64,000 bases of DNA, taken from the IMG/VR virus record IMGVR_UViG_3300033571_007537, positions 26,991-90,990 of that record. The stretch is one strand, 5' to 3'. Positions 1 to 64,000 of the stretch are shown here, in pieces. Below the pieces are notes generated by a model, which was given only the letters and a program-made list of their open reading frames with translations, was not told the DNA's origin and made no database searches. The stretch is from a virus. Both the position numbers and the translations under genes were made by a program. How positions within the stretch are numbered: the stretch's first letter is position 1; each line of letters begins with the position of its first letter.

Positions 1-3000
1 TCTAGAGATGTTAGCAAACTCGTCGTCGTAAGAGAATACAGAGTCAATCTTTGATGATAACTCGGCTACTCGAGCTGAAAGTTCAGCATTCTTCTGGGCT
101 TTTACCTCAGCAAAAAGTGCTTTGGCAGACTCAGAACGAGTGTTCAATTCAGCCGTAGTAAAGGTCTCAAGGCGGGCAAGGCGCTCGTTAAGCTCGGTTA
201 GAGGGTCACTCTTCATCTTTGCTAGCATCTGAGCACCAGCAGCAACAAGAGCCATAACCTGACCAGAAGCAACCATTGCACGAGCAATAGGGAATCCGGG
301 AACGTTTACCTGACATACAGCAACAAGTTCTAGTGAGCCACGGATTGGACGCCAGTCACCTGAAGGAGCAGATGCACGAACTGCACGAACCTGCTCAGGG
401 GTAATACCCGGACGTAGTGAGCCAGAGACCCAAATACCATAAGCGTCTTCGCCTGCGTGAACATCAGCAAAAGCTGAGGCTGTGTCGTCGTAGTGCTTAG
501 CGGCTTGCTGAGCACTTGCGTGTAGTGGAGCGTGTCCACCTGCAAGGGTTAGTTGCCCTACTGGTACATCGGTTCCATCGGAGGTGCGAACTACACCTGA
601 GTGGAAGTATGCATACTTACTCTTTGAACGTGGCGGCTTTGTGCCTCCAGCCATTCCGATGTGGTCGACGTGCCAAGCGGCAATGTGTCCAAAGACTTTA
701 CCATCGTCGGTGACAGTTAGAGGTGTCGCCTTGGTTAGCTTAGGGTTGTCGAACCATTCGGTAGGTGGAGTTAGTGGAATAGCACCAGCAACGTATCCGC
801 AAGCTACAATAGCTGCGGCATCTGCCGGGTCCACTTCTTCCGCGTAGACTCCATCTGGAATCACGATATCCTCCTGTGGTGGGGTGGTTGGTTCCTCTTC
901 TAAGAGGAAGATTTGGCATTCTTGAAATGCTGGCTTCGGTACTATTGTAGCAGCCATTACGCGTGCTTTATTTATAACAAGTTTGTCTTTTTTGACATCT
1001 TTGCTATCTGATGCTTCTTTTGCTTCTTCTGCTTCAAACTGGTCCATATCCGCAGAAACTCCACGGATAAAGCCATTACGAACTAGACGCTCAGCCTCTT
1101 TACCGTAAACACCTGAATCGAAGACTCCGAAAGCATTTCCGATACCGTTTTCGGTTCTTTCCATGCGGTCGATACGACCAACCACAACAGAGCCCATGTG
1201 GCCATCAGAAGTTTTAATCTGCCATAGCAGAGGCAAAGGCATCTCTCTCATTGTGATTGAGCCCTTACGGAACTTGCGTCCATCTCCAGACTCGATTCCC
1301 TCAGGGATAACTAGAGGAATAGAGAACGCTGAGCCATAGCTGTCAAGCCCGCTAGCGGTGATTCCACTGATTCGGTCTTTGGCATCTTGGATGCGAGCAT
1401 CACGAGTTGCAAGCTCGATGACGTGGTTAGTAGCGTTTAGAGATTCGTTGCTGAAAGACGCACTGCTAGTTAGTCCACGCTTACGCTTTGATAGTTGGCG
1501 GTTACGCTTGTCGCCCGGCCAAACACCATTAACTTCCTTGTGACGTAGAGCACAGTAACCTTTTGCACGAGGACCTAGGTACTTGCCGAGCTGACGAACA
1601 CAGCGGGTCCAGTCGCCCGGAGTTCCCCAGCGAATCTTGGCAGCACCTTTACCGCGAGTCCAATAACGGCGAAGCTCTTCGGCGTTTCCTCTGTTGCGGT
1701 CTGCACCACCAGCAGCGGTGATAGAACTTTCAATGAAGCTCATTAAATCTTGGCTAGGTCCCCACAAAACCATAAACGCTTGGTCAGGATTGTAGCCAGC
1801 TGAAGCTAGGACGCCATCAACCTGCTTTAGAACATCCTGAAGACTTGCCTCATCTAGAGCAATAGTCGGAGGAGGAGTTGCTGACTTCATGTCAGTAAGA
1901 ATGTTTTCCGCACGGACCCACTTCTGGTCAGCACGACGGTAGGTCATTGGGGCAGTTGATTTGTTGCTAGCAGGAACTAAAGCAACTAGGTCAAGTACGG
2001 CACGAGGGTCGTCTTCAGCAACAATAACCATGTATAGAGGCTGGACATCTGAGGTGTCAGGGTTTACTTCGCGCTCTGGCTCTGAATCATTTTCAGTAGC
2101 GAACACTGGTTTTGCCCAAGCTTCGTTTGCTTCTACAGATTCAGAAGCAGTTTTTTTACGCTTCAGTTTCTTTAGAAGTTCGTGCTCGCCCTTAGGCTCT
2201 TCTGCAGATGACACCATCGGGTCAGGCTTAAAAGATTCACGCTGCTCACGAACCCAAGTGTCCCAGTTGTAAAGAACATCGTGTAAGTCCTTGGTGCTCA
2301 TTGGAGGTAGAGTTCCAGGCAGATGAGCCTTCGGTTGGTCAATAGGTGTGCGAGGCTCACCGAGGATTCCAGATGTATCTAGTGGAGCATCAAAGTCCGA
2401 CTGGGCAGAAGTAGGGCGTAGGTTTGGCTCTTCAGCTTGACCACCTTCTCCCTCATTCTGAACAAGCTTAGGGTCAACGTTTACTTCGTTTCCGTTGTCA
2501 AGCTTGACCTTCAAAGTTCCATCTGGGTTAAGACCTGAAGAAGTTCCTGCAGCCCTAGGGTCTCCACCAATGGTGACTCTACCGTTGTTAGGGATAAACT
2601 TACCGAAAGCATCACGTGCTTGGCTAGCTGCTCTTTGAGCACGTTCTTCTGGAGTATCAATTCCATCACCAGACGAAGTAGCCTTTTCAAAAGACTCTCC
2701 AGCAGCAATGATTGCCTTGTCCATAAATGCCCAGTCGACGTCGTGCATGTGCTGAGACATAAGCTCTGCTTCATCGCGGTCGATGTCAAAGATAGAGATG
2801 TTAACGTGAGGTGCCTGCTCTAAACGGGCAGCAATAATAATCGCAGACTCGGGGTCAATCTCAATGTGAGACTTTTCAACTGTGTCGTATGGGTCATCGA
2901 GAGCTTTGTCGTAGGTCCAAACATCTCCATCAAGAGAGGCTAGGTCTTCCCAAATACCGTCGTCCCAAACATAGACGCGACCATCGACATCTACTTTGTA

Positions 3001-3708
3001 TAGACGGTCAATACCAGAGCCGTCCATGCGGACACGGGCTACAAACTCTGGACCACGTGCAACATCAAATGTGTAGGCTTCTTTGAAAGATTCAAGAGGG
3101 TCAGAGCCCTCATAAAAAACTGATTCAGACTCACTAAGGCCAGATGCTTTTAGAGCCTTCTTCTTGTTGTTTTCGGTTTCAACAATGTCAGCAGCCCAAC
3201 GCCAAGCGGGGTTCCCGCCCCACAAGGCCCACGCGATTCGTCCGTTGCTTGGGAAGTTATCTTCTCCCGGAGACCAGCCTTTACCCTTTTTGTCTACTTC
3301 GTGACGAGGAAAATACTTAGCGATGTGGCGTACCTTCTCGATGCCAATCTGCCCGCCCTTGGCAAGAGTGCGAGCAGTGTTCAAGCCAACAGGGGTTCCA
3401 CCACGTTTGTGCTCTTTACGCCACTTCAAAGCCTTAATAGCCTCTGCTTGGGCAGCTTTTGGAATTGTGTACTTACGGGCACCAGCAGCGACGATTGGGG
3501 ACTGGACGTAGATTGCCAGTGCAGACGCTGTTAGGGTTTCAAGTTCTTCGGTTAGTACGTAGTCAGTCGACTCCCACTTGCGTGCACCCTGTAGGGTTGC
3601 GAGAGACCCGCCCTCAACAATGATGTTGAAGTCAGTGTCAAGCACTACAGCGTTGCTCCCATCGGTGATAAGAGCTAGCGAGTCAGTAAGACCAACGACT
3701 TTTGGCAT
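1..3708 (-). CDS. Capsid maturation (prohead) protease polyprotein, >1236 aa, runs off the window edge
   Basis: Absent from the ORF track because it has no stop in the window. Spot-translated in frame from ATG 3708 (MPKVVGLTD...) to base 1. Contains the head-protein domain GGTPVG...RHE...GRIAWALWGG, the domain GNAEELRRYW...GDWTRC, a protease-like core (PLLWQ..SDGH..SVVVGRI...IRGVSADMD) and the C-terminal FGHIAAW...HYDDT...SGDWR domain typical of actinophage maturation proteases. Confidence 0.75.
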   Translation of the reverse strand, partial: MPKVVGLTDSLALITDGSNAVVLDTDFNIIVEGGSLATLQGARKWESTDYVLTEELETLTASALAIYVQSPIVAAGARKYTIPKAAQAEAIKALKWRKEHKRGGTPVGLNTARTLAKGGQIGIEKVRHIAKYFPRHEVDKKGKGWSPGEDNFPSNGRIAWALWGGNPAWRWAADIVETENNKKKALKASGLSESESVFYEGSDPLESFKEAYTFDVARGPEFVARVRMDGSGIDRLYKVDVDGRVYVWDDGIWEDLASLDGDVWTYDKALDDPYDTVEKSHIEIDPESAIIIAARLEQAPHVNISIFDIDRDEAELMSQHMHDVDWAFMDKAIIAAGESFEKATSSGDGIDTPEERAQRAASQARDAFGKFIPNNGRVTIGGDPRAAGTSSGLNPDGTLKVKLDNGNEVNVDPKLVQNEGEGGQAEEPNLRPTSAQSDFDAPLDTSGILGEPRTPIDQPKAHLPGTLPPMSTKDLHDVLYNWDTWVREQRESFKPDPMVSSAEEPKGEHELLKKLKRKKTASESVEANEAWAKPVFATENDSEPEREVNPDTSDVQPLYMVIVAEDDPRAVLDLVALVPASNKSTAPMTYRRADQKWVRAENILTDMKSATPPPTIALDEASLQDVLKQVDGVLASAGYNPDQAFMVLWGPSQDLMSFIESSITAAGGADRNRGNAEELRRYWTRGKGAAKIRWGTPGDWTRCVRQLGKYLGPRAKGYCALRHKEVNGVWPGDKRNRQLSKRKRGLTSSASFSNESLNATNHVIELATRDARIQDAKDRISGITASGLDSYGSAFSIPLVIPEGIESGDGRKFRKGSITMREMPLPLLWQIKTSDGHMGSVVVGRIDRMERTENGIGNAFGVFDSGVYGKEAERLVRNGFIRGVSADMDQFEAEEAKEASDSKDVKKDKLVINKARVMAATIVPKPAFQECQIFLLEEEPTTPPQEDIVIPDGVYAEEVDPADAAAIVACGYVAGAIPLTPPTEWFDNPKLTKATPLTVTDDGKVFGHIAAWHVDHIGMAGGTKPPRSKSKYAYFHSGVVRTSDGTDVPVGQLTLAGGHAPLHASAQQAAKHYDDTASAFADVHAGEDAYGIWVSGSLRPGITPEQVRAVRASAPSGDWRPIRGSLELVAVCQVNVPGFPIARAMVASGQVMALVAAGAQMLAKMKSDPLTELNERLARLETFTTAELNTRSESAKALFAEVKAQKNAELSARVAELSSKIDSVFSYDDEFANISR

Positions 3709-3729
3709 AAGTAAAACCTTTAGAGTTAA

Positions 3730-4365
3730 CTATTCAGGGATAATTTCAAATGGCTTTAGGCTAGCTAAAGTCAAAACTTTTGTGTCATAGATTTCTAAGA
3801 ACTGGTCAGACATTTCTGGGTTGATAGGTACAGCAATAATGTCATCAAAAGCAGGGTCTGCATCATTCATCAAAACCCAGTCCCCACCAACACGAGCGTA
3901 TCTACCTTGCTCGTTGTCATATAGAACGCCGATTACTACATCGTCCCCTGCAAAGACACAGGCGTAAAGTTCTTCAACTGGGGCGTCAGCATCTGCTGCC
4001 ATAGGGTTTTTCTCCGTAATCCTCTTAAGATTTTGCTTAAGAACACTGACAGGTAGTGGGATTCGATAGTAAGAAAGCCAGATGCCATCTTCTTCTCGAA
4101 GGTCACGAACTGTATAGTCAGAACTCAGCGTACTGAATTTAATTATACCTGTATTTTTATCAGTTGTTATGTCGCTAATGACTTGAAAGTTGGGGTCGTT
4201 ACCCATCCAGTAGGAGATAGTCACAACAGCGTCACCTTGATGGGCAGTTATGCCATTAGCAACTCGGGCCATCTTTTCGCCAGTTTCACGGTCGACGTGA
4301 GTAACTACTCGGTAGCCGTCAAATATGAGTCTAGGCTCGGTTGGAGCTAAGGTCGATTCATCCAT
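3730..4365 (-). CDS. Hypothetical protein in the head module
   Basis: 211-aa ORF tightly packed between the giant ORF and the protease gene, same strand. Confidence 0.7.
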   Translation of the reverse strand: MDESTLAPTEPRLIFDGYRVVTHVDRETGEKMARVANGITAHQGDAVVTISYWMGNDPNFQVISDITTDKNTGIIKFSTLSSDYTVRDLREEDGIWLSYYRIPLPVSVLKQNLKRITEKNPMAADADAPVEELYACVFAGDDVVIGVLYDNEQGRYARVGGDWVLMNDADPAFDDIIAVPINPEMSDQFLEIYDTKVLTLASLKPFEIIPE

Positions 4366-4380
4366 AATTTAATCCTAACC

Positions 4381-7300
4381 CTACTTTCCGAAAATAAAGA
4401 ATTTATTGAGTGGCTTGCCATTAATTTCAGTCACGCCTTGGTCTTGGAAGTACTGAAGTATTTCCGTAAGAAGAGGTTTCTCTCGTACTCGAATAACGTT
4501 TAGGTCTTCGTAAAGGACTTCTCCCTTGAGCATAACCTCTGACAAACTTTCACTAGACAAAGTAGAGAACTGGCTGCCCTCTAGTTTACCCCACTTATCA
4601 TTAGGGTTTCCATAGAGTCCTAATCTAGCGATTACTTTCTGAGAGTCAATATCAAATTTCAAATCTCGCATGTCGCCTACGTGACCGCTAGAGGTTTCGT
4701 TCGGAGTTTTATTAGTAAACACGTAAGCACCGCCAACGTTGTTGATGTCTGCATCGCCAGAACCTGGAGTGAAGTAGATGCCGTGCAATGCTCGGTCTGC
4801 TGCTGAACGTGATGCTCCAGAGCCGTTTCCAAAGATTTCGTTGTATACCCATTTAGCTTTATCTGAATAAGTATCTGAGGCATAGGTCGGGACAGCAAAG
4901 CCGTGGAATAGGTTTGTAAAGTTCAGAGCTTTAGTTAGTTTTTCAGCGGACTCTTTTGGCATCATAAAGTGCACCGCTCCACGCTCATTACGAGGTTTCA
5001 TGTCTGCGGCAGTAAAGCCATAATTGTCTTTGACTGAGTCTAGAACCTTTTGACGAGCTTCTCCAGTTAAGTTTTCGCTTCCATCAGGTACGTCGCCAAA
5101 TAGAGCGATAATCTTGTTCTCCAACATTGCTTGAGTGTCAATAGTAGTGGCTGGTCTAACCTGCTGCACACCAACAGCCTTTAGAGCAGCTTCAATCTGC
5201 TCTGGAGTTGCAATGTCATCAAACTGAACCTGTACTTTGTTATGGTAAGCCAACGGACCCTCTGCCCCTCCTTGTGTGTTTACTCCAACAAATTTAGGAG
5301 TTGAAGTTCCAGCGTTAGCTCTAAAAATCGATGCTCTACCTATGATATTTCCGTTGCTGTCTTTAATCGGAATAACATAGGTTTTACCCTCACCCTTCCC
5401 AGTTTTTGTGGAAGTCACGTAGTCGTTTTCATAGACCTTAGAAATTTTACCTTCTTCGTGGGTGATTCTAGATATTTTTACACCCGGTAAAGTTTTTACT
5501 TCTGGATTAGAAATTATCTGCTCACGTAAAAAGCCTGGCTTAGTGGTACTAGCGTCATCTAATGTCCAAGAAGTTAAGCCAAAGGTTAGCCTAGTTGCTG
5601 GCTTGCCTTTGTTTTCCACGACTCCAATAGATAGGGTGCTATCCTCAATGCTGTCAGCATCAACCAAGACTTCTTGTCCGAATACGCCCTGTAGTCCAGT
5701 CTTGTTTTTAGACTCGTCTAGTGCAGTTTGTAGGCTAGGAAGTTCAGGATAAGCAGACTCGTCCCAGCCGATGACTGGGGCTACATCAACAATCTGAGCT
5801 CCAGAGCCCTTCACTAGAGCAGCAGCTTTAGCGGCTTTAAGTTCTTTGGCTAGCTTTTCAGCGGCTAGCTGGTTAGCTATCGAAGCCTTTTTAGCTTCAA
5901 TAGTCGGGCCGTAAGTATCTACGACGTATTTAATTTTTGAAGCAATGATATCTTTACCCTGCTGAATTTTTTCAGCATTGACTTCTACACCTGCAGTCTT
6001 AGCACCTTCTGGGCTTACCCAGTTTTCAGTGTCGTCAACTGTGTTGCTTAGGATGTTGTTTTCCTTGTTTCCAGCGGCAGGGCCGTGAAGCCATACGACA
6101 GAAAGCGTAGCGTTAGGCTTGTCTGTATCGGTTACGATACCTGTAGAGAGTCCGTCTTGTGAGGTAACAACAGCACCAGTAATGACATATTTATCATTCT
6201 TGGTTTTAACTTTTTGAGCGTCAAATGCCTCTTTCCAAACCACAGTTGGGTTGAAATTTGTTGGCAGCATGTTGTAAGGAACTCCCATAATCTCCCCGCT
6301 GAGGCCAAGCTGAGCAAGGCCAGCCTCGCTCTTCTTATTTACACCCACGTCTTTTACGCCCTGAGCATTGAGGAATCCAGCTAGGCCATCAACCTTTTCA
6401 GCAGTCGCTGAGAGTGGTTGAGGGGTTCCGCTAACAGGAGTAGATATGTAGCCATTTGCTATATTGGATTCTGTAGGTCTGTAGATTTTAAATGAGTTCC
6501 AGCTGTAGTAGGTGCCTGTTTCTAGTTTTCCTTGATTCTTTTGGAATCCAGACATGGTGTACACACTGTTACCCTCGGTTGGGTAGATAATACGAGTAGT
6601 TATCCTGCCACGTATCCCGTCGACGCCAACAGCTACTATTTGTCTATACATAGTTTTGTCGCCAACCCCCCTACGTATGACGTCACCAACTTTAAGTTCG
6701 TTTGTAGTTATTTTACCAATTGAGGTAAATGGAGCTTTCTTTCCACCCTTAATAGTTACATCTTCAAACTTAAGCTTCTTTACTGGGTAGCCATCATAGT
6801 TTGGGTCAGCATCTGCTGCTGGAGACTTAGAGGCATCTAGCTCAGTAGCCAACTCTTTAACTTCAGTTGCAGCATTTGCAACCTCTTCGCCAATAGGAGT
6901 GTTAGCCATTGATGTTTCTACGCTGTCTGCTAGACCTGTAACATCTTCGGTGGTTAGTTCTTTGTCTGATTTAGCAAGGATATCTGAATTAACAATTCCA
7001 GCATTTATCTCAGCTACTAACTCGTTGACTGCTAATTGCTTAATCTGTTCTGGGGTGTTGAACAGAAGTGAAGCAATAAAGTCATTATACTTTTTCTCTA
7101 GGTCTGGGCTTGTAGATAGGTCCCAGTTATTGGCTATCGAAACTAGTGTATCGATACTCTCTTGAGTAGCAGGAGTGTCTTTGTCGATTACCTTGTCTAG
7201 TTCAACTGAACCTGGAACCTTTGGCTCGTTAGGAACTACAACTGCAGAAGTCTGCATGTCCAAGAACATCTTCTTTTTCTCGTCCAAAGAAATGGTCTTT

Positions 7301-10300
7301 AGAGTGTGGTTGCCATCGTTGTCTATTGAATCTGTGAGGATGCGGAATACGCCGTCATCTCCGTAACCAGCGGATACAACGTGTACCCACTCATCGTTAA
7401 CGTGAAGTAGGTCTCCAGACTGCAACTCTGACCACTTTCTTGGAGTGTTAGTTCCTAGAATTGCATCAGAGTATAGGGCGTTGTTTGAGTCGTATAGCGG
7501 ATGCTTTACGCCATCTACATCTACGAACGAAGGTCCAAGGTCAGACTTTTGGATTTCTGGAGTTGCGTCGCTCTGAAGAGCTGGAGTCTTTGCTGGCTCA
7601 GGAGCAGAAGCTGGGTCAACTTTTTGTACTAGGTTGAAGGCAGAGCCCGAGGTCTCGTTGTCGATGGTTTCTTTAGTGCCATCATTGTATTCGATTGTGA
7701 AGCCCGCGTATCCGCTTGGAGCCATAAAGTTACCTGTAACCTTACCGCTCTTACCATTCTGAGGATTAAACACTGAATCGCCAGTTACAACAGGAGTGTC
7801 GCCAAACCAGTTGAAGATGTCTTCCTTGCTTGGTCCAGAGGATTGCTCTGTTGTTGAAGGAGTGATTGGCTTAGGGGTTTTATTAGTAGGAGCAGGTGGA
7901 GTAGTTGGCTCAACGAACTCAGGGGTCTCGCCTGTTCCAACGTTCTCTTGAGTCATAGCTTCTTTTAGCTTTGGATAGAACGGTTCGCTTAGTGAAGAGC
8001 TTGGTTCTGCAACTTTTAGGTTAGAAGATACACGCCAACGCTGACGGTTGGATTCATAGCCCTGCTCAGCGTTTAGGTCAGGGAAGATTACCAACATCTG
8101 GTCAGAGTATAGGTAGTCCTTTGAGTTGTGCTTGTAAATTACGCTTTCAACGACGCCTCGATAGACCTTGCCAGTCTTCTGGTCAGTCCAGTCAACGGTG
8201 TCGCCCTTCTTAACAATGGTTTCGCCATCGTAAGAAACGTGAGGAGCCTTAGGAACACCCTTACCTTCGAAGAAACTGTCTGGCAAAGACTGCGCAGACT
8301 TAGCCTTGTTCTCAGCCATCTTTGCAATAACCTCGTCAACAAAGCTAGATGGCAATCCAGCATCTGCTGCAAGTTTGTCTAGAACATCCTTGCTAACTGT
8401 GTAGTTATCGTTGCTAATGTCAGCAAAGAAACTTGATAGTGCGGTTGCTAGTTCAGCAGGAGTCTTAGGACCAACCTCGCTGTTAACGTATGACTTCAAA
8501 CCTTCGGTTAGGTCTACCTCAGGTGCGCCAGCAATAGGGACGTACTTCTGAATCTTGGTCTTGTCGTGGTTAAAGAATCCACGTGGGTTTCCACCATCGA
8601 TTGCTGTCTTAGCCTTGTCGATACGACTACTTAGAGCCTTGAAGGAGTGGAACTCTTTACCAATTTTTAGAACACGCTGTTCGCCAGTGATAAGGTCAGT
8701 TTCTTTCATGTAGACGTAGAAACGCTCACGCTTAGTACGACGAGCATACGCCTCGTACTTGTAAATTTTGCCACCAATCTTCATAGTTTGGGTGGCTTCG
8801 CCAATCTTGATATCACCGTTAGGCATAACTTCAAAGTCTGGGTTGTTCTTTAGAAGCTGGTCTGTGATTAGGTTCGGGTCAAGAATATCTGTTGGGTCTT
8901 TAGGAGTGAGGTCGTTGTTGTCATCATCGCTAATGATTTGGTCAGCTGCAGTTTCTGCTTCAGGAGCATTTTCTTCTGGAGCGTTACCGTAAGGGTTTTG
9001 TGCAAAAGTACCGTTAGCAGTGTGGTAGCTACCAAAAGCATCTAGAGCAGCAGCTTCGCTAGCGTAATCGGTTAGTTTGATGGTAGAGACATCGCCATCT
9101 TGAGTGATAGCTGTCCAAGCACCAGACTTAGACTTGCTTGGCATTACTGCACCAATATTTAGTCCATCCTTACTGAATAGACTTCCATCTTTAGTCTTTA
9201 CTTCCATGATTTCGCCATTGCCAACAGACACCTTGTTGACGGCAAGAACTCCAGGTGAACTCTCTGACAGAGCTGGGTTAAGCTTCTCTTCAGGAAGACT
9301 CTGAGCCTGCTTAAGCTCTCCAATAACTACACCAATCTCACCCTTGTTTAGGTCTTCTTTGGTTAGTAGGTTTTCAATTTCTTGCTTACGCTCTGGAGTA
9401 ATGTCCTTAGCAGCAAGCATCTTCTTTATTGACTCAACCTGAGCCTCAGTTGCTGGAGCTAAGAATCCACCCTTGTGAACAGAGAATCCCTTAGAGGCTT
9501 CGCCTGCTGGGTTCTTTGTGATTGGGTTTTCTTCTAGAGCAGTTGCCTCAGCAATTACATCTCCAACCCAAGCTTCGGCTGCTTCCTTAGTTTTGAAGTT
9601 AGCCTTCTTGTCGTTGCCTTGGGCATCTTTAACGAACGCATCGAAAGTGTTGTTTACTGTAGGAGTGATTGTTGCTGTTGAAAGTCCCCAGTTGATTACG
9701 CTACCTTCACCGACGTCTTTAATCTTGACATCTAGGTTGGTAGTTTCGGTGTTAATCTGAATGACTTCTCTGTTAGTTTCTACTACTTCTGAAACTAATT
9801 CTTCTTCAGGAACATCTACTACCTCTGGTTCGGCTTTAGAAACCTGCCCATCTGCCTTTGTGTCAACCAATAGCTGTGCAGCTGCCGCTTTACCATCTGC
9901 AAATGTTGCCTCGCCAGAGCCAAAACTCTTTTGCGCAATCTTGTTGCGATTTTCGTCTAGGAGCTGGGCTGTTACGTAATCTGCTTTGCTGGCAGAGCCT
10001 CCACTTGATGAACTATTTTGCTCATACACTACCCTGAGAATGTACCCAGTTTCTGGGTCGACCGCTTCATCAACACTCACGCCTCCAACATTCACGACGG
10101 ACTTCCACTCTAGAGGAGGCGTAGGCTCGGCAGCAGGGGTAGGAGCAGGAGTTGTAGCAGAAGGTGGTGCGCTCTGCTCTGCTTTCTTCTTGTTGTATTC
10201 AGCTTGATACTGGGTAGAGATTTCGCCAGCACTCTTGTTGTTTCTGATGTGAGCAATAGTGGTAGATGGGCTCCACTGATAAGTCTTAATCTTGCCAGTC

Positions 10301-13300
10301 TTTGGGTTAAGAACTGAGAAAGTAGTTAGCTGCTTAGATACACCAAGCTTCACACCCTTGCCAGTCTTTACGCCAACTACTACACCGACGTAGTCATCAA
10401 CACCTGCTACGTCTCCATACTGGAGTTTGCTTGCAGGGATGTATTCAAATACTTCGCCAGCCTCTGTTGTGAGTTTAGGGTAAGGCTGTTCTTCTAGTCC
10501 TGCGGCTTCTGGTTCTGCTGGGACAGCATCGAGTCCACTATCTGCTGGTAGCTGGTCTCCGCCCACTGGGCTAGTTCCTGCTGGCTCATCTCCTGCGGGT
10601 TCTTCGGTAGCTGGACCATCTGAATCTTGTTCGGTTCCGCTTGTGGATTCTCCATTTTGCTGTGCCTTGCCTTTCTCGGTATACACGTAATTGCCTGTTG
10701 AAATATCATACACTGAAAGCTCTCCGCGTGCATCTGCACGTGCAAGGGCTTCCTCTTCTGTTGCGGCTACTTCGCTGACGTCTAGGTAAACTTTACCGTT
10801 TTCAGCATCGTGCCATGTTCCTAGGAAGAACCCTGGTTCTCCTAGTTTCTCTGCGTTCTTAAGCGCGAACGCTTCTAGAATCGCTCTACCCTTTGCAGCG
10901 TCAAAGAAGTCTGCCGCTTCGACAACTTCTTCACGCTTAGTTAGGGTTCCGTCTGGAAGTGCTACATCTGGTTCCATCGCAACGATGAATCCTTGAGCAG
11001 GTGAACTGCCATCAACGAAGTCAATAGTGCCACCGCCGTTAGCACCTGTACGGCTAACGATACTTTCTAGACCCTTTGGTGTAGTTGTGGCAGGAACAAA
11101 AATTGTGGATAGGTCGTACTTGTCTAGGATGCTCTTACGACGAAGCTTTAGAAGGTCAGCTAGGACGCCAGCTTTTTCAGGGTCGCTGGAAACAATTCCA
11201 TTTACCAACTGGTCAATCTGCTGGTCGCTAATCTTTTGAAGAGCCTTGGCTGATTCGAGCTTCTGCTCTTCTGTCATACTGCCAAATACTGCTGTGCTGT
11301 ACGGGTTCTTTCCGTTAATCAGAGTATCAATTTCAGTGGCTTCTTCATTGAAAGCATCGCCCTTAGGGGCACCTTGAGCACGGAATAGTAGTGCGCCACC
11401 CGGGTCAACACGAACTGGTTCGCCATTTGCATCTGAAACAATGTTGTCGTATCCAGTACCAGCAACGTCCCAGTTTGCTAGCCATGCGTCAACTGCAAAG
11501 CCCTCTTGGATTTTTCCAATAAAGTTCTTGTCGTCTAGCTTTTGACCTAGGTCTGGCTTGGCACCTTCAATCATTGGAGAGAATACAACTTCAGTACCGT
11601 CAGCCAAAATACCCTTACGAAGTTTGGCGGTTTCAATGCCTAGAGCTTCGTATAGTGCTGCTGCTAGAACTTCGTTATCTGCGTGCAGTTTGCTTTGAGC
11701 AACCTTTGCGTAGATTCTGTTGCCGTTCTCGTCTTCGTAAGTTCCGCCCTCGTTTGAGCCCTGCTTCTCGCCAACTTTTTTATAACCGCTTAGGTCTGCG
11801 AAAAGGCTAGCGTCTTCAGTTACCTGAGCAACTGTTGCTTTAGAAACTGTTGGAGCAGCATCTTCTGTTTTAGAAACTTCGTCAAGGTCTGCAAGAATCT
11901 TGTTAGTGTCGACGCCCTGAAGTTGTAGAGCATCACGAACAGCGTCCGCTTCTACGGTGTACGCTGGGCCCTTGTTGTTACCCTCTTCGTCTTTCATCTG
12001 AAGACGTACTGAGGAGTCTCCTCTGTTCAGAGCAATACGCAATCCACCCTCTAGGGCGAACTTGTTAAAGTTGTCAGCGATGAACTGTGGCTCGTCGCTA
12101 ACACCCTCAGGGAAGCCACTCTTGTCCTCTAGAGGGACGTAAGGGTCAATACCTAGTCCATACTGGATACTTAGGTCAGGGTCGTTCTCAAGTAGCTTGG
12201 AGCCCTCTGCCGGGGTCTCTGGAAGTACTGCTTTAACCTCTGGAGCCTTGGCTGGCTTAGCTTCATCAATCTTGTCCAATTCGCTAGGAGCCTTCTCCTG
12301 AGCGGCTGGCTTGATTAGTTCAGCCTTGACTTCATCTTTGTTCTTTTTGCTGTTAGCAGCCTTAGCCTTTTTAAGGTCTTTGTCCTCGACTTCAAGAGTT
12401 GCATCTACAACAGCAACCAAAGCGTCTTTTAGATTTGAAAGGTCTTTTGGAAGTGAAAGAGCAGCAGCCATCATCTGTGCAGTGATAACTTCTTCGTCTC
12501 CGCCATTAGCAATCTGCTTGATGCGGTCAGTTATAGGTGAGTCAGAATTTCCAACAAACTGGGTTAGAGCAGGGGTTGTCAGATTTGAACCAGCAAGGCT
12601 CTTTAGGGCAGCGTCAACCTTTGATAGGTTCTTGCCAGACTTAGCGGCAACAGCAGCAACTCGGTCTTCTGCGCTATAGGTTTCTGTCTCGGCTGCGGCT
12701 GGCTTCTCTAGAACATCTGGAGCGTCTTCAATTGCTTTGTCAAACTTTTCGGTGTCTTTGTTAGCAGCGACCTGAACTTTGCCCCAGCTCTGAACACGAG
12801 CAACAACTTCAGTTTCACCCTCGCCCTTGTAGATTGTAGCGTCACGCTTTACAACGTAAACTGGCTCGTTCTTTTGGAACTTTCCATCTAAACCGCTACC
12901 AGAGTTTTCAGCACCGCCATCAATCTCGGCTTGCTTCTTGAACGCAGGGTCAGACTTTTTACCTGAGTAGTTGTTGTAGACATCAACGATGTAGCCATCT
13001 TCAGACTTGTAACGCTTGTCTGGGTCAGAGTCTGATTCTTTTTTGTAGTTAGGGTCTTCGGTCCAACCATTAGGGACATCTTTTTTGGTCTTAAGAAGTT
13101 CGGCAACATCAAGAAAGTCAGTTCTAGTTTGGTCTACGTTCTGACCCTTGCTATCTTTTAGCAGGTTCTCAGGAGTAACACCTTGTAGTGCTTGGGTACG
13201 GTCAGCTGGAGCGACAATGATACCGCTACCTAGTTCAGGGTGGTTCTTGACCTCAATCTCAACGGTGCTTGGGTCTTTACCGCTACCTAGCGAGGTACCA

Positions 13301-14016
13301 ATGTGAGAGTCAATCTTTCCAGCGGAGCTACGGATGTATAGACGTACTCCATCACCAGTTCCAGCGAAGCGACCTTCGGAGTCACGAGCTTGAGCCTTAG
13401 CACGTAGGGAACGGGCTAGCTTGGAGTTTCCTCCAGCGTATGGGTTGAAGGCTGCAAGAAGAGCAGAAACCTGTTCGTTGTTTCTAATCTCTGCTGGAAC
13501 CATAGTGCCAGTAGCAGACAGCTTTGCAAAGAGGTAGACACGCTCGGCGCTCTCGGGACGGGCGGCGTAGGCGGACGCAACAAGCGGACGAACGGAGTCA
13601 TCAATACGCGGGTCAGCGGCAATCCAACGCGCACGAGCGTGTCTGATTCCAGCAGCAGTGAGTGAGTGTGGTGCTGTGGAAAGAGGGTTGGTGATTGGGA
13701 GGAGGTCTGTGTTTTTAGTTCCGTTGCGGGTAGCTGTACCCTTAGCAGATAGGTCTAGGAAGTTGGTTACGTCGCGGACTACTAGAAACTTACGGGTGTC
13801 TAGAGGCAGACTTGCGCTAGCTACAAGAGAGCGTTCTGCTACTTCGTAAGCAGTATCAACTGGAATCTGACGTACTGTTGGAGTGCCCTCGTTGTGAGAA
13901 GACACTAGGTCGAAGATTACTTGACGTAAGCCTTTGGTTGGTACGAATGTCTCTGACACAACGATGTCTGAGTCGAGGTTCTCGATTAATGAGTTGAGAA
14001 TGGAGCTCACGCCCAC
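4381..14016 (-). CDS. Giant multidomain head-associated protein (3211 aa) with PI3/4-kinase/HipA-like domain and possible C-terminal ADP-ribosyltransferase-like domain
   Basis: GSNEGG..YAK...NEVLA...DAWLANWD...DNIV...RVDPGG at ~11790-11350 is kinase-like. The C-terminus has H...GGAYVFT...SEVMLK. Located in the head module. Confidence 0.65.
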   Translation of the reverse strand: MGVSSILNSLIENLDSDIVVSETFVPTKGLRQVIFDLVSSHNEGTPTVRQIPVDTAYEVAERSLVASASLPLDTRKFLVVRDVTNFLDLSAKGTATRNGTKNTDLLPITNPLSTAPHSLTAAGIRHARARWIAADPRIDDSVRPLVASAYAARPESAERVYLFAKLSATGTMVPAEIRNNEQVSALLAAFNPYAGGNSKLARSLRAKAQARDSEGRFAGTGDGVRLYIRSSAGKIDSHIGTSLGSGKDPSTVEIEVKNHPELGSGIIVAPADRTQALQGVTPENLLKDSKGQNVDQTRTDFLDVAELLKTKKDVPNGWTEDPNYKKESDSDPDKRYKSEDGYIVDVYNNYSGKKSDPAFKKQAEIDGGAENSGSGLDGKFQKNEPVYVVKRDATIYKGEGETEVVARVQSWGKVQVAANKDTEKFDKAIEDAPDVLEKPAAAETETYSAEDRVAAVAAKSGKNLSKVDAALKSLAGSNLTTPALTQFVGNSDSPITDRIKQIANGGDEEVITAQMMAAALSLPKDLSNLKDALVAVVDATLEVEDKDLKKAKAANSKKNKDEVKAELIKPAAQEKAPSELDKIDEAKPAKAPEVKAVLPETPAEGSKLLENDPDLSIQYGLGIDPYVPLEDKSGFPEGVSDEPQFIADNFNKFALEGGLRIALNRGDSSVRLQMKDEEGNNKGPAYTVEADAVRDALQLQGVDTNKILADLDEVSKTEDAAPTVSKATVAQVTEDASLFADLSGYKKVGEKQGSNEGGTYEDENGNRIYAKVAQSKLHADNEVLAAALYEALGIETAKLRKGILADGTEVVFSPMIEGAKPDLGQKLDDKNFIGKIQEGFAVDAWLANWDVAGTGYDNIVSDANGEPVRVDPGGALLFRAQGAPKGDAFNEEATEIDTLINGKNPYSTAVFGSMTEEQKLESAKALQKISDQQIDQLVNGIVSSDPEKAGVLADLLKLRRKSILDKYDLSTIFVPATTTPKGLESIVSRTGANGGGTIDFVDGSSPAQGFIVAMEPDVALPDGTLTKREEVVEAADFFDAAKGRAILEAFALKNAEKLGEPGFFLGTWHDAENGKVYLDVSEVAATEEEALARADARGELSVYDISTGNYVYTEKGKAQQNGESTSGTEQDSDGPATEEPAGDEPAGTSPVGGDQLPADSGLDAVPAEPEAAGLEEQPYPKLTTEAGEVFEYIPASKLQYGDVAGVDDYVGVVVGVKTGKGVKLGVSKQLTTFSVLNPKTGKIKTYQWSPSTTIAHIRNNKSAGEISTQYQAEYNKKKAEQSAPPSATTPAPTPAAEPTPPLEWKSVVNVGGVSVDEAVDPETGYILRVVYEQNSSSSGGSASKADYVTAQLLDENRNKIAQKSFGSGEATFADGKAAAAQLLVDTKADGQVSKAEPEVVDVPEEELVSEVVETNREVIQINTETTNLDVKIKDVGEGSVINWGLSTATITPTVNNTFDAFVKDAQGNDKKANFKTKEAAEAWVGDVIAEATALEENPITKNPAGEASKGFSVHKGGFLAPATEAQVESIKKMLAAKDITPERKQEIENLLTKEDLNKGEIGVVIGELKQAQSLPEEKLNPALSESSPGVLAVNKVSVGNGEIMEVKTKDGSLFSKDGLNIGAVMPSKSKSGAWTAITQDGDVSTIKLTDYASEAAALDAFGSYHTANGTFAQNPYGNAPEENAPEAETAADQIISDDDNNDLTPKDPTDILDPNLITDQLLKNNPDFEVMPNGDIKIGEATQTMKIGGKIYKYEAYARRTKRERFYVYMKETDLITGEQRVLKIGKEFHSFKALSSRIDKAKTAIDGGNPRGFFNHDKTKIQKYVPIAGAPEVDLTEGLKSYVNSEVGPKTPAELATALSSFFADISNDNYTVSKDVLDKLAADAGLPSSFVDEVIAKMAENKAKSAQSLPDSFFEGKGVPKAPHVSYDGETIVKKGDTVDWTDQKTGKVYRGVVESVIYKHNSKDYLYSDQMLVIFPDLNAEQGYESNRQRWRVSSNLKVAEPSSSLSEPFYPKLKEAMTQENVGTGETPEFVEPTTPPAPTNKTPKPITPSTTEQSSGPSKEDIFNWFGDTPVVTGDSVFNPQNGKSGKVTGNFMAPSGYAGFTIEYNDGTKETIDNETSGSAFNLVQKVDPASAPEPAKTPALQSDATPEIQKSDLGPSFVDVDGVKHPLYDSNNALYSDAILGTNTPRKWSELQSGDLLHVNDEWVHVVSAGYGDDGVFRILTDSIDNDGNHTLKTISLDEKKKMFLDMQTSAVVVPNEPKVPGSVELDKVIDKDTPATQESIDTLVSIANNWDLSTSPDLEKKYNDFIASLLFNTPEQIKQLAVNELVAEINAGIVNSDILAKSDKELTTEDVTGLADSVETSMANTPIGEEVANAATEVKELATELDASKSPAADADPNYDGYPVKKLKFEDVTIKGGKKAPFTSIGKITTNELKVGDVIRRGVGDKTMYRQIVAVGVDGIRGRITTRIIYPTEGNSVYTMSGFQKNQGKLETGTYYSWNSFKIYRPTESNIANGYISTPVSGTPQPLSATAEKVDGLAGFLNAQGVKDVGVNKKSEAGLAQLGLSGEIMGVPYNMLPTNFNPTVVWKEAFDAQKVKTKNDKYVITGAVVTSQDGLSTGIVTDTDKPNATLSVVWLHGPAAGNKENNILSNTVDDTENWVSPEGAKTAGVEVNAEKIQQGKDIIASKIKYVVDTYGPTIEAKKASIANQLAAEKLAKELKAAKAAALVKGSGAQIVDVAPVIGWDESAYPELPSLQTALDESKNKTGLQGVFGQEVLVDADSIEDSTLSIGVVENKGKPATRLTFGLTSWTLDDASTTKPGFLREQIISNPEVKTLPGVKISRITHEEGKISKVYENDYVTSTKTGKGEGKTYVIPIKDSNGNIIGRASIFRANAGTSTPKFVGVNTQGGAEGPLAYHNKVQVQFDDIATPEQIEAALKAVGVQQVRPATTIDTQAMLENKIIALFGDVPDGSENLTGEARQKVLDSVKDNYGFTAADMKPRNERGAVHFMMPKESAEKLTKALNFTNLFHGFAVPTYASDTYSDKAKWVYNEIFGNGSGASRSAADRALHGIYFTPGSGDADINNVGGAYVFTNKTPNETSSGHVGDMRDLKFDIDSQKVIARLGLYGNPNDKWGKLEGSQFSTLSSESLSEVMLKGEVLYEDLNVIRVREKPLLTEILQYFQDQGVTEINGKPLNKFFIFGK

Positions 14017-14141
14017 ACCTTCCTGCTATACGTATAAAAGATTGCGTCATTACGATTTAATAAGCTTAGGAAGATTTTATCCTATTATTTAGCCAATGAT
14101 TCCGCTTTTTGCGCAAAAAGATACGCTAGACACAAAAACTA

Positions 14142-14333
14142 TTATAGCTCGTCATCAATCTTCTGATTAATGGAAAAGTCAGTTATTTTGCTGACATCAT
14201 GGTGGATTGCAGCAGTGACTGGTTTCACTTCTGGTTTTGGTTCTGGCTTCTTTTTCTTAACAAGGTCTTCCAAATTATAAACTTGGTACTCGTCATCACC
14301 AGAGGTGAATCTATCTAGGCGGTCTTTGTCCAT
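14142..14333 (-). CDS. Small protein translationally coupled to the ART gene
   Basis: 63 aa; ATG overlaps the upstream stop (TAATG). Confidence 0.6.
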   Translation of the reverse strand: MDKDRLDRFTSGDDEYQVYNLEDLVKKKKPEPKPEVKPVTAAIHHDVSKITDFSINQKIDDEL

Positions 14334-17300
14334 TAGCTAATCCTTTCAAATACTGCGTAACCATCTGAATCCCAGCCCAAGAACCTTAGGGCAGTGTTAC
14401 GTGGGAGAAGGTATTCGTCCTCTGTATCATACCAGCTAATGGTGCTTAGGTCAATTCCGCTGGTGTTGTTAGGCATGACAATACGCATCGGGATTTGGTT
14501 AACATCTCCTGTACTTATGTCAATATCGCGGGCCTCATCAGAAAATACTTTGGTATGAGATGTTGATGAATAAGCTCTGTCAATAAGAACTTGCCCCGGT
14601 TGAGGGTTTAGTCTCTCCCAAGTAGATAGCTTCAACATTCTATAAACAGTCGACCCCGGCGGTAAATGAGCACTGAGAGTCATAGCTTCGTCAATGTCTT
14701 TAACTTGCTTTGAGTTTTCCATATCTGGGTCAGCATCACGCAATCCATTGTTAATTAGTAGCGAGCTGTCAACGTAGGTAAAGGCAGATTCACCAACGGA
14801 AGTGAGTGCATCGAAGTCAGCATCCTGTGGAGGTAGTGGCTTGTAGTTCGGGTCCTTCGTTAAAACTTCAAGAGTCTTTTTACGTAAAGCATCACGGTCT
14901 TTTTTGCTTGGGTCCTTACCTATTTTAGAAAGCGCGTCAGCTTCAGGAGAACTTGGGACAGCAATAAATCCGTTTATATAAACTGGCTTATCTTTATTGA
15001 GGGTGTTGTAGACAGGCTCGTTGACTTCTACCTCTGGCATAGGCAGCTTACTGCGGTCTACCTTAACTTTTTCTTTTGGCTTTACTTTAGGTAGAGGCTT
15101 GATTGGAGTTGGGATTGGGGCTTTAGGTTTAGGGGCATCTACTTTAGGTCTTACTGTTAGGTGTAGACCCTCAACTCCATTAGAGCCAATAGGTTTTCTT
15201 TCAGCGGAGACAACCTCAAACTTGGCGTTTCTAGCTAAAAGGACTTCCTCTTCATCGCCATAGCCTCCATCGATATCTAAGATGTCAATGTCTAATCCGC
15301 TACTACCTTTAGGCATATCGAACTGTACAACTACAGGAACCTTGCCCTCAACGTCAGTAGCAAATCTCTCGGCTATGGCAGGGTCTTTACTGGTAGAAGA
15401 AAATGTAGAGAAAGACCAAGTGCTACCCTCCGTGGTCCTGCTAGCAAACTCTTCAAATTTTTCTGGCGAGATGCGAATACCGCGATGGACAGAAGTGTCT
15501 GTCTCAAATTTAGTATTGGCAATAGCAGAGTCCAAACCTTCAATGGCTTTAATTGCGTCTATCTGGTCCTTTGTTAGACCATCTAGGTCGACATCGGAGT
15601 CTTTGCCATTAACTGCGTCGATATAGCTTTGAATAGGTTTATCTTTTAGAGCCAGTATTGTTTCGTTGATTTTGTCTTCGAAAATATAGTTGTAAATCGA
15701 AGACATCTCTTTACTGGAGTAGTTAGCTTGAAGTGCTTGGTCTGGCTGTGGCTTTTGTGGAACTATTGGTTCTGGTTCTGGGTCTGTGGCTTCTGAAGTT
15801 GCATTAACGGCGTAGTCATCAACGGTGGCACGCTTAGGCTCTTGCTCGATGATTTCGACGTCAACGATTCTTGTGCCTTCAACTGTGTTGATTCCAGTAA
15901 CTCTGTATTTAGTGTTTGGCGGAAGAAGAACTTCCTGCTCCTGCGAACCATAGCTGGAGACGTTGTCTGGAATCTTAAAACCCTTTTGACCCTTACGTGC
16001 TACAACTCTGAATAGTGCACGACCGACTGTTCCTGTGAGGTCCATGTCTGTATAGAAAGCTGCCCGCTGTCTGTCAGTTGTGTTTGAGGCGATTCCTCGG
16101 TCGACATACTCGTCGCCTACTTTTAGATTCAACAACTCTTCCCATTGGTTGGCATCTTCCTCGGGATATGCCCTACCTCTGTAGATTAGAGTGTCTACTT
16201 TTACTTCACTATCGTCAATCAAATCAAGAAGTACTTGGATTCCCTTTTTTGACTTTTCTGTTACATCTTCTCCAGCTCGTAAGAACTTAGTTGCTTGTTC
16301 GTAGCCAGTGTCAGTAAACCATTCAAGAACGTTCTCTTGTCTATCAGTTAGGTCTGGATTCTCGGTGAATGGGTCGTTGAATGAATTCGTGCCTTCGACC
16401 TCTGGTTCGTCGGCGAAGTAGTTGTCTAGTTCTTTGAATTCCTGAGGTTGTACTTCAGGTGTGGCTTCGGGTGTAGGAGGGTCTAACTCAATCCAAATAT
16501 GGGCTTGCCCATCGATAGGCTCTGCCTTAACTACTGTATACGAGAGACCGTGAGGCATCAAGAACTCGCGCTCCTCGAAACCTAAAGTCACGCCATGAGA
16601 ACCTGCTGGAGCTAAGACATGTAATTGGAATTTCATCTCTTTGCCGTACCTGTTTTTTAGAGGTTTACCAGCAGACAGCTCAGTAGTCGTAGATAAAAAT
16701 CCTTTGCTTTCCCACTTTTCACCGACTATAGATTCTAAAGACCTAACCTCTTTATCCCCCGAATCAGTAGATTTCTCTAGCTTGTACGTACCGTCTTCTT
16801 GCTGGACAAAATCATAACCTCCCCAAGTGGTCTGAGACCTTAAGAAAGACATTGGTTCAGGCAAAGTAGTAGACATAGCATGTTCTTGTAAAGCATCAAT
16901 TTGTGCTTTAATCTCGTCATCGACATCAGCTACATTGCCTCTTAGATAGTCATTCATGTAATTAAAGCCCATACCAGTGTATTCGTCAATCGCGTCATTT
17001 AAGACGTCGCTATACTCGTCCTCGTCTGTCTCATCGAGTCTAATCACTTCACCGTACTCTGACGGCTTATATCCGTCAGTGACATCTGGTGTGGCAGTTT
17101 CTTTTATATCAGCTGGAAGCTCATCTGTGCGGCTACGGTGAACCATGAAAGGCTGACCAGAAAGTTCTTGGAAAACAGAAAGCATCTTGAGGGTGTTGTC
17201 TGTCTTATCGTTCTTGAAAGACGCTGGGTCACCATTTCCATAGCCAGCTGGAGCCAAGGACCCATCCATGCCACCAATTCGTGTAATGTCTAGACCAACC

Positions 17301-18691
17301 TTGCCGTCACCAACATCAACAAACAATCTCTTGATGTCGCTAAAACCCAGTGACTCGTCAGACGCTTTGTATTCGTCGTAAGCACCTTCGCCATAAAGCT
17401 CGTCAAACTTTGCTTTGATGTCAGCGGCAGTCTTACCATGCTTCCCGAGGAACTCGGCTGCATCGTTACCTAGAGGGTCAACTGGTAGTAGGTCGAACTG
17501 TCCTGCCAAAGCGTAGTGGCGATACGGAGTGCTACCAGTAGACCTGCCAACACCATCTTGATACTTCTCAAGCCAAGGGGCTAGTTCAGGTTGTGCCAAA
17601 TCTCCAACGCGACGTACACGGTCAGGTTGTGAAGTTACGCCACGACCAATGACAACTCCGAACTCGTCTTCAAGTTGGCTGTAGCCAATCATTCCAAAAA
17701 CTTCGTCTGGCTTAACGTCGATTTCGTAACGTCCGTTGCCGTTGATGTTCGGTGCTTGGCTGTTGTAGTCATAAGCAAAGTCAGCGTTGGTTGTAACGTA
17801 ACCTAGTGCTGATTCCTCTGGGGTGCCCTTTTGGTTTGTAGCGTTGCGATAAAAGGTAATCTTGCCATCAGGGTTCATGTTCAAGACACGCTCTGCGTAA
17901 GCCTTGTTGATGTCCTTCATTTCCTGAGGGATTTCATCAAGACTGTTAGGAGACTGACTCATCTGTCCGACAGAGAGTTCTTTTACTCTGCCCCAGAAGT
18001 CTTCAAAGGTTGGATACTTTTCTTTCCAACTCGGGTCTTGGTTCTTTAGGTTTTCGTAGACAAGGTTGTAGTCTTCCTTAGCACCCTTAGCAATGTCTGA
18101 CTCTTCTCCCCAGAAGTTGGTGTTCGTCTGACGAGGAACTGGGAATCGCCCCTCTTCTTTAAGATTCTGAGTAACTGTAGAAAGTTTACGTTCCTGAACC
18201 TCGCTACCAGAAAGATTTTCTTTTCTTTCGGTTACTGGTTTAGCGACACCCAATTCCTTAGGCTCGTACTTGATTGACCCGATGTCTTGAATTGCTGCCT
18301 CGTCGCGAGCACTTACTTCATTGCCCTCGTAATCCTTACCCGGTTGGATTCCCATGCGGTCAAGGTCTTCTTGCTTGAGGGTAGCAATTACAGTTGAGCC
18401 ATTGTCAGAACTTACGTAGTAGTAGCCATCTGGAACGTTCGGGTCGCCCTGAACATAAACTCTTCCGAAAACGGAGTCGTTGCTTCCTTCAAACTTGCCA
18501 ATAACATTTACAACTCGTCCGTCTGCAAGACGTACTTTGAATTTAATTGACCTACCCATATCAACGAACCGCTTATAGCGGTCACGCCATTGTCTACGCC
18601 AGAAGCCCTTGTTGGCTCCTTCGTTACCGATAACGGCAACTAGAGCGGTGCTCTGCGGCTTAGGTATGCTAAAGGACGTTATGTGACGCAT
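14333..18691 (-). CDS. Multi-domain ADP-ribosyltransferase (four VIP2/Alt-like R-S-E domains, possibly a fifth divergent one)
   Basis: Repeated R / STS-like / ExE motif sets: FLRSQ-GFLSTT-EEREFL; IYRG-IASNTT-QEQEVLL; VHRG-FSSTS-DEEEVLL; VYRM-YSSTS-TEDEYLL. Confidence 0.85.
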   Translation of the reverse strand: MRHITSFSIPKPQSTALVAVIGNEGANKGFWRRQWRDRYKRFVDMGRSIKFKVRLADGRVVNVIGKFEGSNDSVFGRVYVQGDPNVPDGYYYVSSDNGSTVIATLKQEDLDRMGIQPGKDYEGNEVSARDEAAIQDIGSIKYEPKELGVAKPVTERKENLSGSEVQERKLSTVTQNLKEEGRFPVPRQTNTNFWGEESDIAKGAKEDYNLVYENLKNQDPSWKEKYPTFEDFWGRVKELSVGQMSQSPNSLDEIPQEMKDINKAYAERVLNMNPDGKITFYRNATNQKGTPEESALGYVTTNADFAYDYNSQAPNINGNGRYEIDVKPDEVFGMIGYSQLEDEFGVVIGRGVTSQPDRVRRVGDLAQPELAPWLEKYQDGVGRSTGSTPYRHYALAGQFDLLPVDPLGNDAAEFLGKHGKTAADIKAKFDELYGEGAYDEYKASDESLGFSDIKRLFVDVGDGKVGLDITRIGGMDGSLAPAGYGNGDPASFKNDKTDNTLKMLSVFQELSGQPFMVHRSRTDELPADIKETATPDVTDGYKPSEYGEVIRLDETDEDEYSDVLNDAIDEYTGMGFNYMNDYLRGNVADVDDEIKAQIDALQEHAMSTTLPEPMSFLRSQTTWGGYDFVQQEDGTYKLEKSTDSGDKEVRSLESIVGEKWESKGFLSTTTELSAGKPLKNRYGKEMKFQLHVLAPAGSHGVTLGFEEREFLMPHGLSYTVVKAEPIDGQAHIWIELDPPTPEATPEVQPQEFKELDNYFADEPEVEGTNSFNDPFTENPDLTDRQENVLEWFTDTGYEQATKFLRAGEDVTEKSKKGIQVLLDLIDDSEVKVDTLIYRGRAYPEEDANQWEELLNLKVGDEYVDRGIASNTTDRQRAAFYTDMDLTGTVGRALFRVVARKGQKGFKIPDNVSSYGSQEQEVLLPPNTKYRVTGINTVEGTRIVDVEIIEQEPKRATVDDYAVNATSEATDPEPEPIVPQKPQPDQALQANYSSKEMSSIYNYIFEDKINETILALKDKPIQSYIDAVNGKDSDVDLDGLTKDQIDAIKAIEGLDSAIANTKFETDTSVHRGIRISPEKFEEFASRTTEGSTWSFSTFSSTSKDPAIAERFATDVEGKVPVVVQFDMPKGSSGLDIDILDIDGGYGDEEEVLLARNAKFEVVSAERKPIGSNGVEGLHLTVRPKVDAPKPKAPIPTPIKPLPKVKPKEKVKVDRSKLPMPEVEVNEPVYNTLNKDKPVYINGFIAVPSSPEADALSKIGKDPSKKDRDALRKKTLEVLTKDPNYKPLPPQDADFDALTSVGESAFTYVDSSLLINNGLRDADPDMENSKQVKDIDEAMTLSAHLPPGSTVYRMLKLSTWERLNPQPGQVLIDRAYSSTSHTKVFSDEARDIDISTGDVNQIPMRIVMPNNTSGIDLSTISWYDTEDEYLLPRNTALRFLGWDSDGYAVFERIS

Positions 18692-18718
18692 GACCAGCGT
18701 CCCTACTTTCTGTAAGGA

Positions 18719-19246
18719 CTAGGCGCTGTACTCGTCTACAACAACTGGGTTAGAGATTGCCTGCTTAAGTTCTGAAACACTCATGCCTAAGCTTGCAGCA
18801 ACATACCACATGTGCTTCTTTAGCTTGTCATCGCGACCTGCTAAGAAGTCAGCAATGCCCTGCTCGTTGCAGTCGTTAGCGATTGAGAACGCACGTAGGT
18901 TACACGCAATAATCTGTACTAGGTGTCCAGCCAAGTCCATCAACATTGTTTCTGGAGCTGCTGATGAAACGCGAACTGCCTTAACAGATGTAAGTGCTAG
19001 GAAGTCTTCTAGTAGGTATGGTGCATCAAAACCTAGCTTAAGAATGTTCTCAGCTGTTGGGTCAATGCTGTCTTCGATGTCTTCGTAGATTCCTGCGAAG
19101 AAAGCGTGGTACTCAGAAAAGTCTGAGCCCTTTACGTTCCAGTGGAACCCCTGAACAACCTTGCTCAGTACTACTGCATCGGCTAGTACTTCTGCCAGTG
19201 CACCTGCAAGAGCTTCGTGCTTTGCATCCTTGTTAATTGGGTACAT
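18719..19246 (-). CDS. dps: Dps / ferritin-like DNA-protection protein
   Basis: FHWNVKG.DFSEYH..F...YE...D..AE ferroxidase motif. Start reassigned to MYPINK after an AAGGAAA RBS. Confidence 0.9.
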   Translation of the reverse strand: MYPINKDAKHEALAGALAEVLADAVVLSKVVQGFHWNVKGSDFSEYHAFFAGIYEDIEDSIDPTAENILKLGFDAPYLLEDFLALTSVKAVRVSSAAPETMLMDLAGHLVQIIACNLRAFSIANDCNEQGIADFLAGRDDKLKKHMWYVAASLGMSVSELKQAISNPVVVDEYSA

Positions 19247-19256
19247 TTTTATTTCC

Positions 19257-21041
19257 TTATAGTTCAGGTTCTGCCAAAGGCGGAACTGCTTCTTCTGTTG
19301 GTTGAGCCTCTGCTGGTGCTTCGGCTTGTGGATTACCGCCCTCTGGAGCAGGCGCACTGTTTAGTGCTTCCGCAACTTCTGGAGGTAGTGGAGCGACGCT
19401 TGTAGCTTGTTGAGCTGAACGTGCGGCGTTCATAATCTCTGGGGCAACGGCGTTCATCAAAGCTTCTGTAAGCTCTGGTGTAATCATGCCCTTCTCTAGC
19501 ATAATGCGAAGTCCAAGTTCTGTTGGGCTTGGGGCATCTGCTTCAGAGAATCCGTGTGCTCGACGCCATGTGTCGTAAGACACTGCCATCTTGTCAAATC
19601 CAGCATCGGCGTCTGCTGCACGGTCGTTACGAGTTGCAACCTGTGATGGGTCATACCAAATAACAATCTTGTCAACTGCTTCTGGAGGGAAGCCATTTGC
19701 TTTCAAATACGGACGTAGGTAGACAACAGTAAGTGCGTCAGCAATCAAAAGCATTAGCGGCTCAATGTGTGCCTTGTATAGGCTCTCGTCAATCTGAAGT
19801 GCGTTTGAATACTTAACGTTAGCAAGACCAGTAACGATGTCCTTAGGGACGTCGAGACCTTGCATAATTCTTTCAAGCACTCGGTCAGCACGGTCAGCAA
19901 GAACAGAGTCAAATGAACGCTCAAACTTGAACTGCTTAATCTTGTCGCCAAGTTCTGCTGGACCACGAATGATAAGTGGAACAACTGCGGACGCTGAGTC
20001 TTCATCCTTAATAGGAGTTGTCATCGCGTCGATTAGTTGCTCTTCGAAGTCGTCTTGAGCTTCCTCAGGAGTTGGCTCTGCGTATAGACCATCTTCATCT
20101 TCGTAAGGATAGTTTGGGTCTGGAGACGCGGCTACTGAAAGACCGTCTGGTAGGTAGAGAGCGCCAGCGTTCAGTCTGGAACGCGCAGTCGCACGGAACG
20201 TGCGGTTAAGTAGAAGTAGTTCAGCACAAAGGTCAAGTAGACCTCGCATTGAAGAATCAGACTCTTGAGTGTAACGTGGGTGAGTCTTCCAAATACGTCC
20301 AACGAACGCGTCCTTTGGTAGACGGATTGCACTCTTGCTTGCAGCACTTGAAGCAGAGCCACCAACGTCGCGCATCGGGTTTACAACATAGTTGCCACGT
20401 GCGTCAATCTGAAGTTCGTCAGTTGAGCGGATGTCCCAAGACTCTGGAAGTCCAGTTCCGATACGCTCTGGAATCTGAACTAGGTAGCATTCGCCAGTAA
20501 CCTGTAGGTTGAGAGCCATATCCTTAAGCATTCCCGGAACGCCACCATAAGCAGACTCAAGACGAGCAAGTGCACGTTCTGATGCTGAGGCAAGCTGAGG
20601 GTCAATCTTCTCTGAACGAGAAACTGGAGCAGGTGCGTGGCTCGGGTCTTCAATGATTGCAGGGTAAAGACGGATGCGAGATACAACTGAGGCAACTAGG
20701 TTGAAAGCGTATTTGATTTCACCGATTGCGTCGTAGTATTCCCAAGCTTCTTGCTGCCATGAGAAAGCGGCAGACTGACGTCGATTCTTAAAACGCTCTG
20801 CTTCACCTTTGTCATTCAAGTTCATCTGTGCAGCGGCAGCTGTAAGTGGACGTACGTCAGAGTATGAAGGAGACTCTTGGTAGACAACACCAAATGCGTC
20901 TACGCCAACACGAACGCCTGATGGCAAAGTCATAGGAGTTACTGAAGCACGGCGTGAGTTCGCAGACGTGGCACGGAACGGACTCGCACCTTGAGGTGCA
21001 CGGTTCGGTGCGTCTTTTGCGTTACGTTTGAAAATGCCCAA
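19257..21041 (-). CDS. Portal protein
   Basis: 594 aa; WQQEAWEYYDAIGEIKYA, GECYLV and SAVVPLII motifs resemble actinophage portals; lies between terminase and head genes. Confidence 0.75.
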   Translation of the reverse strand: MGIFKRNAKDAPNRAPQGASPFRATSANSRRASVTPMTLPSGVRVGVDAFGVVYQESPSYSDVRPLTAAAAQMNLNDKGEAERFKNRRQSAAFSWQQEAWEYYDAIGEIKYAFNLVASVVSRIRLYPAIIEDPSHAPAPVSRSEKIDPQLASASERALARLESAYGGVPGMLKDMALNLQVTGECYLVQIPERIGTGLPESWDIRSTDELQIDARGNYVVNPMRDVGGSASSAASKSAIRLPKDAFVGRIWKTHPRYTQESDSSMRGLLDLCAELLLLNRTFRATARSRLNAGALYLPDGLSVAASPDPNYPYEDEDGLYAEPTPEEAQDDFEEQLIDAMTTPIKDEDSASAVVPLIIRGPAELGDKIKQFKFERSFDSVLADRADRVLERIMQGLDVPKDIVTGLANVKYSNALQIDESLYKAHIEPLMLLIADALTVVYLRPYLKANGFPPEAVDKIVIWYDPSQVATRNDRAADADAGFDKMAVSYDTWRRAHGFSEADAPSPTELGLRIMLEKGMITPELTEALMNAVAPEIMNAARSAQQATSVAPLPPEVAEALNSAPAPEGGNPQAEAPAEAQPTEEAVPPLAEPEL

Positions 21042-21056
21042 GGGCTTCTCCTAAAT

Positions 21057-21356
21057 CTATTTGTCTAGCTTGGTTGAAATTATGCCAGCAACGGCAGACA
21101 AGGCAAGCATGGTGCAAAACAACAAAGTTGCCGTAGGAACTATTGTATAGCAAATAAGTGTAAGTGATGAGGCCCAAATGGACATACACCAGTTGCAGGT
21201 GAACAAATATCCAATTTGAGTGCTAGGGTTCTTCCACTTCCAGATTGCATTACGAAGTGGTTCGAATATTTGGTCTGTAGTTACTAAACGTGAAAGACGG
21301 AATACTCCGAGCGCGAGGATTACTAATTCATATAATTCTGGAACTTGAATTTGCAT
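21057..21356 (-). CDS. DUF1360-like membrane protein
   Basis: RLSRLVTTDQIFEPLR...LFTCNWCMSIW plus hydrophobic helices; immediately upstream of the portal. Confidence 0.7.
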   Translation of the reverse strand: MQIQVPELYELVILALGVFRLSRLVTTDQIFEPLRNAIWKWKNPSTQIGYLFTCNWCMSIWASSLTLICYTIVPTATLLFCTMLALSAVAGIISTKLDK

Positions 21357-21357
21357 C

Positions 21358-21738
21358 TTAGCCTTTCGTTGAGTAAAGCGTCTTGTAAGGATTCCAGCTT
21401 CGTAGACGTGAGCCACAACCGCAATTGGTGTCCTTCTTGAAGGCTATCACCTTTCCGCTTACAGTGACAACTACTGAGTCTTGTTCTGGTGTTGCGGACT
21501 TAAAGAAGTTCTCTGGGCTGTAGCCCTCGTTGAACACAACTTGGGCACCTTCTGGAGTATCTTGTGCAATAAGAATGTTGGTCTCTGTAACGATAACTCG
21601 GGCGGTGTCTATTTGGTAAGTGTTGGGCAACGTCGATAGGGACGTGAACTCTTTTGGCTCAGCGATTGTGTTCGCTGGGGCAGCGGAGACGTGGGCTGGA
21701 AACAGGTCGTAAATAATCTTTGGTACTGGACTAGTCAT
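21358..21738 (-). CDS. Hypothetical protein with C-terminal CGCG motif
   Basis: 126-aa ORF coupled to its neighbours. Confidence 0.7.
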   Translation of the reverse strand: MTSPVPKIIYDLFPAHVSAAPANTIAEPKEFTSLSTLPNTYQIDTARVIVTETNILIAQDTPEGAQVVFNEGYSPENFFKSATPEQDSVVVTVSGKVIAFKKDTNCGCGSRLRSWNPYKTLYSTKG

Positions 21739-22240
21739 TCTTGCTTAATCTCCTTGCGATTGCTCTATGAGTAACATTAGCAGCTCTGGCAATGTCTGCA
21801 ATGGAAACGTCGTTATCTTTTAGTTCTCGGGTAAGTTGGTCCATCTCCTCGTTGGCTAACGAAGCAGGGTGGCTTGCTGCCATACCACTGCGATAGTTCT
21901 TAGCTAGTGGAGCAATATCGCGGAGTCTATCTGCAATGTCATTAGGGACGCCCGGAGATTTGGGGGTCAGACGCTGGTAGCCACCCTCAGGGGTGCGGAG
22001 TCTTGGAAAGTCAATAGGGACGTCGACGTTGTGAGGTGAGACTTGGTCGAGGCGGTCAATCCACGCCTTTACTGTGGAACGTCCTTTGGGCGGGTCGAGG
22101 GCCTCACCGATTGCTTGGAGCGTCCAACCTACTTGGTAGAGCTGCTTGGCTCGAATATGTAGACGTTCGCCAGAAAGCGAGCGGAGGAATAGGGACTCTG
22201 TTTTGGAGAGGGACTGGCCTCTTGCGGAACGTCTAGACAT
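21731..22240 (-). CDS. Double-HTH DNA-binding protein (paralog of 26912-27496)
   Basis: GWTLQAIGEAL..RSTVKAW and VSIADIARAANVTHRAIARRL helix-turn-helix patterns. Confidence 0.7.
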   Translation of the reverse strand: MSRRSARGQSLSKTESLFLRSLSGERLHIRAKQLYQVGWTLQAIGEALDPPKGRSTVKAWIDRLDQVSPHNVDVPIDFPRLRTPEGGYQRLTPKSPGVPNDIADRLRDIAPLAKNYRSGMAASHPASLANEEMDQLTRELKDNDVSIADIARAANVTHRAIARRLSKND

Positions 22241-22419
22241 GTATTTATTGTATCATGTCTGCGGCTAAGTTTATGTACTTTAATTAAAAATGATACCTTA
22301 ACGTATTTTGCTTTTGGGGTGCGAGATGGCTGCGTATGTTTTCGCGACACGCCCGAATTGTTTCCTGTCCCGTTCAGGTTCTATCATAGATTCGCTTTTG
22401 CCAGAGCCTCAATTCCAGA

Positions 22420-22930
22420 CAAAACAAACAACATCAAGCACATAAGCACACATCAAACAAGACAAACAAACAACAAACATCAAGAGTCAATCAACTCAAT
22501 CAAACACACACACACAAACAAGCACATAGACACATCAAACACACATCAACAACACATCAAGCACATCAAACACACATCAAGCAGACTTTTACTCAATCAA
22601 GCACATCAAACACACACTAAGCACGCCCAGACACCCGTCTAGACCCACTTAGCACCCAGACCCACTTAGACACACCCAGACCCCCTTGAAGTCAATCCCA
22701 GACCCTCCCAGAGCAACTAAGCACACATCTAGGCACACAAACAAACACCCACTAGCCCAGACCCGCCCAGAGCAACCTAAATACCCAGCACAGCGACCAA
22801 ACACCCGCCTCGATACGCCCCCAGCGACCAGACCCTCGCTCAAACACCCACCGCAACCCAGTAATCGCCCCATAGAGCCGTGTAGCCCTCAAAGAGCCGT
22901 GTAGCCCCCCAGACCCAGACACGCCCCCCA
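22420..22930. repeat. Strand-asymmetric low-complexity tract (CACATCAA-like repeats, then CCCAGA-like repeats)
   Basis: Many (A/G)CACATCAA units at 22430-22612, then CACCCAGA/GACCC units; the top strand is strongly G/T-poor. Confidence 0.85.
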
Positions 22931-22942
22931 GAGGCGACCCGC

Positions 22943-22995
22943 AACACGCCGAACATCAAACTCAATTTGACAAACTATAAACAAAACCTCATACT
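22943..22995 (+). promoter_or_regulatory. Early-type promoter: AACACGCC box, TTGACA -35, CATACT -10
   Basis: Box 22943-22950, -35 at 22967-22972, 17-bp spacer, -10 at 22990-22995. Confidence 0.8.
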
Positions 22996-23026
22996 TGATA
23001 CATAGCCACTAGAAAGGAAATCACAA

Positions 23027-23287
23027 ATGGCAACTCGCAACTCAATCACCGCAATCGAAACCTATGATGTTCTAGGTGAAACAAAGTCAATCGCACCTAC
23101 CACTCACGCACTAGTAGAGGCGGTAACTTGGACTGAGGCAGGAGCAATCGCTACCGCACTAGACCACATGGCAAGCGACATGTCCGACAGTCCAGCAAGT
23201 CAGGCATACGCCACTTACCTCAGAGGCATTGCCCAGAAGTTCGAGGGCGTTCTAAACGCAATCGCAATCGCTAAGGGCATGGACTAG
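23027..23287 (+). CDS. Small hypothetical protein in a monocistronic cassette
   Basis: Own promoter, GAAAGGAAA RBS and terminator. Confidence 0.8.
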   Translation: MATRNSITAIETYDVLGETKSIAPTTHALVEAVTWTEAGAIATALDHMASDMSDSPASQAYATYLRGIAQKFEGVLNAIAIAKGMD

Positions 23288-23302
23288 CCCCCAGCAACAA
23301 TA

Positions 23303-23331
23303 AACCCCTCTAGCAGGTTGCTAGGGGGGTT
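23303..23331. terminator. Probably bidirectional intrinsic terminator
   Basis: AACCCCTCTAGCA-ggt-TGCTAGGGGGGTT hairpin between convergent genes. Confidence 0.7.
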
Positions 23332-23362
23332 ATTTGCTACTGAGGCGACTTACGGCAAGCCT

Positions 23363-24766
23363 CTACCTAATCTTGAACCCTCCACCATTGCCACCTCTAA
23401 ACGGACTAATCTTGCGAGCACCCATAGAGCGGGCAGTAATCTTGCCACCACTAAACCCAGCAGGAGGCTTGATTAGAAGAGCCGTGAGGGCGTGAACCAA
23501 CGCGTCCACGCGGTCAGGCGACTTGCCCTCTCCGGGAATCCAAGAATACATTTGCGATTCTAAGTCCGTGAGGTACCCGACATGATGGACGCGACCTTGC
23601 TCATAGGCAAGCGTGATAGGTTCTGCCCGCAACGCTTTTCCGTATTTGGAGTGAACCTCTAACACCGTGACGCTAGGGTCTATTGTGTGTATCGCGTTCT
23701 TCACTAATGCTCCACCTTGATTCACCTCCGCAACCACAGGGCAACCCCACTTGCGAGCCATCTCGACCACCCGCATTGCCCAAACATTAGGCGACCCCAA
23801 GACTGAGGCGTCCTCGACCACCCACGCTTGACGCTTATACAAATCTCTATCTGCCGTGCTTGAAACCACTACGATACCGCACTCATCTCGAGGGTTCTCC
23901 GCGACTGAGGGGTCTACCCCAATTACGCGAAGAGGCGTGCTTGAGGGGTAATTGCCGTGTCTATGCTTTTCAATCATTTCCTCAGTCCAGAGAGCACCCT
24001 CAACATTGTCCAACATCTCGCCATAAAGTTCTTGCTTAGCAAGTGAAGTTCCCGCGTATACGCCCAGCATTGTATCCAGATACGCACCAGAGAGGTTACC
24101 CGCATTGTCCAGCGTCGAGCCACGAGTTACGACCACATTGCGACCCTTATCCGCCTCCTCGAGCAACTTGTAGAGCAACGGCACACGCTTAGGAGTTGTA
24201 GTTACGACCATTTTCGGATACGCACCCAAACGAGTTCCAACACGCAAGTTATCAAACGCAGTCATACCAGCCGCGTCGGGAGTCTGCCTCCAAGCCGCAA
24301 TCTCATCTCCCCAAGCGTGAGTGAACTGAGGTCCACGCAGAGAGTCAGGCTCATCAGCAGTAAACAGAGTTGCCGTGTTGCCATTAGGCCAGGTCAGGCG
24401 ACGCTTAGACGGCTCATACAGAGGCTTTTCAGATGGAGGCGAAACATTCATAATCCCAGACTCACCCTCAACGATTACATCTCGCACATCAGCCGCAGTT
24501 CGGGCTACGAGGGCAAAACGGCGTTGCCCAGTTGTAGTGTATTTCGCTTGCTCCCGCACCCACTCAGAGGCGAGGCGAGTCTTCCCAAAACCACGACCCG
24601 CAAGCACTAACCAGATGTTCCAGTCTTCACCCTCAGGGCAGAATTGCTCAGGGCGACCCCAGACAGACCAGTCCCAGAGCAGAGAGTCCGCGTCCATACC
24701 AGCCAGCACCATCGCCCGTTCAGCCTCAGGGAGGTCAGCGATTTGTTCCATTATAGATTTACCCAT
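23363..24766 (-). CDS. terL: Terminase large subunit
   Basis: Walker A LAGRGFGKT, Walker B AWGDE, TTTP coupling motif, nuclease IGVDPS...PDRVDA. Confidence 0.95.
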   Translation of the reverse strand: MGKSIMEQIADLPEAERAMVLAGMDADSLLWDWSVWGRPEQFCPEGEDWNIWLVLAGRGFGKTRLASEWVREQAKYTTTGQRRFALVARTAADVRDVIVEGESGIMNVSPPSEKPLYEPSKRRLTWPNGNTATLFTADEPDSLRGPQFTHAWGDEIAAWRQTPDAAGMTAFDNLRVGTRLGAYPKMVVTTTPKRVPLLYKLLEEADKGRNVVVTRGSTLDNAGNLSGAYLDTMLGVYAGTSLAKQELYGEMLDNVEGALWTEEMIEKHRHGNYPSSTPLRVIGVDPSVAENPRDECGIVVVSSTADRDLYKRQAWVVEDASVLGSPNVWAMRVVEMARKWGCPVVAEVNQGGALVKNAIHTIDPSVTVLEVHSKYGKALRAEPITLAYEQGRVHHVGYLTDLESQMYSWIPGEGKSPDRVDALVHALTALLIKPPAGFSGGKITARSMGARKISPFRGGNGGGFKIR

Positions 24767-24855
24767 CTTCCCAGTCTACCGCATCTTTTCCCGGTCTTCC
24801 GTGTGTTCCCTCCTCCGGGCCGGGCCGCCTTCATCAACTTTTCACGGAGCAACCA

Positions 24856-24907
24856 GACACGCCGAAGAACCTTCCAATTTGACAAACCAAACTTCATAGC
24901 CCATAAT
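24856..24907 (+). promoter_or_regulatory. Early-type promoter with GACACGCC box
   Basis: GACACGCC 24856-24863, TTGACA 24879-24884, CATAAT 24902-24907. Confidence 0.85.
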
Positions 24908-24949
24908 TACTACATAAGCAAAAATGCTTATCCAACCAAAGGAGATTCA

Positions 24950-25309
24950 ATGACCACCACACTAAACACAATAACCGCAACTGCTACTGAATTTGGTTTT
25001 GACGCAGGTATTACTTTCAGCACTCAAGAGCAACTTGATACTTTTATTGCTCTATTCCCAAAATCAACTAAAGTAGTTGCCACTCGCCTCACCACCCTTG
25101 ACGGAGCAACATCTCCGCACGCTACTTTTGGTATTCGCCTAGTCGCAGATAATGTCAATGGCGGAACTAACGAAACAGGTCTCAAAAGACTTCACAAGTT
25201 CGTCGCGGTAGCAACTTCAAACGGATACGAAATCCACAACAACCCTTGCTACGGAAACTCACTAACCCAAGAAGCGTTCGACAAACTAATCGGGAGGGTG
25301 ATTGCCTAA
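24950..25309 (+). CDS. Hypothetical early protein
   Basis: Start reassigned to MTTTLN after an AAAGGAGA RBS; own promoter and terminator (~25331-25362). Confidence 0.8.
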   Translation: MTTTLNTITATATEFGFDAGITFSTQEQLDTFIALFPKSTKVVATRLTTLDGATSPHATFGIRLVADNVNGGTNETGLKRLHKFVAVATSNGYEIHNNPCYGNSLTQEAFDKLIGRVIA

Positions 25310-25589
25310 CGGCAACCCCGCCTCAACAAAGAAGCCCCCGCCCAGAAGCGGGGGTTTTCTTTTACCCGAAGCGAAGCGAAGCACTTGACTTTTTATAGAA
25401 AGCGTGATGACCGACTTTTTTCGCCAACTTCCGGGTTTTCCGTGTGGTCCAGGTTTCCAGGCCCCTTCGCGATTTCCTCATCAAAACTTTTCATCAAAAG
25501 TTAGCCGTATCCCGATTTGACAAAACAATACCGCGTCCCTCATAATTGCTACATAAACAGAAATGTTTATCTGACCCCAAGGAGATTCA

Positions 25590-25916
25590 ATGACCAATTC
25601 AAACACCGCGACTCAAACTGAACTACTAGACGCTTACATGATTGGCAACGGCGACTTCACTGATGTTGCTTGCCTAGACTGTGCCCGCGAGTTCGCAAGA
25701 ACAAACAAACTCAAGTGGGACTCTCCGTCCGAGGACACCTTCACGATTGAGAAGGGGACGGGTGCTTACGCCTCCTACATACACTCCTCCGAGGGTGAGG
25801 CGGACTCTCCGTATTCTTGTTGCGGACTTTACCTCCACACAAACTTCACCACTGAGGGCGAGGTTTACCTAATGGACGAGTTCCCGAGTTGGGTTGCGGA
25901 ACTCTACGGGTTCTAA
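25590..25916 (+). CDS. Acidic Cys-containing hypothetical early protein
   Basis: TTGACA-18-CATAAT promoter, AAGGAGA RBS, terminator ~25931-25960. Confidence 0.8.
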   Translation: MTNSNTATQTELLDAYMIGNGDFTDVACLDCAREFARTNKLKWDSPSEDTFTIEKGTGAYASYIHSSEGEADSPYSCCGLYLHTNFTTEGEVYLMDEFPSWVAELYGF

Positions 25917-26132
25917 CCCGAACACAAACTAGCCCCCTCCAAGTGAGGGGGTTTAGTTTTATCCGCCCGTAAATGCCCCGCTACGCCCCTCAGCGGGTGA
26001 GGGCGACTAACTTTACCTACTACATCACTTCAACCCCTCAGCGGGCGTCCTAGACCCGATTTGACAGATTGACCCCCTAACCCTCATACTTGATACATAG
26101 AGCAGAGATGCTCCCCGACTAAAGGAGATTCA

Positions 26133-26339
26133 ATGAGCAGTTATTACGATTACCAAGATGACGCGGATTACGCGAAGGAGATTTATTGGGAGGCGAAGGG
26201 ACTTGGAAACGCTAATCCTTCAACCGCAACTCCTAACCGCACTCCAGCACCTCAGATTGAATGCGAGAGATGCCACCGCAGAGGTTCAGCAGAACAAGTT
26301 GCTAGCCACAACATCAAATACCCGAACTGTGCTGACTAA
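26133..26339 (+). CDS. Small zinc-finger-like early protein
   Basis: CERC...H...C; own promoter, RBS and terminator. Confidence 0.75.
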   Translation: MSSYYDYQDDADYAKEIYWEAKGLGNANPSTATPNRTPAPQIECERCHRRGSAEQVASHNIKYPNCAD

Positions 26340-26616
26340 CCCTCAGCACTCAAAGATTTCCCCTCGTAGAGATACGGGGGTTTTCTTTTATCCAAACTGA
26401 AGCAGAAGCAGAACACCAGCACTTGACTTTTCACGAAATTCGCGTAGCCCCGGCTATTCCGGGTTTTCCGTGTAGCTTCCCCGCAGCGAGCAACTTTTTA
26501 CGAACTCCTCTTCAAAACTTTTTTTATTAGTCCGCGTGTCGATTTGACAAAATGTATGCCTATACCCCATACTTGATACATAAGCAGAAATGCTTACCAA
26601 CCTAAAGGAGATTCAA

Positions 26617-26856
26617 ATGAAGAAAGTTGTTCTAGTTAGCAAGTCAGAAGGTCAGCGTGGACAGAACGGTAAGAAGAAGGTTTACGAGATTATCGTTGAA
26701 GGAAACAAAGTAGTTCTGTCTTGGGGTATGGCAGAGAAGTCAGTCCGTCAAACCAAGACCGAGTGGTTCAATAACCCTTACTCCGCAGAGAACTTTGTGT
26801 TCGAAAAGCAATGGGAAAAGATTGCTAAGGGCTACGAAGTGGCATACACCGCGTAG
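26617..26856 (+). CDS. WGR-domain-like protein
   Basis: KKVYEI......VVLSWG...KIAKGY pattern; start after AAAGGAGA. Confidence 0.6.
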   Translation: MKKVVLVSKSEGQRGQNGKKKVYEIIVEGNKVVLSWGMAEKSVRQTKTEWFNNPYSAENFVFEKQWEKIAKGYEVAYTA

Positions 26857-26866
26857 CACTTACGAA

Positions 26867-26902
26867 AAGACCCCCTAGTCGAAATGACTGGGGGGTTCTT
26901 TC
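26867..26902. terminator. Bidirectional terminator where plus- and minus-strand early cassettes converge
   Basis: GACCCCCTAGTC-gaaat-GACTGGGGGGTT flanked by A and T runs. Confidence 0.75.
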
Positions 26903-26911
26903 GTATCTGGA

Positions 26912-27496
26912 TTACCGCACTCGGTTCTTCTCCAAAATAGGGTGATAGACCTTGCTAGTTCCATTACTAGGTTTTAGGTAGCCGTATCTGGCAAGTCTAA
27001 ATCTAATCGCACCGTGAGTAGTTCCTAACCGCTTACCTAATCTGTAAAGCGTTACGCCCTCTGTTGTGTGTGAGTAATTTAGTAGCCTCGTGTATTCTTC
27101 TGCCTCTGCCCTAAACTTTGGTGAATTAGACCGCACCTTGCGTGCTAGAGGTTGAAGTTCTAGCAGTCGTGCCAAAGTTTCTGGCGAAGGTTCAATGTAA
27201 ACTGGTGAAGGTTTTACGGGCTTCAATGGAAGTTCTGGAATAGTTAGTCCATAAGATTTCGTAAGTTCTTCAGCAGTCGAAGCGTCAGTAATTTTTGCCA
27301 CTTGGCGAACTCTCTCCCTTGACCAATGGAATAGTTCAGCGACACTTTGTAATGTCCACCCGTGATTTCTCAATGTGGTTGCGTAAGCGTTTCGTATTTC
27401 TTTCCACTCCGCAGTCGGAAGTGTTGCGTGAAGTTTCGCAACATCAGTCGCAACCTCAGTTGGAAGTTGGTGATTATTTTTCTTGAATTGAGTCAT
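26912..27496 (-). CDS. Double-HTH DNA-binding protein
   Basis: GWTLQSVAELFHWSRERVRQV (sigma region-4-like) and GVTLYRLGKRLGTTHGAIRFRL; start reassigned to MTQFKK. Confidence 0.75.
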   Translation of the reverse strand: MTQFKKNNHQLPTEVATDVAKLHATLPTAEWKEIRNAYATTLRNHGWTLQSVAELFHWSRERVRQVAKITDASTAEELTKSYGLTIPELPLKPVKPSPVYIEPSPETLARLLELQPLARKVRSNSPKFRAEAEEYTRLLNYSHTTEGVTLYRLGKRLGTTHGAIRFRLARYGYLKPSNGTSKVYHPILEKNRVR

Positions 27497-27601
27497 TTTG
27501 TTTTTCTTTCTCCGAGTTTTGTCCCGGTTTTCCGTGTTGAACTTTTGACGAAGAAGAAGCGGGACGCTGAGGTCCCGCACCTTCTTCAGTTTGGTTTGAT
27601 T

Positions 27602-27988
27602 TTAGAAGCGACGATTGTGATAAAAGTCTGAGTCCGAGATTGATTTTCCCGTTTCTTCTTCGAGTTCTATCTTCTCCGCACCGAGCATAATGCCCCATAC
27701 ATCGGATAGAAGATGAGCAAAGTTCTTACCGCGAGTTTGATAAACGCGGTTCTTGAAGTTTGGATAGTCAATCTTCAACGCTTGTTCCGCAACCCACGCT
27801 GACCACTCTGAGTCCTCGATGATTACTCTATACGGGTAGTCCGTATTAGTCTTCTTGATAATCTTCGCACCCGTAAAGTCCACGATGCTTCTGAGGGATT
27901 TCTTGTCCCTCGCACGAACTGTGATTTCGTCTTTGTCATTTTTGTATCGAATCGCCGAAACGAATCCATTTTCAGTAAATAGCCACAT
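27602..27988 (-). CDS. Phage hypothetical protein (MWLFTENGFVS...)
   Basis: 128-aa ORF with a GAGG-like element upstream. Confidence 0.7.
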   Translation of the reverse strand: MWLFTENGFVSAIRYKNDKDEITVRARDKKSLRSIVDFTGAKIIKKTNTDYPYRVIIEDSEWSAWVAEQALKIDYPNFKNRVYQTRGKNFAHLLSDVWGIMLGAEKIELEEETGKSISDSDFYHNRRF

Positions 27989-29198
27989 AAGTATTTGTCC
28001 TCTCGTCTTTGTGTCTTACCGCAAGGAGAAATCTACTCCTTGCTAATCAAGTCTTGAGTTATGCCCTTACGGCGTTATCACAATGTTATCATTTACACTT
28101 GTGCTTGTCAAGCCCGGAGATTTAGGACGGCAAGAGCAAGCGCAGAAGCACCCAGTCCCACTACCGCAGACAGTTCTCCTCCGACTAACACCAGCACAAT
28201 AGTCCCAGCAACAAGAAGCAAAGACCCAACAGCAGTCCAAGCAACCTCCCGCAGTAAAGCGAATAATCTATTCATTTCTTTTTCTCCTCAGTTTGTTTTG
28301 GAAGCACAACTCCCAGAAGGGGTTGAACCTTTCTTGATTTTCTCTCCACCCAGATAACAATCCCAGTAGTGAGCAACGCTGAGGCGACCAGCACCGCAAC
28401 GAGAAGTTGAGTAGCGTCGAAGTTAGTCATCGTCTAGCCCACTCTCCGTGCCCTCAACGAACACCGCAGTAATCATCGCCAGCACAAATACCCCAGCAAG
28501 AATTCCAAATCCGCCCAGTATCCATAAAAAGATTTCCATTGTTTCTCCTAAATCATTTGACACATCACACTCTAACATAAAAATCTTCTGAGGCACCATC
28601 TTTTCCGGGTAGTCCGTGTAGCTTCCGCCATCGCACAAAAAACTCCCTCACCCTGAGGCGAGAGAGTTCTTCGATTTTGTTTACGCTAGTTCAGGTTTCT
28701 TTATTCTGACCATACGCCTAACTCGAAAGTTGGCGTCAATTGGAATTATTCCCGCACGCATAGCCCAGTAAAACAGTTCATACTCCTTGCGAACCGCAAA
28801 CTTATCCAGTTCAGCAATTCTTTCTTGCGTTAGTTTCTTTCTCATTTGATTTCCTTTCACTTGTTATAACTACTTATCTTTGAGATTTATTCCCGCCCTA
28901 GAACGACGCTTACGCTTAGGCGGAACATAGAAGTAATTCACCCACAAAGACCGCGACACGACCGCGAGGAGGGCGAACCCAGTAGCAACCGCGACCATTG
29001 ACAGAACCAGCACAGTTGATTTGTCCATTGACTATTTCCCCGCTTTCTTTCTGAGGTCAAAGTAATAAAGAACTAGCGACTGAGCAATCAAAATAGTTCC
29101 GAGTCCCGCACCAATTACAAACGAGTTCACGCCCTCTGAGGTTGCCCCAACAAAGTAAGCGAACGCCCCAAGTAGGAATACTAAATACTTCAACATAA

Positions 29199-29417
29199 CT
29201 AGCCCACCTTTCTTGCCAAGTTCAAAACTTGTGGAGCAAAGGTTAGGAACACCGCACCTAGTCCACCAATCCAAAGTCCAGTTGCCCAAACTTCACTAGC
29301 ACTTGAACTAGCACCCGCACCCGCACCTACCATCAACGCGTAAGCAAACAAGTAAGCACCCGCAACGAACGGAACTGCTATTAGTCCTACTACTGCTCTA
29401 CGAAAATAAAACTTCAT
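29199..29417 (-). CDS. Small two-TM membrane protein, first of a small membrane-gene cluster
   Basis: Hydrophobic 72 aa, AAAGGAGA RBS. Confidence 0.7.
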   Translation of the reverse strand: MKFYFRRAVVGLIAVPFVAGAYLFAYALMVGAGAGASSSASEVWATGLWIGGLGAVFLTFAPQVLNLARKVG

Positions 29418-29658
29418 TTATTTCTCCTTTTGTCTTTTAGTCTTTCGACTTACTACAAAGGTAGCACATAACCCAATTGAACGCAAGTCCATTTCACCTC
29501 AGCGTGTCGCACTTGACAAAAGTCTTCCTTCGTGAAAAGTCTTCCTCCGTAAAAAGTTGAACGAGTTAGGCAACCCTAACTTTTCCGGGTGCTCCGTGTG
29601 AAGTCCCCGCGTCAAAAAAAAAATCCCCGCCATTTCTGACGGGGAAACTTTTTACTGA

Positions 29659-29847
29659 CTAACCCAAGTCTGGGTAGTAAGGTGTTGGGTCGCAACAACC
29701 GATACAAGAACCGAACGCTGTGCTGTATCTGGTTTCATCTACCAAAGGGTTATCTGCTGTGATTAGTTCTTCGCAGTCTGGGCAGGTTTCAGGTGCTAGT
29801 CCTACTAGGTTTGCTACGAAGTTGATGTTTGTGAAGTTGGTAATCAT
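29659..29847 (-). CDS. Small Cys-rich early protein
   Basis: CPDC...CIGCC; GACACGCC promoter at 29897-29921. Confidence 0.7.
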   Translation of the reverse strand: MITNFTNINFVANLVGLAPETCPDCEELITADNPLVDETRYSTAFGSCIGCCDPTPYYPDLG

Positions 29848-29997
29848 TTGAGTTCCTTTCTTGAACTACTACAATGGTAATGCTTTTGTTTAGGTTTGTC
29901 AAGTTCATTTGACGGCGTGTCGTGAATAACAAAATCCCCCCTGCTGTGTGCTGACAAGGGGGATTTTTTGAGTGTGTCCGACACTCGGCGGGTTCTT

Positions 29998-30186
29998 TTA
30001 CTTTTCCAAGTCTTCCAAGTTTTCCATCTCTTCAACAATCTTCATAATTCTTGCTTGCTGAGTTCCATCTAGACTTGCCCAAGCCAATCCAAAAGCGTAT
30101 GAGTAAGGGTGTGTGCTTGCCATACCTGCTTTTAGTTCTAGTGCTTCGATTAGGTCGCTTGAGTTGATGTAAGTGTTAGTTGTCAT
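29998..30186 (-). CDS. Small hypothetical early protein
   Basis: GAAAGGAAC RBS; promoter at 30235-30264. Confidence 0.7.
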   Translation of the reverse strand: MTTNTYINSSDLIEALELKAGMASTHPYSYAFGLAWASLDGTQQARIMKIVEEMENLEDLEK

Positions 30187-30398
30187 TTGAGTTCCTTTCT
30201 CGAACTACTACAATTGTATTGCTTTTGGTGTTGCTTGTCAAATCCAAAACATTTACGGCGTGTTGTGAACTTCGTGAACACTAACCCGCACTCGTGATAA
30301 TCCCTCTGAGATTGCCCACTCGTGAACTCGTGCTTCGGCTTCGCGTTCTGTATCTGCTTTTACTAAGAAGATGTTTCCGTATCCATTTACCTCGAACA

Positions 30399-30587
30399 CT
30401 ATGACCCCTGTCCGTAAAGTGAAAACCTAATTGTGTTTTCTGGATTAGCACTCTCGGCAATAAGTTTGCGAGTGTTGCTGATAATTCTTTCGGCGTCTTC
30501 CCAAGTGTGAACTTCGTAAAGAGGAGAAAGAACTTCTTCTCCATTGCTGTTGATGATGTTGATTACTAGTGTGTCTATTCTTGCCAT
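30399..30587 (-). CDS. Small hypothetical early protein
   Basis: GAAAAGGAAA RBS; TTGACA promoter near 30640. Confidence 0.65.
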   Translation of the reverse strand: MARIDTLVINIINSNGEEVLSPLYEVHTWEDAERIISNTRKLIAESANPENTIRFSLYGQGS

Positions 30588-30975
30588 TTTATTTTTCCTT
30601 TCTCTGGCGTGTTTCTATTGTAAGACTTTGAGGTCATCTTGTCAAATTGTATGTTGAGTCAGTTTAGCCACCCCTCGCGGGATTTATAACTCAGGTGGTC
30701 GCCTGTTGCTGTAAGTCGCATCTTCTACAACTCTGGCTCATACCAACTCCATCTCGGCTGGCTGAGGCTAGGACACTATGCGAGTTCCTAACTCGTAGAA
30801 CTACTATACCCAACTTCTTCCTTTGGATTAGCAACTCCTCCCCAACTTCACACGAGTCTTCGTCAAAAGTTTCCGCCCGCGGTCGAGGCTTCCATCTATT
30901 CCCAGTATTCCGTGTAGCTTCGAGGTAAAAAGAAACCCCCGCAAGTTTCCTCACGGGGGATTTCTTTTTGAGCGA

Positions 30976-31653
30976 TTACCTACTCGAAGCGAACAATAGA
31001 GATTTCTGCTGTTCTCTTTCCCTCTGTGCTTTTTGTTCTTTGAAGGATTTATTTTCTAGAACCCGCACATAAGTAATCGTTGAGTAAGTCCCGCCCCAAT
31101 TCTTTATTGAAGCGACACTCGTAACTTGTCCGCGATTTCCGCCAGCGTGAATCATTTTATCTTTTCCAAGATAAATCGCGACGTGGTAGATGTTCTTGCT
31201 TCTCGTGTATGAAAAGATAACAAGGTCGCCTACCTTTGGCTTCTTAGTTACTTTACCCGCGTGGCGTTGTTTGGAAGCAGAGTGTTCAAGTTCAACACCT
31301 ATCTTGCCATAAGCCCAGCGTGTCATACCTGAGCAGTCCCACCCTCGCGGGGTAGACCCTGAGAATACATACCAAGTTTTACCAACTTGATTTCTCAAAG
31401 TCTTCACCATCTTTTTTATTTTGACGGCGTTGCTATTTAGTTTTTTGTTTTTAGCAATCTCTTTTACCATAAGAGTTTGTCTTGCTTCTTGACTTTCCAG
31501 CGACTCAAAGAAGTTTGCTGATGAAGTTGTTGAAACATTTGTTGCTTTTATGTTTATTGACTCGGCGGTCATCTTAGGCTCTTCTGCGTTTGACGGCGTA
31601 GAACCAGATAACACGAGTAGCGTTGCTAATCCGATTGTCAGTAACCTTTTCAT
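30976..31653 (-). CDS. Secreted NlpC/P60 peptidoglycan endopeptidase
   Basis: Signal peptide; GWDCSG...HVAIYLG...IHAG catalytic Cys-His-His. Confidence 0.9.
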   Translation of the reverse strand: MKRLLTIGLATLLVLSGSTPSNAEEPKMTAESINIKATNVSTTSSANFFESLESQEARQTLMVKEIAKNKKLNSNAVKIKKMVKTLRNQVGKTWYVFSGSTPRGWDCSGMTRWAYGKIGVELEHSASKQRHAGKVTKKPKVGDLVIFSYTRSKNIYHVAIYLGKDKMIHAGGNRGQVTSVASIKNWGGTYSTITYVRVLENKSFKEQKAQREREQQKSLLFASSR

Positions 31654-31760
31654 TTAGCGACCTACCTTTCCTGGTTTTACGAGTTAGCACTCGGTCGTTT
31701 ATTGTTGGGGTTCTCCCTGATGTTTCGCTATTCAGTTATCACTCGTCCAAAGGACAAGTT
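31654..31760 (-). ncRNA. Structured 5' leader of NlpC/P60, possibly c-di-AMP riboswitch-like
   Basis: TATACT -10 at ~31766-31771; hairpins ACUUGUCC/GGACGAGU and CGAGU-GCUA-ACUCG; UAGCGA/UCGCUA pairing that encloses the RBS. Confidence 0.4.
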
Positions 31761-31908
31761 CCTCCAGTATACCCAAAAAGAGTGGAAAAAACCTAATCCT
31801 CCAAGTTTTCCGGGTAGTCCGTGTCAGGCGTCCCTCCCGAAATCCGCGTCAAACCAACGAAGAATCCCCCCACCTTTCGGCAGGGGGTTCTTCCAAAGTG
31901 TGTCGGAA

Positions 31909-32241
31909 TTAGGCGAACCAAGTCTTCCTGAGTCCCTCAATCTGTGAATCTGAGAGTCCAATCGTATCTCCCTCGTCATCTGTTCCACCTGTGAATACGG
32001 CAGTTCCAACGATGACATCGGTAGCACCAAAGAACTCGTTCCACATCACAGTTCCAAAGGCGTTGAATGGTAGACCTACCATCTTGCCCTCTTCGTTCAC
32101 CCAAAGGGTCAGAGTCGGGGTCAGGTCTATTGCTTGAATCCAACCATCAACTAATCCTTGAAGAGTTTTCAATTCGTTTCCTGCGATGTCCACAACTGAG
32201 AAAATCCCATCTGGAGTTATTGCTACGGCGTTCTTAGTCAT
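31909..32241 (-). CDS. DUF3846-like protein
   Basis: LQGLVDGWIQ...WVNEEGK..GLPFN...DVIVG pattern. Confidence 0.75.
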   Translation of the reverse strand: MTKNAVAITPDGIFSVVDIAGNELKTLQGLVDGWIQAIDLTPTLTLWVNEEGKMVGLPFNAFGTVMWNEFFGATDVIVGTAVFTGGTDDEGDTIGLSDSQIEGLRKTWFA

Positions 32242-32404
32242 TTTGTTTTCCTTTCTATTGACTACAATTACTATCTTACGCGTTCAATCGGCGTTTGTCA
32301 AATTAGACACGCCAAAGGTAAAACCCCCCTACCTAAAGGAAATCTAAAAGGTAGAGGGGTTTTGAAGGAGGGGCTGGTTAGGAGCAACCCCCTCCTCCAA
32401 CTTC

Positions 32405-32731
32405 TTACAGGTTTTGTAAGAAAGTGTATTCAGTTTGGGTCAGCGTTTCGGCATACGCTTCTGGAAACATCTCGGCAAGTTTCTTGCCATCTGTTCCCTT
32501 GCGAGTTCTTGAAGCAACCTTGACGACAACCATGCCCTCAACTAATCCTGCTTCGGCGTTGCCTAGTGCTTCGCGAAGAATTGCTTCGGCGTTAGCCTTC
32601 TGCTCTTCAAGAGCCTTGATGGCTTCCTTAGCGTTAGCAAAGTCGGCAAGTGCCTTCTGTGCTTCGGCGTTCAGTTCTACTGCTGTGGTGCTGGTGGTGA
32701 TTACCTGAGTGTTCTTTACAATGCTGTTCAT
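32405..32731 (-). CDS. Coiled-coil early protein (paralog of 36491-36805)
   Basis: Shared L..ALG.AE and LAE.FPEAYAETL. Confidence 0.75.
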   Translation of the reverse strand: MNSIVKNTQVITTSTTAVELNAEAQKALADFANAKEAIKALEEQKANAEAILREALGNAEAGLVEGMVVVKVASRTRKGTDGKKLAEMFPEAYAETLTQTEYTFLQNL

Positions 32732-33066
32732 TGGTTATCTCTTTCTGTTAGGTAAGCATTTCTGCTTATGTATCTAAGGTAGCCTATTTGATTTGATTTG
32801 TCAAATCCATTTGGTTCTCGGCGTGTCGTTTGTTGTTGCCTCCCCCTCAGCCCGACCTAAGGAATAAATCTGAGGGGGAGGTTTACCAATCAACCAACCA
32901 AGGGAATCAACCTTGATAACTAAAAGATACCATCTCAGGTTTCGTTTGTCAAATCGAGATGGGACGGCGTTCTTCGTAAAAAGTTGAAGGGAAGCACCAG
33001 CCCACACGGAACTCCGGGAAGAGGATAAAAAGAAACCCGACGAGATTTCTCCCATCGGGTTTTCTT

Positions 33067-33360
33067 CTACCTAAGTTCTGACAACACTTCTTTCGAGAAC
33101 CCCTCTGGGACTTCATCTGGGATTCTCCAAGAGGCGAGTCTTAGCCCTGCGTCAATCACAATGGACGGAACATCTGTGCGTAGACTCTTTGCCCAAGTTT
33201 CCAAGAACGCTGAGGATACTTCTTTATGCCCGCGTTCAACCTCGCTGAGGTATCCAAGTGCGATGGTCGCCTCAGTAGAAACTCTCCTGAGTGTGTAGCC
33301 CAACTTGTGTCGGCGTTCACGGAGGATTTCTCCTAGTGCGTCTTTATACATTAGCGTCAT
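33067..33360 (-). CDS. XRE-family HTH regulator, ClgR-like
   Basis: LGEILRERR...TLRRVS....IALGYLSEVERGHKEVSS. Confidence 0.8.
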   Translation of the reverse strand: MTLMYKDALGEILRERRHKLGYTLRRVSTEATIALGYLSEVERGHKEVSSAFLETWAKSLRTDVPSIVIDAGLRLASWRIPDEVPEGFSKEVLSELR

Positions 33361-33646
33361 CTGAACCTGCTTTCTTTTCTTCTCGCAACCTCTTTTGACG
33401 GAGGCGTTCTTTTTCGATTAGTTCCGCATACTTTTCCGGGAAGTTTTCACGGAGGTTGTTCAAATACTTCTGACGCTTGACTCTGTTGTATTCACGGTAA
33501 GCGTCTGGGTCTGTTTCTTTCAAACGCTTTATCCAATCATTACTGCGTCCCGCGTATTTTTCTTTGTTCTTCTGGTAATACAATTTAGCGTATTCCCGCT
33601 GTGCTTGCCTCAGTTCTTCGAGGGTCGTGTATTTCTGTTTCGGCAT
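33344..33646 (-). CDS. Basic, helical hypothetical protein
   Basis: Start reassigned to MPKQKY, coupled to the upstream stop. Confidence 0.6.
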   Translation of the reverse strand: MPKQKYTTLEELRQAQREYAKLYYQKNKEKYAGRSNDWIKRLKETDPDAYREYNRVKRQKYLNNLRENFPEKYAELIEKERLRQKRLREEKKAGSDDANV

Positions 33647-34116
33647 TATTTCTTTTCCTCTCCTGCTTCGGCGTGTAGAACTTGTGCTTGACCAATTGCG
33701 TCTTCTAGCGAGTGGTATGGCTCTGAGAAAAACTCTGGGTCTTTCTCTGTGTAAACTTCGAACCACGAGTTGTTCTGCCAAGAGAAAACTTCTTCTCCCT
33801 TGTTTGACCACTCTTCGAGTTGCTGGTCATTAGTTATACCAAACTCTTCGAGTTTGTCTGTGTAGCGAATAACCTCAATGTGTCCGTCGTCTGTTGTTGC
33901 GTGGATACGCATTTCTCCATTACGAACCACATAGTAGTCGCAACTCTCGTGTTCCCATACAACTTCTACTCCGGGTTCATTTGTGAAAAACGCTGAGTCA
34001 TTTCTTGTTTCCATTTTGTATGTTCCTTTCTCTGAACAATTGTGGGTGTTTGGTGCTTCTGGCGTTTGCGAGTATCCGCAATCGAAACACACATACAAAG
34101 TATTACTCTGTGTCAT
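33646..34116 (-). CDS. Acidic hypothetical early protein
   Basis: Start reassigned to MTQSN after a GAGGAGA RBS and TTGACA promoter (~34168). Confidence 0.65.
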   Translation of the reverse strand: MTQSNTLYVCFDCGYSQTPEAPNTHNCSEKGTYKMETRNDSAFFTNEPGVEVVWEHESCDYYVVRNGEMRIHATTDDGHIEVIRYTDKLEEFGITNDQQLEEWSNKGEEVFSWQNNSWFEVYTEKDPEFFSEPYHSLEDAIGQAQVLHAEAGEEKK

Positions 34117-34608
34117 TATTGCTTCTCCTCTTTCTGTTATTACTAAGGTATCAAGTAAAAAGATGTTTGTCAAATCCTGAGTCTGACGGCGGGTCGTCAA
34201 AAGTTTTCCGGGGGTTCCGTGTGCGTCTTCAAACAAAAAAGAAACACCCGCGTTCCCGCGAGTGCTTCCCTCGAAACTTTTACTGCTTGAGATGACCCTT
34301 GAGGAAATTACTCGGGTGTCGAGCAATACTTGCTTCAAGCCCCTTTGGGTCTGGGTTCGGCACACCTGCTTCGCTTGAAACAACTATAATTCGATACTTT
34401 GTTCCTGACCAACTCAGGAACGCCATCGCATAATCTTTCGCTTCTTGCTGAGTTGCGAACTCGTAAGGGAGAACTCCCTGCTTAGTTTCTACTTTGAAAA
34501 TCATTTGTTTCCTCTCTTTCTGTATCAAGTATTACAAATACTTTTAGTTTTGTCAAGCCCGACACGCGGTAAAACCCTCACCTTTTGATGAGGGTTTCCG
34601 CGTAGCCC

Positions 34609-34881
34609 CTAGACTTCCCAGGGTTCATCGAACTCGGCACTAGCAAGGTGGTCTTCCCTAATCTCTTGTAGGTGCTGTTCAACGAACTGCTTGAACGCAT
34701 CTAGGTTCTTTTCAATGCGAGGTTCGCCCTTTGCGTAATCCCAAACGTTGATGATGTCAAACGCTGACTTTGGAAATAAATCTGTGTCTAAATCTCTAAA
34801 GAAGATTTCAATGTATTCGCCACCGCTCCAAACGAAACGCATGTCTTCTGTGCTGTCGTAAACCATCTTTGCTTTTGCCAT
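34609..34881 (-). CDS. Acidic hypothetical early protein
   Basis: GAAAGGAAA RBS; GACACGCC promoter at 34935-34963. Confidence 0.75.
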   Translation of the reverse strand: MAKAKMVYDSTEDMRFVWSGGEYIEIFFRDLDTDLFPKSAFDIINVWDYAKGEPRIEKNLDAFKQFVEQHLQEIREDHLASAEFDEPWEV

Positions 34882-35105
34882 TTTTATTTTCCTTTCGTTG
34901 GCTATGTATCAAGTATAGGGTTTATGCCCGCATCTGTCAAATCCAAACTTTGAACGGCGTGTCCCATAAAAAGTTGCGAAGGGAGGGCCGAGATGCTGAA
35001 CTTATCCGGGGCTTCCGTGTGGAGGGACGCGGCGGAAAAACTTTTCACGAAGAAAAAAAAACACCCCCTCCCAAATCGGGAGGAGGCATTTTTATTTAGC
35101 AGAAC

Positions 35106-35357
35106 TTATCTGTCGTTATACTCGTCGTAGCGGTCTGCCTCGTAGTCATCTCTGTCATCAGAGATAGAACTCTCTAAATAGGTTGAACCGCAGAACTCGC
35201 ACTCAATCGCGTAGTTGCCGTAGTCATCAGTTGTGGTTTCACCCGCACCATTTTCTTTTAGGCACTCGTCGTTCTCACACTCGAACTCGTCGTATGAAAC
35301 TTCTTTGGCATAAATGCCTGAACCCATCATTGAACCATCTGGATAGTTGTCGCTCAT
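35106..35357 (-). CDS. Highly acidic Zn-ribbon-like small protein
   Basis: Start reassigned to MSDNY; CENDEC...CEFC; D/E-rich tail. Confidence 0.7.
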   Translation of the reverse strand: MSDNYPDGSMMGSGIYAKEVSYDEFECENDECLKENGAGETTTDDYGNYAIECEFCGSTYLESSISDDRDDYEADRYDEYNDR

Positions 35358-35467
35358 TTTGTTCCTTTCTCGAACAATTACTACATTACAGGAAACGGCA
35401 CAGCAAGTCAAATCGCCACGCCGAAGAAGAACCCCCCGCACTCGGCGGGAGGTCTTCTAGCGAACGC

Positions 35468-35899
35468 CTAGACGTTCTTGGCACAGACCGGGCCGATACC
35501 AACCGCAACCGACTTAGGGTCAGTTAGGAACTTGGCACAGACACAGCAGAAACCAGTTTCTACTCCGAACGCTTTTGCCTCGTCAAGACTCATCTTGTCC
35601 GAAGACTTTAGTGTGCGAATAGCACCAGAGGCGAAGATGAACTTCATCTCGATAATGTCCAACTTCTTTGCGTAGAGGTTGCCAGACTCCAGCGAACGCT
35701 GAACGCGGAAGATTTCGTCGCCCTTGCGATACATACCCTCTTCTTCAACGCCACCCGCAGTTGGCATTGCTAGCAGTTGTGCGATTAGGTTTGACGCGTC
35801 TTTCGAGGTCATTGTTGAGAAATCAACCGCGTCGCTGACGCCACGCTCTACGCGTAGGTTGTTGATGAAACTTACTTGCTTGATGGTGATTGGGTTCAT
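35468..35899 (-). CDS. DUF6011-like zinc-finger protein
   Basis: C-terminal CCVCAKFLTDPKSVAVGIGPVC. Confidence 0.75.
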   Translation of the reverse strand: MNPITIKQVSFINNLRVERGVSDAVDFSTMTSKDASNLIAQLLAMPTAGGVEEEGMYRKGDEIFRVQRSLESGNLYAKKLDIIEMKFIFASGAIRTLKSSDKMSLDEAKAFGVETGFCCVCAKFLTDPKSVAVGIGPVCAKNV

Positions 35900-36149
35900 A
35901 ATTTGTTCCTTTCTCGAACAATTACTACATTAGCCTAAATCGGCGTTGATGTCAAATTAGAAAGATTACGGCGTGTCGTCTTTTTCTTCTCCTTCCTCTT
36001 TTTCTTTTTACGAGTTCCATCAAAAGTTGCGAAGGGACGCAAGGCGTCTTGCGAGTTTTCACCAACCGCGACTTTTCCCGGTGTTTCGTGTTGCCCGCAC
36101 ACATAAAAGAAAGCCCCCGCATTTCTGCGGGGACTTCCTCAACCAACCC

Positions 36150-36365
36150 TCACCACGAGGTTTTTTCGGCGAACTCCTTTTGATGTTCTACCGAGAACTT
36201 GATGTTCGGGATTGTTTCCGCGAACTTCGGCATTTCATTTTTCAAAATGCCCTCCACGATTGCGAACTCTTTTGCTGGAAGTTTCTTGTAAAGCGTTTCC
36301 AACATTGAACGCATACCCGCGTTAGCACCGAACTCGTAAATCTCTATCTTTTCATTTTTACCCAT
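36150..36365 (-). CDS. Small hypothetical early protein
   Basis: Start MGKNEK after GAGAGGAAG; promoter at 36420-36447. Confidence 0.65.
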   Translation of the reverse strand: MGKNEKIEIYEFGANAGMRSMLETLYKKLPAKEFAIVEGILKNEMPKFAETIPNIKFSVEHQKEFAEKTSW

Positions 36366-36490
36366 TTTTATCTTCCTCTCTCTGGGTGATGTATCTATTG
36401 AACCATACTTACCGCAATAAGTCAAATCTCGTGCCTCCCCGCGTGTCGCGAGGTTGAGGGCGGGTTTCCCCGCCCCCTCGCTCACCGCCC

Positions 36491-36805
36491 TTAGAGGGTG
36501 ATGATTTTTACTACTGGTGTTTCGCGGAGGGTTTCCGCGTAAGCCTCTGGGAACTTTTCCGCAAGGGCTTTGAGGTCATTGCTACGACGAGTTGAAGTTT
36601 GTGTCTTGTAGACCACAACGCCTCCAAAAGTCGCCTCCTCTGCCTCGCCAAGAGCATTTAGCAAATGCTCTTTGAGCATTGCCTCTTTCTTGGCAAGTTC
36701 ACGCTGAGTTTCTCGCAACTGGGCGAGTTCCAAAGCGTTCTGGACTAGAACTGCTGATACCTCAACTGAGGTTGAGATAGTGGTGCTGGTAGTGATTTTA
36801 GCCAT
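36491..36805 (-). CDS. Coiled-coil early protein (paralog of 32405-32731)
   Basis: Shares motifs with its paralog; GACACGCC promoter at 36861-36889. Confidence 0.75.
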   Translation of the reverse strand: MAKITTSTTISTSVEVSAVLVQNALELAQLRETQRELAKKEAMLKEHLLNALGEAEEATFGGVVVYKTQTSTRRSNDLKALAEKFPEAYAETLRETPVVKIITL

Positions 36806-37081
36806 TTGTGATTTCCTTTCTAGTGGCTGATGTATCTATTGAACCACAACTGATTACATTTGTCAAATCGAACTTGCCTCTGGCGTGTCGCGTGTTTGTT
36901 CAGTTGTGTAGTTCTTTGGTGCTAAGTCAATTATGAGGGACTACATACCTTTTTGTCAAATCGAGATTTGATGAGAGATGACGCAACTTTTCACGAAGCG
37001 AAGCGAGGCACACGGAAAACCAGGAAACGGGTAAAAAGAAACCTCGCATTTCTGCGAGGCTTCTTCGTGAAAACTTACAAA

Positions 37082-37974
37082 CTACATTGAAGCAATCACA
37101 TCATCAACGCCGTCAATCCCAAGTTCGTCAGCGATTGCTCGATACATTGCTTGGTGGTCATAAACATTTGAATCAAAGTATCGGTCAATCACATTCGACC
37201 ATTGCTCGTCTTCGAGGTCTACAATGGCACACCCGTTAGGCACACCCACCTCTCCGTTCCACAACATCACTGCGGTTGGCTTCTCCCACCAAATAGGCAG
37301 GGCTACCAAGTCCGTTGGAGGCATAGACGCGAAGTATTCTGCGAACTCCCTTGCCGTCTTCATCTCACGCCTCTTCCGTTAGTTGTTCGTAGATTGCTTC
37401 GATTGCCTCGTTGCTATCCGTTGCCAATACCTCGCCCAAGTATCCTCGAAGCGTGTCCACCTCAAGCGGTGTGAGGCGGAGGGTAATTAGGCTTGCCGTT
37501 TCTTCGTTCATTTGCTTTCCTTTCTAGTCAGCGGTTCTGGTGCGTGTGTCAGTTGCCAATCAACATCGTCCCACGCCAAGTCCGTTTCGGTCTTGGCAAG
37601 TTGGTCTAGGAGGTTGTGTATCGCCTCTTCGATTTGTGCGTAATCCGTTGCCTCGACATCGGTATAGAAACTAATTCTTACTGTGTTCAATCCCATTAGT
37701 TATCCTCTCCGTAGTAGTCAAGAAACGCGTCCAAGTGGTGTGCCTCAGCGATTGCTCTCGCTGGTGCGTCGGTGCGTCCCTTATAACCCACGCCGTCTGG
37801 CAATGCGATTGCCTTGTCGTAGTCGCCTCCGTTGATTGCCTGAATTGCCTCGATACAAGGCTGAACCATTGAGGTTGGAACTGGTGGATAGTGGTTGCCT
37901 GTCAAGTGCCAAGCGAGTTGCTGTTCAAGAGAGATTCCGCTCTCCGCGATTCCTAGTGCTGTTGTAAGTCCCAT
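37082..37974 (-). CDS. Operon of small acidic hypothetical proteins (37696-37974, 37508-37696, 37082-37363)
   Basis: Coupled ORFs downstream of the TTGACA-16-TATAAT promoter at 38004-38050. Confidence 0.65.
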
Positions 37975-38478
37975 TTGTTTTCCTTTCTTCGGGTCTACTA
38001 TCTATTATACAGATTTGTTGCTGATTGTCAAATCACGCTAACGGCGTGTCGCCATTACTCGTTCTCTGTGTCTTTGATGAATTGCTCAAACGCCTCGTCT
38101 ACTTCGGGGTCGTATAGCCACGCCAAGAAACCCTTGATGTCTGGCTTGTCTGTGTTCAACCCAAAGTTCGGGTTTAGTAGTTCGTCCTGAGTTCTTTTCT
38201 TTTCTGTCATTTTGTTTTCCTTTCATTAGATAGAACACTTTGTCTTTGTGATTTATTCCCGAACTTCCAAAACTTTTTTCTAATCCAGAAAGTTCCGTGA
38301 GTTCGGCAGAATACTTTGTGCTTACAAGGGACTAGGACTAGCGTTCCATAATCCTTTGGTTCTTTGAGCAAGCCCATAGCAAATAGTTCTGCCATTTCTG
38401 CGTCGCCTTTTTGTTCAACAAACATAGATTTCCTTTCTCTAATAAAGATAACCAAATTACTTTGTGATTTATTCCCGA

Positions 38479-38715
38479 CTACTCATCAACTATGCTGACT
38501 AGGTAAAAGTCGTGTTCATCATTCTTCGGGTCAAAGGCTCGTTGAAACTCTGCCTCATCTTGGAAGTAGAACCAAACACGCTGGTCAAACTCGTCGTCTT
38601 CGCTCAACTGCTTATACAACTTCGGGTCATTGAGGATAACTACCATAGCGTCTGTGTCCCCAGGGATTTCTTCATCTTTCCATTGGTATTCAACCCAAAC
38701 TACTCTCTCTGCCAT
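38479..38715 (-). CDS. Small acidic early protein
   Basis: Own TTGACA-16-TATAAT promoter and RBS. Confidence 0.7.
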   Translation of the reverse strand: MAERVVWVEYQWKDEEIPGDTDAMVVILNDPKLYKQLSEDDEFDQRVWFYFQDEAEFQRAFDPKNDEHDFYLVSIVDE

Positions 38716-38910
38716 TTCTGTTCCTTTCTCGAACTTACTATCTATTATACAGATTTACTTGGTGTTGTCAAATCTATTTCTATTCGGCGTGTTCTGGACA
38801 ACGACAACAATTCACGCAGAACTCCTGAGATTGGTCGCAGGAGAACTTGTCCATCCAATCCTTGCCACAATCGTCGCAGGGAGGGAATACTCGTCCAAAG
38901 ACTTCTGCCA

Positions 38911-39135
38911 TTAGTTCTCCTCGTCATCTACGGCGTGTTCGCACCAATCGTTTCTGTGGTCGCAGTTCTCTTCGGCAAATGCTCTTGCCTCGTCCATCAG
39001 GGCGAAGACATCTTCTAGGGCAACGCCTAGTGTGGTGTAGGGCTTGGTTCGAACTTCTACTAGCCCCTTGTATTCATTACAAGTTGGACAAACTTCAAGT
39101 GTGGTTCCTGTGTTATCGAATTCGCATACTTTCAT
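38911..39135 (-). CDS. Small Cys-rich acidic early protein
   Basis: CEFD...CPTC; GACACGCC promoter at 39183-39211. Confidence 0.7.
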   Translation of the reverse strand: MKVCEFDNTGTTLEVCPTCNEYKGLVEVRTKPYTTLGVALEDVFALMDEARAFAEENCDHRNDWCEHAVDDEEN

Positions 39136-39320
39136 TTGGTTCTCCTTTTCTATGTATCAAGTAAATCATAATTGTATTCTTTTGTCAAACTGAGGAAAAC
39201 TTCGGCGTGTCATCTCATCTCGTAAAAAGTTGTGAAGGCGAATACTTCTCCGGGATTTCCGTGTGAACTGACGGCAAAAAAGAAACCCCGATTTCTCGGG
39301 GCTTCCTCTATGGCGTGTTG

Positions 39321-40083
39321 CTACTCCCAAATAATCTTGGCAGTTTGAGTCCCTGCTGGCGTCATTCTCCACATCTCGCCATCTTCACCCCTAAATGCCA
39401 TCGCACTATCAGGTGTCGCGACTGAGAGCAGTGCCTCGAAAAGTGGCTCGATGTAAGATGTCCACTTGCCATCAAAAGAGCCAATAGTTAGATTTGTGTC
39501 GTTGAGGTCATAGTCCTCGAACTCGTCCTTCAAAGCGTCTTCTAAGGTTTCTGGTAGTGGCATTTGTCCCCAGTTGCTTTTCTCGTTCAACTTGGTATAA
39601 GCCTCGACAATCGCCTCTAATGCTTTGTCAAAGTTCTCGGCAAGAATAGTTATCTCGCCCTCAGTGCTGTTTGCGTAATAGCCCATTAGTTCTCCTCCAC
39701 TTCTGCGAGCATTTCTGTATCCCAGTTTTCATCGCCCTTTTTGAAATGCTTTTCAAAACTAGGCAACCATTCTAGGTCCATTTCTTCTTCTGCTTCTGCT
39801 AACAACTTCTTAGCGTGTTCCAAGTTATCTGCTTCAAATGAAACGCCATACTTGGTTTCTTCCCAAACATTGAAACTATACTTAGGCATTATTTCTCCTC
39901 CTCTGTGTTTAGTGTGATTAGCAGTGTGATTAGTTCTTGGCGTTCTGCTGGTGTTAGTTCCAGACCGAACTCCATAGTGTAGCCACCATGCTCAGTGATG
40001 TTTCTAACTACTAGTTGAAATAGCCCATTTGAACCAAAGGTGAATGAGCCACCGAAATCGTATCTCTTGTTTTGAGTTTCCAT
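39321..40083 (-). CDS. Operon of three small acidic proteins (39889-40083, 39686-39889, 39321-39686)
   Basis: TAATG coupling; promoter at 40149-40177. Confidence 0.7.
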
Positions 40084-40178
40084 TTGTATCTTCCTTTTCT
40101 AGTTGGTGTATCTCTTGATGTATCTATTGAACCATAGTTGCTCGTATTTGTCAAATCGAGTCAAACTTCGGCGTGTCG

Positions 40179-40711
40179 CTAATCTTCTAGTTCTTGACTT
40201 TCGTAAGCCATAATACAAAGGTCGTCCCACATCTCTTTATCTTTCGGGTCGCGAGCAACCTCAGTGATGAAATAGCCAATGCGTCCTTGTAGCCAGTAGC
40301 CAGCGATAATGATACAGTTGCCGAACTCATCATCTACATAAGTCCAAGTGTTCTCCTCTGGCTGGTTGATTACAAAGTCAATCTCATCTCCATAGGTTTC
40401 AAACATAATCCCATCCCAAGACGCCTCGTTGGAGAGGTGGTTCTTTATAGGCTTGAATGTTTTTTCCCAAGTTTCAACTGTGTATCCCATCATTAGTTCT
40501 CCTCTTCTTCTTCTTCTTCTTCTTCGCAACAAGAAAAGTATTCACTCAACTCTTCTTCGCACTCGGCACAAACTTCCACTGCCTCGAAACTATCAGTTCC
40601 TACATAGTGGTCGTTGAGGTCGCTCAGGAATGCTTTTTCTGCTTCTCTTTCAGTTGCCCCCTCGACAATGCCAGAGTATTCGTATGTTGCTGTGATTTTG
40701 AACTTTGCCAT
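40179..40711 (-). CDS. Two coupled acidic proteins (40493-40711 with poly-Glu tail; 40179-40493)
   Basis: Promoter at 40768-40796; TAATG coupling. Confidence 0.7.
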
Positions 40712-40895
40712 TTTTGATTTCCTTTCATTTGGCTTTATGTCTCTATTGAACCATAAATCTATCTTCGTGTCAAATCAAGTTGTCATCTGGCGTGTCGCAA
40801 CTTTTCATCAAAAGTTGGAAGCCCCTTCGCTTCACACGGAAACTTGGGAAAACTTGAAAAAAGAAAGAGGCGGGATTTCTCCCGCCCCTCTCTGT

Positions 40896-41412
40896 TTAGA
40901 GTTCTATCGACCACTCCGAAAGCAGAGTGATTTCTCGTTTCAGCGATTTGTCGCCATTGTAGAGAACTTCGTTCCTGATTACCTCAGCAACATTGTCCCT
41001 GACATACTCCAAGAACAACTCCTCGTCAAAGAGATACTCGTGGTCTAAGAAAGAGTTTGGAGATTTCTCCTGCTCTTGCTGATACCTGATTTCCAAGAAC
41101 TGGTCTAGGGTCTGTTGCGTGTTGTAAGACACGTTTATCTGACCCGTTATGCTCTGCCCAGTTTCCTCCAAGAAATGCTCTATGGCGGTCTTACGCGTAA
41201 CCTCGTCATCCTGATTAGGCATCCGTTACCTCCCTCCACTGGTCGTGTCCTTCGAGCAGGCTCAGAGACGAGCCGTTGTCCCAACGGACGTAAATCTGTG
41301 TATCTCCCCAGGGGTCTACGCGCTCGCCGATTTGTGTTCCACGGTCGCCTGCCTTGAGGTTCGTGTAAGGGTCGTTGGTGAATACCAACTCAATACGCTT
41401 GCCGTTGTTCAT
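40896..41412 (-). CDS. Two small proteins (41215-41412, DUF4314-like SH3-type; 40896-41222, acidic)
   Basis: DPYTNLKAGDRGT....D.WG...YVRWDNGSSLSL pattern. Confidence 0.65.
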
Positions 41413-41503
41413 TTTCTTTCCTTTCGTTTAGGTGTTGCGGTTCTATTATACAGATGTTTCGTGAAAAGTCAAACTCGCCCGAAGGCGAGCCGACTTCCAC
41501 TTT

Positions 41504-41983
41504 TTACCAACTGGACGAGTATTGGAAATCCCATCCGTCAAACTTTGGGTTGTTGAGAACCCTGTCAAGTTGTGTGATGGTGTGGGTTATCTGGTAGGTA
41601 TACCATTCCTCGTCATCACCTCCGTAAGGGTCTGGTAGCAACTCGTCCGCACTCTCAGGGTTATCCAGAACTTGCTGGCAGAGATTACGCAGGTCTATCA
41701 GCGTATCGCGTGAGACGTAGTAGTCCTTACAGTTGTCCTCGCCGTCTTGGACGTTAGCCACGAACCAGTTGTGAACTCCCCACGCCTTTCGCCACTGAGC
41801 GACTTTGATTTCAACAGTTGCTGATGGATACTCGGTGTCCACGTCGTCAGCAGTTAGTCCTGCTCCTACAACTACGTCTATGTATTTAGGGTTGTCCTCT
41901 GAGATGTAATCTCCCTCAGGGGTTCGTCTGTGATTTGTTCCAGAGATGTATTCTCTAACGTGTAGCCATTGGTCTAGTCCCAT
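41504..41983 (-). CDS. Phage hypothetical protein (MGLDQWL...WRK..GVHNWF...YSSSW)
   Basis: 159 aa; own GACACGCC promoter at 42036-42062. Confidence 0.75.
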   Translation of the reverse strand: MGLDQWLHVREYISGTNHRRTPEGDYISEDNPKYIDVVVGAGLTADDVDTEYPSATVEIKVAQWRKAWGVHNWFVANVQDGEDNCKDYYVSRDTLIDLRNLCQQVLDNPESADELLPDPYGGDDEEWYTYQITHTITQLDRVLNNPKFDGWDFQYSSSW

Positions 41984-42112
41984 TTTATTTTCCTTTCATT
42001 GGGTTATGTTTCTATTATACAGATTTCAATCTGAATGTCAAATCCATTTACTTCGGCGTGTCAAGTTTTGATGGGGGAGGAGTTTTGGAGAAGACCTCCC
42101 CCACCAAGTTTG

Positions 42113-43936
42113 TTATGCGTTCCTCGCACCAATCTTTGTGAGAGCGTCGGCACAAGCCTTGCCAATCAGCGTGGCAGTTTTGTTCGGGTCAGTATCAACA
42201 TTGACCAACTGTCCATCTGTGTTTTCAAGGTAGCGTTTCGCATAGTGAGCGTAATCGTAAGTCAGCCACAGGACAGCCACGCCATTCTTCTGGCACTCTT
42301 TCATCCAATGTCTTGCTCGCTCGCCCTCAGTCGCAGTGTAAGCACCATCAGAGACCACGACAAGCAATCTCGCACCTGAGCCATAGAGCAAGTTCAAAGT
42401 CCCATCAAGAGCCTTGAAAGCCTTGTCGAACTTTTCAGTTCCATCTGGTGCGGAATAAACATTGACATCTGTCAAGTGCTGTCCCGGTTTCAAAGTCGGG
42501 AATACATCTGAACCAAAGTAGACCATTGCTGATTTACCCTGAACACGACGAACAGCCTCAGACATTACCCAAGCAGTCGTAGCCATAGGTTTCATTGCTG
42601 AACCCATTGAACCTGAGATGTCCACCATCACGCCAACAGTCAGAGTTGGGTCGTCAGTTTGCTTTCTCTTGGTCTGTCTCCACGCCTCAACCTGAGTGTG
42701 AATACCCTTGCTCTTTAGAGCAGAACCCTGAACCAACGCACGAGTGCGAAGACGACCGGGAGGCAAGATGTTCTTGACCTCAGTCTCAGAGCGTTCGCGA
42801 TACTTTGCTTGCTCTAACATCTTTGCAATCTTGACTGCTGAGATACGTTCCTCAGAAGTTGGCTTGCGAACTTCGACCAATCTCGACATAGTTCCAGAAC
42901 CCGGTTCTCCCGGTCTGTGTCCATCAACGAAAACTTTTTTTGCCTCTTTTTCATTTTCGCTTTTTGTCTTTGATTGACTTGAAGATTGACTTACAGAGTT
43001 TGACCATTCAGTCGCAGTCTGCTCGTCAGCGACCTCAGTCGCAACTCCAATGCTAGTGTTGCCAGCAGACTCAGCGAGAGCCTCCATCAAATCTCCGAAC
43101 GCGTCGCCTGTGCCTGAGCCTCCGCCCTCACCCCAAGAGCAACCATCTTCGCCCTCGCCCTGCTCGTCGCTAGGTTGAGGTTCGCCAGCCTCGACTGAAA
43201 TGTTGTTCACAACTTCAACCCACTCGCGAGCAAGGTCGTAAAGTGGCAGACCATTTTCGTGCTGTGAGTGTGCCTGAAAACGCAACCAGATTGAACGCAA
43301 CTTTTCAATGTTGTCGTAGCCCAAGATACCAGCGATAGCAAGTTCAGCAGGTTCGACATCAAAGTCTTCAAGAACGCCAGCGTCTACGCGAGCCAAAGTT
43401 AGACCAGCCATACGACTTGCCATACGAACATTTGATAGACCCTCGAAATCTTTAGCGTCGCCAAGAACAATCTCCAACGCACAAGCACGAAGAAAAACTT
43501 TGTTGGCAGGAATAACAGTTACGCCCCAGCCCTCAATGCGAGTCTCTTCCAAAAGATGTAGAGCCTCGTATTCTTCTTTGGTCAGAGCCTTGCTAGCGTC
43601 TTCCAATGAGTAGCGTGAAAAGCGAGCGTGGCTTGCCTCGTGATAGATTGCTCCAGTTCCCTTAGCGAACTCCAACTGGGTCTCGCGTGATGTGATGTCT
43701 GTGATGTGTTCTGGCAAAGTGAAAGCACCAAAAGCACTCTCAGTGTTTACTTCAATTTCCGCACTCGCAGGATTGAAGATTGCTGGTGCTGGTGCGCTAG
43801 CCTCTGGTCCAACGAAGACTACTAAGTCTCCGCGTGACGACCAAGTGTTTGCGAGCGTTCCAATCTGAGAACCCACCTTTAGCCATTCGCTAGGTGTGGT
43901 CTTTTTTGTTTCTACATTAGTTCCGAAGTGTGTCAT
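42113..43936 (-). CDS. Metallopeptidase-like (HExxH) plus von Willebrand A domain protein, CobT-like partner of a MoxR ATPase
   Basis: HEASH motif; MIDAS DISGSM, T (GTE) and D (VVSDG); start reassigned to MTHFGT. Confidence 0.85.
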   Translation of the reverse strand: MTHFGTNVETKKTTPSEWLKVGSQIGTLANTWSSRGDLVVFVGPEASAPAPAIFNPASAEIEVNTESAFGAFTLPEHITDITSRETQLEFAKGTGAIYHEASHARFSRYSLEDASKALTKEEYEALHLLEETRIEGWGVTVIPANKVFLRACALEIVLGDAKDFEGLSNVRMASRMAGLTLARVDAGVLEDFDVEPAELAIAGILGYDNIEKLRSIWLRFQAHSQHENGLPLYDLAREWVEVVNNISVEAGEPQPSDEQGEGEDGCSWGEGGGSGTGDAFGDLMEALAESAGNTSIGVATEVADEQTATEWSNSVSQSSSQSKTKSENEKEAKKVFVDGHRPGEPGSGTMSRLVEVRKPTSEERISAVKIAKMLEQAKYRERSETEVKNILPPGRLRTRALVQGSALKSKGIHTQVEAWRQTKRKQTDDPTLTVGVMVDISGSMGSAMKPMATTAWVMSEAVRRVQGKSAMVYFGSDVFPTLKPGQHLTDVNVYSAPDGTEKFDKAFKALDGTLNLLYGSGARLLVVVSDGAYTATEGERARHWMKECQKNGVAVLWLTYDYAHYAKRYLENTDGQLVNVDTDPNKTATLIGKACADALTKIGARNA

Positions 43937-44092
43937 CTTTCTTCTCCTTTTCTGATAACAACACAAAGGTATCATCTTTTGATACTTTTGTCAAATCCTT
44001 TCGAGGGGGTGGGAATGGGCGTGTCGGGGAACAACGCCCACTCCCTCTCGACCAACTAGATGAAAGGAAGTAAATCTAGTCGGGAGTCTGTG

Positions 44093-45097
44093 CTAAATCT
44101 TCGCTGGCTTGTATTCTTCGCCAAAGGTTCTGGTGAAGACATCAGCCACGATTGGTCTATCCATTTCTGGAGCAGACGCAATCAGGTTAGAGATAGCGAA
44201 AGCAGTTCCGAAGTCATTAGCAACATCTCGGAAAGCAAGCAGTTCACGCATTTGAGGCGACCAAGAAACTTCGCCTGACTGTTGTTTCTTGAACAAGTTT
44301 TGAGCAACAGTCACTACTGGTGCTGGCGCACCTAACTTGCGAGCAAGTGTCCAATCAGTAGTCATTTCTGCGTGAAGTGTGAAACGCGATAGCAGAGCCT
44401 CAGAGAGACGAACTCCCGGAGCGTTAGGGTTAGTCGCACCCAACACATAGAAACCCTCTTTGGCTTTTACAGTTCCGCGTTCTGGGTTCTGAGTAACTGT
44501 GTATTCCTGACGACCATCCATCAGACCATAAACAATCGAAAGAACCTTTGGGTCAATGAGACCAACCTCGTCAATCAGAAGTGGCTTACCCTCTTCCGCA
44601 GATTTTAGTAGAGGTCCATCTACCCATTCGAACCCACCACTTGGTGTCTGAACATAACCACCAACGAGGTCTGAAACCTCAGTGTCTCCAGAGCCAAGAA
44701 TTGTGTAAAGGTCTTCGCCAAAAGCGGCCTCGACCAATGCTGTCTTGCCACAACCGGGCGCCCCATAGAGCAGGATGAAGTGTCCAGCAGTGCGAGCCTT
44801 TTTCAAGACCTCGACGTCTGAGTGTTCACCCCAAGCACGAGAGAAGTAAGCCTGACCATTTGGTCGCAGGTATTGGCTCTCGCCAACCATTGCGTCTGCC
44901 ACGATAGTCTTCACTTTCTTTGCTGTGCCTGAACCGCGTTGAGTAACCTTGCCAGCAATGTTGTAGTAAGAGTTGAGTTTGTCTTTCAACTCTGAGTTGA
45001 GCGACTGACCAGCAACAGCAAACAATGCGTCTGCTACCCCTGTGCCAAGCCTGTCTTGCTTGATGATGTCCTGTAAATCTGTATCTGTATAAACCAT
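44093..45097 (-). CDS. MoxR/CobS-like AAA+ ATPase
   Basis: GAPGCGKT, LLIDE, ATNP, LSEALLSRF; start reassigned to MVYTD. Confidence 0.9.
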   Translation of the reverse strand: MVYTDTDLQDIIKQDRLGTGVADALFAVAGQSLNSELKDKLNSYYNIAGKVTQRGSGTAKKVKTIVADAMVGESQYLRPNGQAYFSRAWGEHSDVEVLKKARTAGHFILLYGAPGCGKTALVEAAFGEDLYTILGSGDTEVSDLVGGYVQTPSGGFEWVDGPLLKSAEEGKPLLIDEVGLIDPKVLSIVYGLMDGRQEYTVTQNPERGTVKAKEGFYVLGATNPNAPGVRLSEALLSRFTLHAEMTTDWTLARKLGAPAPVVTVAQNLFKKQQSGEVSWSPQMRELLAFRDVANDFGTAFAISNLIASAPEMDRPIVADVFTRTFGEEYKPAKI

Positions 45098-45146
45098 TGT
45101 ATCTTCCTTTCTAGTAATGGTCTTGTGTTGCTGTGTTGCTGTGTTT

Positions 45147-45632
45147 CTATTCTGCCATAGCGAATAGGTTTTTGTCAAATCCAAGTGCCTCGCGTGAACG
45201 CAAGACTCTACGAATGAGACCCTGTGGTGTGCTTTGTGAACGCACTAGTGCTAAGTCTTCGAATGAATACTCAACTGCGACAGGTTGCTTTTGTAGTGTC
45301 CAACCCTGATGATGAACCTGCGACAGAAGTGGCTGAATAAATGCCAAGCCCTGCTGTGCGAAGTGCTTAGCCTCAGAGAGTTCGTATTCTTTGAAAGTGC
45401 CATCTGGGTTACGAACAACATTTCGCAATGCTCTGTCTGCTGTTCTCGCACTGTCAAATCTCCAAGACTTGCGTGGGTGGTGTTCTGAAATCTGTCGTCG
45501 CATAAGCGTCGTAGTTCTTAGTTCACCATTTTCATCCACGACCTCTGGGGTCAGGATGATTTGTAGGGTGTAGTCCCCTCGACGGAACTCTAGGTAGAGT
45601 GCCTTTCCTAATACTGTGTTCTTGTCCATCAT
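45147..45632 (-). CDS. Hypothetical protein upstream of the AAA+ ATPase
   Basis: 161 aa; GACACGCC promoter at 45683-45712. Confidence 0.7.
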   Translation of the reverse strand: MMDKNTVLGKALYLEFRRGDYTLQIILTPEVVDENGELRTTTLMRRQISEHHPRKSWRFDSARTADRALRNVVRNPDGTFKEYELSEAKHFAQQGLAFIQPLLSQVHHQGWTLQKQPVAVEYSFEDLALVRSQSTPQGLIRRVLRSREALGFDKNLFAMAE

Positions 45633-45867
45633 TTATTTTCCTTTCGTTGATGTGTTACAAGTAAATCATAAATCTTGTTGCTTGTCAAATCGAACTACTT
45701 GTTCGGCGTGTCGCCATTCTTGTAGAAGTCGAGTAGTGCCTCAATGACTCCGCACTGAGAGCAAATCTCAGTTTCGTTGTCCTTGCGTGAGAGCGCACCT
45801 GCGTATGCTCCCGGAGTTTCATTGTTCGGGATGAACCCCTCACAAATCGGACAGATTGGAAACTCAC

Positions 45868-46068
45868 TCAAGGGAGTTCCTCCAAACTGTCTTGGTAAAC
45901 CTCTGTTGAGATTCCGTGATTTCTGTCGTCGAACTCTGGAAGTTCGTCCGAGCCAATCTCGTCCTCTGCCCACTGGCGAGCCAGTTCCTTCGCGTGTTCA
46001 AGATTGTCAGCATCAAATGTGCCTTTCCATTCTTCAATCACGTCGAATCTAATAAAATACTTTGGCAT
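45868..46068 (-). CDS. Small acidic protein (paralog of 39686-39889)
   Basis: Shared MPKY....EE....F.ADNLEHAK.L. Confidence 0.7.
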   Translation of the reverse strand: MPKYFIRFDVIEEWKGTFDADNLEHAKELARQWAEDEIGSDELPEFDDRNHGISTEVYQDSLEELP

Positions 46069-46154
46069 TGCATTCTCCTTTCAAAAGAACTTGTATAACT
46101 AAGTAAACACTATTTATTCAGTTTTGTCAAATCGAGACTACTCTCGGCGTGTCG

Positions 46155-46657
46155 TTAGGTGTTGCTCATAAAGACGAAAGTGTCTTCGCCATTTATTACT
46201 GCCTTTACGAACTCGAACATTTCGCTTTCTGCGAGGTTGTTGAAAATCTCCCACTGGTCTTCGTTGAGGTCGTCTTCGTTGAAGATAACCACATCTCCTT
46301 GACCCTGTGAGCCATCTTCGGCAATCCAGCACTTGTTCTCTATCACCTGTGATTTTTGGTTTTCCATCAGCGAGCCTCCCCTGCGTGTTGCTTTGCGTAG
46401 GAGTCTAGTGAACTTAGGAAGTCGTCGAGACCCTCCATCTCAACAGATGGGACGCAGGTGTCAAGATACCTGACTAAGTCTGAGTAGAGATGTTCTACCT
46501 CGTCGCCAGTTGGCTCGACCCAATCTATCTCGTTGTTGGTCAGCGAGTAACTCGCGAACTTTTCACCAGTTGGTAGGAACGCGTTTAGGCGAACCTCTGC
46601 TAGTTCAGTGTTTGTTGCGAACTTCATTTTGTAGTTAGTCATTTGTTTTCCTTTCAT
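46155..46657 (-). CDS. Two small acidic proteins (46367-~46642, 46155-46367)
   Basis: Coupled ORFs after a TTGACA promoter near 46694. Confidence 0.6.
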
Positions 46658-46704
46658 TGACTATGTATCTATTGAATCATACTTCTTTGGATTTGTCAAA
46701 TCGT

Positions 46705-47121
46705 CTAATACTCGGCAGGTGTGATGTTTGTGCCAAGTTCCATTGCGAGTTTGTAGATGTTTGTGAGGTCAATAGTTCTGGTCTCACCCTTGTTGTTGTA
46801 AGCGACTGCGTATCCAGAGATGTAACGAAGTTTCTCTGCTCCAGACTCCATAATGATTGCGACCCATCCATCTTCTAGATGTGCTTGGAAAATCTTGTCC
46901 CAGTTGATTTCAAGGTATTCACCATCCTCGTCTGAATACTGAGAGTATGGAAAGCCACTGCCATCAGGGTCAGTGCCTAGTAGCCCAACAAGTTGGACGC
47001 CATCCTTTTCCTGAGTAATGATTTCTACATCATTTGTAACTGCGTTGATGTCAGTAGTGAATGCTTCAACGTCCTTCACTAGGAAGTAGTTGGTTCTTGC
47101 TGATGCGTAATAGTTTGCCAT
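46705..47121 (-). CDS. Phage hypothetical early protein (MANYYASARTNYF...)
   Basis: Rightmost GACACGCC cassette (47176-47203). Confidence 0.75.
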   Translation of the reverse strand: MANYYASARTNYFLVKDVEAFTTDINAVTNDVEIITQEKDGVQLVGLLGTDPDGSGFPYSQYSDEDGEYLEINWDKIFQAHLEDGWVAIIMESGAEKLRYISGYAVAYNNKGETRTIDLTNIYKLAMELGTNITPAEY

Positions 47122-47239
47122 TTGTTTTTCTCCTTTTCATTGGCGTAAGAAGAGTATGGCGTCTTTTATACAATTTGTCAAATCGACGTGAACGTGGCGT
47201 GTCGTAAGGGGTTTAGAGTTTTCCCAAACTTCCGTGTGG

Positions 47240-47467
47240 CTAAATAAAACCTGGATTTAGAAAAGGCTCAGCACACGGAATACATAGGAGAAACTCACTC
47301 TCACCATCAAGCACCACTCCACAAGGAATGAACTTTGAATCAGTGAACGCAACCTGCTGTGAGCAGTGCTCGCAGAACTCATCCGTTCCAAAGTCGATAA
47401 GTCCAATGAACTCTAAAGACTCTGCGTCCTTCTCGGTTTCTGCTATGTGAAATTCAATATGTTTCAT
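47240..47467 (-). CDS. Small Zn-finger-like protein, probably leaderless
   Basis: CEHC...CIPC; TAGACT 6 nt before the ATG. Confidence 0.6.
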   Translation of the reverse strand: MKHIEFHIAETEKDAESLEFIGLIDFGTDEFCEHCSQQVAFTDSKFIPCGVVLDGESEFLLCIPCAEPFLNPGFI

Positions 47468-47506
47468 AGGTAAAGTCTATGATACAAATTGGAGGGTGAT
47501 TGTGCG

Positions 47507-47869
47507 TTAGTACCAACCCACCCGTTTGATGTGCGACCACGCACCACAAGCACGGTTAGGGTAGCGGTGCACCATGTACTTCCACGCATCACGCACTTGT
47601 GTGTAAGGCTTGCCGTTATGACGTGCCTTCGCGTTAGCCATCTGACCCAAGCCGTAGTAGCGTCCGTTGACTGCACGGTGATTCCATCGAGACTCGTAGT
47701 GGATGACACGGTTAAAGCACTCCCACTGGGACTTGCCACCCTTAGCGGTTACGTATCCCTGAGCGTAGGCTTTTATCTCAGCGGTTGAAGGCGGGCCTTT
47801 GGCGCTCGCCGTTGAAGCAGGAAGCATCGTAAGGCAGGCCGTCAAAACGCTCGCCGTTAAAAGTTTCAC
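47507..47869 (-). CDS. Secreted lytic transglycosylase-like (lysozyme-fold) protein
   Basis: Signal peptide; ECFNRVIHYESRWN..A.N..YYGLGQ; RY...C.AW......GWY. Start uncertain (GTG 47869). Confidence 0.75.
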   Translation of the reverse strand: MKLLTASVLTACLTMLPASTASAKGPPSTAEIKAYAQGYVTAKGGKSQWECFNRVIHYESRWNHRAVNGRYYGLGQMANAKARHNGKPYTQVRDAWKYMVHRYPNRACGAWSHIKRVGWY

Positions 47870-47880
47870 GGGACTCGCCG

Positions 47881-48120
47881 TTACCAACCCTTGTTGGTGG
47901 CACGCCACACACTCGGGGAATGGTTCTCTTCTACAGCGGTCTTGTGTTCACCGTCGACGTAGAGTCGAAGGACGTGGATGCATGGGTCGCCTTCTTCGAA
48001 CTCGGTTTCTTCTTCAGCGGTCATTGGCAAGCCGTCGTGTGTTTCACAAACGTCTGGCCCGACCCAGCCCATGTCGTAGCCAAGTTTCAGCCACTGGTCC
48101 ATTGTCATATCTACACTCAT
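47881..48120 (-). CDS. Small Cys/His hypothetical protein
   Basis: GPDVCETHDG...DPCIH; GAAAGGAAC RBS. Confidence 0.7.
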   Translation of the reverse strand: MSVDMTMDQWLKLGYDMGWVGPDVCETHDGLPMTAEEETEFEEGDPCIHVLRLYVDGEHKTAVEENHSPSVWRATNKGW

Positions 48121-48365
48121 TGGGGTTCCTTTCTAAGAACGTTTGTCCATGGTACATGTTTTTGATTTCGATGTCAAGTCAGGCTCGCCTTCGGCGCGGC
48201 GGGGTAACTTTTGATGAGCTTAGCTCGTTAAAAGTTTGAGCTGCTTCAGCCTGGAACTTTTTCTTTTTTCCTGGTTTTCCGTGTGAAGCTCGGCCGCAGC
48301 TTCAGCTTTTGATGAGCTCAGCTCGTTAAAAGTTGGGATACCTTTCGGCCGTTACCAAATCGTTA

Positions 48366-49127
48366 TCAAACCGAAAAAAGATTTGTCTCTCTGCCAAGGC
48401 GAGTCAGACTGGCAACGTCAGGCTCACCGTTTGCATTCGGTCCCACGTAACCAACAGTCCGTTGGAAGTACGCGTATGCGGAACGAGTCTTCGGGCACCA
48501 AACTCCCCGTTGCATGTCCTTGACGTCGGTTACTTGAGACAGCGCAAGCTGTACGGTTTCGACATCCCTGTTTGGTTTCTTAGCGGTTAGACGTGCGGGC
48601 ACAACGGTTGGCACGCTAACGCTTGCCGCTTCTCGCTTGCCGTTAAAAGCTGGACGTCCAAACCCAAGCACATCGGTTGAGTGACGTAGACGTTTGTAGA
48701 CACCGTCATTGAGCTGGGACCCCTTAGGCAGGCCGCTATGTACCTGAGCTTCAACGGTTTGTATAATGCGCTTCGTATCCCATGCCGTTGCATCAACAAC
48801 GATACCAACGTGCGGTCCGTTAAAAGCTGCGCCAGGCTCTGGTGAAAAGTTAAAGAAAACTATGTCCCCCCGTTTGGGCTTACGGTATAGACGTCCGTTA
48901 CGTACGTACTCAGCGATAGCGGTTGGAGTGTAAACGTGGGCGTGCAATGGCAGGCCGCACTCTCTTGCAACGACGTCAATGAAAGCACCGTCCCATGGCG
49001 TGCCGTTCCCAGTTATTCCGATGCGCTCGCCGTAGTAGGACGTGCCGTTAGCTCTTGCTTGATAGCCCGTTTCGTCGAGGGCCCGCAGCACAAACTTTTC
49101 ACGAAGCTCGTTTGGTTTTTTAAACAT
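48366..49127 (-). CDS. CHAP-fold amidase-like protein with C-terminal peptidoglycan-binding domain (catalytic Cys apparently replaced by Asp)
   Basis: PWDGAFI...PKRGDIVFF...HVGIV...TVE; C-terminal VETVQLAL...G...PKTRSAY..FQ. Confidence 0.7.
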   Translation of the reverse strand: MFKKPNELREKFVLRALDETGYQARANGTSYYGERIGITGNGTPWDGAFIDVVARECGLPLHAHVYTPTAIAEYVRNGRLYRKPKRGDIVFFNFSPEPGAAFNGPHVGIVVDATAWDTKRIIQTVEAQVHSGLPKGSQLNDGVYKRLRHSTDVLGFGRPAFNGKREAASVSVPTVVPARLTAKKPNRDVETVQLALSQVTDVKDMQRGVWCPKTRSAYAYFQRTVGYVGPNANGEPDVASLTRLGRETNLFSV

Positions 49128-49307
49128 GCTTAAAGCTTAACGGTTAGTTTGAAGTTTCGCTGGCCGCAGCTTCCAACTTTTGAAGAAGGTGGGCAGCTTC
49201 GTTAGCACGAGCCGTTAAACGTATGTGGTCTACACGGTTCGCAGCTGTGTCGACGTCCGTTAAAAGTTGAGCTGCGAGAAGGCGTGCCGCTTCTAAAATC
49301 TCTGGGG

Positions 49308-50240
49308 TCACTTTTCCGCTTCTTCCGTGTGGGGCTCAACTACCTCTGCTTCAATTATATCTTCCCCACCGTTGGCAGCTGCGTTAATAGCGATAATGTT
49401 TTCAGCACCTTTTGACAGACGCCCCAACCGTTCAGCAATAATGCTTGCAGCTGGACGTAGGTCAATACTCACATCCGTTGAGATGTCGAAACCAGCACGT
49501 ACACCAGCACGGTCAAGGATTTCGGTAGCGGCTTTAAGTTTCACGGGTTCGCTCTCGCCGTGTTCAATCAAATGCTCAAGTAGGTCTACCGCTGCAGGGG
49601 CCGCTTGGGTCAGACGTGAGCGAGCACGCTCGACGCTATCCGTTGGCTTGTTACGGAGGGAACCTAAATGCACGCGGCACAAGCCGTCATCCTGTAAACG
49701 TCCACCCGTCCAAAGTTGGCATCGGATGCCGTCATCCTTAATCTGCTTGCAGCGAGATGGAAGGTTCGGTTGCTTACGCTTTGCCTTCTCGACGTCGGTT
49801 GAGTGTTCCCATTTAGCCCACACGCGGGTAGCCCCCAACACCCACGGTGGAACGATGTTATCGGCGGCTTCCTCGGCGAGCAAGTCGAAGCCCGTTAGGT
49901 AGTCGGAGTTCTTCGACGTAGGGTCGGTTAGGATGGCCTGCTTCTCGGTTAGAGAGTTTAGACGTTGTTGAGATTGCATCTCGGGGGATAAGGCTTGAAT
50001 TGTTCCCGTTGGCACGCCGTTAACAGCGTAGACAGGAATCCAGTTTAGTTTGGCTCGACGTAATGCCGCACGGTTTTCATAAGTGTCCTCGCAGATGCCG
50101 CGGTCAACTTCTTCGATGCCGTAGAGACTTAGGTCTGGACGTAGGTTGATTGGAGTATCGACCTGAACTTCGGGAGCCTCGGCAACAGGTTTTGCGAAAG
50201 GGTCTATCTTGGTGAGTTCCTCTGACATCATTTCCTCCAC
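49308..50240 (-). CDS. Probable terminase small subunit
   Basis: RC......G.RC.........LCRVHLG zinc motif followed by AAPAAVDLL...EPVKLKAATEILDRAG, an architecture seen in actinophage TerS. Confidence 0.55.
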   Translation of the reverse strand: MEEMMSEELTKIDPFAKPVAEAPEVQVDTPINLRPDLSLYGIEEVDRGICEDTYENRAALRRAKLNWIPVYAVNGVPTGTIQALSPEMQSQQRLNSLTEKQAILTDPTSKNSDYLTGFDLLAEEAADNIVPPWVLGATRVWAKWEHSTDVEKAKRKQPNLPSRCKQIKDDGIRCQLWTGGRLQDDGLCRVHLGSLRNKPTDSVERARSRLTQAAPAAVDLLEHLIEHGESEPVKLKAATEILDRAGVRAGFDISTDVSIDLRPAASIIAERLGRLSKGAENIIAINAAANGGEDIIEAEVVEPHTEEAEK

Positions 50241-50517
50241 GTCGTTAAAAGTTTAAGCCAGACGGCAGCGCTGGGGAGAGACTGGCTACCGCCTGACATT
50301 TGTTTGCGGTTAAGTTATATAAACGCAAGTAAGAAGTCTCTTCCGAGTCGCCTCTTTTATAGAGGCTGACATTTAACACTCTAAGGGATGTTTCAAAAGT
50401 TTTTTTGGCGTGAGGTGAGACCGGGCAGCATTTTCGCCATTTACAAAGACAAAAAAATCCCCGCCAATTCAAGGGTTAGCAAGAATTGACAGGGATTTTT
50501 AAAACTGCTTTGGAAAG

Positions 50518-50844
50518 TTACTTCTTTTTGGTTGTAGTTGCCTTCTTGACAACTGGCTTAGATGTGGTAGTCTTTGCCTTTGTTGTGGTGGCCTTTTCCA
50601 ACTTCTTGGTAACTTCGACTGCTACAACTTCTGCAATCGCACCGAAAGCTGGGTCCTTCTTGTTAAGCCAGCGAAGTGCTACTGGAATCAAAGATGCCCA
50701 TAGTGCGTTCGCAACTAGTAGCCATTCGGTTGCGCTGAAGTCGATTGGTGATGCAACTCCAGAGGTCTGGGTCACAATGATGACCGCACCGACGACCTGA
50801 CCCAAGAGGTTTCTTAGGTATGACTCGATTACTGCTTTGTTCAT
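50518..50844 (-). CDS. Holin-like membrane protein
   Basis: Two TM segments, LRWLNKKDPAFG, Lys-rich tail; near the amidase-like gene. Confidence 0.6.
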   Translation of the reverse strand: MNKAVIESYLRNLLGQVVGAVIIVTQTSGVASPIDFSATEWLLVANALWASLIPVALRWLNKKDPAFGAIAEVVAVEVTKKLEKATTTKAKTTTSKPVVKKATTTKKK

Positions 50845-51237
50845 TTATTTGTCTTTCTGCTTAGGTGGATTTGTAATCCACGGTTTTATCTTAGTAGATG
50901 TTTCGTCAAGAATCCACCTACCCTTTTCATCCCTCGTTATCGATTGGAACTTCGGGTTCTTCTTGTTGCTCTTGTTCTTCTTCCTGCTCTTCTTCAACAG
51001 GAGTAGGACTCGGTCTAGTAGTCGTTTCATTGTTGCCTTTCCGTTCGACTATTACTGCTTGTGGCACCCACGACTTGTTGCATTCGCATCCGCAAATCCA
51101 TAACTTTTCATAGTAGCCGATTTCGTGATTGCAACCATCGCAGTGGGCAGTTGAACACCAACCGCAAGGTTCGGATAGTTGAATCACAGTTCTTGTTCCA
51201 GTCCAAGACGATGGTGAATCTCTAGAGGTTTGTTTAC

Positions 51238-52619
51238 TCAAAGAGTCACCCCGTGCATATCTGACCATTCTTGGACAACCTGTTTTTGTTCTGCCTCCGA
51301 CATTTCCACCCAAATAGCCAAGGCTTCATTTTTAGGATTTTCCAAGTCGTTTGGTAGACAAAATAGAAACGCGTATTCCAATCTAGTCTCCCGATTGTCT
51401 GACGCATTTTGAATAACTTTCATATCCGTTTCGGTAAGGGTGTTGCCTCTTCTCCAAAGAAAAGTCTTATCGCCCAACTTGATTGAAATTAAATCACTCT
51501 CCGACATTTAACCTCTCTTGTGCCTCAGCTTTCGTGAACCCGAGACTTCGTTTAGTGACTCCACCCACGACAGGATAAAACTTACCTGCTCTGTCTGGTC
51601 CAACAAGTAGGCCAGTGTTGATTAGCATATCTTGGCGGTCATTTGCTACGCACCACATTGCCATCAACTTGATTGACTCTTTGAGTTCTAAGCCATCAAT
51701 TATCAGACCAGACTTTGCTATCATCTCGCTGACATTTTCATCGCTTGGTTCTAGGCCCTCTTCGTATAATCCCTCCATCACATCTGGTAGAAGAACATCC
51801 ATTACGGAATCAATGATTGCCGTTACGGTGCTAACTTCATCTTTAGGTGCTTTGGTTGTTTTAGGTTTTTTGGTCTTGGCCTTTTCGCGTTGTCTTTTCT
51901 GATAACTAGAGTCTGCCGATGACATATCCATCCACTCGTCGATGATAATAATTAACTCATTGAACGACATGTATTCCCTCTCGACAGCAAACGCTTTAGG
52001 GTCGCGAGATGCTAGAGACATCAACTCAAGTGCTTTCTCCAGTTTATCATCTTTGGCTTTCAACATCTCCATCACTCTCAAGGCAGGTAGTTCGCCCAAA
52101 GACAATAGTTCCATCTCAGTCTCTCCAACTTTGAGAGTCAGGTATTTCTTATCTACCATCTGTATCCTCCCAACCGAATCGACATCCATCACAAAGTAGA
52201 GCGTCATAGCCAGTGGCTTCTTCCATCTCAACACCACGCTGAGATACAGGCACAACACTTAGCCTTTTCTCTTCACCACAGCGGTCGCAGTTGGTTCCAC
52301 CAATCCAGTTGGTTTCTAGTCCTGCTTTGATAGTTGCTGTAATACCTTGAGTCAAAGCGTGCAGACTTCCTCCACCTCTAGTTTTTGCCATAAAGAATCT
52401 TAGGTTCGGGGTTTCAACTACAACCCTTAACTTCTTACAAGGACAAAATAACTTACCCGGTGAACAGGTATATCCCAAATGTGATTCGATATGTTTAGAA
52501 CGTGGATGTCCACAGATACAAACTCCAGAATCTCTGTCTCTAGGATTTGCTTTAATCTCTTCTAATGCTTTTGTTGCTTCCTCTTCCGTTACAGAAAATA
52601 CGTCAAACGGATTTACCAT
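51238..52619 (-). CDS. Operon of hypothetical proteins (52149-52619 Cys-rich; 51494-~52159; 51238-51507)
   Basis: Overlapping, coupled ORFs. Confidence 0.6.
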
Positions 52620-52699
52620 AGAAGCTCCTTTCTAATCTTGTTGTCTACATGGTAGTTGGTGTTTCATCTATTGTCAAGTCTAGCACCTAAAAACTAACT

Positions 52700-53011
52700 A
52701 AAACAACTCTTACAAGTTATACAAGTTATACAACCATAGTTTCCTGCCATCCATACACACACATGTACGCGCGATTGGTTTAATAGTTGTATTACTTGTA
52801 TTAGTAGATATACTATCACCAAATCCATAAAAACTTTTAAATTTCTTGATAGTATCTCCATTTCGGTTTATTATACCAAAAAGATACTATCACGAAATAC
52901 ATAGTATAATAGATAGATACTATCACGGTTTGACATCTCCACATTTTGTATTACATAAAAAAGATACTATCAAAAAACTTTAATTAAGAATCTTAAATTT
53001 TGATAGTATCT
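52700..53011. repeat. AT-rich iteron cluster (GATACTATCA x6, direct and inverted); candidate replication origin
   Basis: Direct copies at 52810 (partial), 52883, 52916, 52963; inverted at 52847 and 53001; tandem TACAAGTTA at 52710-52732. Confidence 0.7.
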
Positions 53012-53524
53012 TTACTTCTTAGGTTTACGAAGATTGCAAATCCCATGAGATGGTTTAACATTTTCGACAACATCATCTCCACCTTTTGCCAAATCGACCA
53101 CATGTTCGAGATGCAATCCACGTTCCCAGCCAATCTTTCCAATTAGTCTAGGTGCATCTAAATCGACTTCTTCTCCACATAAATGGCAACAGGTTCCCCA
53201 CATTTCAAATACGTCTGCCTCAGTGTATGGACTAAACCCACCACCAAATTTCTTAGCACGACGCTTTCTTTTATTCTGTCTATTAGTTTCTAGCCTATTC
53301 TCCCATTCGGCAATAGGGTCGGCTTCAGGGCGCACCCAGCCCTCTTTTTTAAGTTGAACTAGTTCACTTCTTCGTTTATTGGTACACGGCCTACAAACAT
53401 TAGGGCTAGAAAAAAATATCGCTATTTGCTCCAGTCCGCATTTCGGGCAGAGTTTTGTCTCATAATCAGAAGTGGAGATGCCTAGTACCTCTAAAGGGTT
53501 TACTGGCTCTGGTAGACTTGTCAT
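53012..53524 (-). CDS. HNH endonuclease with zinc fingers
   Basis: CPKC..CRPC; CHLC...LHLEHVVDLAKGG.D...N...SH..CN..K. Confidence 0.9.
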   Translation of the reverse strand: MTSLPEPVNPLEVLGISTSDYETKLCPKCGLEQIAIFFSSPNVCRPCTNKRRSELVQLKKEGWVRPEADPIAEWENRLETNRQNKRKRRAKKFGGGFSPYTEADVFEMWGTCCHLCGEEVDLDAPRLIGKIGWERGLHLEHVVDLAKGGDDVVENVKPSHGICNLRKPKK

Positions 53525-53684
53525 ATCGACTCCTTGTTAGTCGGTCACAGCCCTGAACGGTTACCGCCGTTGCAGGGCACTTTATTTATATCACAATTCT
53601 AGCACAAATCGCAAAGCCTAATCTACGATAAAATAGAACTACTTGGGAGAGTAAAGCATAAAAACTTAGAAGGACTCTCCCATC

Positions 53685-56669
53685 TTGATTTCAAAACCAC
53701 GCTCAATGAAAAAACCGCTGCTTATTTCAGCAACGGCTTTCTTAACGTTTTATCCTCTATGTTTAGCTCACGCGGCTACTTCTTCTTTTGGAGAACCGCT
53801 TTCACAGCACCAATCAAAAACAACGTTAAAAACGCTGCAACATAGCCAACTCCAAACGAGTCTAAATCAATCACTACGGTCATCTAATCCTCTTTCTATC
53901 TCGGTTTCACTAGATAGCCTCAAGTCTACACTATCAACCTACAAAGAGCAACTACGTCTACTAGCACCTAACGTCTCTAACAAAGCACGTTTACAGCCCC
54001 TAGAATCCGCCATTTCTAATCTAGAGGCTCAAATCCAAAGAGCCACTGCCCTACAATCTGCTAACGCTACCGCCCAATCCACTCTAAGTAAGGCGACAAC
54101 TGATTATGCCAAAGCACAAGAAGACCTCCAAAAAGCCACAACCCTTTATACCCAACATCAAACCGCCAACCAAGAAGCGACAGCCCTTTACAACCAAGCA
54201 ATTGCCACTGCCGAAGTAGCCAGAACCGCACTGACTGACGCACAAACAGCAGCGAGCCAAGCAGCACAAAATCTAGCCCAAGCGACAGTCCAACTACAAA
54301 CTGCCAACATCACGCTTACGTCAAAACTTACAGCACTTCAAGAAGCAGGAAACTCAGCCTCAACAGCAACAGAAGCACTCGCTCAAGCACAGCAAAACTA
54401 CAACCAAGCCGAATTAAATTATTTTATTAAAAGCGGGAATAAATCCGCAGCCTCCCAAACTTTTAACGAAGCAGTTCAAAGACTGAAGGCGGCCCAAGAT
54501 AATTACAACACCAACCTGATTCCCGACCCAAACTGGACAGCACCTACTTATCAAAAGGAACATACACGTCAGGTTGAGAACACCAGAACAGTAGAAGTTC
54601 GCACTCTTGTTCCAACAACAACCACCACTCTTCAAGAGCAGGTAATCCCTAACCTACTATTCAACTCAGACTTTTCACGAGGCAACGAAGGCTGGAGCGG
54701 GCTTTCAGTAGGGTGGCAGAACTCACAGCCAGGCTTCTTCAACGGCAACATTGCCTTCTCTTACATGAACCAAACAGTCAGCCAAGGTCTCTACTCTGGA
54801 CCTTTCCAGAACTCAACGCTGACTCTATCCGCCGACTGGTTTAATGATGACTCCAACAGAAACATCACTGACTCGTACTCAATGACAGTTACAGCGAGAG
54901 ACATCAACCAGAACCCAGTTGGCTCTGCTACCTACACCTCAACAGGCAGACACAACTGGGAAACAAAGTCAGTCACCCTAACTCCAACAGGGCCAGTTTC
55001 TTACATTACCGTTGAGTTCTCTGGCATTGACAACGGTTACTGGGCGGGCAACTATGGACCTCGACTAAAGAACCCATCCCTAGAAGTCAAACATGGCGAG
55101 ATGGTCACCCAAACAACCTACGAAGAAGTCATCACTTACGAAGAGGAAATCTACTACACCACCGAGACCTACTACACCACCGAACTTGTTCAACCACAGA
55201 CAGGTCTAACAGCAAGGGTCTACAACAACCTACCTACGTCCAACCCACAGCGTTCCGACACTGCTTACAACCTATGTAAGACCACCACACTTACCAGCAT
55301 CAACCACCAATGGGGTGGCGGAGATATCTTGGGTTGCGGCTCTGACCGAGTAATGATTCACTACACTGGCTACCTAACACCTGACAGAGATATTACTTCC
55401 CTACAAAACTCCGCTGATGATGGCTTCTTTATGTCTTTAGATGGAGTTACCGTTATCAACGACTGGAGATTAAAAGGTTGTAGCGGAAGTTGGTACCCTG
55501 TGGCACTAGAAGCAGGTAAGACTTACGAGATTGACGCTTGGTTCTTTGAGTGGGGTGGTGGTGCTTGTTCTATCCTCAACTACCAATCAGGAGGAACCCA
55601 AAGCGTGGTACCAGAATCTTGGTACACAAACGCTATCTCAGCACCTCTAATTAAGAACCCTGCCCTACTTCCAGAACTAGAAGCAGCCACCGAAGTAAAG
55701 AACTCTGCTGAAGCGGCCCTTGAAGCAGCAAGTTTTGACGAAGCCGCAGCGCTGGAAGCTTTGAATGAGGCCTCATCAAAAGTTGCATCTGACAGGAGCA
55801 CACTTACATCTGCAACTGCATCACTAGCAGAAGCACAACTTGAATACAACTCAGCCCTCATAACACAGCAATCGGCAGCAGAAGATTACGCTTCTACCCA
55901 ACGTCTAGATAATGAAGCCCAAGCAGCAAATCAAGCCGCCTTGGAGAAAGAAGCGGGGGCGGCGGAACAACTTTTAACGGCCACATCAAATCTTGAAACA
56001 TCTAATCAAAACCTCACAACCTCTGACCAGCGTGTAAAAGAAGCAACCGAAACCCTAAGCACTTCTGAAACTGCTCTGACCACAGCCACAGATGTTGCCA
56101 CCTCAACCACCTCGAACCTAACCACCACTATCTCCGAAGCAGAGGATACCGCCACAACCACTCAAACCCTGCTCTCCAACACTAAGCCTGACCCAGAACC
56201 AGAGCCAGAGCCAGAGCCAGAACAGGGTTCACCAGAGATTCCAGCGGTTATCGAGAACCTGATGGAGGTAAACCTAGAGCAGGTAGACCCTACAGAACTT
56301 ACAGAGGCACAGGCGGAGCAACTTGTAGAAGCAGCCCTCGTAGCCTTTGAGACAGCAGTAGAAGGCTCCCCAGAGTACGAACAGGCTCTTGACGCCCTTT
56401 ACTTAGCCGCCGAGCAGGACGACCTTGTTCTGTCCGAAGAACTTGCAGCCATTCCTGGTCTTGCAGGTGCAGTAGAAGTTCTGAACTTCCTAGGAAACGC
56501 TGGTGCAGATATGTCACCAAAGGTTCGTGAAGAGTCAGAAAAAGTAGTTGTTGCAACGGTTATCGCCGCTGGAGCAGCCATTCAAGCAGCGACAGGTGCT
56601 GCCACAAGTGCAGCCGTTTCAGCAAGTGCTCCCACAGGCTCAAGTGGCTCCCGACGAGTAGGAAAGTAG
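53685..56669 (+). CDS. Large exported coiled-coil protein with CBM-like and PA14 domains
   Basis: Signal peptide; Ala/Gln heptads; NLLFNSDF...GW (CBM-like); INHQWGGG...SADDGF...INDW...WFFEWGGGA (PA14); (EP)n linker. Confidence 0.8.
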   Translation: MISKPRSMKKPLLISATAFLTFYPLCLAHAATSSFGEPLSQHQSKTTLKTLQHSQLQTSLNQSLRSSNPLSISVSLDSLKSTLSTYKEQLRLLAPNVSNKARLQPLESAISNLEAQIQRATALQSANATAQSTLSKATTDYAKAQEDLQKATTLYTQHQTANQEATALYNQAIATAEVARTALTDAQTAASQAAQNLAQATVQLQTANITLTSKLTALQEAGNSASTATEALAQAQQNYNQAELNYFIKSGNKSAASQTFNEAVQRLKAAQDNYNTNLIPDPNWTAPTYQKEHTRQVENTRTVEVRTLVPTTTTTLQEQVIPNLLFNSDFSRGNEGWSGLSVGWQNSQPGFFNGNIAFSYMNQTVSQGLYSGPFQNSTLTLSADWFNDDSNRNITDSYSMTVTARDINQNPVGSATYTSTGRHNWETKSVTLTPTGPVSYITVEFSGIDNGYWAGNYGPRLKNPSLEVKHGEMVTQTTYEEVITYEEEIYYTTETYYTTELVQPQTGLTARVYNNLPTSNPQRSDTAYNLCKTTTLTSINHQWGGGDILGCGSDRVMIHYTGYLTPDRDITSLQNSADDGFFMSLDGVTVINDWRLKGCSGSWYPVALEAGKTYEIDAWFFEWGGGACSILNYQSGGTQSVVPESWYTNAISAPLIKNPALLPELEAATEVKNSAEAALEAASFDEAAALEALNEASSKVASDRSTLTSATASLAEAQLEYNSALITQQSAAEDYASTQRLDNEAQAANQAALEKEAGAAEQLLTATSNLETSNQNLTTSDQRVKEATETLSTSETALTTATDVATSTTSNLTTTISEAEDTATTTQTLLSNTKPDPEPEPEPEPEQGSPEIPAVIENLMEVNLEQVDPTELTEAQAEQLVEAALVAFETAVEGSPEYEQALDALYLAAEQDDLVLSEELAAIPGLAGAVEVLNFLGNAGADMSPKVREESEKVVVATVIAAGAAIQAATGAATSAAVSASAPTGSSGSRRVGK

Positions 56670-56672
56670 TAA

Positions 56673-57079
56673 ATGAAAGACAAATTAATGCTAATCATCA
56701 CCATAGGCATACTTGCGTTTATCAGCGTAGTAGTTATTGGTGAATATGTAGCAATGCTTGCAGCCCAGCAAATTACGGGAGAAGCAGTAGCAACCAACCC
56801 AGAAGCAATCGCTCTGGTACAAAATGCCCTCGTTGGTCTAATCGGTATTATCGGTGGATACTTCGCTGGCAAGAAAGAGGATAAATAATGAAAAAGTTCT
56901 TAGTAGGACTAGTAAAAGACATCATCGAGCAAGCATGGACACTCCTCGGAATGGCAGTTGCTTGGCTGGTACTTGAGGGCTCAGCTAAGGAGTTGACAGG
57001 TAATCTAATTATCCTGACTCTAAGCATCTGGGTCATCACATACCCGCTACGCCGTGAAAAAGACGAAGACAAGGAATAA
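56673..57079 (+). CDS. Two small membrane proteins (56673-56888, 56888-57079)
   Basis: Two TM helices each; coupled. Confidence 0.7.
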
Positions 57080-57136
57080 CCTCGTCTAAATAGCAGTAAA
57101 ATTAAATGTAACTTCAACAACTATAAGGAGACATAA

Positions 57137-57670
57137 ATGTCTAAAGAAATTCAATACTTTGAGCCATTCCCGCCAAAGACCCGTGGCGACGAGCTAGGCA
57201 ACCTAGCACCATACCGCAACGGACGTCCACACCGCGGACAGGACTGGGCTCCAAAGGAGAACTCACCAATCAAGGCCATCTGCGATGGAACTGTTGCAAA
57301 GGTATTCTGGACTGACGTTCTAGGTCACTGCATCGTTCACTCATCAGCAGACGCAAAGTACTGGGTGCTATACGCACACCTAGCAAAGGAGTCAACCCTA
57401 AAGAAGGGTGACAAGGTTGTTGGAGGACAGACTGTTCTAGGTCTAGTCGGTGGTGGTCGTAACACACCAAGCGGTTCCGCAAGTACCGGGGCCCACCTCC
57501 ACATGACTGTTGCAAAGATGGGACCTAAGTTCTCAGGCGTAGACGCTCACCTAGCACCATTCGAAAACCTAGTCGACCCACTTCCATTGTTCGCAGCAGC
57601 CCCTAAGAAGACTGTCGCAGCAAAGGTTGCATCAGCCGTCAAGAAGGTAGTTCCTACCAAGAAGGCATAA
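57137..57670 (+). CDS. M23 family peptidoglycan peptidase
   Basis: HRGQD, YAHL, STGAHLH. Confidence 0.9.
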   Translation: MSKEIQYFEPFPPKTRGDELGNLAPYRNGRPHRGQDWAPKENSPIKAICDGTVAKVFWTDVLGHCIVHSSADAKYWVLYAHLAKESTLKKGDKVVGGQTVLGLVGGGRNTPSGSASTGAHLHMTVAKMGPKFSGVDAHLAPFENLVDPLPLFAAAPKKTVAAKVASAVKKVVPTKKA

Positions 57671-57690
57671 GTTTCCGACAAGGAATAAAA

Positions 57691-57726
57691 GAAAGCCCCC
57701 TGCCTAGAAACAGGGGGTTTTTCTTT
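57691..57726 (+). terminator. Intrinsic terminator
   Basis: GAAAGCCCCCTG...CAGGGGGTTTTTCTTT. Confidence 0.75.
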
Positions 57727-57759
57727 CCAAACACCCTCCGCCAAAAGGTGTAAAATCTA

Positions 57760-57893
57760 AGTAGAACAACTTAATAGTTCGAGAGCTAACCCGCTATAAA
57801 AGTACCTCTCATCTAATGTGACGTAAGAGTACATAATAAAGAACAGCGGTTAGAAGAAATCCCCCATCTTTAATTAGATAGGGGGGTTTCTTT
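57760..57893 (+). ncRNA. Candidate small structured RNA
   Basis: TAAAAT -10 at ~57750; stems CUAACCCGCU/AGCGGUUAG and GUAC..UCU/AGAGUAC; terminator at 57856-57893; no ORF. Confidence 0.35.
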
Positions 57894-57895
57894 CG

Positions 57896-58736
57896 TTAGT
57901 GGCTACATCCGCATCCACCAGTATTAACAGGTAAAGGCTTTTTCATTTCAGCAAGTCTGTGTTGAACGGTTGACACGTCGAAGCCATCTTCAAAACCACA
58001 CTGGTACGCTTCTTCTTCTACATCGGATGCTAGTCGAGCAATCGCATTACGAGTCTCTGCACCGTCCCCCCAATTGCTTAGGTCGATGTCTTCTTTAGAT
58101 GGTACGTAAGCAAAAGCAGGGGACCAAGTATCCTCAGCAACTTTTTCTTCCCAATCAACTCTATATAAGTTGTAGCCGCTGTAGTCTTCTTCACTGCTCA
58201 TTTAAATCTAATCCTGCTCTGATAAATAGTTTTCAATATCAGCAACCATAATGTCTGCGGTTGCTTCTACAATTCTATCTTCCAAATCACGGATGCGTAG
58301 AGCGTTGTCTGCAATCTTTGCTTGCAGTTCCAAAATCCGTTGCTCAAGTGAATCTAGATACGTATTCAAAGCATCTTCATAGTTCTCACCCATCTATAGA
58401 ACCTTTATTTTCAGGCTCATCTTGAGGCTCCTTGCAGCATTTATCGCACTGCAATAAGTAAGTACATAGCCCATTTGTTTCACCAATAGGGTTTCGCATT
58501 TGTATATCATCTAAGTCAACGTGAAACTCACCATGTACGCACTCGCGTAGCATCAAGTTTCCGCTAAAATCCCACTTCTGAGGAGCTAAGCAGAGAGAAT
58601 GCACTGATGCGTTGTGTATGGTGCAAAACTCACCTTCACATTTTTCTTTTTCATGTACCGTAATTACCTGACCATAGTCATCAACCCAACGCTCACCCAT
58701 TGACAAAAACCCCTTCAATCTTTTCAGCAAGGTCAC
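57896..58736 (-). CDS. Three small hypothetical proteins (58386-~58700, 58208-58393, 57896-58201)
   Basis: Coupled ORFs at the end of the minus-strand operon. Confidence 0.6.
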
Positions 58737-59583
58737 TTAGGCTTCCGTTGTTTTCAATAAGGACGTCGACCTCATAGTCGTCCATCCCAATCTCTGACGG
58801 ATGGGAGTTAGCAGGACCAACACCCTTTCTAGTAACACGATAAACCTTACCGCCAAGTTTCTTAATAGCGTTCGCTTCGTTCGGATACCTAACGTCGGAG
58901 AAGACCAACTTCGAACCATCCTCTGCTCGGTCCAAAGCGGCGTTCACCCAAAAGTCTTCGTTAAACATTTCGCGTCCAACTTCAGTACCCATGCGTTGCA
59001 TCAAGCCACGAACTTCAGGAGCAAGACTCTTTAGTGCTTCCCAACCAAATCTTTCTACAGCAAGCTTCAACTCAACCGAGTCTTCCAACCCAACAAAAGT
59101 AATGTTTGGATTTAGGTTTACAAGTGCTTCACGCATCGGGTCTGCAAACGACATGCGAGTATACCCAGCGGTCTCAATCAAATGAGCAGCGACGGTATCT
59201 TTACCAGAGCGAGCATAACCAGAGATACCAACACAAGTTACACGAGGAATCAACTTTCCATCACGCAGAACCATTAGAGGTAGGTCTAGTGCTTTTGCTA
59301 CTTCAACTTCCAGCAGTGCACCTTTTGATGAACGCCAGTTTGGAAGTAAGCAGATTATGTCAACCTCAAGCACGTGCTTCAAGTCGCGACGCATGTACCA
59401 TCCCCAAGAATGTTTGCCAGAGTTAGCAGACGCTAAAGCCTCTTCATACGTTGAGCCATCGTTGTGTGCAGGGTTGATTACTTCATACCCCAACTCAAGC
59501 AACTGACGCTCTGCCTCAAAGAAAGCAGGAAAGTTCCAATCATCATACCCAGTCATAGGACCAGCGATGTATACCTTTTTCAT
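58693..59583 (-). CDS. DUF4406 (nucleoside deoxyribosyltransferase-like) fused to deoxynucleoside monophosphate kinase
   Basis: KVYIAGPMTG...NFPAF...INPA...W..SKGA.LE, then GISGYARSGKDT...SFAD...R.LMQRMGTEVGR...DVRYPNE. Confidence 0.85.
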   Translation of the reverse strand: MKKVYIAGPMTGYDDWNFPAFFEAERQLLELGYEVINPAHNDGSTYEEALASANSGKHSWGWYMRRDLKHVLEVDIICLLPNWRSSKGALLEVEVAKALDLPLMVLRDGKLIPRVTCVGISGYARSGKDTVAAHLIETAGYTRMSFADPMREALVNLNPNITFVGLEDSVELKLAVERFGWEALKSLAPEVRGLMQRMGTEVGREMFNEDFWVNAALDRAEDGSKLVFSDVRYPNEANAIKKLGGKVYRVTRKGVGPANSHPSEIGMDDYEVDVLIENNGSLSDLAEKIEGVFVNG

Positions 59584-59801
59584 ACGAAGACCCACCATCC
59601 GATTGCTTTCATAAACAAGGCAACAGCAACACTTAACCCAACTGCGCCAATCGTAAACTTAATTGCTCTCCACGGTTGAGGCAACTCTCTAGTTGCTTGA
59701 TAAGCAAAAGTAAAGAAGATAAGAGATACCCAAGCAAAGAACAACAAACCGGGTAGGGTCATTAACCCACCACCGAAATTAACTAAACCGTATTCGTCCA
59801 T
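59580..59801 (-). CDS. Small membrane protein
   Basis: Two hydrophobic segments. Confidence 0.55.
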   Translation of the reverse strand: MDEYGLVNFGGGLMTLPGLLFFAWVSLIFFTFAYQATRELPQPWRAIKFTIGAVGLSVAVALFMKAIGWWVFV

Positions 59802-59805
59802 TGGA

Positions 59806-60069
59806 CTACTCTACTACGCAGATAATATCTTTGTCATCTATGACGATGTACGCCTTGTTGTCATAGTCAAGTTTTGTTCCGCCGTATAGGGAGTAGATAA
59901 CTCTATCCCCAACTTTCAAATCACTTACGTCTGGACCAACGGATATTACCATTGCTTCCTGAGGTACCGTTTGAGCGTCGTCTGGAATGAATAGTCCAGA
60001 AGTTGTTTTCTCTGCCGCCTTTAGCGGTTCAATTACTACTCTGTTTACTAGAGGTCTGATTGTTGTCAT
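59806..60069 (-). CDS. groES: Co-chaperonin GroES
   Basis: IRPLVNRVVI...TTSGLFIPD...VISVGP...LKVGDRVIY..YGGT. Confidence 0.9.
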   Translation of the reverse strand: MTTIRPLVNRVVIEPLKAAEKTTSGLFIPDDAQTVPQEAMVISVGPDVSDLKVGDRVIYSLYGGTKLDYDNKAYIVIDDKDIICVVE

Positions 60070-60761
60070 GGTGCTACACGTCCGTTCTTGTTGAAACTAT
60101 CATACGTCAAAGGCATCTCTTTAGCAAAGAACTCTTCCATCTTCTCTGCAACCATCTCAATCTCCCGCTGAGGGAAAGATGGGAAGTGTGTCCCCTCCCG
60201 CTGTGTGCGCAGCGAGAGGAAGTTCATTAGTGAACGGGCGTTCATAGTTACATACATCGAAGAATAGATGTTCAGTGGCAAAACAATTCGAGCCACTTCG
60301 CGAGCAACTTCTGACTCCAGCATTGCTTGATAGTCTGTCCACGCTTGAGCGCAAGTTCCTTGTACGCCAGCCATAACAGTTGCGTACTGGTGGTGTGTTC
60401 CATCTTCAAACTCATAAGCACCCGGCTTACCAACCTGAACCAATTTGCGGTCTAGGTCTGGAACATAAAACACTGGAGCAAGTTCCTTGTAACGTCCGCT
60501 CTCTTCATTGTATGAAGCCATGCGATGGCGTTGGAACTCACGGAAAACAAATAAAGGTGCCTCGATGTAAAACGTAAACGCGTTGTGCTCGAACGGGCTT
60601 CCGTGTCTGTCACGCATTAGATAGTTGATTAGGCCAGCGTCCTTAGCGACGTCGATGCTTTTTGTTCCAGTTGATACTCGGGCGGCTAGGACGACAGCAT
60701 TGTCTGAAGCCATCGAGTTGACTAACTCAACGGTCATGTCGCTACGGTATGTAAGACTCAT
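60066..60761 (-). CDS. thyX: Flavin-dependent thymidylate synthase
   Basis: HGSPFEH; RHRMASYNEESGRY ThyX motif; EVARIVLP; NARSLMNFLSLR. Confidence 0.95.
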   Translation of the reverse strand: MSLTYRSDMTVELVNSMASDNAVVLAARVSTGTKSIDVAKDAGLINYLMRDRHGSPFEHNAFTFYIEAPLFVFREFQRHRMASYNEESGRYKELAPVFYVPDLDRKLVQVGKPGAYEFEDGTHHQYATVMAGVQGTCAQAWTDYQAMLESEVAREVARIVLPLNIYSSMYVTMNARSLMNFLSLRTQREGTHFPSFPQREIEMVAEKMEEFFAKEMPLTYDSFNKNGRVAP

Positions 60762-61449
60762 CTTGCTTTCTTTGATGCAGTAAATTGTCGGAAATTAACT
60801 CTTTAATGCTATCAGTTTTTGCAGTCTCATACAGGGTAAATCTCTCACGATTGTCCTGCAATCTAGACATGTCTCGGTTAGCATGGTACAACCTAAAGCA
60901 CCTCCCCGAAGCTCTTTCCAACTCTCTGCCAATCAGCTTTCTGTGGGCTTCTTGAAAAGCAGTATCTTCATAGCCCCACCCAACAAAGTTTTCATCCCAG
61001 CCGTTGATAGTTTTAAACATCTCTGCGGTCATCACCCACCCACTACCAACGTGCAGCGAGATATCTTGTCCAAGCAAGACTTCTCTATTTGGGAAGGGGT
61101 CTAAAAGCGACCTAATAAAGTTGTCTGTTTCAGCACCACTAAGGTCCACGAAAGTTGTGTACGGATAGCAAATCACATTCTGAGACGTTGCAATCTCGAT
61201 AGCGTCTCTAATACTGGTAGGGTCAAACAAGGTGTCAGCATCTAGGACAGCCAGAACTTCACACCCATCAGCAATCGCAGATAGACACCCACGGTTACGT
61301 GCTTCCGAAGGATTAAAGATTTCCCCGACGCTGTCACTTCTATAGATAGGGACGTCAGGAAGAATCTCCGTAAGTCTTTTTAGAGCCGCATTAAATCCAG
61401 CAGCCCTTTCCCCCGTTTCCCTCCAAGGGATTACAATTCCAAGTCTCAA
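60742..61449 (-). CDS. GT-A fold glycosyltransferase (GT2/GT7-like)
   Basis: IVIPWR, ARNRG, LDAD, GWDENFVGWGYED. Confidence 0.85.
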   Translation of the reverse strand: MRLGIVIPWRETGERAAGFNAALKRLTEILPDVPIYRSDSVGEIFNPSEARNRGCLSAIADGCEVLAVLDADTLFDPTSIRDAIEIATSQNVICYPYTTFVDLSGAETDNFIRSLLDPFPNREVLLGQDISLHVGSGWVMTAEMFKTINGWDENFVGWGYEDTAFQEAHRKLIGRELERASGRCFRLYHANRDMSRLQDNRERFTLYETAKTDSIKELISDNLLHQRKQDESYIP

Positions 61450-61572
61450 TTACAGCCCCATTTTGCTTTTAACTTTAATTTTTTTTGCCTATTGGCTTGG
61501 TCGTAAAGACGCTTCTTTTGCATCTGACGCTCATATCTAATTTCTTTGATGATGCGTTCATAGTCCGCTTGC

Positions 61573-61914
61573 TCATCTGCCATAGTCGTCTTCGATTCTA
61601 GTGATATCTTCTTCATAGTACTCACCGTACATCAACTCAACGATTCGGGCAACTTCATTCGAAACGTTCTCTATGCGATGCTCTACACCTACGTCGACGT
61701 AAACGAGGTCCCCGCGTTTTGTCTCAAACACCTTATCGCCTAAAGTCACAACAATACCCGCGTCTAAGATAAACCACTGCTCTGCCCGCTTCGCGTGAAC
61801 TTGGAGCGATAAGCGAGATAGTGGGTTTATTGTTAAGACCTTTACACAAATAGGCGCGTCTGTTTCTTCTAGGATTTCATATCCGCCCCAAGGGCGTTCA
61901 TTGAACTGAACCAC
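61573..61914 (-). CDS. Mannose-6-phosphate isomerase type II-like cupin
   Basis: RPWGGY...VKVLTINP..RLSLQVH..RAEQW...HRIEN...EEDITRIEDDYGR. Confidence 0.85.
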   Translation of the reverse strand: MVQFNERPWGGYEILEETDAPICVKVLTINPLSRLSLQVHAKRAEQWFILDAGIVVTLGDKVFETKRGDLVYVDVGVEHRIENVSNEVARIVELMYGEYYEEDITRIEDDYGR

Positions 61915-61945
61915 GGTTGTACCTTAACTAGATTGATTACCTGAG

Positions 61946-62018
61946 AGCCCCCAACAGGACTTGAACCCGTCACCTACGCATTACAAGTGCGTCGCTCTAC
62001 CAGATGAGCTATAGGGGC
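61946..62018 (-). tRNA. tRNA-Thr(TGT), CCA not encoded
   Basis: GCCCCTA acceptor, D-arm AGCTCATCTGGTAGAGC, anticodon arm ACGCA-CTTGTAA-TGCGT, GGTTCAAGTCC T-loop. Confidence 0.95.
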
Positions 62019-62118
62019 ATTACCACTTCTTATTTACTTAATTACGTCTAGACCATTCTATCAGTTAAACGTAAAAACCCCCACCCGAAGGTAGAGGTCT
62101 TCACTATTAATTAGAGGT

Positions 62119-62460
62119 TTATTCAGTCTCTAGGTTAGGGACATCTTCATCTACCCAATCGATGCCGAGTGGAGACCCGTCAACAATCGAGGCGGAGTAG
62201 TAAGACAACCACTCACCCTTCGCAAGAGCAAGAGTCGTTTTCTGGTGGTCGAACGTAACTCGCTCAGACTTTTCAAAATCCCATTCACTAGTTGTCACAG
62301 CCAAAAAATCTCCAGTGTTAGTGATTAGAACCTTGTCAGCAAAAAGAGCTACCTGTCTGCCATCCTTCAAAGTGACGTGGTAAAAGAATTGACCCCAACT
62401 GCGGTGTCGTCCGTCTACCTTGTAACCCTCAGGGAGTAGTGTTGATTTTTTCATTTGCAT
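62119..62460 (-). CDS. Hypothetical protein
   Basis: 113 aa, AGGAG RBS. Confidence 0.65.
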   Translation of the reverse strand: MQMKKSTLLPEGYKVDGRHRSWGQFFYHVTLKDGRQVALFADKVLITNTGDFLAVTTSEWDFEKSERVTFDHQKTTLALAKGEWLSYYSASIVDGSPLGIDWVDEDVPNLETE

Positions 62461-62519
62461 CTCCTATCTATATATGTGTGTTTTGGATGCATAAGTAGTG
62501 TATCACAAAGTGCTTTAGA

Positions 62520-63044
62520 TTATTTTCTGCTCCAGTTCAGCCCTTTTCCAGACTCTATTGCAACTTGAACTCTACGAAGTTTGCCTGCCACAGAGTCCTT
62601 GCTCATACCAATTATACTGCCCACCTCTTCTAGCGACAATGTAGGGTGGTTGATTCTTGTTTCTAGAATTAAGCGGAAGTCCTGCGGCATACCAGCCCCA
62701 TACTTTTTTAATGCTCGCTTGTAGGTTTCCATATGAGATTTAGCGGCTAGAACTTTTCTTTCAGCATTTGTTGTACCTCTAAACAGTTTTGCACTACGTT
62801 CACTAAGTCCAATTCTGTTAGTGCCTTTACGAATTCGACGTCGCTCCCCTTCGGTTAATCCGCCCCACACCCCTATTGCGTTTAAGCTATCGCCCTCTTC
62901 CCGACACTCCATTTTTACTGGACATCTGGAGCAAACAGACTTTGCGTACTTCAATCTATCTTTGTCGTAGACATTGTCTTCATCTGGAAAGAAGACATCT
63001 AAATCTTCTTCTTGTCTACAGATACCTAGAGTCTTATCAAACAT
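62520..63044 (-). CDS. whiB: WhiB-family Fe-S regulator fused to a WhiA-type C-terminal HTH domain
   Basis: Four-Cys WhiB pattern (C...CSRCPVKMEC) with GVWGG; then RALKKYG..MP......RINHPTLSLEEVG....MSKDSVAGKLRR, matching the WhiA HTH. Confidence 0.85.
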   Translation of the reverse strand: MFDKTLGICRQEEDLDVFFPDEDNVYDKDRLKYAKSVCSRCPVKMECREEGDSLNAIGVWGGLTEGERRRIRKGTNRIGLSERSAKLFRGTTNAERKVLAAKSHMETYKRALKKYGAGMPQDFRLILETRINHPTLSLEEVGSIIGMSKDSVAGKLRRVQVAIESGKGLNWSRK

Positions 63045-63393
63045 TTTTTCCTTCTACGCGGTGCAGTATCACTATCCTCTAGTAAGACCGCGTAGAAGTC
63101 AAATCGACGTCGACGACTTAGTATTGCCTTTCGCTGTCTCTACGTTCTTTGTAGCACTTCGGGCAGTAGCTGCCCTTAAATCTAATCCTATGCTTATGGC
63201 AAGGGTAGCCAACCTTTTTGGCCACTACTGCTCACCCTCGCAGTTCATAATTGCTTCATACTCGGTTGTGTACTTGTCCCAGCAGTTCTCAGGCAGTTGC
63301 CCAGCTCCCACTACAAAGAAACCATACACCAAAGACCCGAGCATTGCAACAACAATCGCTCCAAAGACTACAAGCTCTTTCACAGTTACTTTG

Positions 63394-63843
63394 TCATTCA
63401 TTTGTTCCCCCTCCGATGATGTAAGGGTTAGTCACTACTACCCCACAAACACATTTAGCGGTCTGTTTGTCTGGGTAAAAGTCAAACCCATGGTGATGTT
63501 GTATCTCCACCCTAGTAAACATTTCAGGGTCTTTAGCCAACTTCTTGTAGCCAGACTCAAGCGACTCTTCCTTTTTCTTTTGATACTCAATACCCTTATC
63601 AAAACCATCTTCAAATCCTTCATCTTTGCCACTTTCAAATGCTTGGATTTCAAGTGTCTTAGCTTTACGCCACTTCAAAACTATTCCTCCACCAGCACAC
63701 CCCTGCAAATGGTCAGCAGTCTTTTCTGATTCAAGTAGGCACTTACAATCTACAAAAGACTCTTCAATCTCTTCGTAGTACGGTCCAGAGTCTTCTTCAC
63801 AACACCAGACAGTGTTGTCTTGCTTTATATAGTAAAGGGTCAC
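63394..63843 (-). CDS. Hypothetical Cys-containing protein
   Basis: 149 aa; its E..A[FY]..G...GF segment resembles 57896-58201. Confidence 0.6.
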   Translation of the reverse strand: MTLYYIKQDNTVWCCEEDSGPYYEEIEESFVDCKCLLESEKTADHLQGCAGGGIVLKWRKAKTLEIQAFESGKDEGFEDGFDKGIEYQKKKEESLESGYKKLAKDPEMFTRVEIQHHHGFDFYPDKQTAKCVCGVVVTNPYIIGGGTNE

Positions 63844-64000
63844 TTGCTCTCTCCCTTGATAAGAGCAATTTGCTCATCAACACTCAACTGATGGCGACAG
63901 ACGGGCATACCAACTTCACGATAGCAAGCGCACTTATCTCTCGCTTCTTCTAGCAGTTTGATGATGCGTTCACGTTCTGCTTCAGCAATCCGTGAGTCAT

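Follow-up and report, generated by a model that had tools for sequence, protein, structure and literature searches.

Restriction of the bacteriophages T5 and BF23 takes place only if the DNA of the first-step transfer contains sites (PMC10644984; 10.1101/866236); the remainder of the T5 genome is shielded by an early function of unknown nature (PMC10644984). Similarly, T7-like phages, as examined in the Murciavirus study, are sensitive to restriction solely through motifs of their leading region (PMC12455610). Apart from T5/BF23 and the T7-like phages, a literature search for a regional purge of 4-bp palindromes in phages gave no precedent. A further system of relevance is the Bacillus phage SPO1, the host-takeover module of which Stewart and co-workers are said to have placed, in 1998, within a 13-kb terminal redundancy. 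SPO1 relies on hydroxymethyluracil DNA, and we know of no report of a regional loss of restriction sites in this phage.

The genome considered here belongs to an uncultured lake phage of Actinobacteria and is represented by a metagenome contig of 90,990 bp (IMG/VR record IMGVR_UViG_3300033571_007537) which, having ends without overlap, is probably incomplete. Positions refer to the window, i.e. the whole stretch of 64,000 nucleotides analysed (26,991 to 90,990 of the record). As in T5 and BF23, there is a bounded segment of small early-type genes with host-type promoters in two directions and a repeat-rich region at one edge, restriction sites are avoided (here) or matter (T5) in the early segment only, and A3Wally, a cultured relative of this phage, carries a long terminal repeat. 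However, when counted, the first-step DNA of T5 has no depletion of any 4-bp palindrome, its avoidance being confined to a few sites of 6 bp or longer, whereas 10 of the 16 four-letter palindromes and several interrupted ones have been removed over 25 kb in the present phage; the analogy is therefore one of logic and not of degree. Two further differences are that no homologue of T5 A1 or A2, nor any known anti-restriction gene, was recognised with PHROG and Pfam among ~27 ORFs of the purged block (mostly of at least 100 aa), and that late genes which have kept their sites can interrupt the purged zone in relatives of this phage.

In the T7-like phages a first-entering, host-transcribed region, in which anti-defence genes are situated (the logic of Ocr), decides the sensitivity to restriction, and this is the likeness to the present case. 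There, however, Type I motifs, a region of a few kb and transcription-driven entry are involved, as opposed to Type II-like 4-bp palindromes, a region of 25 kb and promoters pointing both ways. The resemblance to SPO1 consists in an array of numerous small genes, every one of which has a very strong host-sigma promoter as well as a strong ribosome site; in SPO1 this array is located in the terminal repeat and expressed first, but there is no sequence relationship between the two phages. Finally, the same selective agent is suspected as in the genome-wide avoidance of palindromes by phages, of which the complete lack of GATC in 91 kb is an example here, but here the dominant signal is a regional one, which has sharp limits and goes with a single promoter class.

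Results

A purge specific to palindromes

In the block spanning 22302-47456, ten 4-bp palindromes are found 43 times against 739 expected from the trinucleotide composition (second-order Markov model), a loss of 94%. The observed and expected numbers are 0 and 67 for TTAA, 3 and 74 for AGCT, 1 and 72 for GTAC, 2 and 99 for TGCA, 0 and 53 for ATAT, 8 and 61 for CATG, 16 and 76 for ACGT, 6 and 100 for GCGC, 7 and 54 for GGCC, and 0 and 83 for GATC. A purge of TTAA, AGCT, GTAC and TGCA had been noted in the preliminary description; it persists as a regional depletion after this correction for composition, and is stronger than was claimed. The confinement of AGCT to the tails of a motif was also borne out, as all three sites in the block (26474, 28620 and 30916) fall within one conserved motif, TCCGTGTAGCTTC. 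When the 256 four-letter words are ranked by Markov-2 z-score, the lowest 11 in the block are all palindromes, and among the 5-mers those at the bottom of the ranking mostly represent one half of an interrupted palindrome; several interrupted palindromes are depleted too (GTNAC, GCNGC, ACNGT, GGNCC, GGNNCC, CCNNGG, CCWGG and GANTC). AATT is reduced by half, and CGCG, CTAG, TCGA, TATA and CCGG are retained (O/E 0.64-0.83). This specificity for palindromes indicates that the purge reflects enzymes acting on double-stranded DNA.

The edges are sharp. The final sites before the block are TTAA at 22298 and ACGT at 22301, in agreement with the left boundary first proposed, and the earliest sites past it are ATAT at 47457 and GTAC at 47510, which moves the right boundary ~250 bp to the left of the 47710 given originally. 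While TTAA, AGCT, GTAC, TGCA, ATAT, CATG and ACGT have a mean spacing of 57 bp genome-wide, site-free gaps of up to 4.5 kb occur in the block, which is contiguous in this genome and constitutes ~25 kb, or 28%, of the contig. ACGT reappears at 41.1-42.0 kb, a sub-block with a different word set. The remaining 66 kb of the genome keeps the purged words with only mild depletion (O/E 0.5-0.97), the exception being GATC, which is missing from the entire 90,990-bp contig (0 against ~286 expected).

The purged block coincides with one promoter class

The range of the block is also the range of one class of promoters, as is the case in the relatives G003 and G004. About 30 consensus host-type promoters (TTGACA-N17-TAnnnT) are confined to it, together with all 18 GACACGCC boxes of the genome, 28 of the 29 ATTTGACA words and 23 of the 24 copies of the ribosome site GAAAGGAA. 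Since the block coincides with this promoter class, it appears from its sequence to be an early cassette array of ~30 small units, each with a host-type promoter, a GACAC-type box and a strong ribosome site, and presumably expressed early in infection. The promoters point leftward in 24 cases and rightward in five, so that neither edge has all promoters pointing inwards. A purge brought about by any host-type promoter, or by transcription per se, was rejected, as promoter-like sites outside the block are locally unpurged in five of five genomes.

The first gene on the head side of the block (21731-22240) is a candidate small terminase gene, with weak HTH matches only. Just inside the left edge is an A/C-rich non-coding tract (22381..22940, + strand), flanked by GACACGCC boxes at 22346 and 22918. 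This low-complexity tract had been taken as the left boundary, but it was not found in the four whole relatives (G001-G004) or in DSL-LC01, and was therefore rejected as a conserved boundary element or telomere. The contigs of two relatives break at homopolymer or low-complexity runs adjoining the purged block, which resembles an assembly effect. Next follows one early-type unit, 'Block B' (22918..23335, + strand), situated between the head genes and the large terminase gene (terL) and convergent with the latter, which comprises a box, a -35 element at 22966, an 86-aa gene (23027-23287) and a terminator-like hairpin. Homologues of the 86-aa product were found in the two nearest relatives only, and the gene of this small block was consequently not regarded as conserved. 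The terL gene itself (23363..24766, - strand) is without an early-type promoter, and is purged here but unpurged in many relatives.

Beyond terL, a short arm of early units (24856..26900, + strand; promoters at 24878, 25516, 26060 and 26543) is followed by the main arm (26912..47204, - strand) with ~24 early units and promoters from 47176 down to 30236. The main arm encodes, all on the - strand, a sigma-70 region-4-like protein (26912-27580), an NlpC/P60 peptidase (30976-31653), a VWA protein (42113-43975) and an AAA_5 ATPase (44093-45184). For most block genes no function was recognised; two small ORFs have weak matches to part of the RecE-like family, and no other nuclease family was recognised in the block. 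Outside the block, a gene at 62520..63044 (- strand) encodes a fusion of WhiB with a WhiA-type HTH (Pfam Whib, 3e-15; HTH_WhiA, 4e-9), which from its domains is a candidate reader of the GACAC-type boxes in the early promoters and may bind them.

The purge is conserved and under current selection

All four whole relatives, G001-G004 (65-79% nucleotide identity), have a purged block in the syntenic position, though with different word sets, as do ~40 of the 80 related loci. In G003 and G004 the start of the purge lies upstream of the AAA_5/VWA pair, at a distance of one or two genes, and the head-gene side of terL is purged only in one of the 80 loci (L063) and partly in another (L074). The words concerned are specific to lineages: G003 has kept AGCT and GATC and lost TCGA, G001 lacks AGCT, GATC and CGCG genome-wide while TGCA returns at 69-75 kb, and DSL-LC01 lacks TTAA and ATAT genome-wide.

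The number of private sites per substitution, when this genome is compared with L001, is 0.014 inside the block and 0.151 outside. Likewise, for L011 versus L013 it is 0.007 and 0.011 in the purged blocks, compared to 0.170 and 0.176 elsewhere. New sites are thus gained per substitution ~10-25 times less often inside the block than outside, which shows that selection against the sites is current. In at least two lineages, L011/G003 with L013 on the one hand and L080 on the other (70% identity to each other), two purged blocks, both of them under selection, are kept apart by 4 kb of unpurged DNA, the terL island. A split zone of this kind is not predicted by a simple contiguous first-step transfer. 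The view that the purge follows position rather than gene class was accordingly half right: terL is purged in this genome, but the block matches one promoter class exactly, and at least two lineages of relatives have a terL operon that has kept its sites, as an island between two purged early blocks.

The right flank and the terminal repeat of A3Wally

The first unpurged gene at the right edge is transglycosylase-like (47507..47908, - strand). Just outside the edge, seven same-strand copies of CGTTAAAAGYT are located at 47855..50253 (+ strand), out of nine on the + strand and two on the other strand genome-wide. The DNA around this cluster is over-rich in AGCT, ACGT and TTAA, and in the copies within the block the TTAA is broken. 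The cluster region also holds an endolysin-like gene (48366..49127, - strand), homologous to gp4 of A3Wally (35% identity, E 1e-35), and a homologue of A3Wally gp1 (49308..50240, - strand; 36% identity, E 6e-57). The Microbacterium phage A3Wally has an exact direct terminal repeat of 15,503 bp, in which gp1 is the first gene; the repeat opens with the homologues of 49308-50240 and 48366-49127 and continues with a comparable syntenic array of small genes. By this homology, a physical end is likely near 50.3 kb of the window, 2.8 kb outside the purge and in site-rich DNA. Homology to A3Wally would place the end at a distance of 2.8-4.9 kb from the purge, where the DNA still has its sites and is even rich in them. 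The circularity of the G003 and G004 assemblies would fit a repeat that has collapsed. A cultured relative having both known ends and a purge was sought but none was found, A3Wally and GodonK being without a regional purge.

Discussion

The T5-like reading, in which DNA exposed before it is protected loses its sites, appears to be the best one, and is only partly supported. In favour of the T5-like entry first proposed are a purge that is real, palindrome-specific, maintained by ongoing selection and located in the early-gene region, and the 15.5-kb repeat of A3Wally; against it are the likely end 2.8 kb outside the purge, the terL islands, the lack of a recognised anti-restriction gene or A1/A2 homologue among the ~27 block ORFs scanned, and the unpurged genomes of the cultured relatives A3Wally and GodonK. 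Selection would continuously strip Type II restriction sites from the early cassette array because its units would have to be transcribed from unmodified incoming DNA before any counter-measure of the phage is in place, and the rest of the genome could retain its sites because it is unexposed during that early period. Staged entry of the DNA from a long terminal repeat, as in T5, is the most likely reason for such a regional exposure. A broad anti-restriction function, made early and after the staged entry, would then shield the later DNA, and words beyond the reach of this protection (GATC here) would be removed genome-wide. Three parts of this account are inferred: the role of host restriction enzymes as the agent, the later entry or later protection of the remaining genome, and the position of the block within a terminal repeat. 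Taken as a whole, with selection on the early array, staged entry from a long terminal repeat and later protection, this explanation is reasonably probable.

One elaboration, tentative and on balance unlikely, is that the first-entering copy of the repeat serves as an expression template only and is not inherited, so that only the early units need to be free of sites. Late genes and spacers in the first copy, such as the terL island of relatives and the gp1-lysin segment at the end, could then be cut, because an intact second copy would arrive later under protection and restore the genome by recombination. Selection would in that case follow the transcription units and not the DNA molecule.

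Alternatively, the phage may be avoiding its own enzymes, as Davison proposed for A1 of T5 (10.1101/866236): early or virion-borne nucleases with 4-bp specificities would shred the host DNA, and the early block must lack the words while the rest is still outside or is protected later. Besides this published case, the variation in word sets between close lineages, as could arise from phage-borne genes, and the many block genes without known function would fit. However, each phage would require some ten to eighteen specificities, and no nuclease family was recognised in the block beyond the two weak, partial RecE-like matches, which makes this quite unlikely. As it still requires staged entry to spare the late region, it is moreover a variant rather than a true alternative.

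A further possibility is virion DNA protected by a base modification or by phage methylases everywhere except in the early units, an idea we regard as improbable. If these units were kept unmodified for the host RNA polymerase, avoidance in sequence would be their sole escape from restriction, which would explain why the purge goes with transcription units instead of with a contiguous stretch. Three genes clustered at 58.7-61.4 kb of the window, for a ThyX-type enzyme, a T4-gp1-like dNMP kinase and a glycosyltransferase, are in line with such a modification. On the other hand, the contig, which is probably incomplete, yielded no DNA methylase, the genome-wide loss of GATC shows that sequences are avoided outside the block too, and we know of no precedent for a region-specific base modification.

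A mosaic origin, with the block recently acquired from a lineage avoiding the words genome-wide and the pattern now a fading relic, would suit the highly mosaic actinophages, the sub-blocks with deviating word sets (ACGT here, TGCA in G001) and the relatives which avoid certain words throughout. Yet the same syntenic region is purged at 65-79% identity while the head module almost never is, and this conserved synteny together with the 10-25 times lower gain of sites per substitution largely refutes a relic, leaving it very little probability. An assembly chimera, in which two phages that differ in word usage would have been joined, is conceivable for a probably incomplete metagenome contig without end overlap, but is rejected as scarcely credible, since dozens of assemblies, independent of one another and including two that close into a circle, have the same layout, a single terL is seen, the block complements the flanking modules and GATC is missing on both sides of each edge.

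The purge offers a purely sequence-based mark of the phage DNA that is first exposed, which can be read in uncultured genomes. The distinction between words lost genome-wide and those lost in the block only separates the defences which the phage cannot disarm from those which it can, and the split zones in relatives raise the question whether first-entering DNA must survive or merely be expressed. If the proposed explanation is true, a large family of freshwater actinophages would share with T5 the staged delivery of the genome, and a broad anti-restriction function, covering at least ten Type II specificities, would reside among ~50 small early genes without known function. The restriction specificities of uncultured lake Actinobacteria would then be readable from their phages, including one for ATAT, for which no characterised enzyme exists to our knowledge.

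Depletion of short palindromes

The window is the right-hand 64 kb of one 90,990-bp virus contig, whose gene content and relatives identify the source as an uncultured tailed phage of Actinobacteria. Its large terminase (TerL) has 74% identity with the enzyme of DSL-LC01, a phage from a lake metagenome, and 63% with those of Microbacterium phages such as A3Wally. When all 4-bp palindromes were counted in 2-kb bins, with a second-order Markov model as expectation, a steep drop was apparent between ~22.3 and ~47.5 kb, and the last and first sites of the purged words fixed the edges of the block at 22302-47456. Ten words occur here 43 times versus 739 expected: TTAA, ATAT and GATC are absent (67, 53 and 83 expected), followed by GTAC (1 versus 72), TGCA (2 versus 99), AGCT (3 versus 74), GCGC (6 versus 100), GGCC (7 versus 54), CATG (8 versus 61) and ACGT (16 versus 76). 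The purged domain proposed in the preliminary description is therefore borne out after the Markov correction, as is its remark that surviving AGCT is confined to one motif, since all three copies in the block lie in a single conserved motif. When all 256 four-letter words in the block are ranked by under-representation, the top 11 are palindromes, and the five-letter words most strongly depleted are mostly halves of interrupted palindromes (GCWGC, GTSAC, GGWCC, CCWGG, GANTC). As CTAG, TCGA, CGCG, TATA and CCGG are kept near expectation, there is no general dislike of symmetry. One early unit (41100-42000) holds seven clustered ACGT sites, a local relaxation of the purge for that word only, suggesting that a cassette was recently exchanged with a lineage not avoiding ACGT.

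Beyond the block the ten words show a mild deficit (O/E 0.5-0.97), with the exception of GATC, which is absent across all 91 kb (genome positions 1-90990; ~286 expected). The genome-wide deficit extends to CCGG, GGCC and GCGC, and together these constitute a second, genome-wide tier of avoidance. AGCT alone is also low at window positions 50000-62000 and genome positions 1-4000 (1-3 per 2 kb versus 10-17 in the head module), a third zone of single-word depletion which covers nucleotide-metabolism and replication genes.

Conservation of the purge and current selection

Of 441 related terminase loci in IMG/VR, 80 were fetched, and four whole relatives were obtained, G001 (102 kb), G002 (125 kb), G003 (137.5 kb) and G004 (153.7 kb), the last two as closed circles. 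Their nucleotide identity to the present genome is only 65-79%, chiefly in conserved genes, and the gene order is common. Each carries one purged block at the equivalent place, which rules out an artefact, with site-free gaps of up to 4-10 kb versus mean spacings of 28-70 bp. The purge sets in 2.8-4.9 kb downstream of a gene resembling the first A3Wally gene (gp1) in every genome having both landmarks and, in G003 and G004, one or two genes upstream of an AAA_5/VWA gene pair. The word sets vary by lineage: the G003 block has kept AGCT and GATC and lost TCGA, G001 (loci L086-L091) contains no AGCT, no GATC and one single CGCG site genome-wide, and DSL-LC01 (129 kb; L081-L083) has neither TTAA nor ATAT. 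To our knowledge, no restriction enzyme has been characterised for ATAT. No purge was found in the cultured soil relatives examined (A3Wally and GodonK).

Comparison of the layouts over the 80 loci shows that in ~18, of the present genome's type, the purge crosses terL and continues ~1.3 kb beyond, in ~10 it ends 3-8 kb upstream of terL, and in ~11, including two lineages sharing just 70% identity, a 4-kb stretch is wholly unpurged with purged DNA on both flanks. In G003 this stretch contains an NlpC/P60 gene, a peptidoglycan-binding gene and terL. The small far block of the split layout, with early-type promoters directed back at terL, is under selection, while the terL island is not. On the head-gene side a purge is present in one locus only, L063, where it extends for 5 kb or more past terL, and L074 shows a partial one. 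Untranscribed gaps account for 18% of the G004 block and for 9 of its 16 residual sites.

Private sites per substitution between paired genomes were used as a measure of current selection. The present genome and the related locus L001 differ by 10 private sites per 693 substitutions in the block (0.014) and 128 per 846 in the flanking head genes (0.151), and L011, which belongs with G003, differs from L013 by 5 per 679 (0.007) and 1 per 93 (0.011) in purged blocks A and B, by 96 per 565 (0.170) in the terL island and by 173 per 983 (0.176) in structural genes. Selection against sites in the block is thus current. Because ~14% of possible substitutions in such DNA would make a site, a neutral relic would refill within ~1% divergence, and the low rate in purged DNA largely rules this reading out; a mosaic relic is likewise contradicted by the current selection and by the equivalent placement in relatives.

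A probable early gene array with its own promoter class

One promoter class is exclusive to the block. The 18 genomic copies of GACACGCC all lie within 22346-47196, while ATTTGACA and the ribosome site GAAAGGAA have 28 and 23 copies in the block, respectively, and one each outside. The ~30 units follow the order box, 10-14 nt, ATTTGACA, 17 nt, TAnnnT, GAAAGGA and ATG, with ~24 minus-strand units between 47176 and 30236 and five plus-strand units at 22966 and 24878-26543. The outermost box on the left (22346) is at most 45 bp from the purge edge, that on the right (47196) ~260 bp inside it. G003 and G004 follow the same rule with motifs of their own. In G004, 15 same-strand copies of GGTATTTATTTTTTCTG at 131429-145090 (L112/L113), one ahead of each early unit, are restricted to the purged block and spaced ~560-1300 bp apart (mostly 600-700), and a GACAC-like element precedes the promoter in most of the 15 intergenic contexts. 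The GGTATTTATTTTTTCTG motif is common to G002 and G004, and G001 has its own, GCGTGGAAAA, with 14 of 16 copies in the block and two just past its edge. All early promoters are preceded by GACAC-type boxes compatible with a WhiA-like site, suggesting that the early class has a phage-encoded regulator. Outside the block (62520-63044) one protein combines a WhiB domain with a WhiA-type HTH, and this fusion, for which the domains and the distribution of the boxes were examined, is a plausible reader of the box. Promoter-like sites elsewhere in the five genomes checked are not locally purged, so host-type promoters in themselves are not the cause.

Block genes are mostly small and without recognised function. 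Among the others are genes for a sigma-70 region-4-like protein and an NlpC/P60 peptidase, besides the AAA_5/VWA pair and terL, and as a whole the block is arranged like an early cassette array of the host-takeover type. Genes for the portal, giant head-module proteins, DNA polymerase A, a SNF2 helicase and ThyX are located outside. One head-module protein (1452 aa, 14333-18691) has four stretches matching an ADP-ribosyltransferase exoenzyme family (Pfam E 3e-44) and is a candidate injected effector. Adjoining genes at 58693-61449 encode a T4-gp1-like dNMP kinase fused to DUF4406, ThyX and a glycosyltransferase, a cluster that may hint at a modified base.

Probable relation to the genome ends

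The ends of A3Wally, which its depositors set from sequencing reads, carry an exact direct terminal repeat of 15,503 bp with 41 small genes. The first A3Wally gene and the fourth, which encodes an endolysin, have homologues in the window at 49308-50240 (36% identity, E 6e-57) and at 48366-49127 (35% identity, E 1e-35), both just beyond the right purge edge. As the A3Wally genes stand at the opening of its repeat, a long terminal repeat probably starts near 50.3 kb in the window and runs leftward into the block. The preliminary description had suggested such a repeat, and the homologies support it. This start would also place 2.8 kb without the purge at what would be the genome end, a stretch that is site-rich (AGCT 8.5 and ACGT 11.9 per kb). 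At 47700-50300 AGCT, ACGT and TTAA are 2-3 times over-rich. Seven same-strand copies of CGTTAAAAGYT, out of nine on that strand and two on the other in the whole genome, lie in the unpurged stretch beyond the right edge, and variants inside the block have TTAA broken. This cluster could be a protein-binding array, serving as packaging signal, stop signal or operator. Two of the seven copies sit within near-palindromic repeats of 29 bp, at 48208 and 48306.

Interpretation

The agent is almost certainly a set of double-strand-specific symmetric enzymes, i.e. Type II restriction, and a purge of part of the genome helps only if the remainder is not exposed simultaneously. Experiments on T5 and BF23 have shown that sites matter only when located in first-step-transfer DNA, in the terminal repeat (PMC10644984; 10.1101/866236), and the same partial-exposure logic has been demonstrated for T7-like phages (PMC12455610). 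Unlike the present block, the first-step DNA of T5 shows no depletion of 4-bp palindromes. Because early genes in this DNA run both ways in the T5 record, the direction of promoters is no guide to the geometry. The best explanation, which we favour with some reservation, is that the early cassettes must work in the host ahead of protection, with DNA entry staged from a terminal repeat, a picture that the split layouts complicate. A rather unlikely reading, which fits all observations, is that the first-entering repeat copy would need expression and not inheritance, because the second copy would restore late genes or spacers cut in the first; it requires terL within the repeats of some lineages, whereas the A3Wally repeat lacks it. 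Further rivals, all judged unlikely, are immunity to the phage's own nucleases, early DNA exempt from modification, a mosaic relic and a chimera.

In the literature searched, no description of a regional 4-bp palindrome purge of this sort was found. The principle is already known, and the window is a very clean example of the purge; what is new is its scale, the host group, the lineage-specific word sets and the pattern at the level of single units.

Follow-up and report, generated by a model that had tools for sequence, protein, structure and literature searches.

Some 20 promoters in the phage DNA analysed here (a window of 64,000 nt) carry, upstream of the -35 element, a short box that on its sequence is a candidate WhiA-type binding site. 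The box is the 8-mer GACACGCC or a one-letter variant of it. There is a somewhat better than even chance that its common reader is host WhiA, in concert with WhiB on sigma A; the binder is deduced from the sequence of the box and its distribution among related phages. A preliminary description of this DNA had interpreted the promoters as one half of a dedicated cis/trans pair, the other half being a WhiB-WhiA fusion encoded by the phage. The WhiA-type site and the fusion itself (its domains and residues) stood up to analysis; the dedicated pairing did not, since box and fusion do not co-occur across related phages.

The promoters belong to an array with a common layout: gATTTGACA, a spacer of 16-18 bp, a -10 element, a conserved start region of the type aGATACATA, and GAAAGGA as ribosome-binding site. 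The genes behind them are short and mostly orphan, and a Pfam search of 20 array proteins revealed no DNA-binding domain beyond that of a 194-aa double-HTH protein. The array promoters serve small genes that are probably expressed early. The positions of the array, the boxes and two phage proteins are as follows ("gap" is the distance from box end to -35 element).

22943-48182, no strand assigned: promoter array, about 32 strong sigma-A-type promoters, about one per kb
22346-22353, plus: exact box at the start of an A/C-rich non-coding tract, without a consensus -35 behind it
22918-22925, plus: exact box closing the A/C-rich tract, 25 bp upstream of the 22943 box and in tandem with it
22943-22950, plus: variant box AACACGCC, 16 bp upstream of TTGACA at 22967
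24856-24863, plus: exact box GACACGCC, 15 bp upstream of TTGACA at 24879
26544, plus: -35 element abutted by an inverted near-copy of the box
26912-27496, minus: double-HTH protein of 194 aa (Sigma70_r4-like), encoded at the array edge
29914-29921, minus: exact box, 11 bp upstream of TTGACA (29897-29902)
30257-30264, minus: variant box AACACGCC, gap 15 bp
32306-32313, plus: exact box, inverted, 4 bp from the -35 of a minus-strand promoter (32296-32301)
32820-32827, minus: exact box, gap 15 bp
34188-34195, minus: variant box GACCCGCC, gap 14 bp
34556, minus: -35 element abutted by an inverted near-copy of the box
34956-34963, minus: exact box, gap 15 bp
35970-35977, minus: exact box, gap 14 bp
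36440-36447, minus: variant box GACACGCG, 14 bp upstream of TTGACT (36420-36425)
36882-36889, minus: exact box, gap 15 bp
38043-38050, minus: exact box, gap 11 bp
38786-38793, minus: variant box AACACGCC, gap 14 bp
39204-39211, minus: exact box, gap 15 bp
40170-40177, minus: exact box, gap 15 bp
40789-40796, minus: exact box, gap 15 bp
42055-42062, minus: exact box, gap 13 bp, promoter of a VWA/CobT-like gene (42113-43936)
44018-44025, minus: exact box, gap 23 bp, the class about one helical turn farther out
45705-45712, minus: exact box, gap 16 bp
46146-46153, minus: exact box, gap 15 bp
47196-47203, minus: exact box, gap 14 bp
62520-63044, minus: gene for a 174-aa fusion of WhiB and the WhiA C-terminal HTH, candidate second box reader

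Exact copies of GACACGCC number 18 in the window, whereas 100 dinucleotide shuffles averaged 1.27 and never exceeded 4. All 18 are intergenic, although about 70% of the region from 22 to 47.5 kb is coding. Among the over-represented 8-mers of the whole contig GACACGCC ranked second, after ATTTGACA. The initial 27 kb of this contig were searched for composites of box and TTGACA, and none was found.

Upstream of a -35 element the box occurs 20 times, as 15 exact copies and five one-letter variants (AACACGCC three times, GACACGCG and GACCCGCC once each). The gap ranges from 11 to 23 bp with a mode of 15: 15 bp at nine sites, 14 at five, 16 and 11 at two each, 13 and 23 at one each. This bears out the near-fixed spacing at about 20 promoters given in the preliminary description, whose 15 exact copies were all recovered in position and strand. 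Its four variants are real (AACACGCC at 22943 on the plus and at 30257 and 38786 on the minus strand, GACACGCG at 36440 on the minus strand before TTGACT), and its distances from GACAC to TTGACA, mostly 17-19 bp with a mode of 18 and outliers of 14, 16 and 26, were reproduced exactly. To these sites we add three exact copies (22346, 22918 and 32306, all plus), a variant (34188, minus) and two inverted near-copies next to the -35 elements at 26544 (plus) and 34556 (minus). In the modal geometry the box begins 23 bp before TTGACA and 46 bp before the -10 element, and it occupies roughly -59 to -52 on the non-template strand. Gaps in the main class run from 11 to 16 bp, more play than would be expected of a rigid complex.

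The phage consensus, cGACACGCCg, spans 8-10 bp. The WhiA consensus of M. tuberculosis, obtained by ChIP-seq and in vitro IDAP-seq, is GACACGCC, that of an earlier ChIP-seq study was CGACACGCCGn, and a one-hybrid study in M. smegmatis gave cGACACGc as the WhiA site (all PMC13473873). The general WhiA core is GAYACRCY (PMC11701221), and a conserved site, CGACACGCC(C/T)GA, lies upstream of rpsJ in Mycobacterium, Streptomyces and Micrococcus (PMC11701221, supplement); we confirmed an rpsJ-type site about 245 bp upstream of rpsJ in one Nocardia locus. The phage box equals the M. tuberculosis consensus and also fits GAYACRCY and the rpsJ sites, in a phage whose host is itself only deduced to be actinobacterial. 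The earlier identification of GACAC as the WhiA core thus holds, and the likeness is longer than that core, taking in the whole of cGACACGCCg; identity over 10 bp makes convergence unlikely. The phage box lies in promoter regions and is selectively retained; at orthologous promoters of related phages the box is invariant and the flanks are unalignable. No paper on WhiA boxes at phage promoters was found in the literature.

In the sepX complex of S. venezuelae (PDB 8DY7/8DY9), GACAC upstream of the -35 element on the non-template strand is read by the C-terminal domain of WhiA, and WhiB is located on sigma-A region 4 (PMC10243135). The phage promoters have the same recognition sequence as sepX and the M. 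tuberculosis WhiA/WhiB2 regulon (GACAC; GACACGCC in M. tuberculosis). Compared by sequence and order, they also resemble sepX-type promoters in the place of the site, upstream of sigma-A-type -35 and -10 elements and on the non-template strand. By analogy, the phage promoters would be expected to have WhiB bound to sigma-A region 4 and the box occupied by the WhiA HTH. A scan of genome contigs for the sepX promoter pattern gave chance matches only.

Based on this comparison, we propose that the C-terminal HTH of WhiA would read GACAC(GCC) as it does in the sepX complex, that WhiB (WhiB2), bound to sigma-A region 4 immediately before the -35 element, would form a bridge to WhiA, and that the two would jointly stabilise RNA polymerase at the phage promoter. 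Reading by host WhiA and WhiB is compatible with all data. However, host WhiA sites vary, those of Streptomyces in both orientation and distance (PMC10243135; PMC3781837), whereas the phage genome has some 20 sites that share one orientation and keep a nearly constant distance, in phase with the DNA helix. Host WhiA is thus not known for fixed spacing, which counts against this reading, as does the loose gap within the main class.

Related phages were compared for the box and for its possible readers. Box-bearing promoters were found in 17 of 54 non-redundant related loci. Among the 431 promoter-like sites of the 54 loci, 29 had a direct box no more than 40 bp upstream, compared with 2 for the inverted box, 0 for the reversed word and a mean of 0.45 for shuffled 8-mers. 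The gaps of the 29 fell mostly into two classes about one helical turn apart, 10-16 bp (17 sites) and 22-23 bp (8 sites), and one orthologous promoter switches class through an exact 10-bp deletion. In the cultured Microbacterium phage A3Wally, the genome of which is complete, box start and -10 element are 46 bp apart at four promoters and 56 bp apart at another. Its box promoters have weak -35 elements (TTGCAC, TTGGTT, TTGTGC and TTGTAC), as expected for activator-dependent promoters, and we infer that the box acts in activation. By its large terminase, the present phage is nearest to the freshwater phage DSL-LC01 and to Microbacterium phages, which suggests an actinobacterial host.

A WhiA HTH was looked for in the complete A3Wally genome and not found, and none of 50 records of related phages, including five with a completeness of 90% or more, yielded HTH_WhiA. 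Contig G049 (90% complete) also carries boxes without a WhiA HTH. The reverse was seen in phage G001-G003, which encodes the fusion with a conserved recognition helix and has no box at its approximately 19 array promoters. The check for co-occurrence of box and fusion put forward in the preliminary description therefore failed. Because there are box-bearing relatives without a WhiA-type HTH and a fusion-bearing relative without promoter boxes, host WhiA is the likeliest common reader.

That the phage encodes a WhiB-WhiA fusion was confirmed. The protein is a single chain of WhiB domain, 37-residue helix and WhiA HTH, with Pfam scores of 56.8 bits for Whib and 37.3 bits for HTH_WhiA, both above the cut-offs. 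With the DNA-reading residues of S. venezuelae WhiA as a reference (PMC10243135), most are conserved: R266, L274, K287 and R295 are kept and R293 is replaced by K. In the predicted model a long helix is followed by the HTH at pLDDT 78-89, and the top fold matches are WhiA (3HYI, 8DY9_I) and WhiB1. The fusion probably reads the same boxes, and would do so tethered to sigma-A region 4; it is most likely an optional second reader beside host WhiA. If it does occupy the boxes, the promoters could become independent of host WhiA/WhiB levels, or the fusion could compete with the host proteins.

A stronger role for the fusion is conceivable but doubtful, namely that it is a single-chain sigma-appropriation factor that binds host sigma-A region 4 through its WhiB domain, uses its helix of about 55 Å as a ruler and places the HTH on GACACGCC two turns upstream. 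Parts of such a design are known. WhiB7 offers an analogy as a single chain with a Wbl domain that binds sigma-A region 4 and a C-terminal DNA reader, in that case an AT-hook binding just upstream of the -35 element; the fusion differs in having a WhiA-type HTH on a long helix, and its target would be a specific GC-rich box some 15 bp away from the -35 instead of an adjoining AT-rich tract. In sigma appropriation by phage T4, AsiA on sigma-70 region 4 and MotA on the MotA box of middle promoters likewise redirect the host primary sigma holoenzyme through a region-4 binder and the reader of a fixed-position box. However, T4 uses unrelated proteins and a box that takes the place of the -35 element; the phage studied here keeps a consensus -35, and its reader may be a host protein. 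If the fusion does work in this way, it would hold host RNA polymerase at about 20 phage promoters without need of host WhiA and WhiB2, and displacement of WhiB2 from sigma A would turn host division genes off. Its arrival in this lineage would also have driven the rise in box number, from the few to ten of a related genome or locus to about 23 per genome.

We consider it unlikely that the boxes are a dedicated regulon with the fusion as principal reader on sigma-A region 4 and host WhiA at most as a starter. The conserved DNA-reading residues fit such a role, and the predicted helix roughly matches the distance of 15-18 bp from WhiB to box. The box load of this phage (18 exact copies and five variants) is far above that of any relative examined (10 or fewer per genome), and the promoter of the fusion gene (TTGACT at 63097-63102) has no box, so the fusion could be made first. 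Against this, box and fusion dissociate in both directions, as G049, A3Wally and the 50 records on one side and G001-G003 on the other demonstrate. In addition, the modal distance of 46 bp from box to -10 element is identical in A3Wally, and near-fixed spacing in phages that lack the fusion cannot be a property of the fusion.

It also seems improbable that the WhiA-type sites are mainly negative or titrating, whether through late shut-off of early promoters by WhiA or the fusion or through a soaking-up of WhiA, by the many box copies on replicating phage DNA, that blocks host division. WhiA does repress many host genes (PMC3781837; PMC11701221). The box-bearing promoters of this phage already have consensus -35 and -10 elements and need no activator, so that an activator may add little and repression, timing or titration is possible instead. 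At three promoters an inverted box abuts the -35 element, where WhiB would be expected to sit, which has a repressive look. Boxes also form tandem clusters unconnected with promoters, in the A/C-rich tracts of four phage sequences (this phage, G002, L335 and G030). A precedent is the WhiB protein of mycobacteriophage TM4 (WhiBTM4), reportedly an inhibitor of host WhiB2. Like the fusion it is encoded by a phage, and as a Wbl protein it acts against the WhiB2/WhiA cell-division circuit of the host, but it is a stand-alone WhiB without a WhiA HTH, and WhiA boxes on phage promoters have not been described for it. However, the helical phasing, the 10-bp indel between orthologues and the weak -35 elements of A3Wally are typical of activation from a fixed face and not of decoys, and a site at about -55 lies outside the RNA polymerase core footprint.

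Finally, it is highly improbable that another phage protein reads the box and that the likeness to WhiA sites is convergent: the 194-aa double-HTH protein, an alternative binder already named in the preliminary description, has a Sigma70_r4 domain and a gene at the array edge, and region-4-type HTHs, like the WhiA C-terminal domain, read GACA-containing elements (PMC10243135), but the protein is present in complete genome G008 without box enrichment (2 copies versus 3 for the control), has a homologue in DSL-LC01, again without enrichment, and was not detected in box-rich G049, and a match over 10 bp is unlikely to arise by convergence.

With host WhiA and WhiB as the readers, transcription of about 20 phage units would be tied to two essential host cell-cycle regulators. 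In M. tuberculosis, these proteins also govern ribosomal-protein, replication and division genes. These phages thus seem to couple their early genes to the cell-cycle switch of the host.

The window covers the final 64 kb of a viral contig (uncultured; 90,990 bp) that is ~53% complete by CheckV estimate. Its main parts are:

1-22 kb, minus strand: structural module
23363-24712: large terminase, just past the structural module
22.9-48 kb: array of densely packed short genes, most of them orphans
beyond 48 kb: genes of lysis type and others, among them the gene for a WhiB+HTH_WhiA fusion at 62520-63044

The structural module (minus strand) encodes very large proteins of 1452 aa (14333-18691) and 3211 aa (4381-14016). 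Based on the large terminase, the nearest cultured relatives are "Actinomycetia phage DSL-LC01" from freshwater (75% identity) and Microbacterium phages of ~190 kb (59-63%), from which we infer that the host is an actinobacterium, possibly a member of the Micrococcales. Within the early array, a MoxR-type AAA ATPase (AAA_5) is paired with a VWA/CobT-like protein (42113-45097, minus strand). This conserved pair is also found in DSL-LC01 and ~80 related viral contigs and was used here as a marker for the phage group.

The word GACACGCC was present in 18 copies in the window, against 1.27 expected, and all 18 exact copies were intergenic in a region that is ~70% coding. Its extended consensus is cGACACGCCg, with CGACACGC and ACACGCCG present in 16 copies each. 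Between 22.9 and 52.7 kb, ~32 promoters belong to one family, consisting of gATTTGACA, a 16-18 bp spacer, the -10, a conserved start region resembling aGATACATA, a short leader, a GAAAGGA ribosome-binding site and ATG. At 20 of these ~32 promoters the box (exact or with one mismatch) was found in promoter orientation. The distance from the end of the box to TTGACA was 15 bp at nine promoters, 14 bp at five, 16 bp at two, 11 bp at two, and 13 and 23 bp at one each; the modal distance from box start to -10 is 46 bp (8 + 15 + 6 + 17). A re-scan returned all exact-box coordinates and the four variant boxes of the preliminary description, and adding three bases to the distances measured here gives its GACAC-to-TTGACA gaps. 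Three further promoters, at 26544 (+), 32301 (-) and 34556 (-), have the box inverted, 3-4 bp from the -35.

In a subclass of the promoters, mostly on the plus strand and lacking a direct box, the leader opens with a conserved small AAGCAGAAATGCTT-like hairpin, a few bases past the start region, which may be a signal for RNA stability or processing:

24925-24945, 25565-25585, 26110-26128 and 26592-26610, plus strand: leader hairpins
32740-32760, minus strand: leader hairpin

Between 22878 and 49325 there are also ~18 copies of another repeat, TTTTCCgGGnTTTCCGTGTG ('Box A', ~22 bp). It is usually located 20-50 bp upstream of the WhiA-type box, often directly past a terminator hairpin, and its end, CCGTGTG, is the reverse complement of CACACGG, which is similar to the WhiA core. 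Examples are:

24799, 25440, 26468, 28614, 29594, 30910, 34217, 35015 and 39259, plus strand: Box A
33009, 37015, 40839 and 47278, minus strand: Box A

Independent of the direction of nearby genes, 14 of the ~18 copies are on the plus strand, and this polarity suggests that Box A does something different from controlling promoters. The word CGACGTCG, adjoining the promoter of the fusion gene, was rejected as a promoter motif; it is a palindrome found mostly inside genes.

The earlier identification of GACAC as the WhiA recognition core was correct (PMC3781837, PMC10243135), and the match extends further, to the full 8-10 bp consensus. For Mycobacterium tuberculosis WhiA, ChIP-seq and in vitro IDAP-seq both yielded the 8-bp consensus GACACGCC, and the WhiB2 ChIP-seq motif is the same; an earlier ChIP-seq study gave CGACACGCCGn as WhiA consensus (PMC13473873). 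Across bacteria the general WhiA core, read by the HTH domain, is GAYACRCY, and CGACACGCC(C/T)GA precedes the rpsJ operon in Mycobacterium, Streptomyces and Micrococcus (table in PMC11701221). The word of these rpsJ sites was also found ~245 bp upstream of rpsJ in one Nocardia genome. Over 9-10 positions, the sequence of the phage box thus equals that of the WhiA site of actinobacteria. In almost all of 121 actinobacterial genomes (12 of them unpublished, on which no claim rests) CGACACGCCNGA was more frequent than the reversed word, but several inspected sites were intragenic (GAC-ACG-CCC-GAC codons), making this control inadequate. A scan of viral contigs for GACACGCC-N10-16-ATTTGACA gave mostly single chance matches among the matches listed. 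Only chance matches were obtained when genome contigs were scanned for CCAGAT..GACAC..GCCAATT, a pattern meant to find the sepX promoter, on which the Streptomyces venezuelae WhiA-WhiB complex was determined (8DY9).

The AAA ATPase within the array (44093-45097) was used as a query, matching 80 related viral loci at 59-72% identity; removal of near-duplicates left 54 loci (969 kb) with 431 promoter-like sites. A direct GACACGCC was located at most 40 bp upstream of 29 of the 431 sites, versus 2 for the inverted box, 0 for the reversed word and an average of 0.45 for shuffled 8-mers of the same composition, and 17 of the 54 loci had at least one box-bearing promoter. Two classes of gap between box and -35 were apparent: 17 sites had 10-16 bp (mode 13-14) and 8 sites had 22-23 bp. 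For one orthologous promoter, box, -35 and -10 were invariant despite an upstream flank that could not be aligned. At another, one phage had an exact 10-bp deletion between box and -35 compared to two others, converting the 23-bp class into the 13-bp class. Taken together, the gap classes, the conserved box and the 10-bp deletion read as the signature of a protein that has to bind on one defined helix face with respect to RNA polymerase. DSL-LC01, the nearest GenBank phage, shares the gene order and differs in GC content; it showed no box enrichment (7 copies versus 7 in the control) and lacks the fusion.

In the cultured Microbacterium phage A3Wally (MZ150783), seven boxes, five of them intergenic, are located between 6 and 14 kb, within the terminal repeat. 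The first base of the box was exactly 46 bp from the start of the -10 hexamer in four of these five and 56 bp in the fifth, so that the modal distance is common to A3Wally and the phage of the window. The box-bearing promoters of A3Wally have a weak -35 (TTGCAC, TTGGTT, TTGTGC, TTGTAC, TTGCAA), whereas promoters without a box in the same region have TTGACA; such a contrast is what activator dependence would be expected to look like. Because the seven boxes are present with identical spacing at both genome ends (6013-13783 and 185234-193004 in MZ150783.1), a direct repeat some 15 kb long or longer is implied at the termini, with the box-bearing early promoters inside it.

Pfam recognised both halves of the 174-aa fusion above the cut-offs (Whib, 56.8 bits; HTH_WhiA, 37.3 bits). 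The WhiB half retains its four cysteines as well as the motifs FFP and GVWGG. Compared to S. venezuelae WhiA (8DY9 chain I), R266, L274, K287, D288, R295 and R296 are kept and R293 is replaced by K, the recognition helix being SKDSVAGKLRR in the fusion and TKDAVAGRIRR in WhiA; mutagenesis has shown that the kept residues matter for reading GACAC (PMC10243135). In the structural model the WhiB half, predicted without its cluster, is poor, and a 37-residue helix (82-118) and the three-helix HTH are good (pLDDT 78-89); the best fold matches were WhiA (3HYI and 8DY9_I), followed by WhiB1 in complex with sigma-A region 4. Full-length alignments place at least about 45 clusters (50% identity level) in the fusion family, and both domains were present in all four distant clusters checked. 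With both domains, the DNA-reading residues and a WhiA-like fold present, the fusion can very plausibly read the box. A related phage, represented by the records G001-G003, encodes the fusion with 48% identity and a conserved recognition helix. A metagenome scan yielded one further full-length copy; as its identity (48%) and match length equal those of G001-G003, it is probably from the same phage. Mycobacteriophage Rey gp79 (26% identity over the full length) was rejected as a model, having only the WhiB domain in Pfam and a single box in its genome.

The preliminary description had proposed the box and the fusion as a dedicated pair. Co-occurrence across related phages does not bear this out, as the two dissociate in both directions. 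A search that detected HTH_WhiA in G001-G003 gave no match in 50 related records, five of them at least 90% complete, and the WhiA HTH is also absent from the complete A3Wally genome. One of the records without it, G049 (118 kb, 90% complete), has 10 boxes (control, 0), four of which precede promoters; its only WhiB-type genes encode a plain WhiB and a WhiB with a zinc-ribbon tail. Conversely, the fusion-bearing phage G001-G003 has an array analogous to that of the window (L139, G002:8846-21134, minus strand), and none of its ~19 promoters has a box. Each consists of AAATTGAAATT, a small hairpin (xxGCTCCGCxx), ACAGAATAA, an A-rich stretch, cTTGAC, a 17-bp spacer and TAgACT. As L139 carries the AAATTGAAATT/ACAGAATAA element instead of the box, the upstream element of early-gene arrays turns over between related phages. 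Outside coding sequence, phage G001-G003 has boxes only in an A/C-rich repeat tract, namely three in tandem and one variant. The distribution of box and fusion would be explained by a host protein found in every actinobacterium and not by a phage-specific reader. Another phage candidate, a Sigma70_r4-like protein with two HTHs, is present in the box-poor G008 and DSL-LC01 but was not detected in the box-rich G049.

The zinc-ribbon WhiB of G049 (182 aa; 20830-21378, equal to L351:1192-1740, minus strand) has a C-terminal zinc-ribbon-like segment (CPYC...CTSC) and a basic tail, by its sequence a different way to give a phage WhiB a DNA- or protein-binding appendage.

In the proposed mechanism, the C-terminal HTH of host WhiA would bind at about -59 to -52, where the box lies. 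Region 4 of sigma A would carry WhiB (WhiB2), which would occupy the space just upstream of the -35 and bridge to WhiA, as in the sepX complex, and RNA polymerase would thereby be recruited or stabilised. In phages with a weak -35, WhiA/WhiB would be necessary for transcription; at the consensus promoters of the window's phage they may make these more competitive, determine timing, or link early transcription to the host's state of growth. Transcribed from a promoter of its own that lacks a box, the fusion gene would supply a single protein that could replace host WhiA/WhiB or compete with them.

Clustered boxes in A/C-rich tracts may have a titrating role. In the window, a 500-bp non-coding tract (22410-22930, plus strand), nearly free of G and T and rich in ACAC, AGACAC and CCCAGAC units, is flanked by boxes at 22346 and 22918/22943. 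A similar repeat tract is present in G002 (3800-4300), with three tandem GACACGCC copies, and tandem boxes 18-21 bp apart were found in two other related viral sequences (L335:10105-10150 and G030:22416-22444). Possible roles of such tracts are as landing pads or decoys for WhiA, or as an origin-like structure.

In Actinobacteria, genes for division, replication and ribosomes are controlled by WhiA and WhiB (WhiB2), two essential regulators that are conserved in pathogens. The WhiA motif and the WhiA/WhiB mechanism were already known; what appears to be new is the setting in phages, the fixed and phased geometry, and the fusion into a single chain. Full-text searches of literature outside subscription journals, among it an actinophage survey of WhiB and Lsr2, found no paper on WhiA boxes in phage promoters. 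How a short asymmetric WhiA site gives specificity in the host is a puzzle because host sites vary in orientation and distance, whereas the phage boxes have one orientation and a preferred phased distance. Dozens of phage promoters have the full 8-10 bp site at a modal 46 bp from the -10, with a second class about one turn further out, and this geometry defines an optimal, directly testable arrangement. Bench tests of the idea are possible with A3Wally and its host, Microbacterium foliorum, and for structural work the WhiB-WhiA(HTH) fusion family offers a minimal WhiA/B module that already exists. The findings suggest that lytic actinophages tie their early programme to the growth and division state of the host through a host factor; a subset of these phages goes further, combining two host-type regulators in one chain.

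Follow-up and report, generated by a model that had tools for sequence, protein, structure and literature searches.

WhiA and WhiB (WhiB2) are essential and mutually dependent cell-division regulators in Actinobacteria, including M. tuberculosis, and WhiB shares with WhiB1, WhiB3 and WhiB7 a docking site on the primary sigma factor, namely its region 4. Neither member of the cellular pair binds its regulon without the other. According to the 2023 cryo-EM model, the main role of the N-terminal domain of WhiA is to connect the DNA-reading HTH with the WhiB that is bound to sigma (PMC10243135). In S. venezuelae, activation requires the contacts that this domain makes with the beta-prime dock and with DNA (PMC10243135). 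The GACAC core is the WhiA motif of S. venezuelae (PMC3781837), while GACACGCC is the M. tuberculosis WhiA motif, obtained by ChIP-seq and by in vitro IDAP-seq with pure WhiA; ChIP-seq of WhiB2 in M. tuberculosis yields the same GACACGCC motif (PMC13473873). An earlier ChIP study gave CGACACGCCGn, and cGACACGc was found for M. smegmatis WhiB2 (PMC13473873). The GACAC of sepX is found upstream of the -35, in the non-template strand, and other WhiA/WhiB targets carry it in either orientation and with variable spacing. With regard to fused forms, a Wbl review gives WblP (Wbl plus ECF sigma) as the known one (PMC6282962), and WhiA goes unmentioned in a systematic survey of WhiB in phages. Here, we describe a phage gene that joins a WhiB domain and the DNA-reading part of WhiA in a single chain. 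No published description of a WhiB-WhiA fusion was found in the searchable literature, in agreement with an earlier note on this DNA, which had been made from the sequence alone and knew of none.

Domain architecture, fold and family of the fusion protein

The window, that is, the whole stretch of 64,000 nucleotides that was analysed, is the final 64 kb of a 90,990-bp IMG/VR record with a CheckV completeness of 53%. Nearly every gene of the window is on the minus strand, the GC content is approximately 46%, and the neighbours of the fusion gene are of phage type (portal, large terminase, head protease/minor head protein, ThyX, GroES-like protein and a dNMP kinase fusion). The assembled contigs of this uncultured actinobacterial phage reach 91-107 kb, and an identical fusion protein is also found on a contig of 106.7 kb. 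The gene encodes 174 aa and was correctly placed at 62520-63044 in the earlier note; its strand, which was not stated there, is minus (ATG at 63044-63042, stop at 62520-62522), and an AGGA-type ribosome-binding site precedes its start. The same phage encodes a 222-aa protein with a Sigma70_r4 match, which is another DNA-binding candidate.

The earlier note had described a complete WhiB domain followed by a segment aligned with the C-terminus of WhiA, and had proposed an HMM scan with the two corresponding Pfam models. Both exceeded their curated cut-offs. Whib (PF02467) matched residues 7-70 with 56.8 bits (cut-off 23.6), the four Cys and GVWGG being present, and HTH_WhiA (PF02650) matched residues 91-160 with 37.3 bits (cut-off 27), covering model positions 9-81 of 84. 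This alignment was confirmed as well, as residues 229-299 of S. venezuelae WhiA (8dy9_I) align with the fusion and the structure superposes. The full-length WhiA model TIGR00647 (NCBIfam) was matched only over positions 192-300 of 304, with 35.4 bits, below its cut-off of 44.1. Because the match is confined to the last third of this model and is below the cut-off, we conclude that the homing-endonuclease-like domain is absent, as had been claimed for the LAGLIDADG-like N-terminal part of WhiA. PHROGs recognised the WhiB part of the fusion only. A C-terminal domain scoring as a generic sigma-r4 HTH had been named as an outcome that would refute the proposal. This was not the case, since Sigma70_r4 (PF04545) had no match in the fusion protein even at E<=10, and the Pfam result, the matches of the family and the superposition all identify the domain as HTH_WhiA.

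The AF2 model (53 relatives) had a pLDDT of 92.4 and comprised a Wbl fold, a short linker of lower confidence, a helix (residues 82-118) and a three-helix bundle. Its superposition on WhiA spans WhiA 219-303 only; the captured segment is the 'long helix' plus the HTH, not the HTH alone. Sigma region 4 domains attained only about 6.5. No AT-hook was visible in the translated fusion, the C-terminal part of which is a helix followed by the HTH. The length of the linker varies across relatives, with 21-49 residues from GG62 to N93. Taken together, the observed domain identities and fold support a two-module architecture made of WhiB and the C-terminal DNA-binding part of WhiA.

The residues of WhiA that contact DNA could be traced in the alignment with 8dy9_I, where N229, R266, L274, K287, R293 and R295 of WhiA correspond to N93, R130, L138, K149, K155 and R157 of the fusion, respectively. 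N229 is one of the DNA contacts of the long helix of WhiA, and K287 makes the sole observed base-specific hydrogen bond to GACAC (PMC10243135). Sporulation septation is lost with the substitutions R266E, L274A and K287E and diminished with R293E and R295E (Lilic et al., PMC10243135). In the family alignment, N93 was kept in 50 of 53 relatives and R157 in 44, and all 53 had R or K at positions 130 and 149. A two-residue 'PP' insertion precedes the (S/T)KD recognition helix in 13 of the 53, as in S. venezuelae WhiA. In the WhiB module, Cys9, Cys38, Cys41 and Cys47 were invariant (53/53), from which cluster binding is inferred, as was G58 (53/53), and F18 (52/53) and W60 (51/53) were kept almost as strictly. 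Residues F18, F19 and W60 align with F17, F18 and W60 of WhiB1 crystallised with sigma-A region 4, and we take these WhiB1 residues to be those of the interface with region 4.

The fusion is not restricted to this phage. A word-indexed search returned 11 clusters with 47-100% identity, each with both Pfam domains, and when 1.84 billion representatives were searched exhaustively with HMMER, approximately 55-60 full-length matches of 160-217 aa were obtained. The searches for the same architecture, which the earlier note had suggested for phage databases, revealed at least 53 diverged relatives, every one of them metagenomic, on contigs of up to 136 kb. Among the aligned relatives, Pfam assigned Whib to 53/53, HTH_WhiA to 51/53 and Sigma70_r4 to 3/53. 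No fusion was found in cultured phages by tblastn against a collection of 50,697 phage genomes, where coverage did not exceed about 41% of the protein and was limited to the WhiB part; the best match was TM4 WhiB (42% identity, residues 7-76). Two pattern-based scans of limited sensitivity detected no cellular or prophage copy in the prokaryote genomes of 185,579 species, and a scan of metagenome contigs added one further copy only, which belongs to a lineage with 48% identity. The source annotation of the relatives reads 'WhiB family redox-sensing transcriptional regulator' or 'hypothetical protein', and the architecture has therefore been overlooked in surveys where whiB serves to recognise actinophages. 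When compared with the PDB, the family profile matched WhiB 8dy9_H (2e-20) and residues 209-304 of WhiA 8dy9_I (7e-17), while T. maritima WhiA was weaker (3e-8). Since the profile scores 65 bits with actinobacterial WhiA and 37 bits with the Thermotoga protein, the DNA-reading part was, judging from these sequence scores, most likely captured from an actinobacterial WhiA.

WhiA-box promoters of the phage and comparison with its relatives

The GACAC core alone was not enriched genome-wide (161 occurrences against approximately 182 expected). In contrast to this core, GACACGC was found 28 times against 6.5 expected, and GACACGC-N(8-22)-TTGACA 14 times in the window against 0.08 expected, a more than 100-fold enrichment; none of 100 shuffles reached 14. 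All but one of these 14 matches are on the gene strand. Once TTGACT and a wider gap were allowed, 16 promoters could be assigned to this arrangement (class A), and in 13 of them the distance from the G of GACAC downstream to the first T of the -35 is 21-24 bp, most commonly 23. At another five or six promoters, the box in this place is a variant with one to three bases changed (e.g. AACACGCCG). A second arrangement (class B) has an inverted box 3-4 bp from the -35 (GCGTGTC-N3/4-TTGACA), with 4 occurrences against 0.02 expected. With variants, some of which were picked by eye, and the inverted class included, the box promoters number about 27 (Table 1). The consensus of the phage box, (c)GACACGCCG(a), is the extended mycobacterial WhiA motif. 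The class A box is on the non-template strand, as is GACAC at sepX.

These promoters form a highly non-random set. The approximately 27 box sites are confined to 22.9-47.2 kb of the window, between the replication/nucleotide-metabolism module and the packaging genes, and only about seven similar promoters without a box were found in that region. At 24 of the 27 sites, an ORF of 62-607 aa begins, with its ribosome-binding site, 46-67 nt past the -35. The box promoters have a -10-like hexamer approximately 17 bp past the -35, then a conserved GATACAT-like stretch.

Table 1. Positions in the window of the fusion gene, its parts and the WhiA-box promoters
Feature	Position	Strand	Remarks
WhiB-WhiA(LH+HTH) fusion gene	62520..63044	-	stop included; ORF, Pfam Whib and HTH_WhiA, relatives sharing the architecture
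WhiB (Wbl) domain, residues 7-70	62835..63026	-	Cys9, Cys38, Cys41, Cys47; F18/F19; G58-V-W60-G-G62
Short basic linker, residues 74-81	62802..62825	-	pLDDT 77-78 in blocks 71-90
Long helix, residues 82-118 (WhiA 'LH')	62691..62801	-	AF2; WhiA superposition; holds N93 (WhiA N229) and R96
Three-helix HTH, residues 121-165	62550..62684	-	Pfam HTH_WhiA; alignment to 8dy9_I
Candidate -35 of the fusion gene, TTGACT	63097..63102	-	preceded by cgat like other phage promoters; inference only
Class A, GACACGCC-N-TTGACA	24856..24884	+	
Class A, short spacing	29897..29921	-	
Class A	32799..32827	-	
Class A	34935..34963	-	
Class A	35950..35977	-	
Class A, GACACGCG, -35 TTGACT	36420..36447	-	
Class A	36861..36889	-	
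Class A, short spacing	38026..38050	-	
Class A	39183..39211	-	
Class A	40149..40177	-	
Class A	40768..40796	-	
Class A	42036..42062	-	
Class A, long spacing	43989..44025	-	
Class A	45683..45712	-	
Class A	46125..46153	-	
Class A	47176..47203	-	
Class B, inverted box GCGTGTC-N3-TTGACA	26534..26549	+	
Class B, inverted box	29502..29518	+	
Class B, inverted box	32296..32312	-	
Class B, inverted box	34551..34567	-	
Class B variant GCGTGGC-N3-TTGACT	35406..35421	-	by eye
Class A variant AACACGCCG	22943..22972	+	perfect GACACGCC also upstream at 22918
Class A variant AACACGCCG	30236..30264	-	
Class A variant AGAACGCCG	32947..32973	-	by eye
Class A variant GACCCGCCG	34168..34195	-	by eye
Class A variant AACACGCCG	38766..38793	-	
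Class A variant CACCTGCCG	46694..46721	-	by eye

We also looked for such promoters in relatives and in other phages. GACAC-N-TTGACA promoters were found in none of five other fusion-bearing contigs (G001-G004 and G014). In G014, the fusion is 56% identical and TerL 80% identical, and in G002 the values are 48% and 81%; both contigs are syntenic from the fusion gene to the terminase and portal, and both have zero GACACGCC-TTGACA sites. The equivalent region of G002 has a repeated A-tract and CCGCCGAC-like box ahead of TTGACT, and that of G014 a repeated GGCATTTTTCATTTTTNCTAGAT and a palindrome. A CGCCG core common to the upstream elements of G000 and G002 was too weak to claim. A complete phage of 57 kb, whose fusion is 33% identical, had no box enrichment. 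Among the matches listed by a search of IMG/VR for the box-promoter pattern, most were single chance matches, and an actinophage contig (G010) had 2-3 sites; this contig, in which no HTH_WhiA gene is present, has three box promoters. Because G014, G002 and the 57-kb phage lack the boxes whereas a contig devoid of HTH_WhiA has them, the boxes belong to this lineage rather than to the fusion family. The existence of fusion-bearing relatives without boxes also means that the link between protein and box is not general, and in this phage the link is circumstantial. Moreover, the box promoters of G010, in the absence of an HTH_WhiA gene, imply that host WhiA together with a WhiB could read the boxes.

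Could the coexistence of protein and boxes be a coincidence? The boxes would then serve another phage or host factor, and the fusion would be a general phage transcription factor of unrelated specificity. The relatives that swapped promoter elements yet kept the fusion leave room for this, as do the other DNA-binding candidates of the phage, such as the 222-aa Sigma70_r4 protein. However, an 8-bp identity to an experimentally determined WhiA motif, beside a WhiA-type HTH with intact contact residues, is unlikely to arise by chance, and the enrichment over shuffles exceeds 100-fold. We therefore regard a mere coincidence as very improbable.

Candidate targets and proposed mode of action

The explanation that we favour, and hold to be somewhat probable, is a regulator of the WhiA/WhiB type in a single chain, with sigma-A region 4 as its docking site and the WhiA box as its recognition sequence; the binding and the sign of regulation are inferred, and there are no RNA data. 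With its four Cys, the Wbl domain is presumed to bind a [4Fe-4S] cluster, and its place would be at the -35, on region 4 of the host's primary sigma factor, while the long helix and HTH would read GACAC(GCC) in the major groove upstream of the -35. If straight, the 37-residue helix would measure approximately 55 Å by our estimate; helix and linker would reach upstream, and the HTH would read GACAC approximately 18 bp away, or an estimated 60 Å along B-DNA. A peptide bond would thus replace the non-covalent link from HTH to WhiB that the N-terminal domain of WhiA provides. One protein would stand for two host proteins, and the mutual dependence of the two factors would be removed.

The most probable targets of such a regulator would be the approximately 27 sigma-A-type box promoters of this phage. 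The conserved contact residues and the box promoters lend indirect support to an action of the fusion at GACAC promoters, for which there are no binding data. The candidate promoter of the fusion gene has the same core type as other phage promoters and no upstream WhiA box, which fits synthesis by the host polymerase followed by action on the box promoters. In such a cascade, host RNA polymerase would make the regulator first, and the regulator would then act on the box promoters. The promoters of the host WhiA/WhiB2 regulon (cell division, replication), with the same box, would likely be secondary or alternative targets. That the phage has made one polypeptide of a two-protein developmental switch of its host, and that the box promoters constitute a phage promoter class, read by the sigma-A holoenzyme with the fusion and driving a block of phage transcription, remains a tentative proposal, possible rather than probable.

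The sign of this regulation has not been shown; activation by recruitment is the option to which we incline. Cooperation with sigma is favoured by the strict spacing of class A and by the conserved F18, F19 and W60. A consensus -35 is present at the box promoters and the need for an activator is not obvious, which weighs against the reading we favour; repression could accommodate both this -35 and the arrangement of class B. The fusion could indeed be a classical repressor or temporal switch, whose HTH binds the boxes independently of sigma and whose Wbl domain is only a redox/NO-sensing or dimerising module. It would shut off box promoters that host RNA polymerase fires early, with or without host WhiA/WhiB2. 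Promoters with a consensus -35 and a reasonable -10 perhaps need no activator, and at class B sites the box is only 3-4 bp away from the -35, so that an HTH bound there would be in the way of sigma region 4 and of a Wbl docked on sigma. In S. venezuelae, WhiA is about equally an activator and a repressor (PMC3781837). Nevertheless, near-invariant residues that match F17/F18/W60 of WhiB1 are hard to explain without sigma binding, and the tight 21-24 bp register of class A suggests cooperation with sigma-bound polymerase over plain occlusion. Hence, we find a sigma-independent repressor improbable.

A competitor role at host promoters is a serious rival. The fusion would occupy GACAC(GCC) boxes at host WhiA/WhiB2 promoters, either as a dominant-negative block of septation or as a constitutive stand-in that would release these genes from the control of the host, and the boxes of the phage would be read by host WhiA and WhiB2 or reflect a lineage-specific side use. 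As the fusion is kept in relatives without boxes, the common target of the family is probably not in the phage, and a fusion-less phage also has box promoters. The residues that contact the WhiA motif are conserved across the family while the boxes are not, and the shared target should therefore lie outside the phage genomes; the host WhiA/WhiB2 regulon is the obvious candidate, although no host promoter data are available. The fusion also lacks the N-terminal contacts of WhiA that are needed for activation in S. venezuelae (PMC10243135) and, because this domain is missing, it may not activate as WhiA does. Mycobacteriophage TM4 provides a precedent, since its WhiB lowers whiB2 expression and phenocopies WhiB2 depletion (PMC6282962). 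On the other hand, approximately 27 boxes at a fixed register before phage genes represent a large target set in the genome of the regulator itself. Without host or phenotype data, we judge a primarily host-directed function to be unlikely, if well worth keeping in mind.

If the tentatively proposed phage promoter class read with the fusion is real, the endonuclease-like domain of WhiA would be dispensable, and the fusion would offer a natural minimal model of WhiA/WhiB activation. It may also be a phage tool for seizing host division and replication genes.

Comparison with known WhiA and Wbl systems

The fusion can be viewed as a Wbl protein with its own DNA reader, like WhiB7, or as a covalent WhiA/WhiB pair, and we found no prior description of it. 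Uncultured actinophages have captured a DNA-specificity module besides plain WhiB, and in at least one lineage the matching box is present at dozens of promoters. As a natural peptide-bond substitute for the tie made by the N-terminal domain of WhiA, the protein is a direct test of the cryo-EM model and, at 174 aa, a compact object for biochemistry and structure work.

Two of the known systems share only part of this design. TM4 WhiB and the other stand-alone phage WhiB proteins are phage-borne Wbl proteins like the fusion but have no HTH_WhiA domain; TM4 WhiB interferes with host WhiB2 and septation (PMC6282962). WblP resembles the fusion in that a Wbl is covalently joined to a DNA-binding fold of the sigma-region-4-like type (PMC6282962). 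However, WblP contains a whole ECF sigma, whereas the fusion has only a WhiA-type HTH and no sigma region 2, and thus cannot itself act as a sigma factor.

The pair formed by WhiA and WhiB (WhiB2), known from the S. venezuelae cryo-EM structures (8DY7/8DY9) and from M. tuberculosis, uses the same two modules, a Wbl and the WhiA long helix/HTH. The mutationally validated DNA-contact residues are retained in the fusion, and the phage boxes are the M. tuberculosis GACACGCC. In the phage, these modules are in one chain of 174 aa, whereas the cellular pair consists of two proteins of approximately 87 and 327 aa, and the homing-endonuclease-like domain, which in the complex connects WhiB with the HTH and also reaches the beta-prime dock and DNA, is missing. 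By sequence score, the Wbl of the fusion resembles WhiB/WhiB2 no more than it does WhiB1 or WhiB3. WhiB7 is, as we propose for the fusion, a Wbl bound to sigma-A4 with its own DNA reader, and it activates promoters with a motif just upstream of the -35 (PMC10243135). The appendages of the two proteins are different: in WhiB7, a short AT-hook enters the minor groove at an AT-rich site adjoining the -35, whereas in the fusion an 85-residue helix plus HTH would read, in the major groove, a GC-rich box approximately 20 bp upstream of the -35.

Promoters and repeated elements in other contigs

G002 (the IMG/VR contig behind L003/L212), a syntenic relative that carries the WhiB-WhiA fusion, contains approximately 16 repeated promoters on the minus strand at about 8.4-28.4 kb, the region occupied by the WhiA-box promoters in the window phage. 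These promoters take the form AAAGAAAAAG, followed by a GC-rich box (CCGCCGAC or CGCGCCG), 6-14 nt and then TTGACT-N17-TAGACT, and only a CGCCG core is common to them and the WhiA-box promoters. A repeated intergenic element was also observed in G014 (the IMG/VR contig behind L218), the closest relative among the contigs examined. Located at about 30-48 kb on the plus strand, upstream of many small genes, it consists of GGCATTTTTCATTTTTNCTAGAT and then the palindrome AACTTCGTGAGAAGTT. Because this element is very unlike that of the window phage, it suggests that the promoter/operator system of G014 has been replaced.

The actinophage contig G010 (IMG/VR, behind L166/L208) harbors three ACACGCC-N-ATTTGAC promoters, and no HTH_WhiA was found in this contig. 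It does encode a WhiB protein, in which the WhiB domain is C-terminal to a Cys/His-rich extension.

Other genes of the window

The coordinates of additional features are listed in the table below. The 222-aa and 169-aa proteins may be a small terminase or additional DNA-binding proteins. The 1452-aa protein may be a head protein that is ejected and modifies the host. The fusion gene is followed, about 500 bp downstream, by the tRNA-Thr gene, which could help in identifying the host.

Features of the window and the G010 WhiB gene
Feature	Position	Strand	Description
1236-aa ORF	window 1-3708		open-ended; adjoins 3211-aa ORF
3211-aa ORF	window 4381-14016	-	single ORF, structural module
1452-aa protein	window 14333-18691	-	matches to head maturation protease/minor head protein and ADP-ribosyltransferase (Alt-like)
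169-aa protein	window 21731-22240	-	upstream of portal; weak, sub-threshold HTH_WhiA match (17.4 bits)
222-aa protein	window 26912-27580	-	Sigma70_r4 match (31.9 bits)
301-aa protein	window 58693-59598	-	nucleoside 2-deoxyribosyltransferase-like N-terminus fused to deoxynucleoside monophosphate kinase
GroES-like gene	window 59806-60069		adjoins 301-aa fusion kinase gene
ThyX gene	window 60066-60761		beside 301-aa fusion kinase gene
tRNA-Thr	window 61945-62018	-	anticodon TGT
G010 WhiB protein	L208 1480-1998	-	172 aa

WhiB and HTH_WhiA in other architectures

Among the proteins from the family search, P0074 (487 aa) and P0138 (569 aa) contain several HTH_WhiA-like domains in tandem, as repeated stretches (Pfam 101-108 bits), and neither has a WhiB domain. 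In P0071 (117 aa), the HTH_WhiA domain stands alone. Two 260-aa proteins carry WhiB in other arrangements, joined to an Xre-type HTH_3 domain in P0060 and as two tandem copies in P0054.
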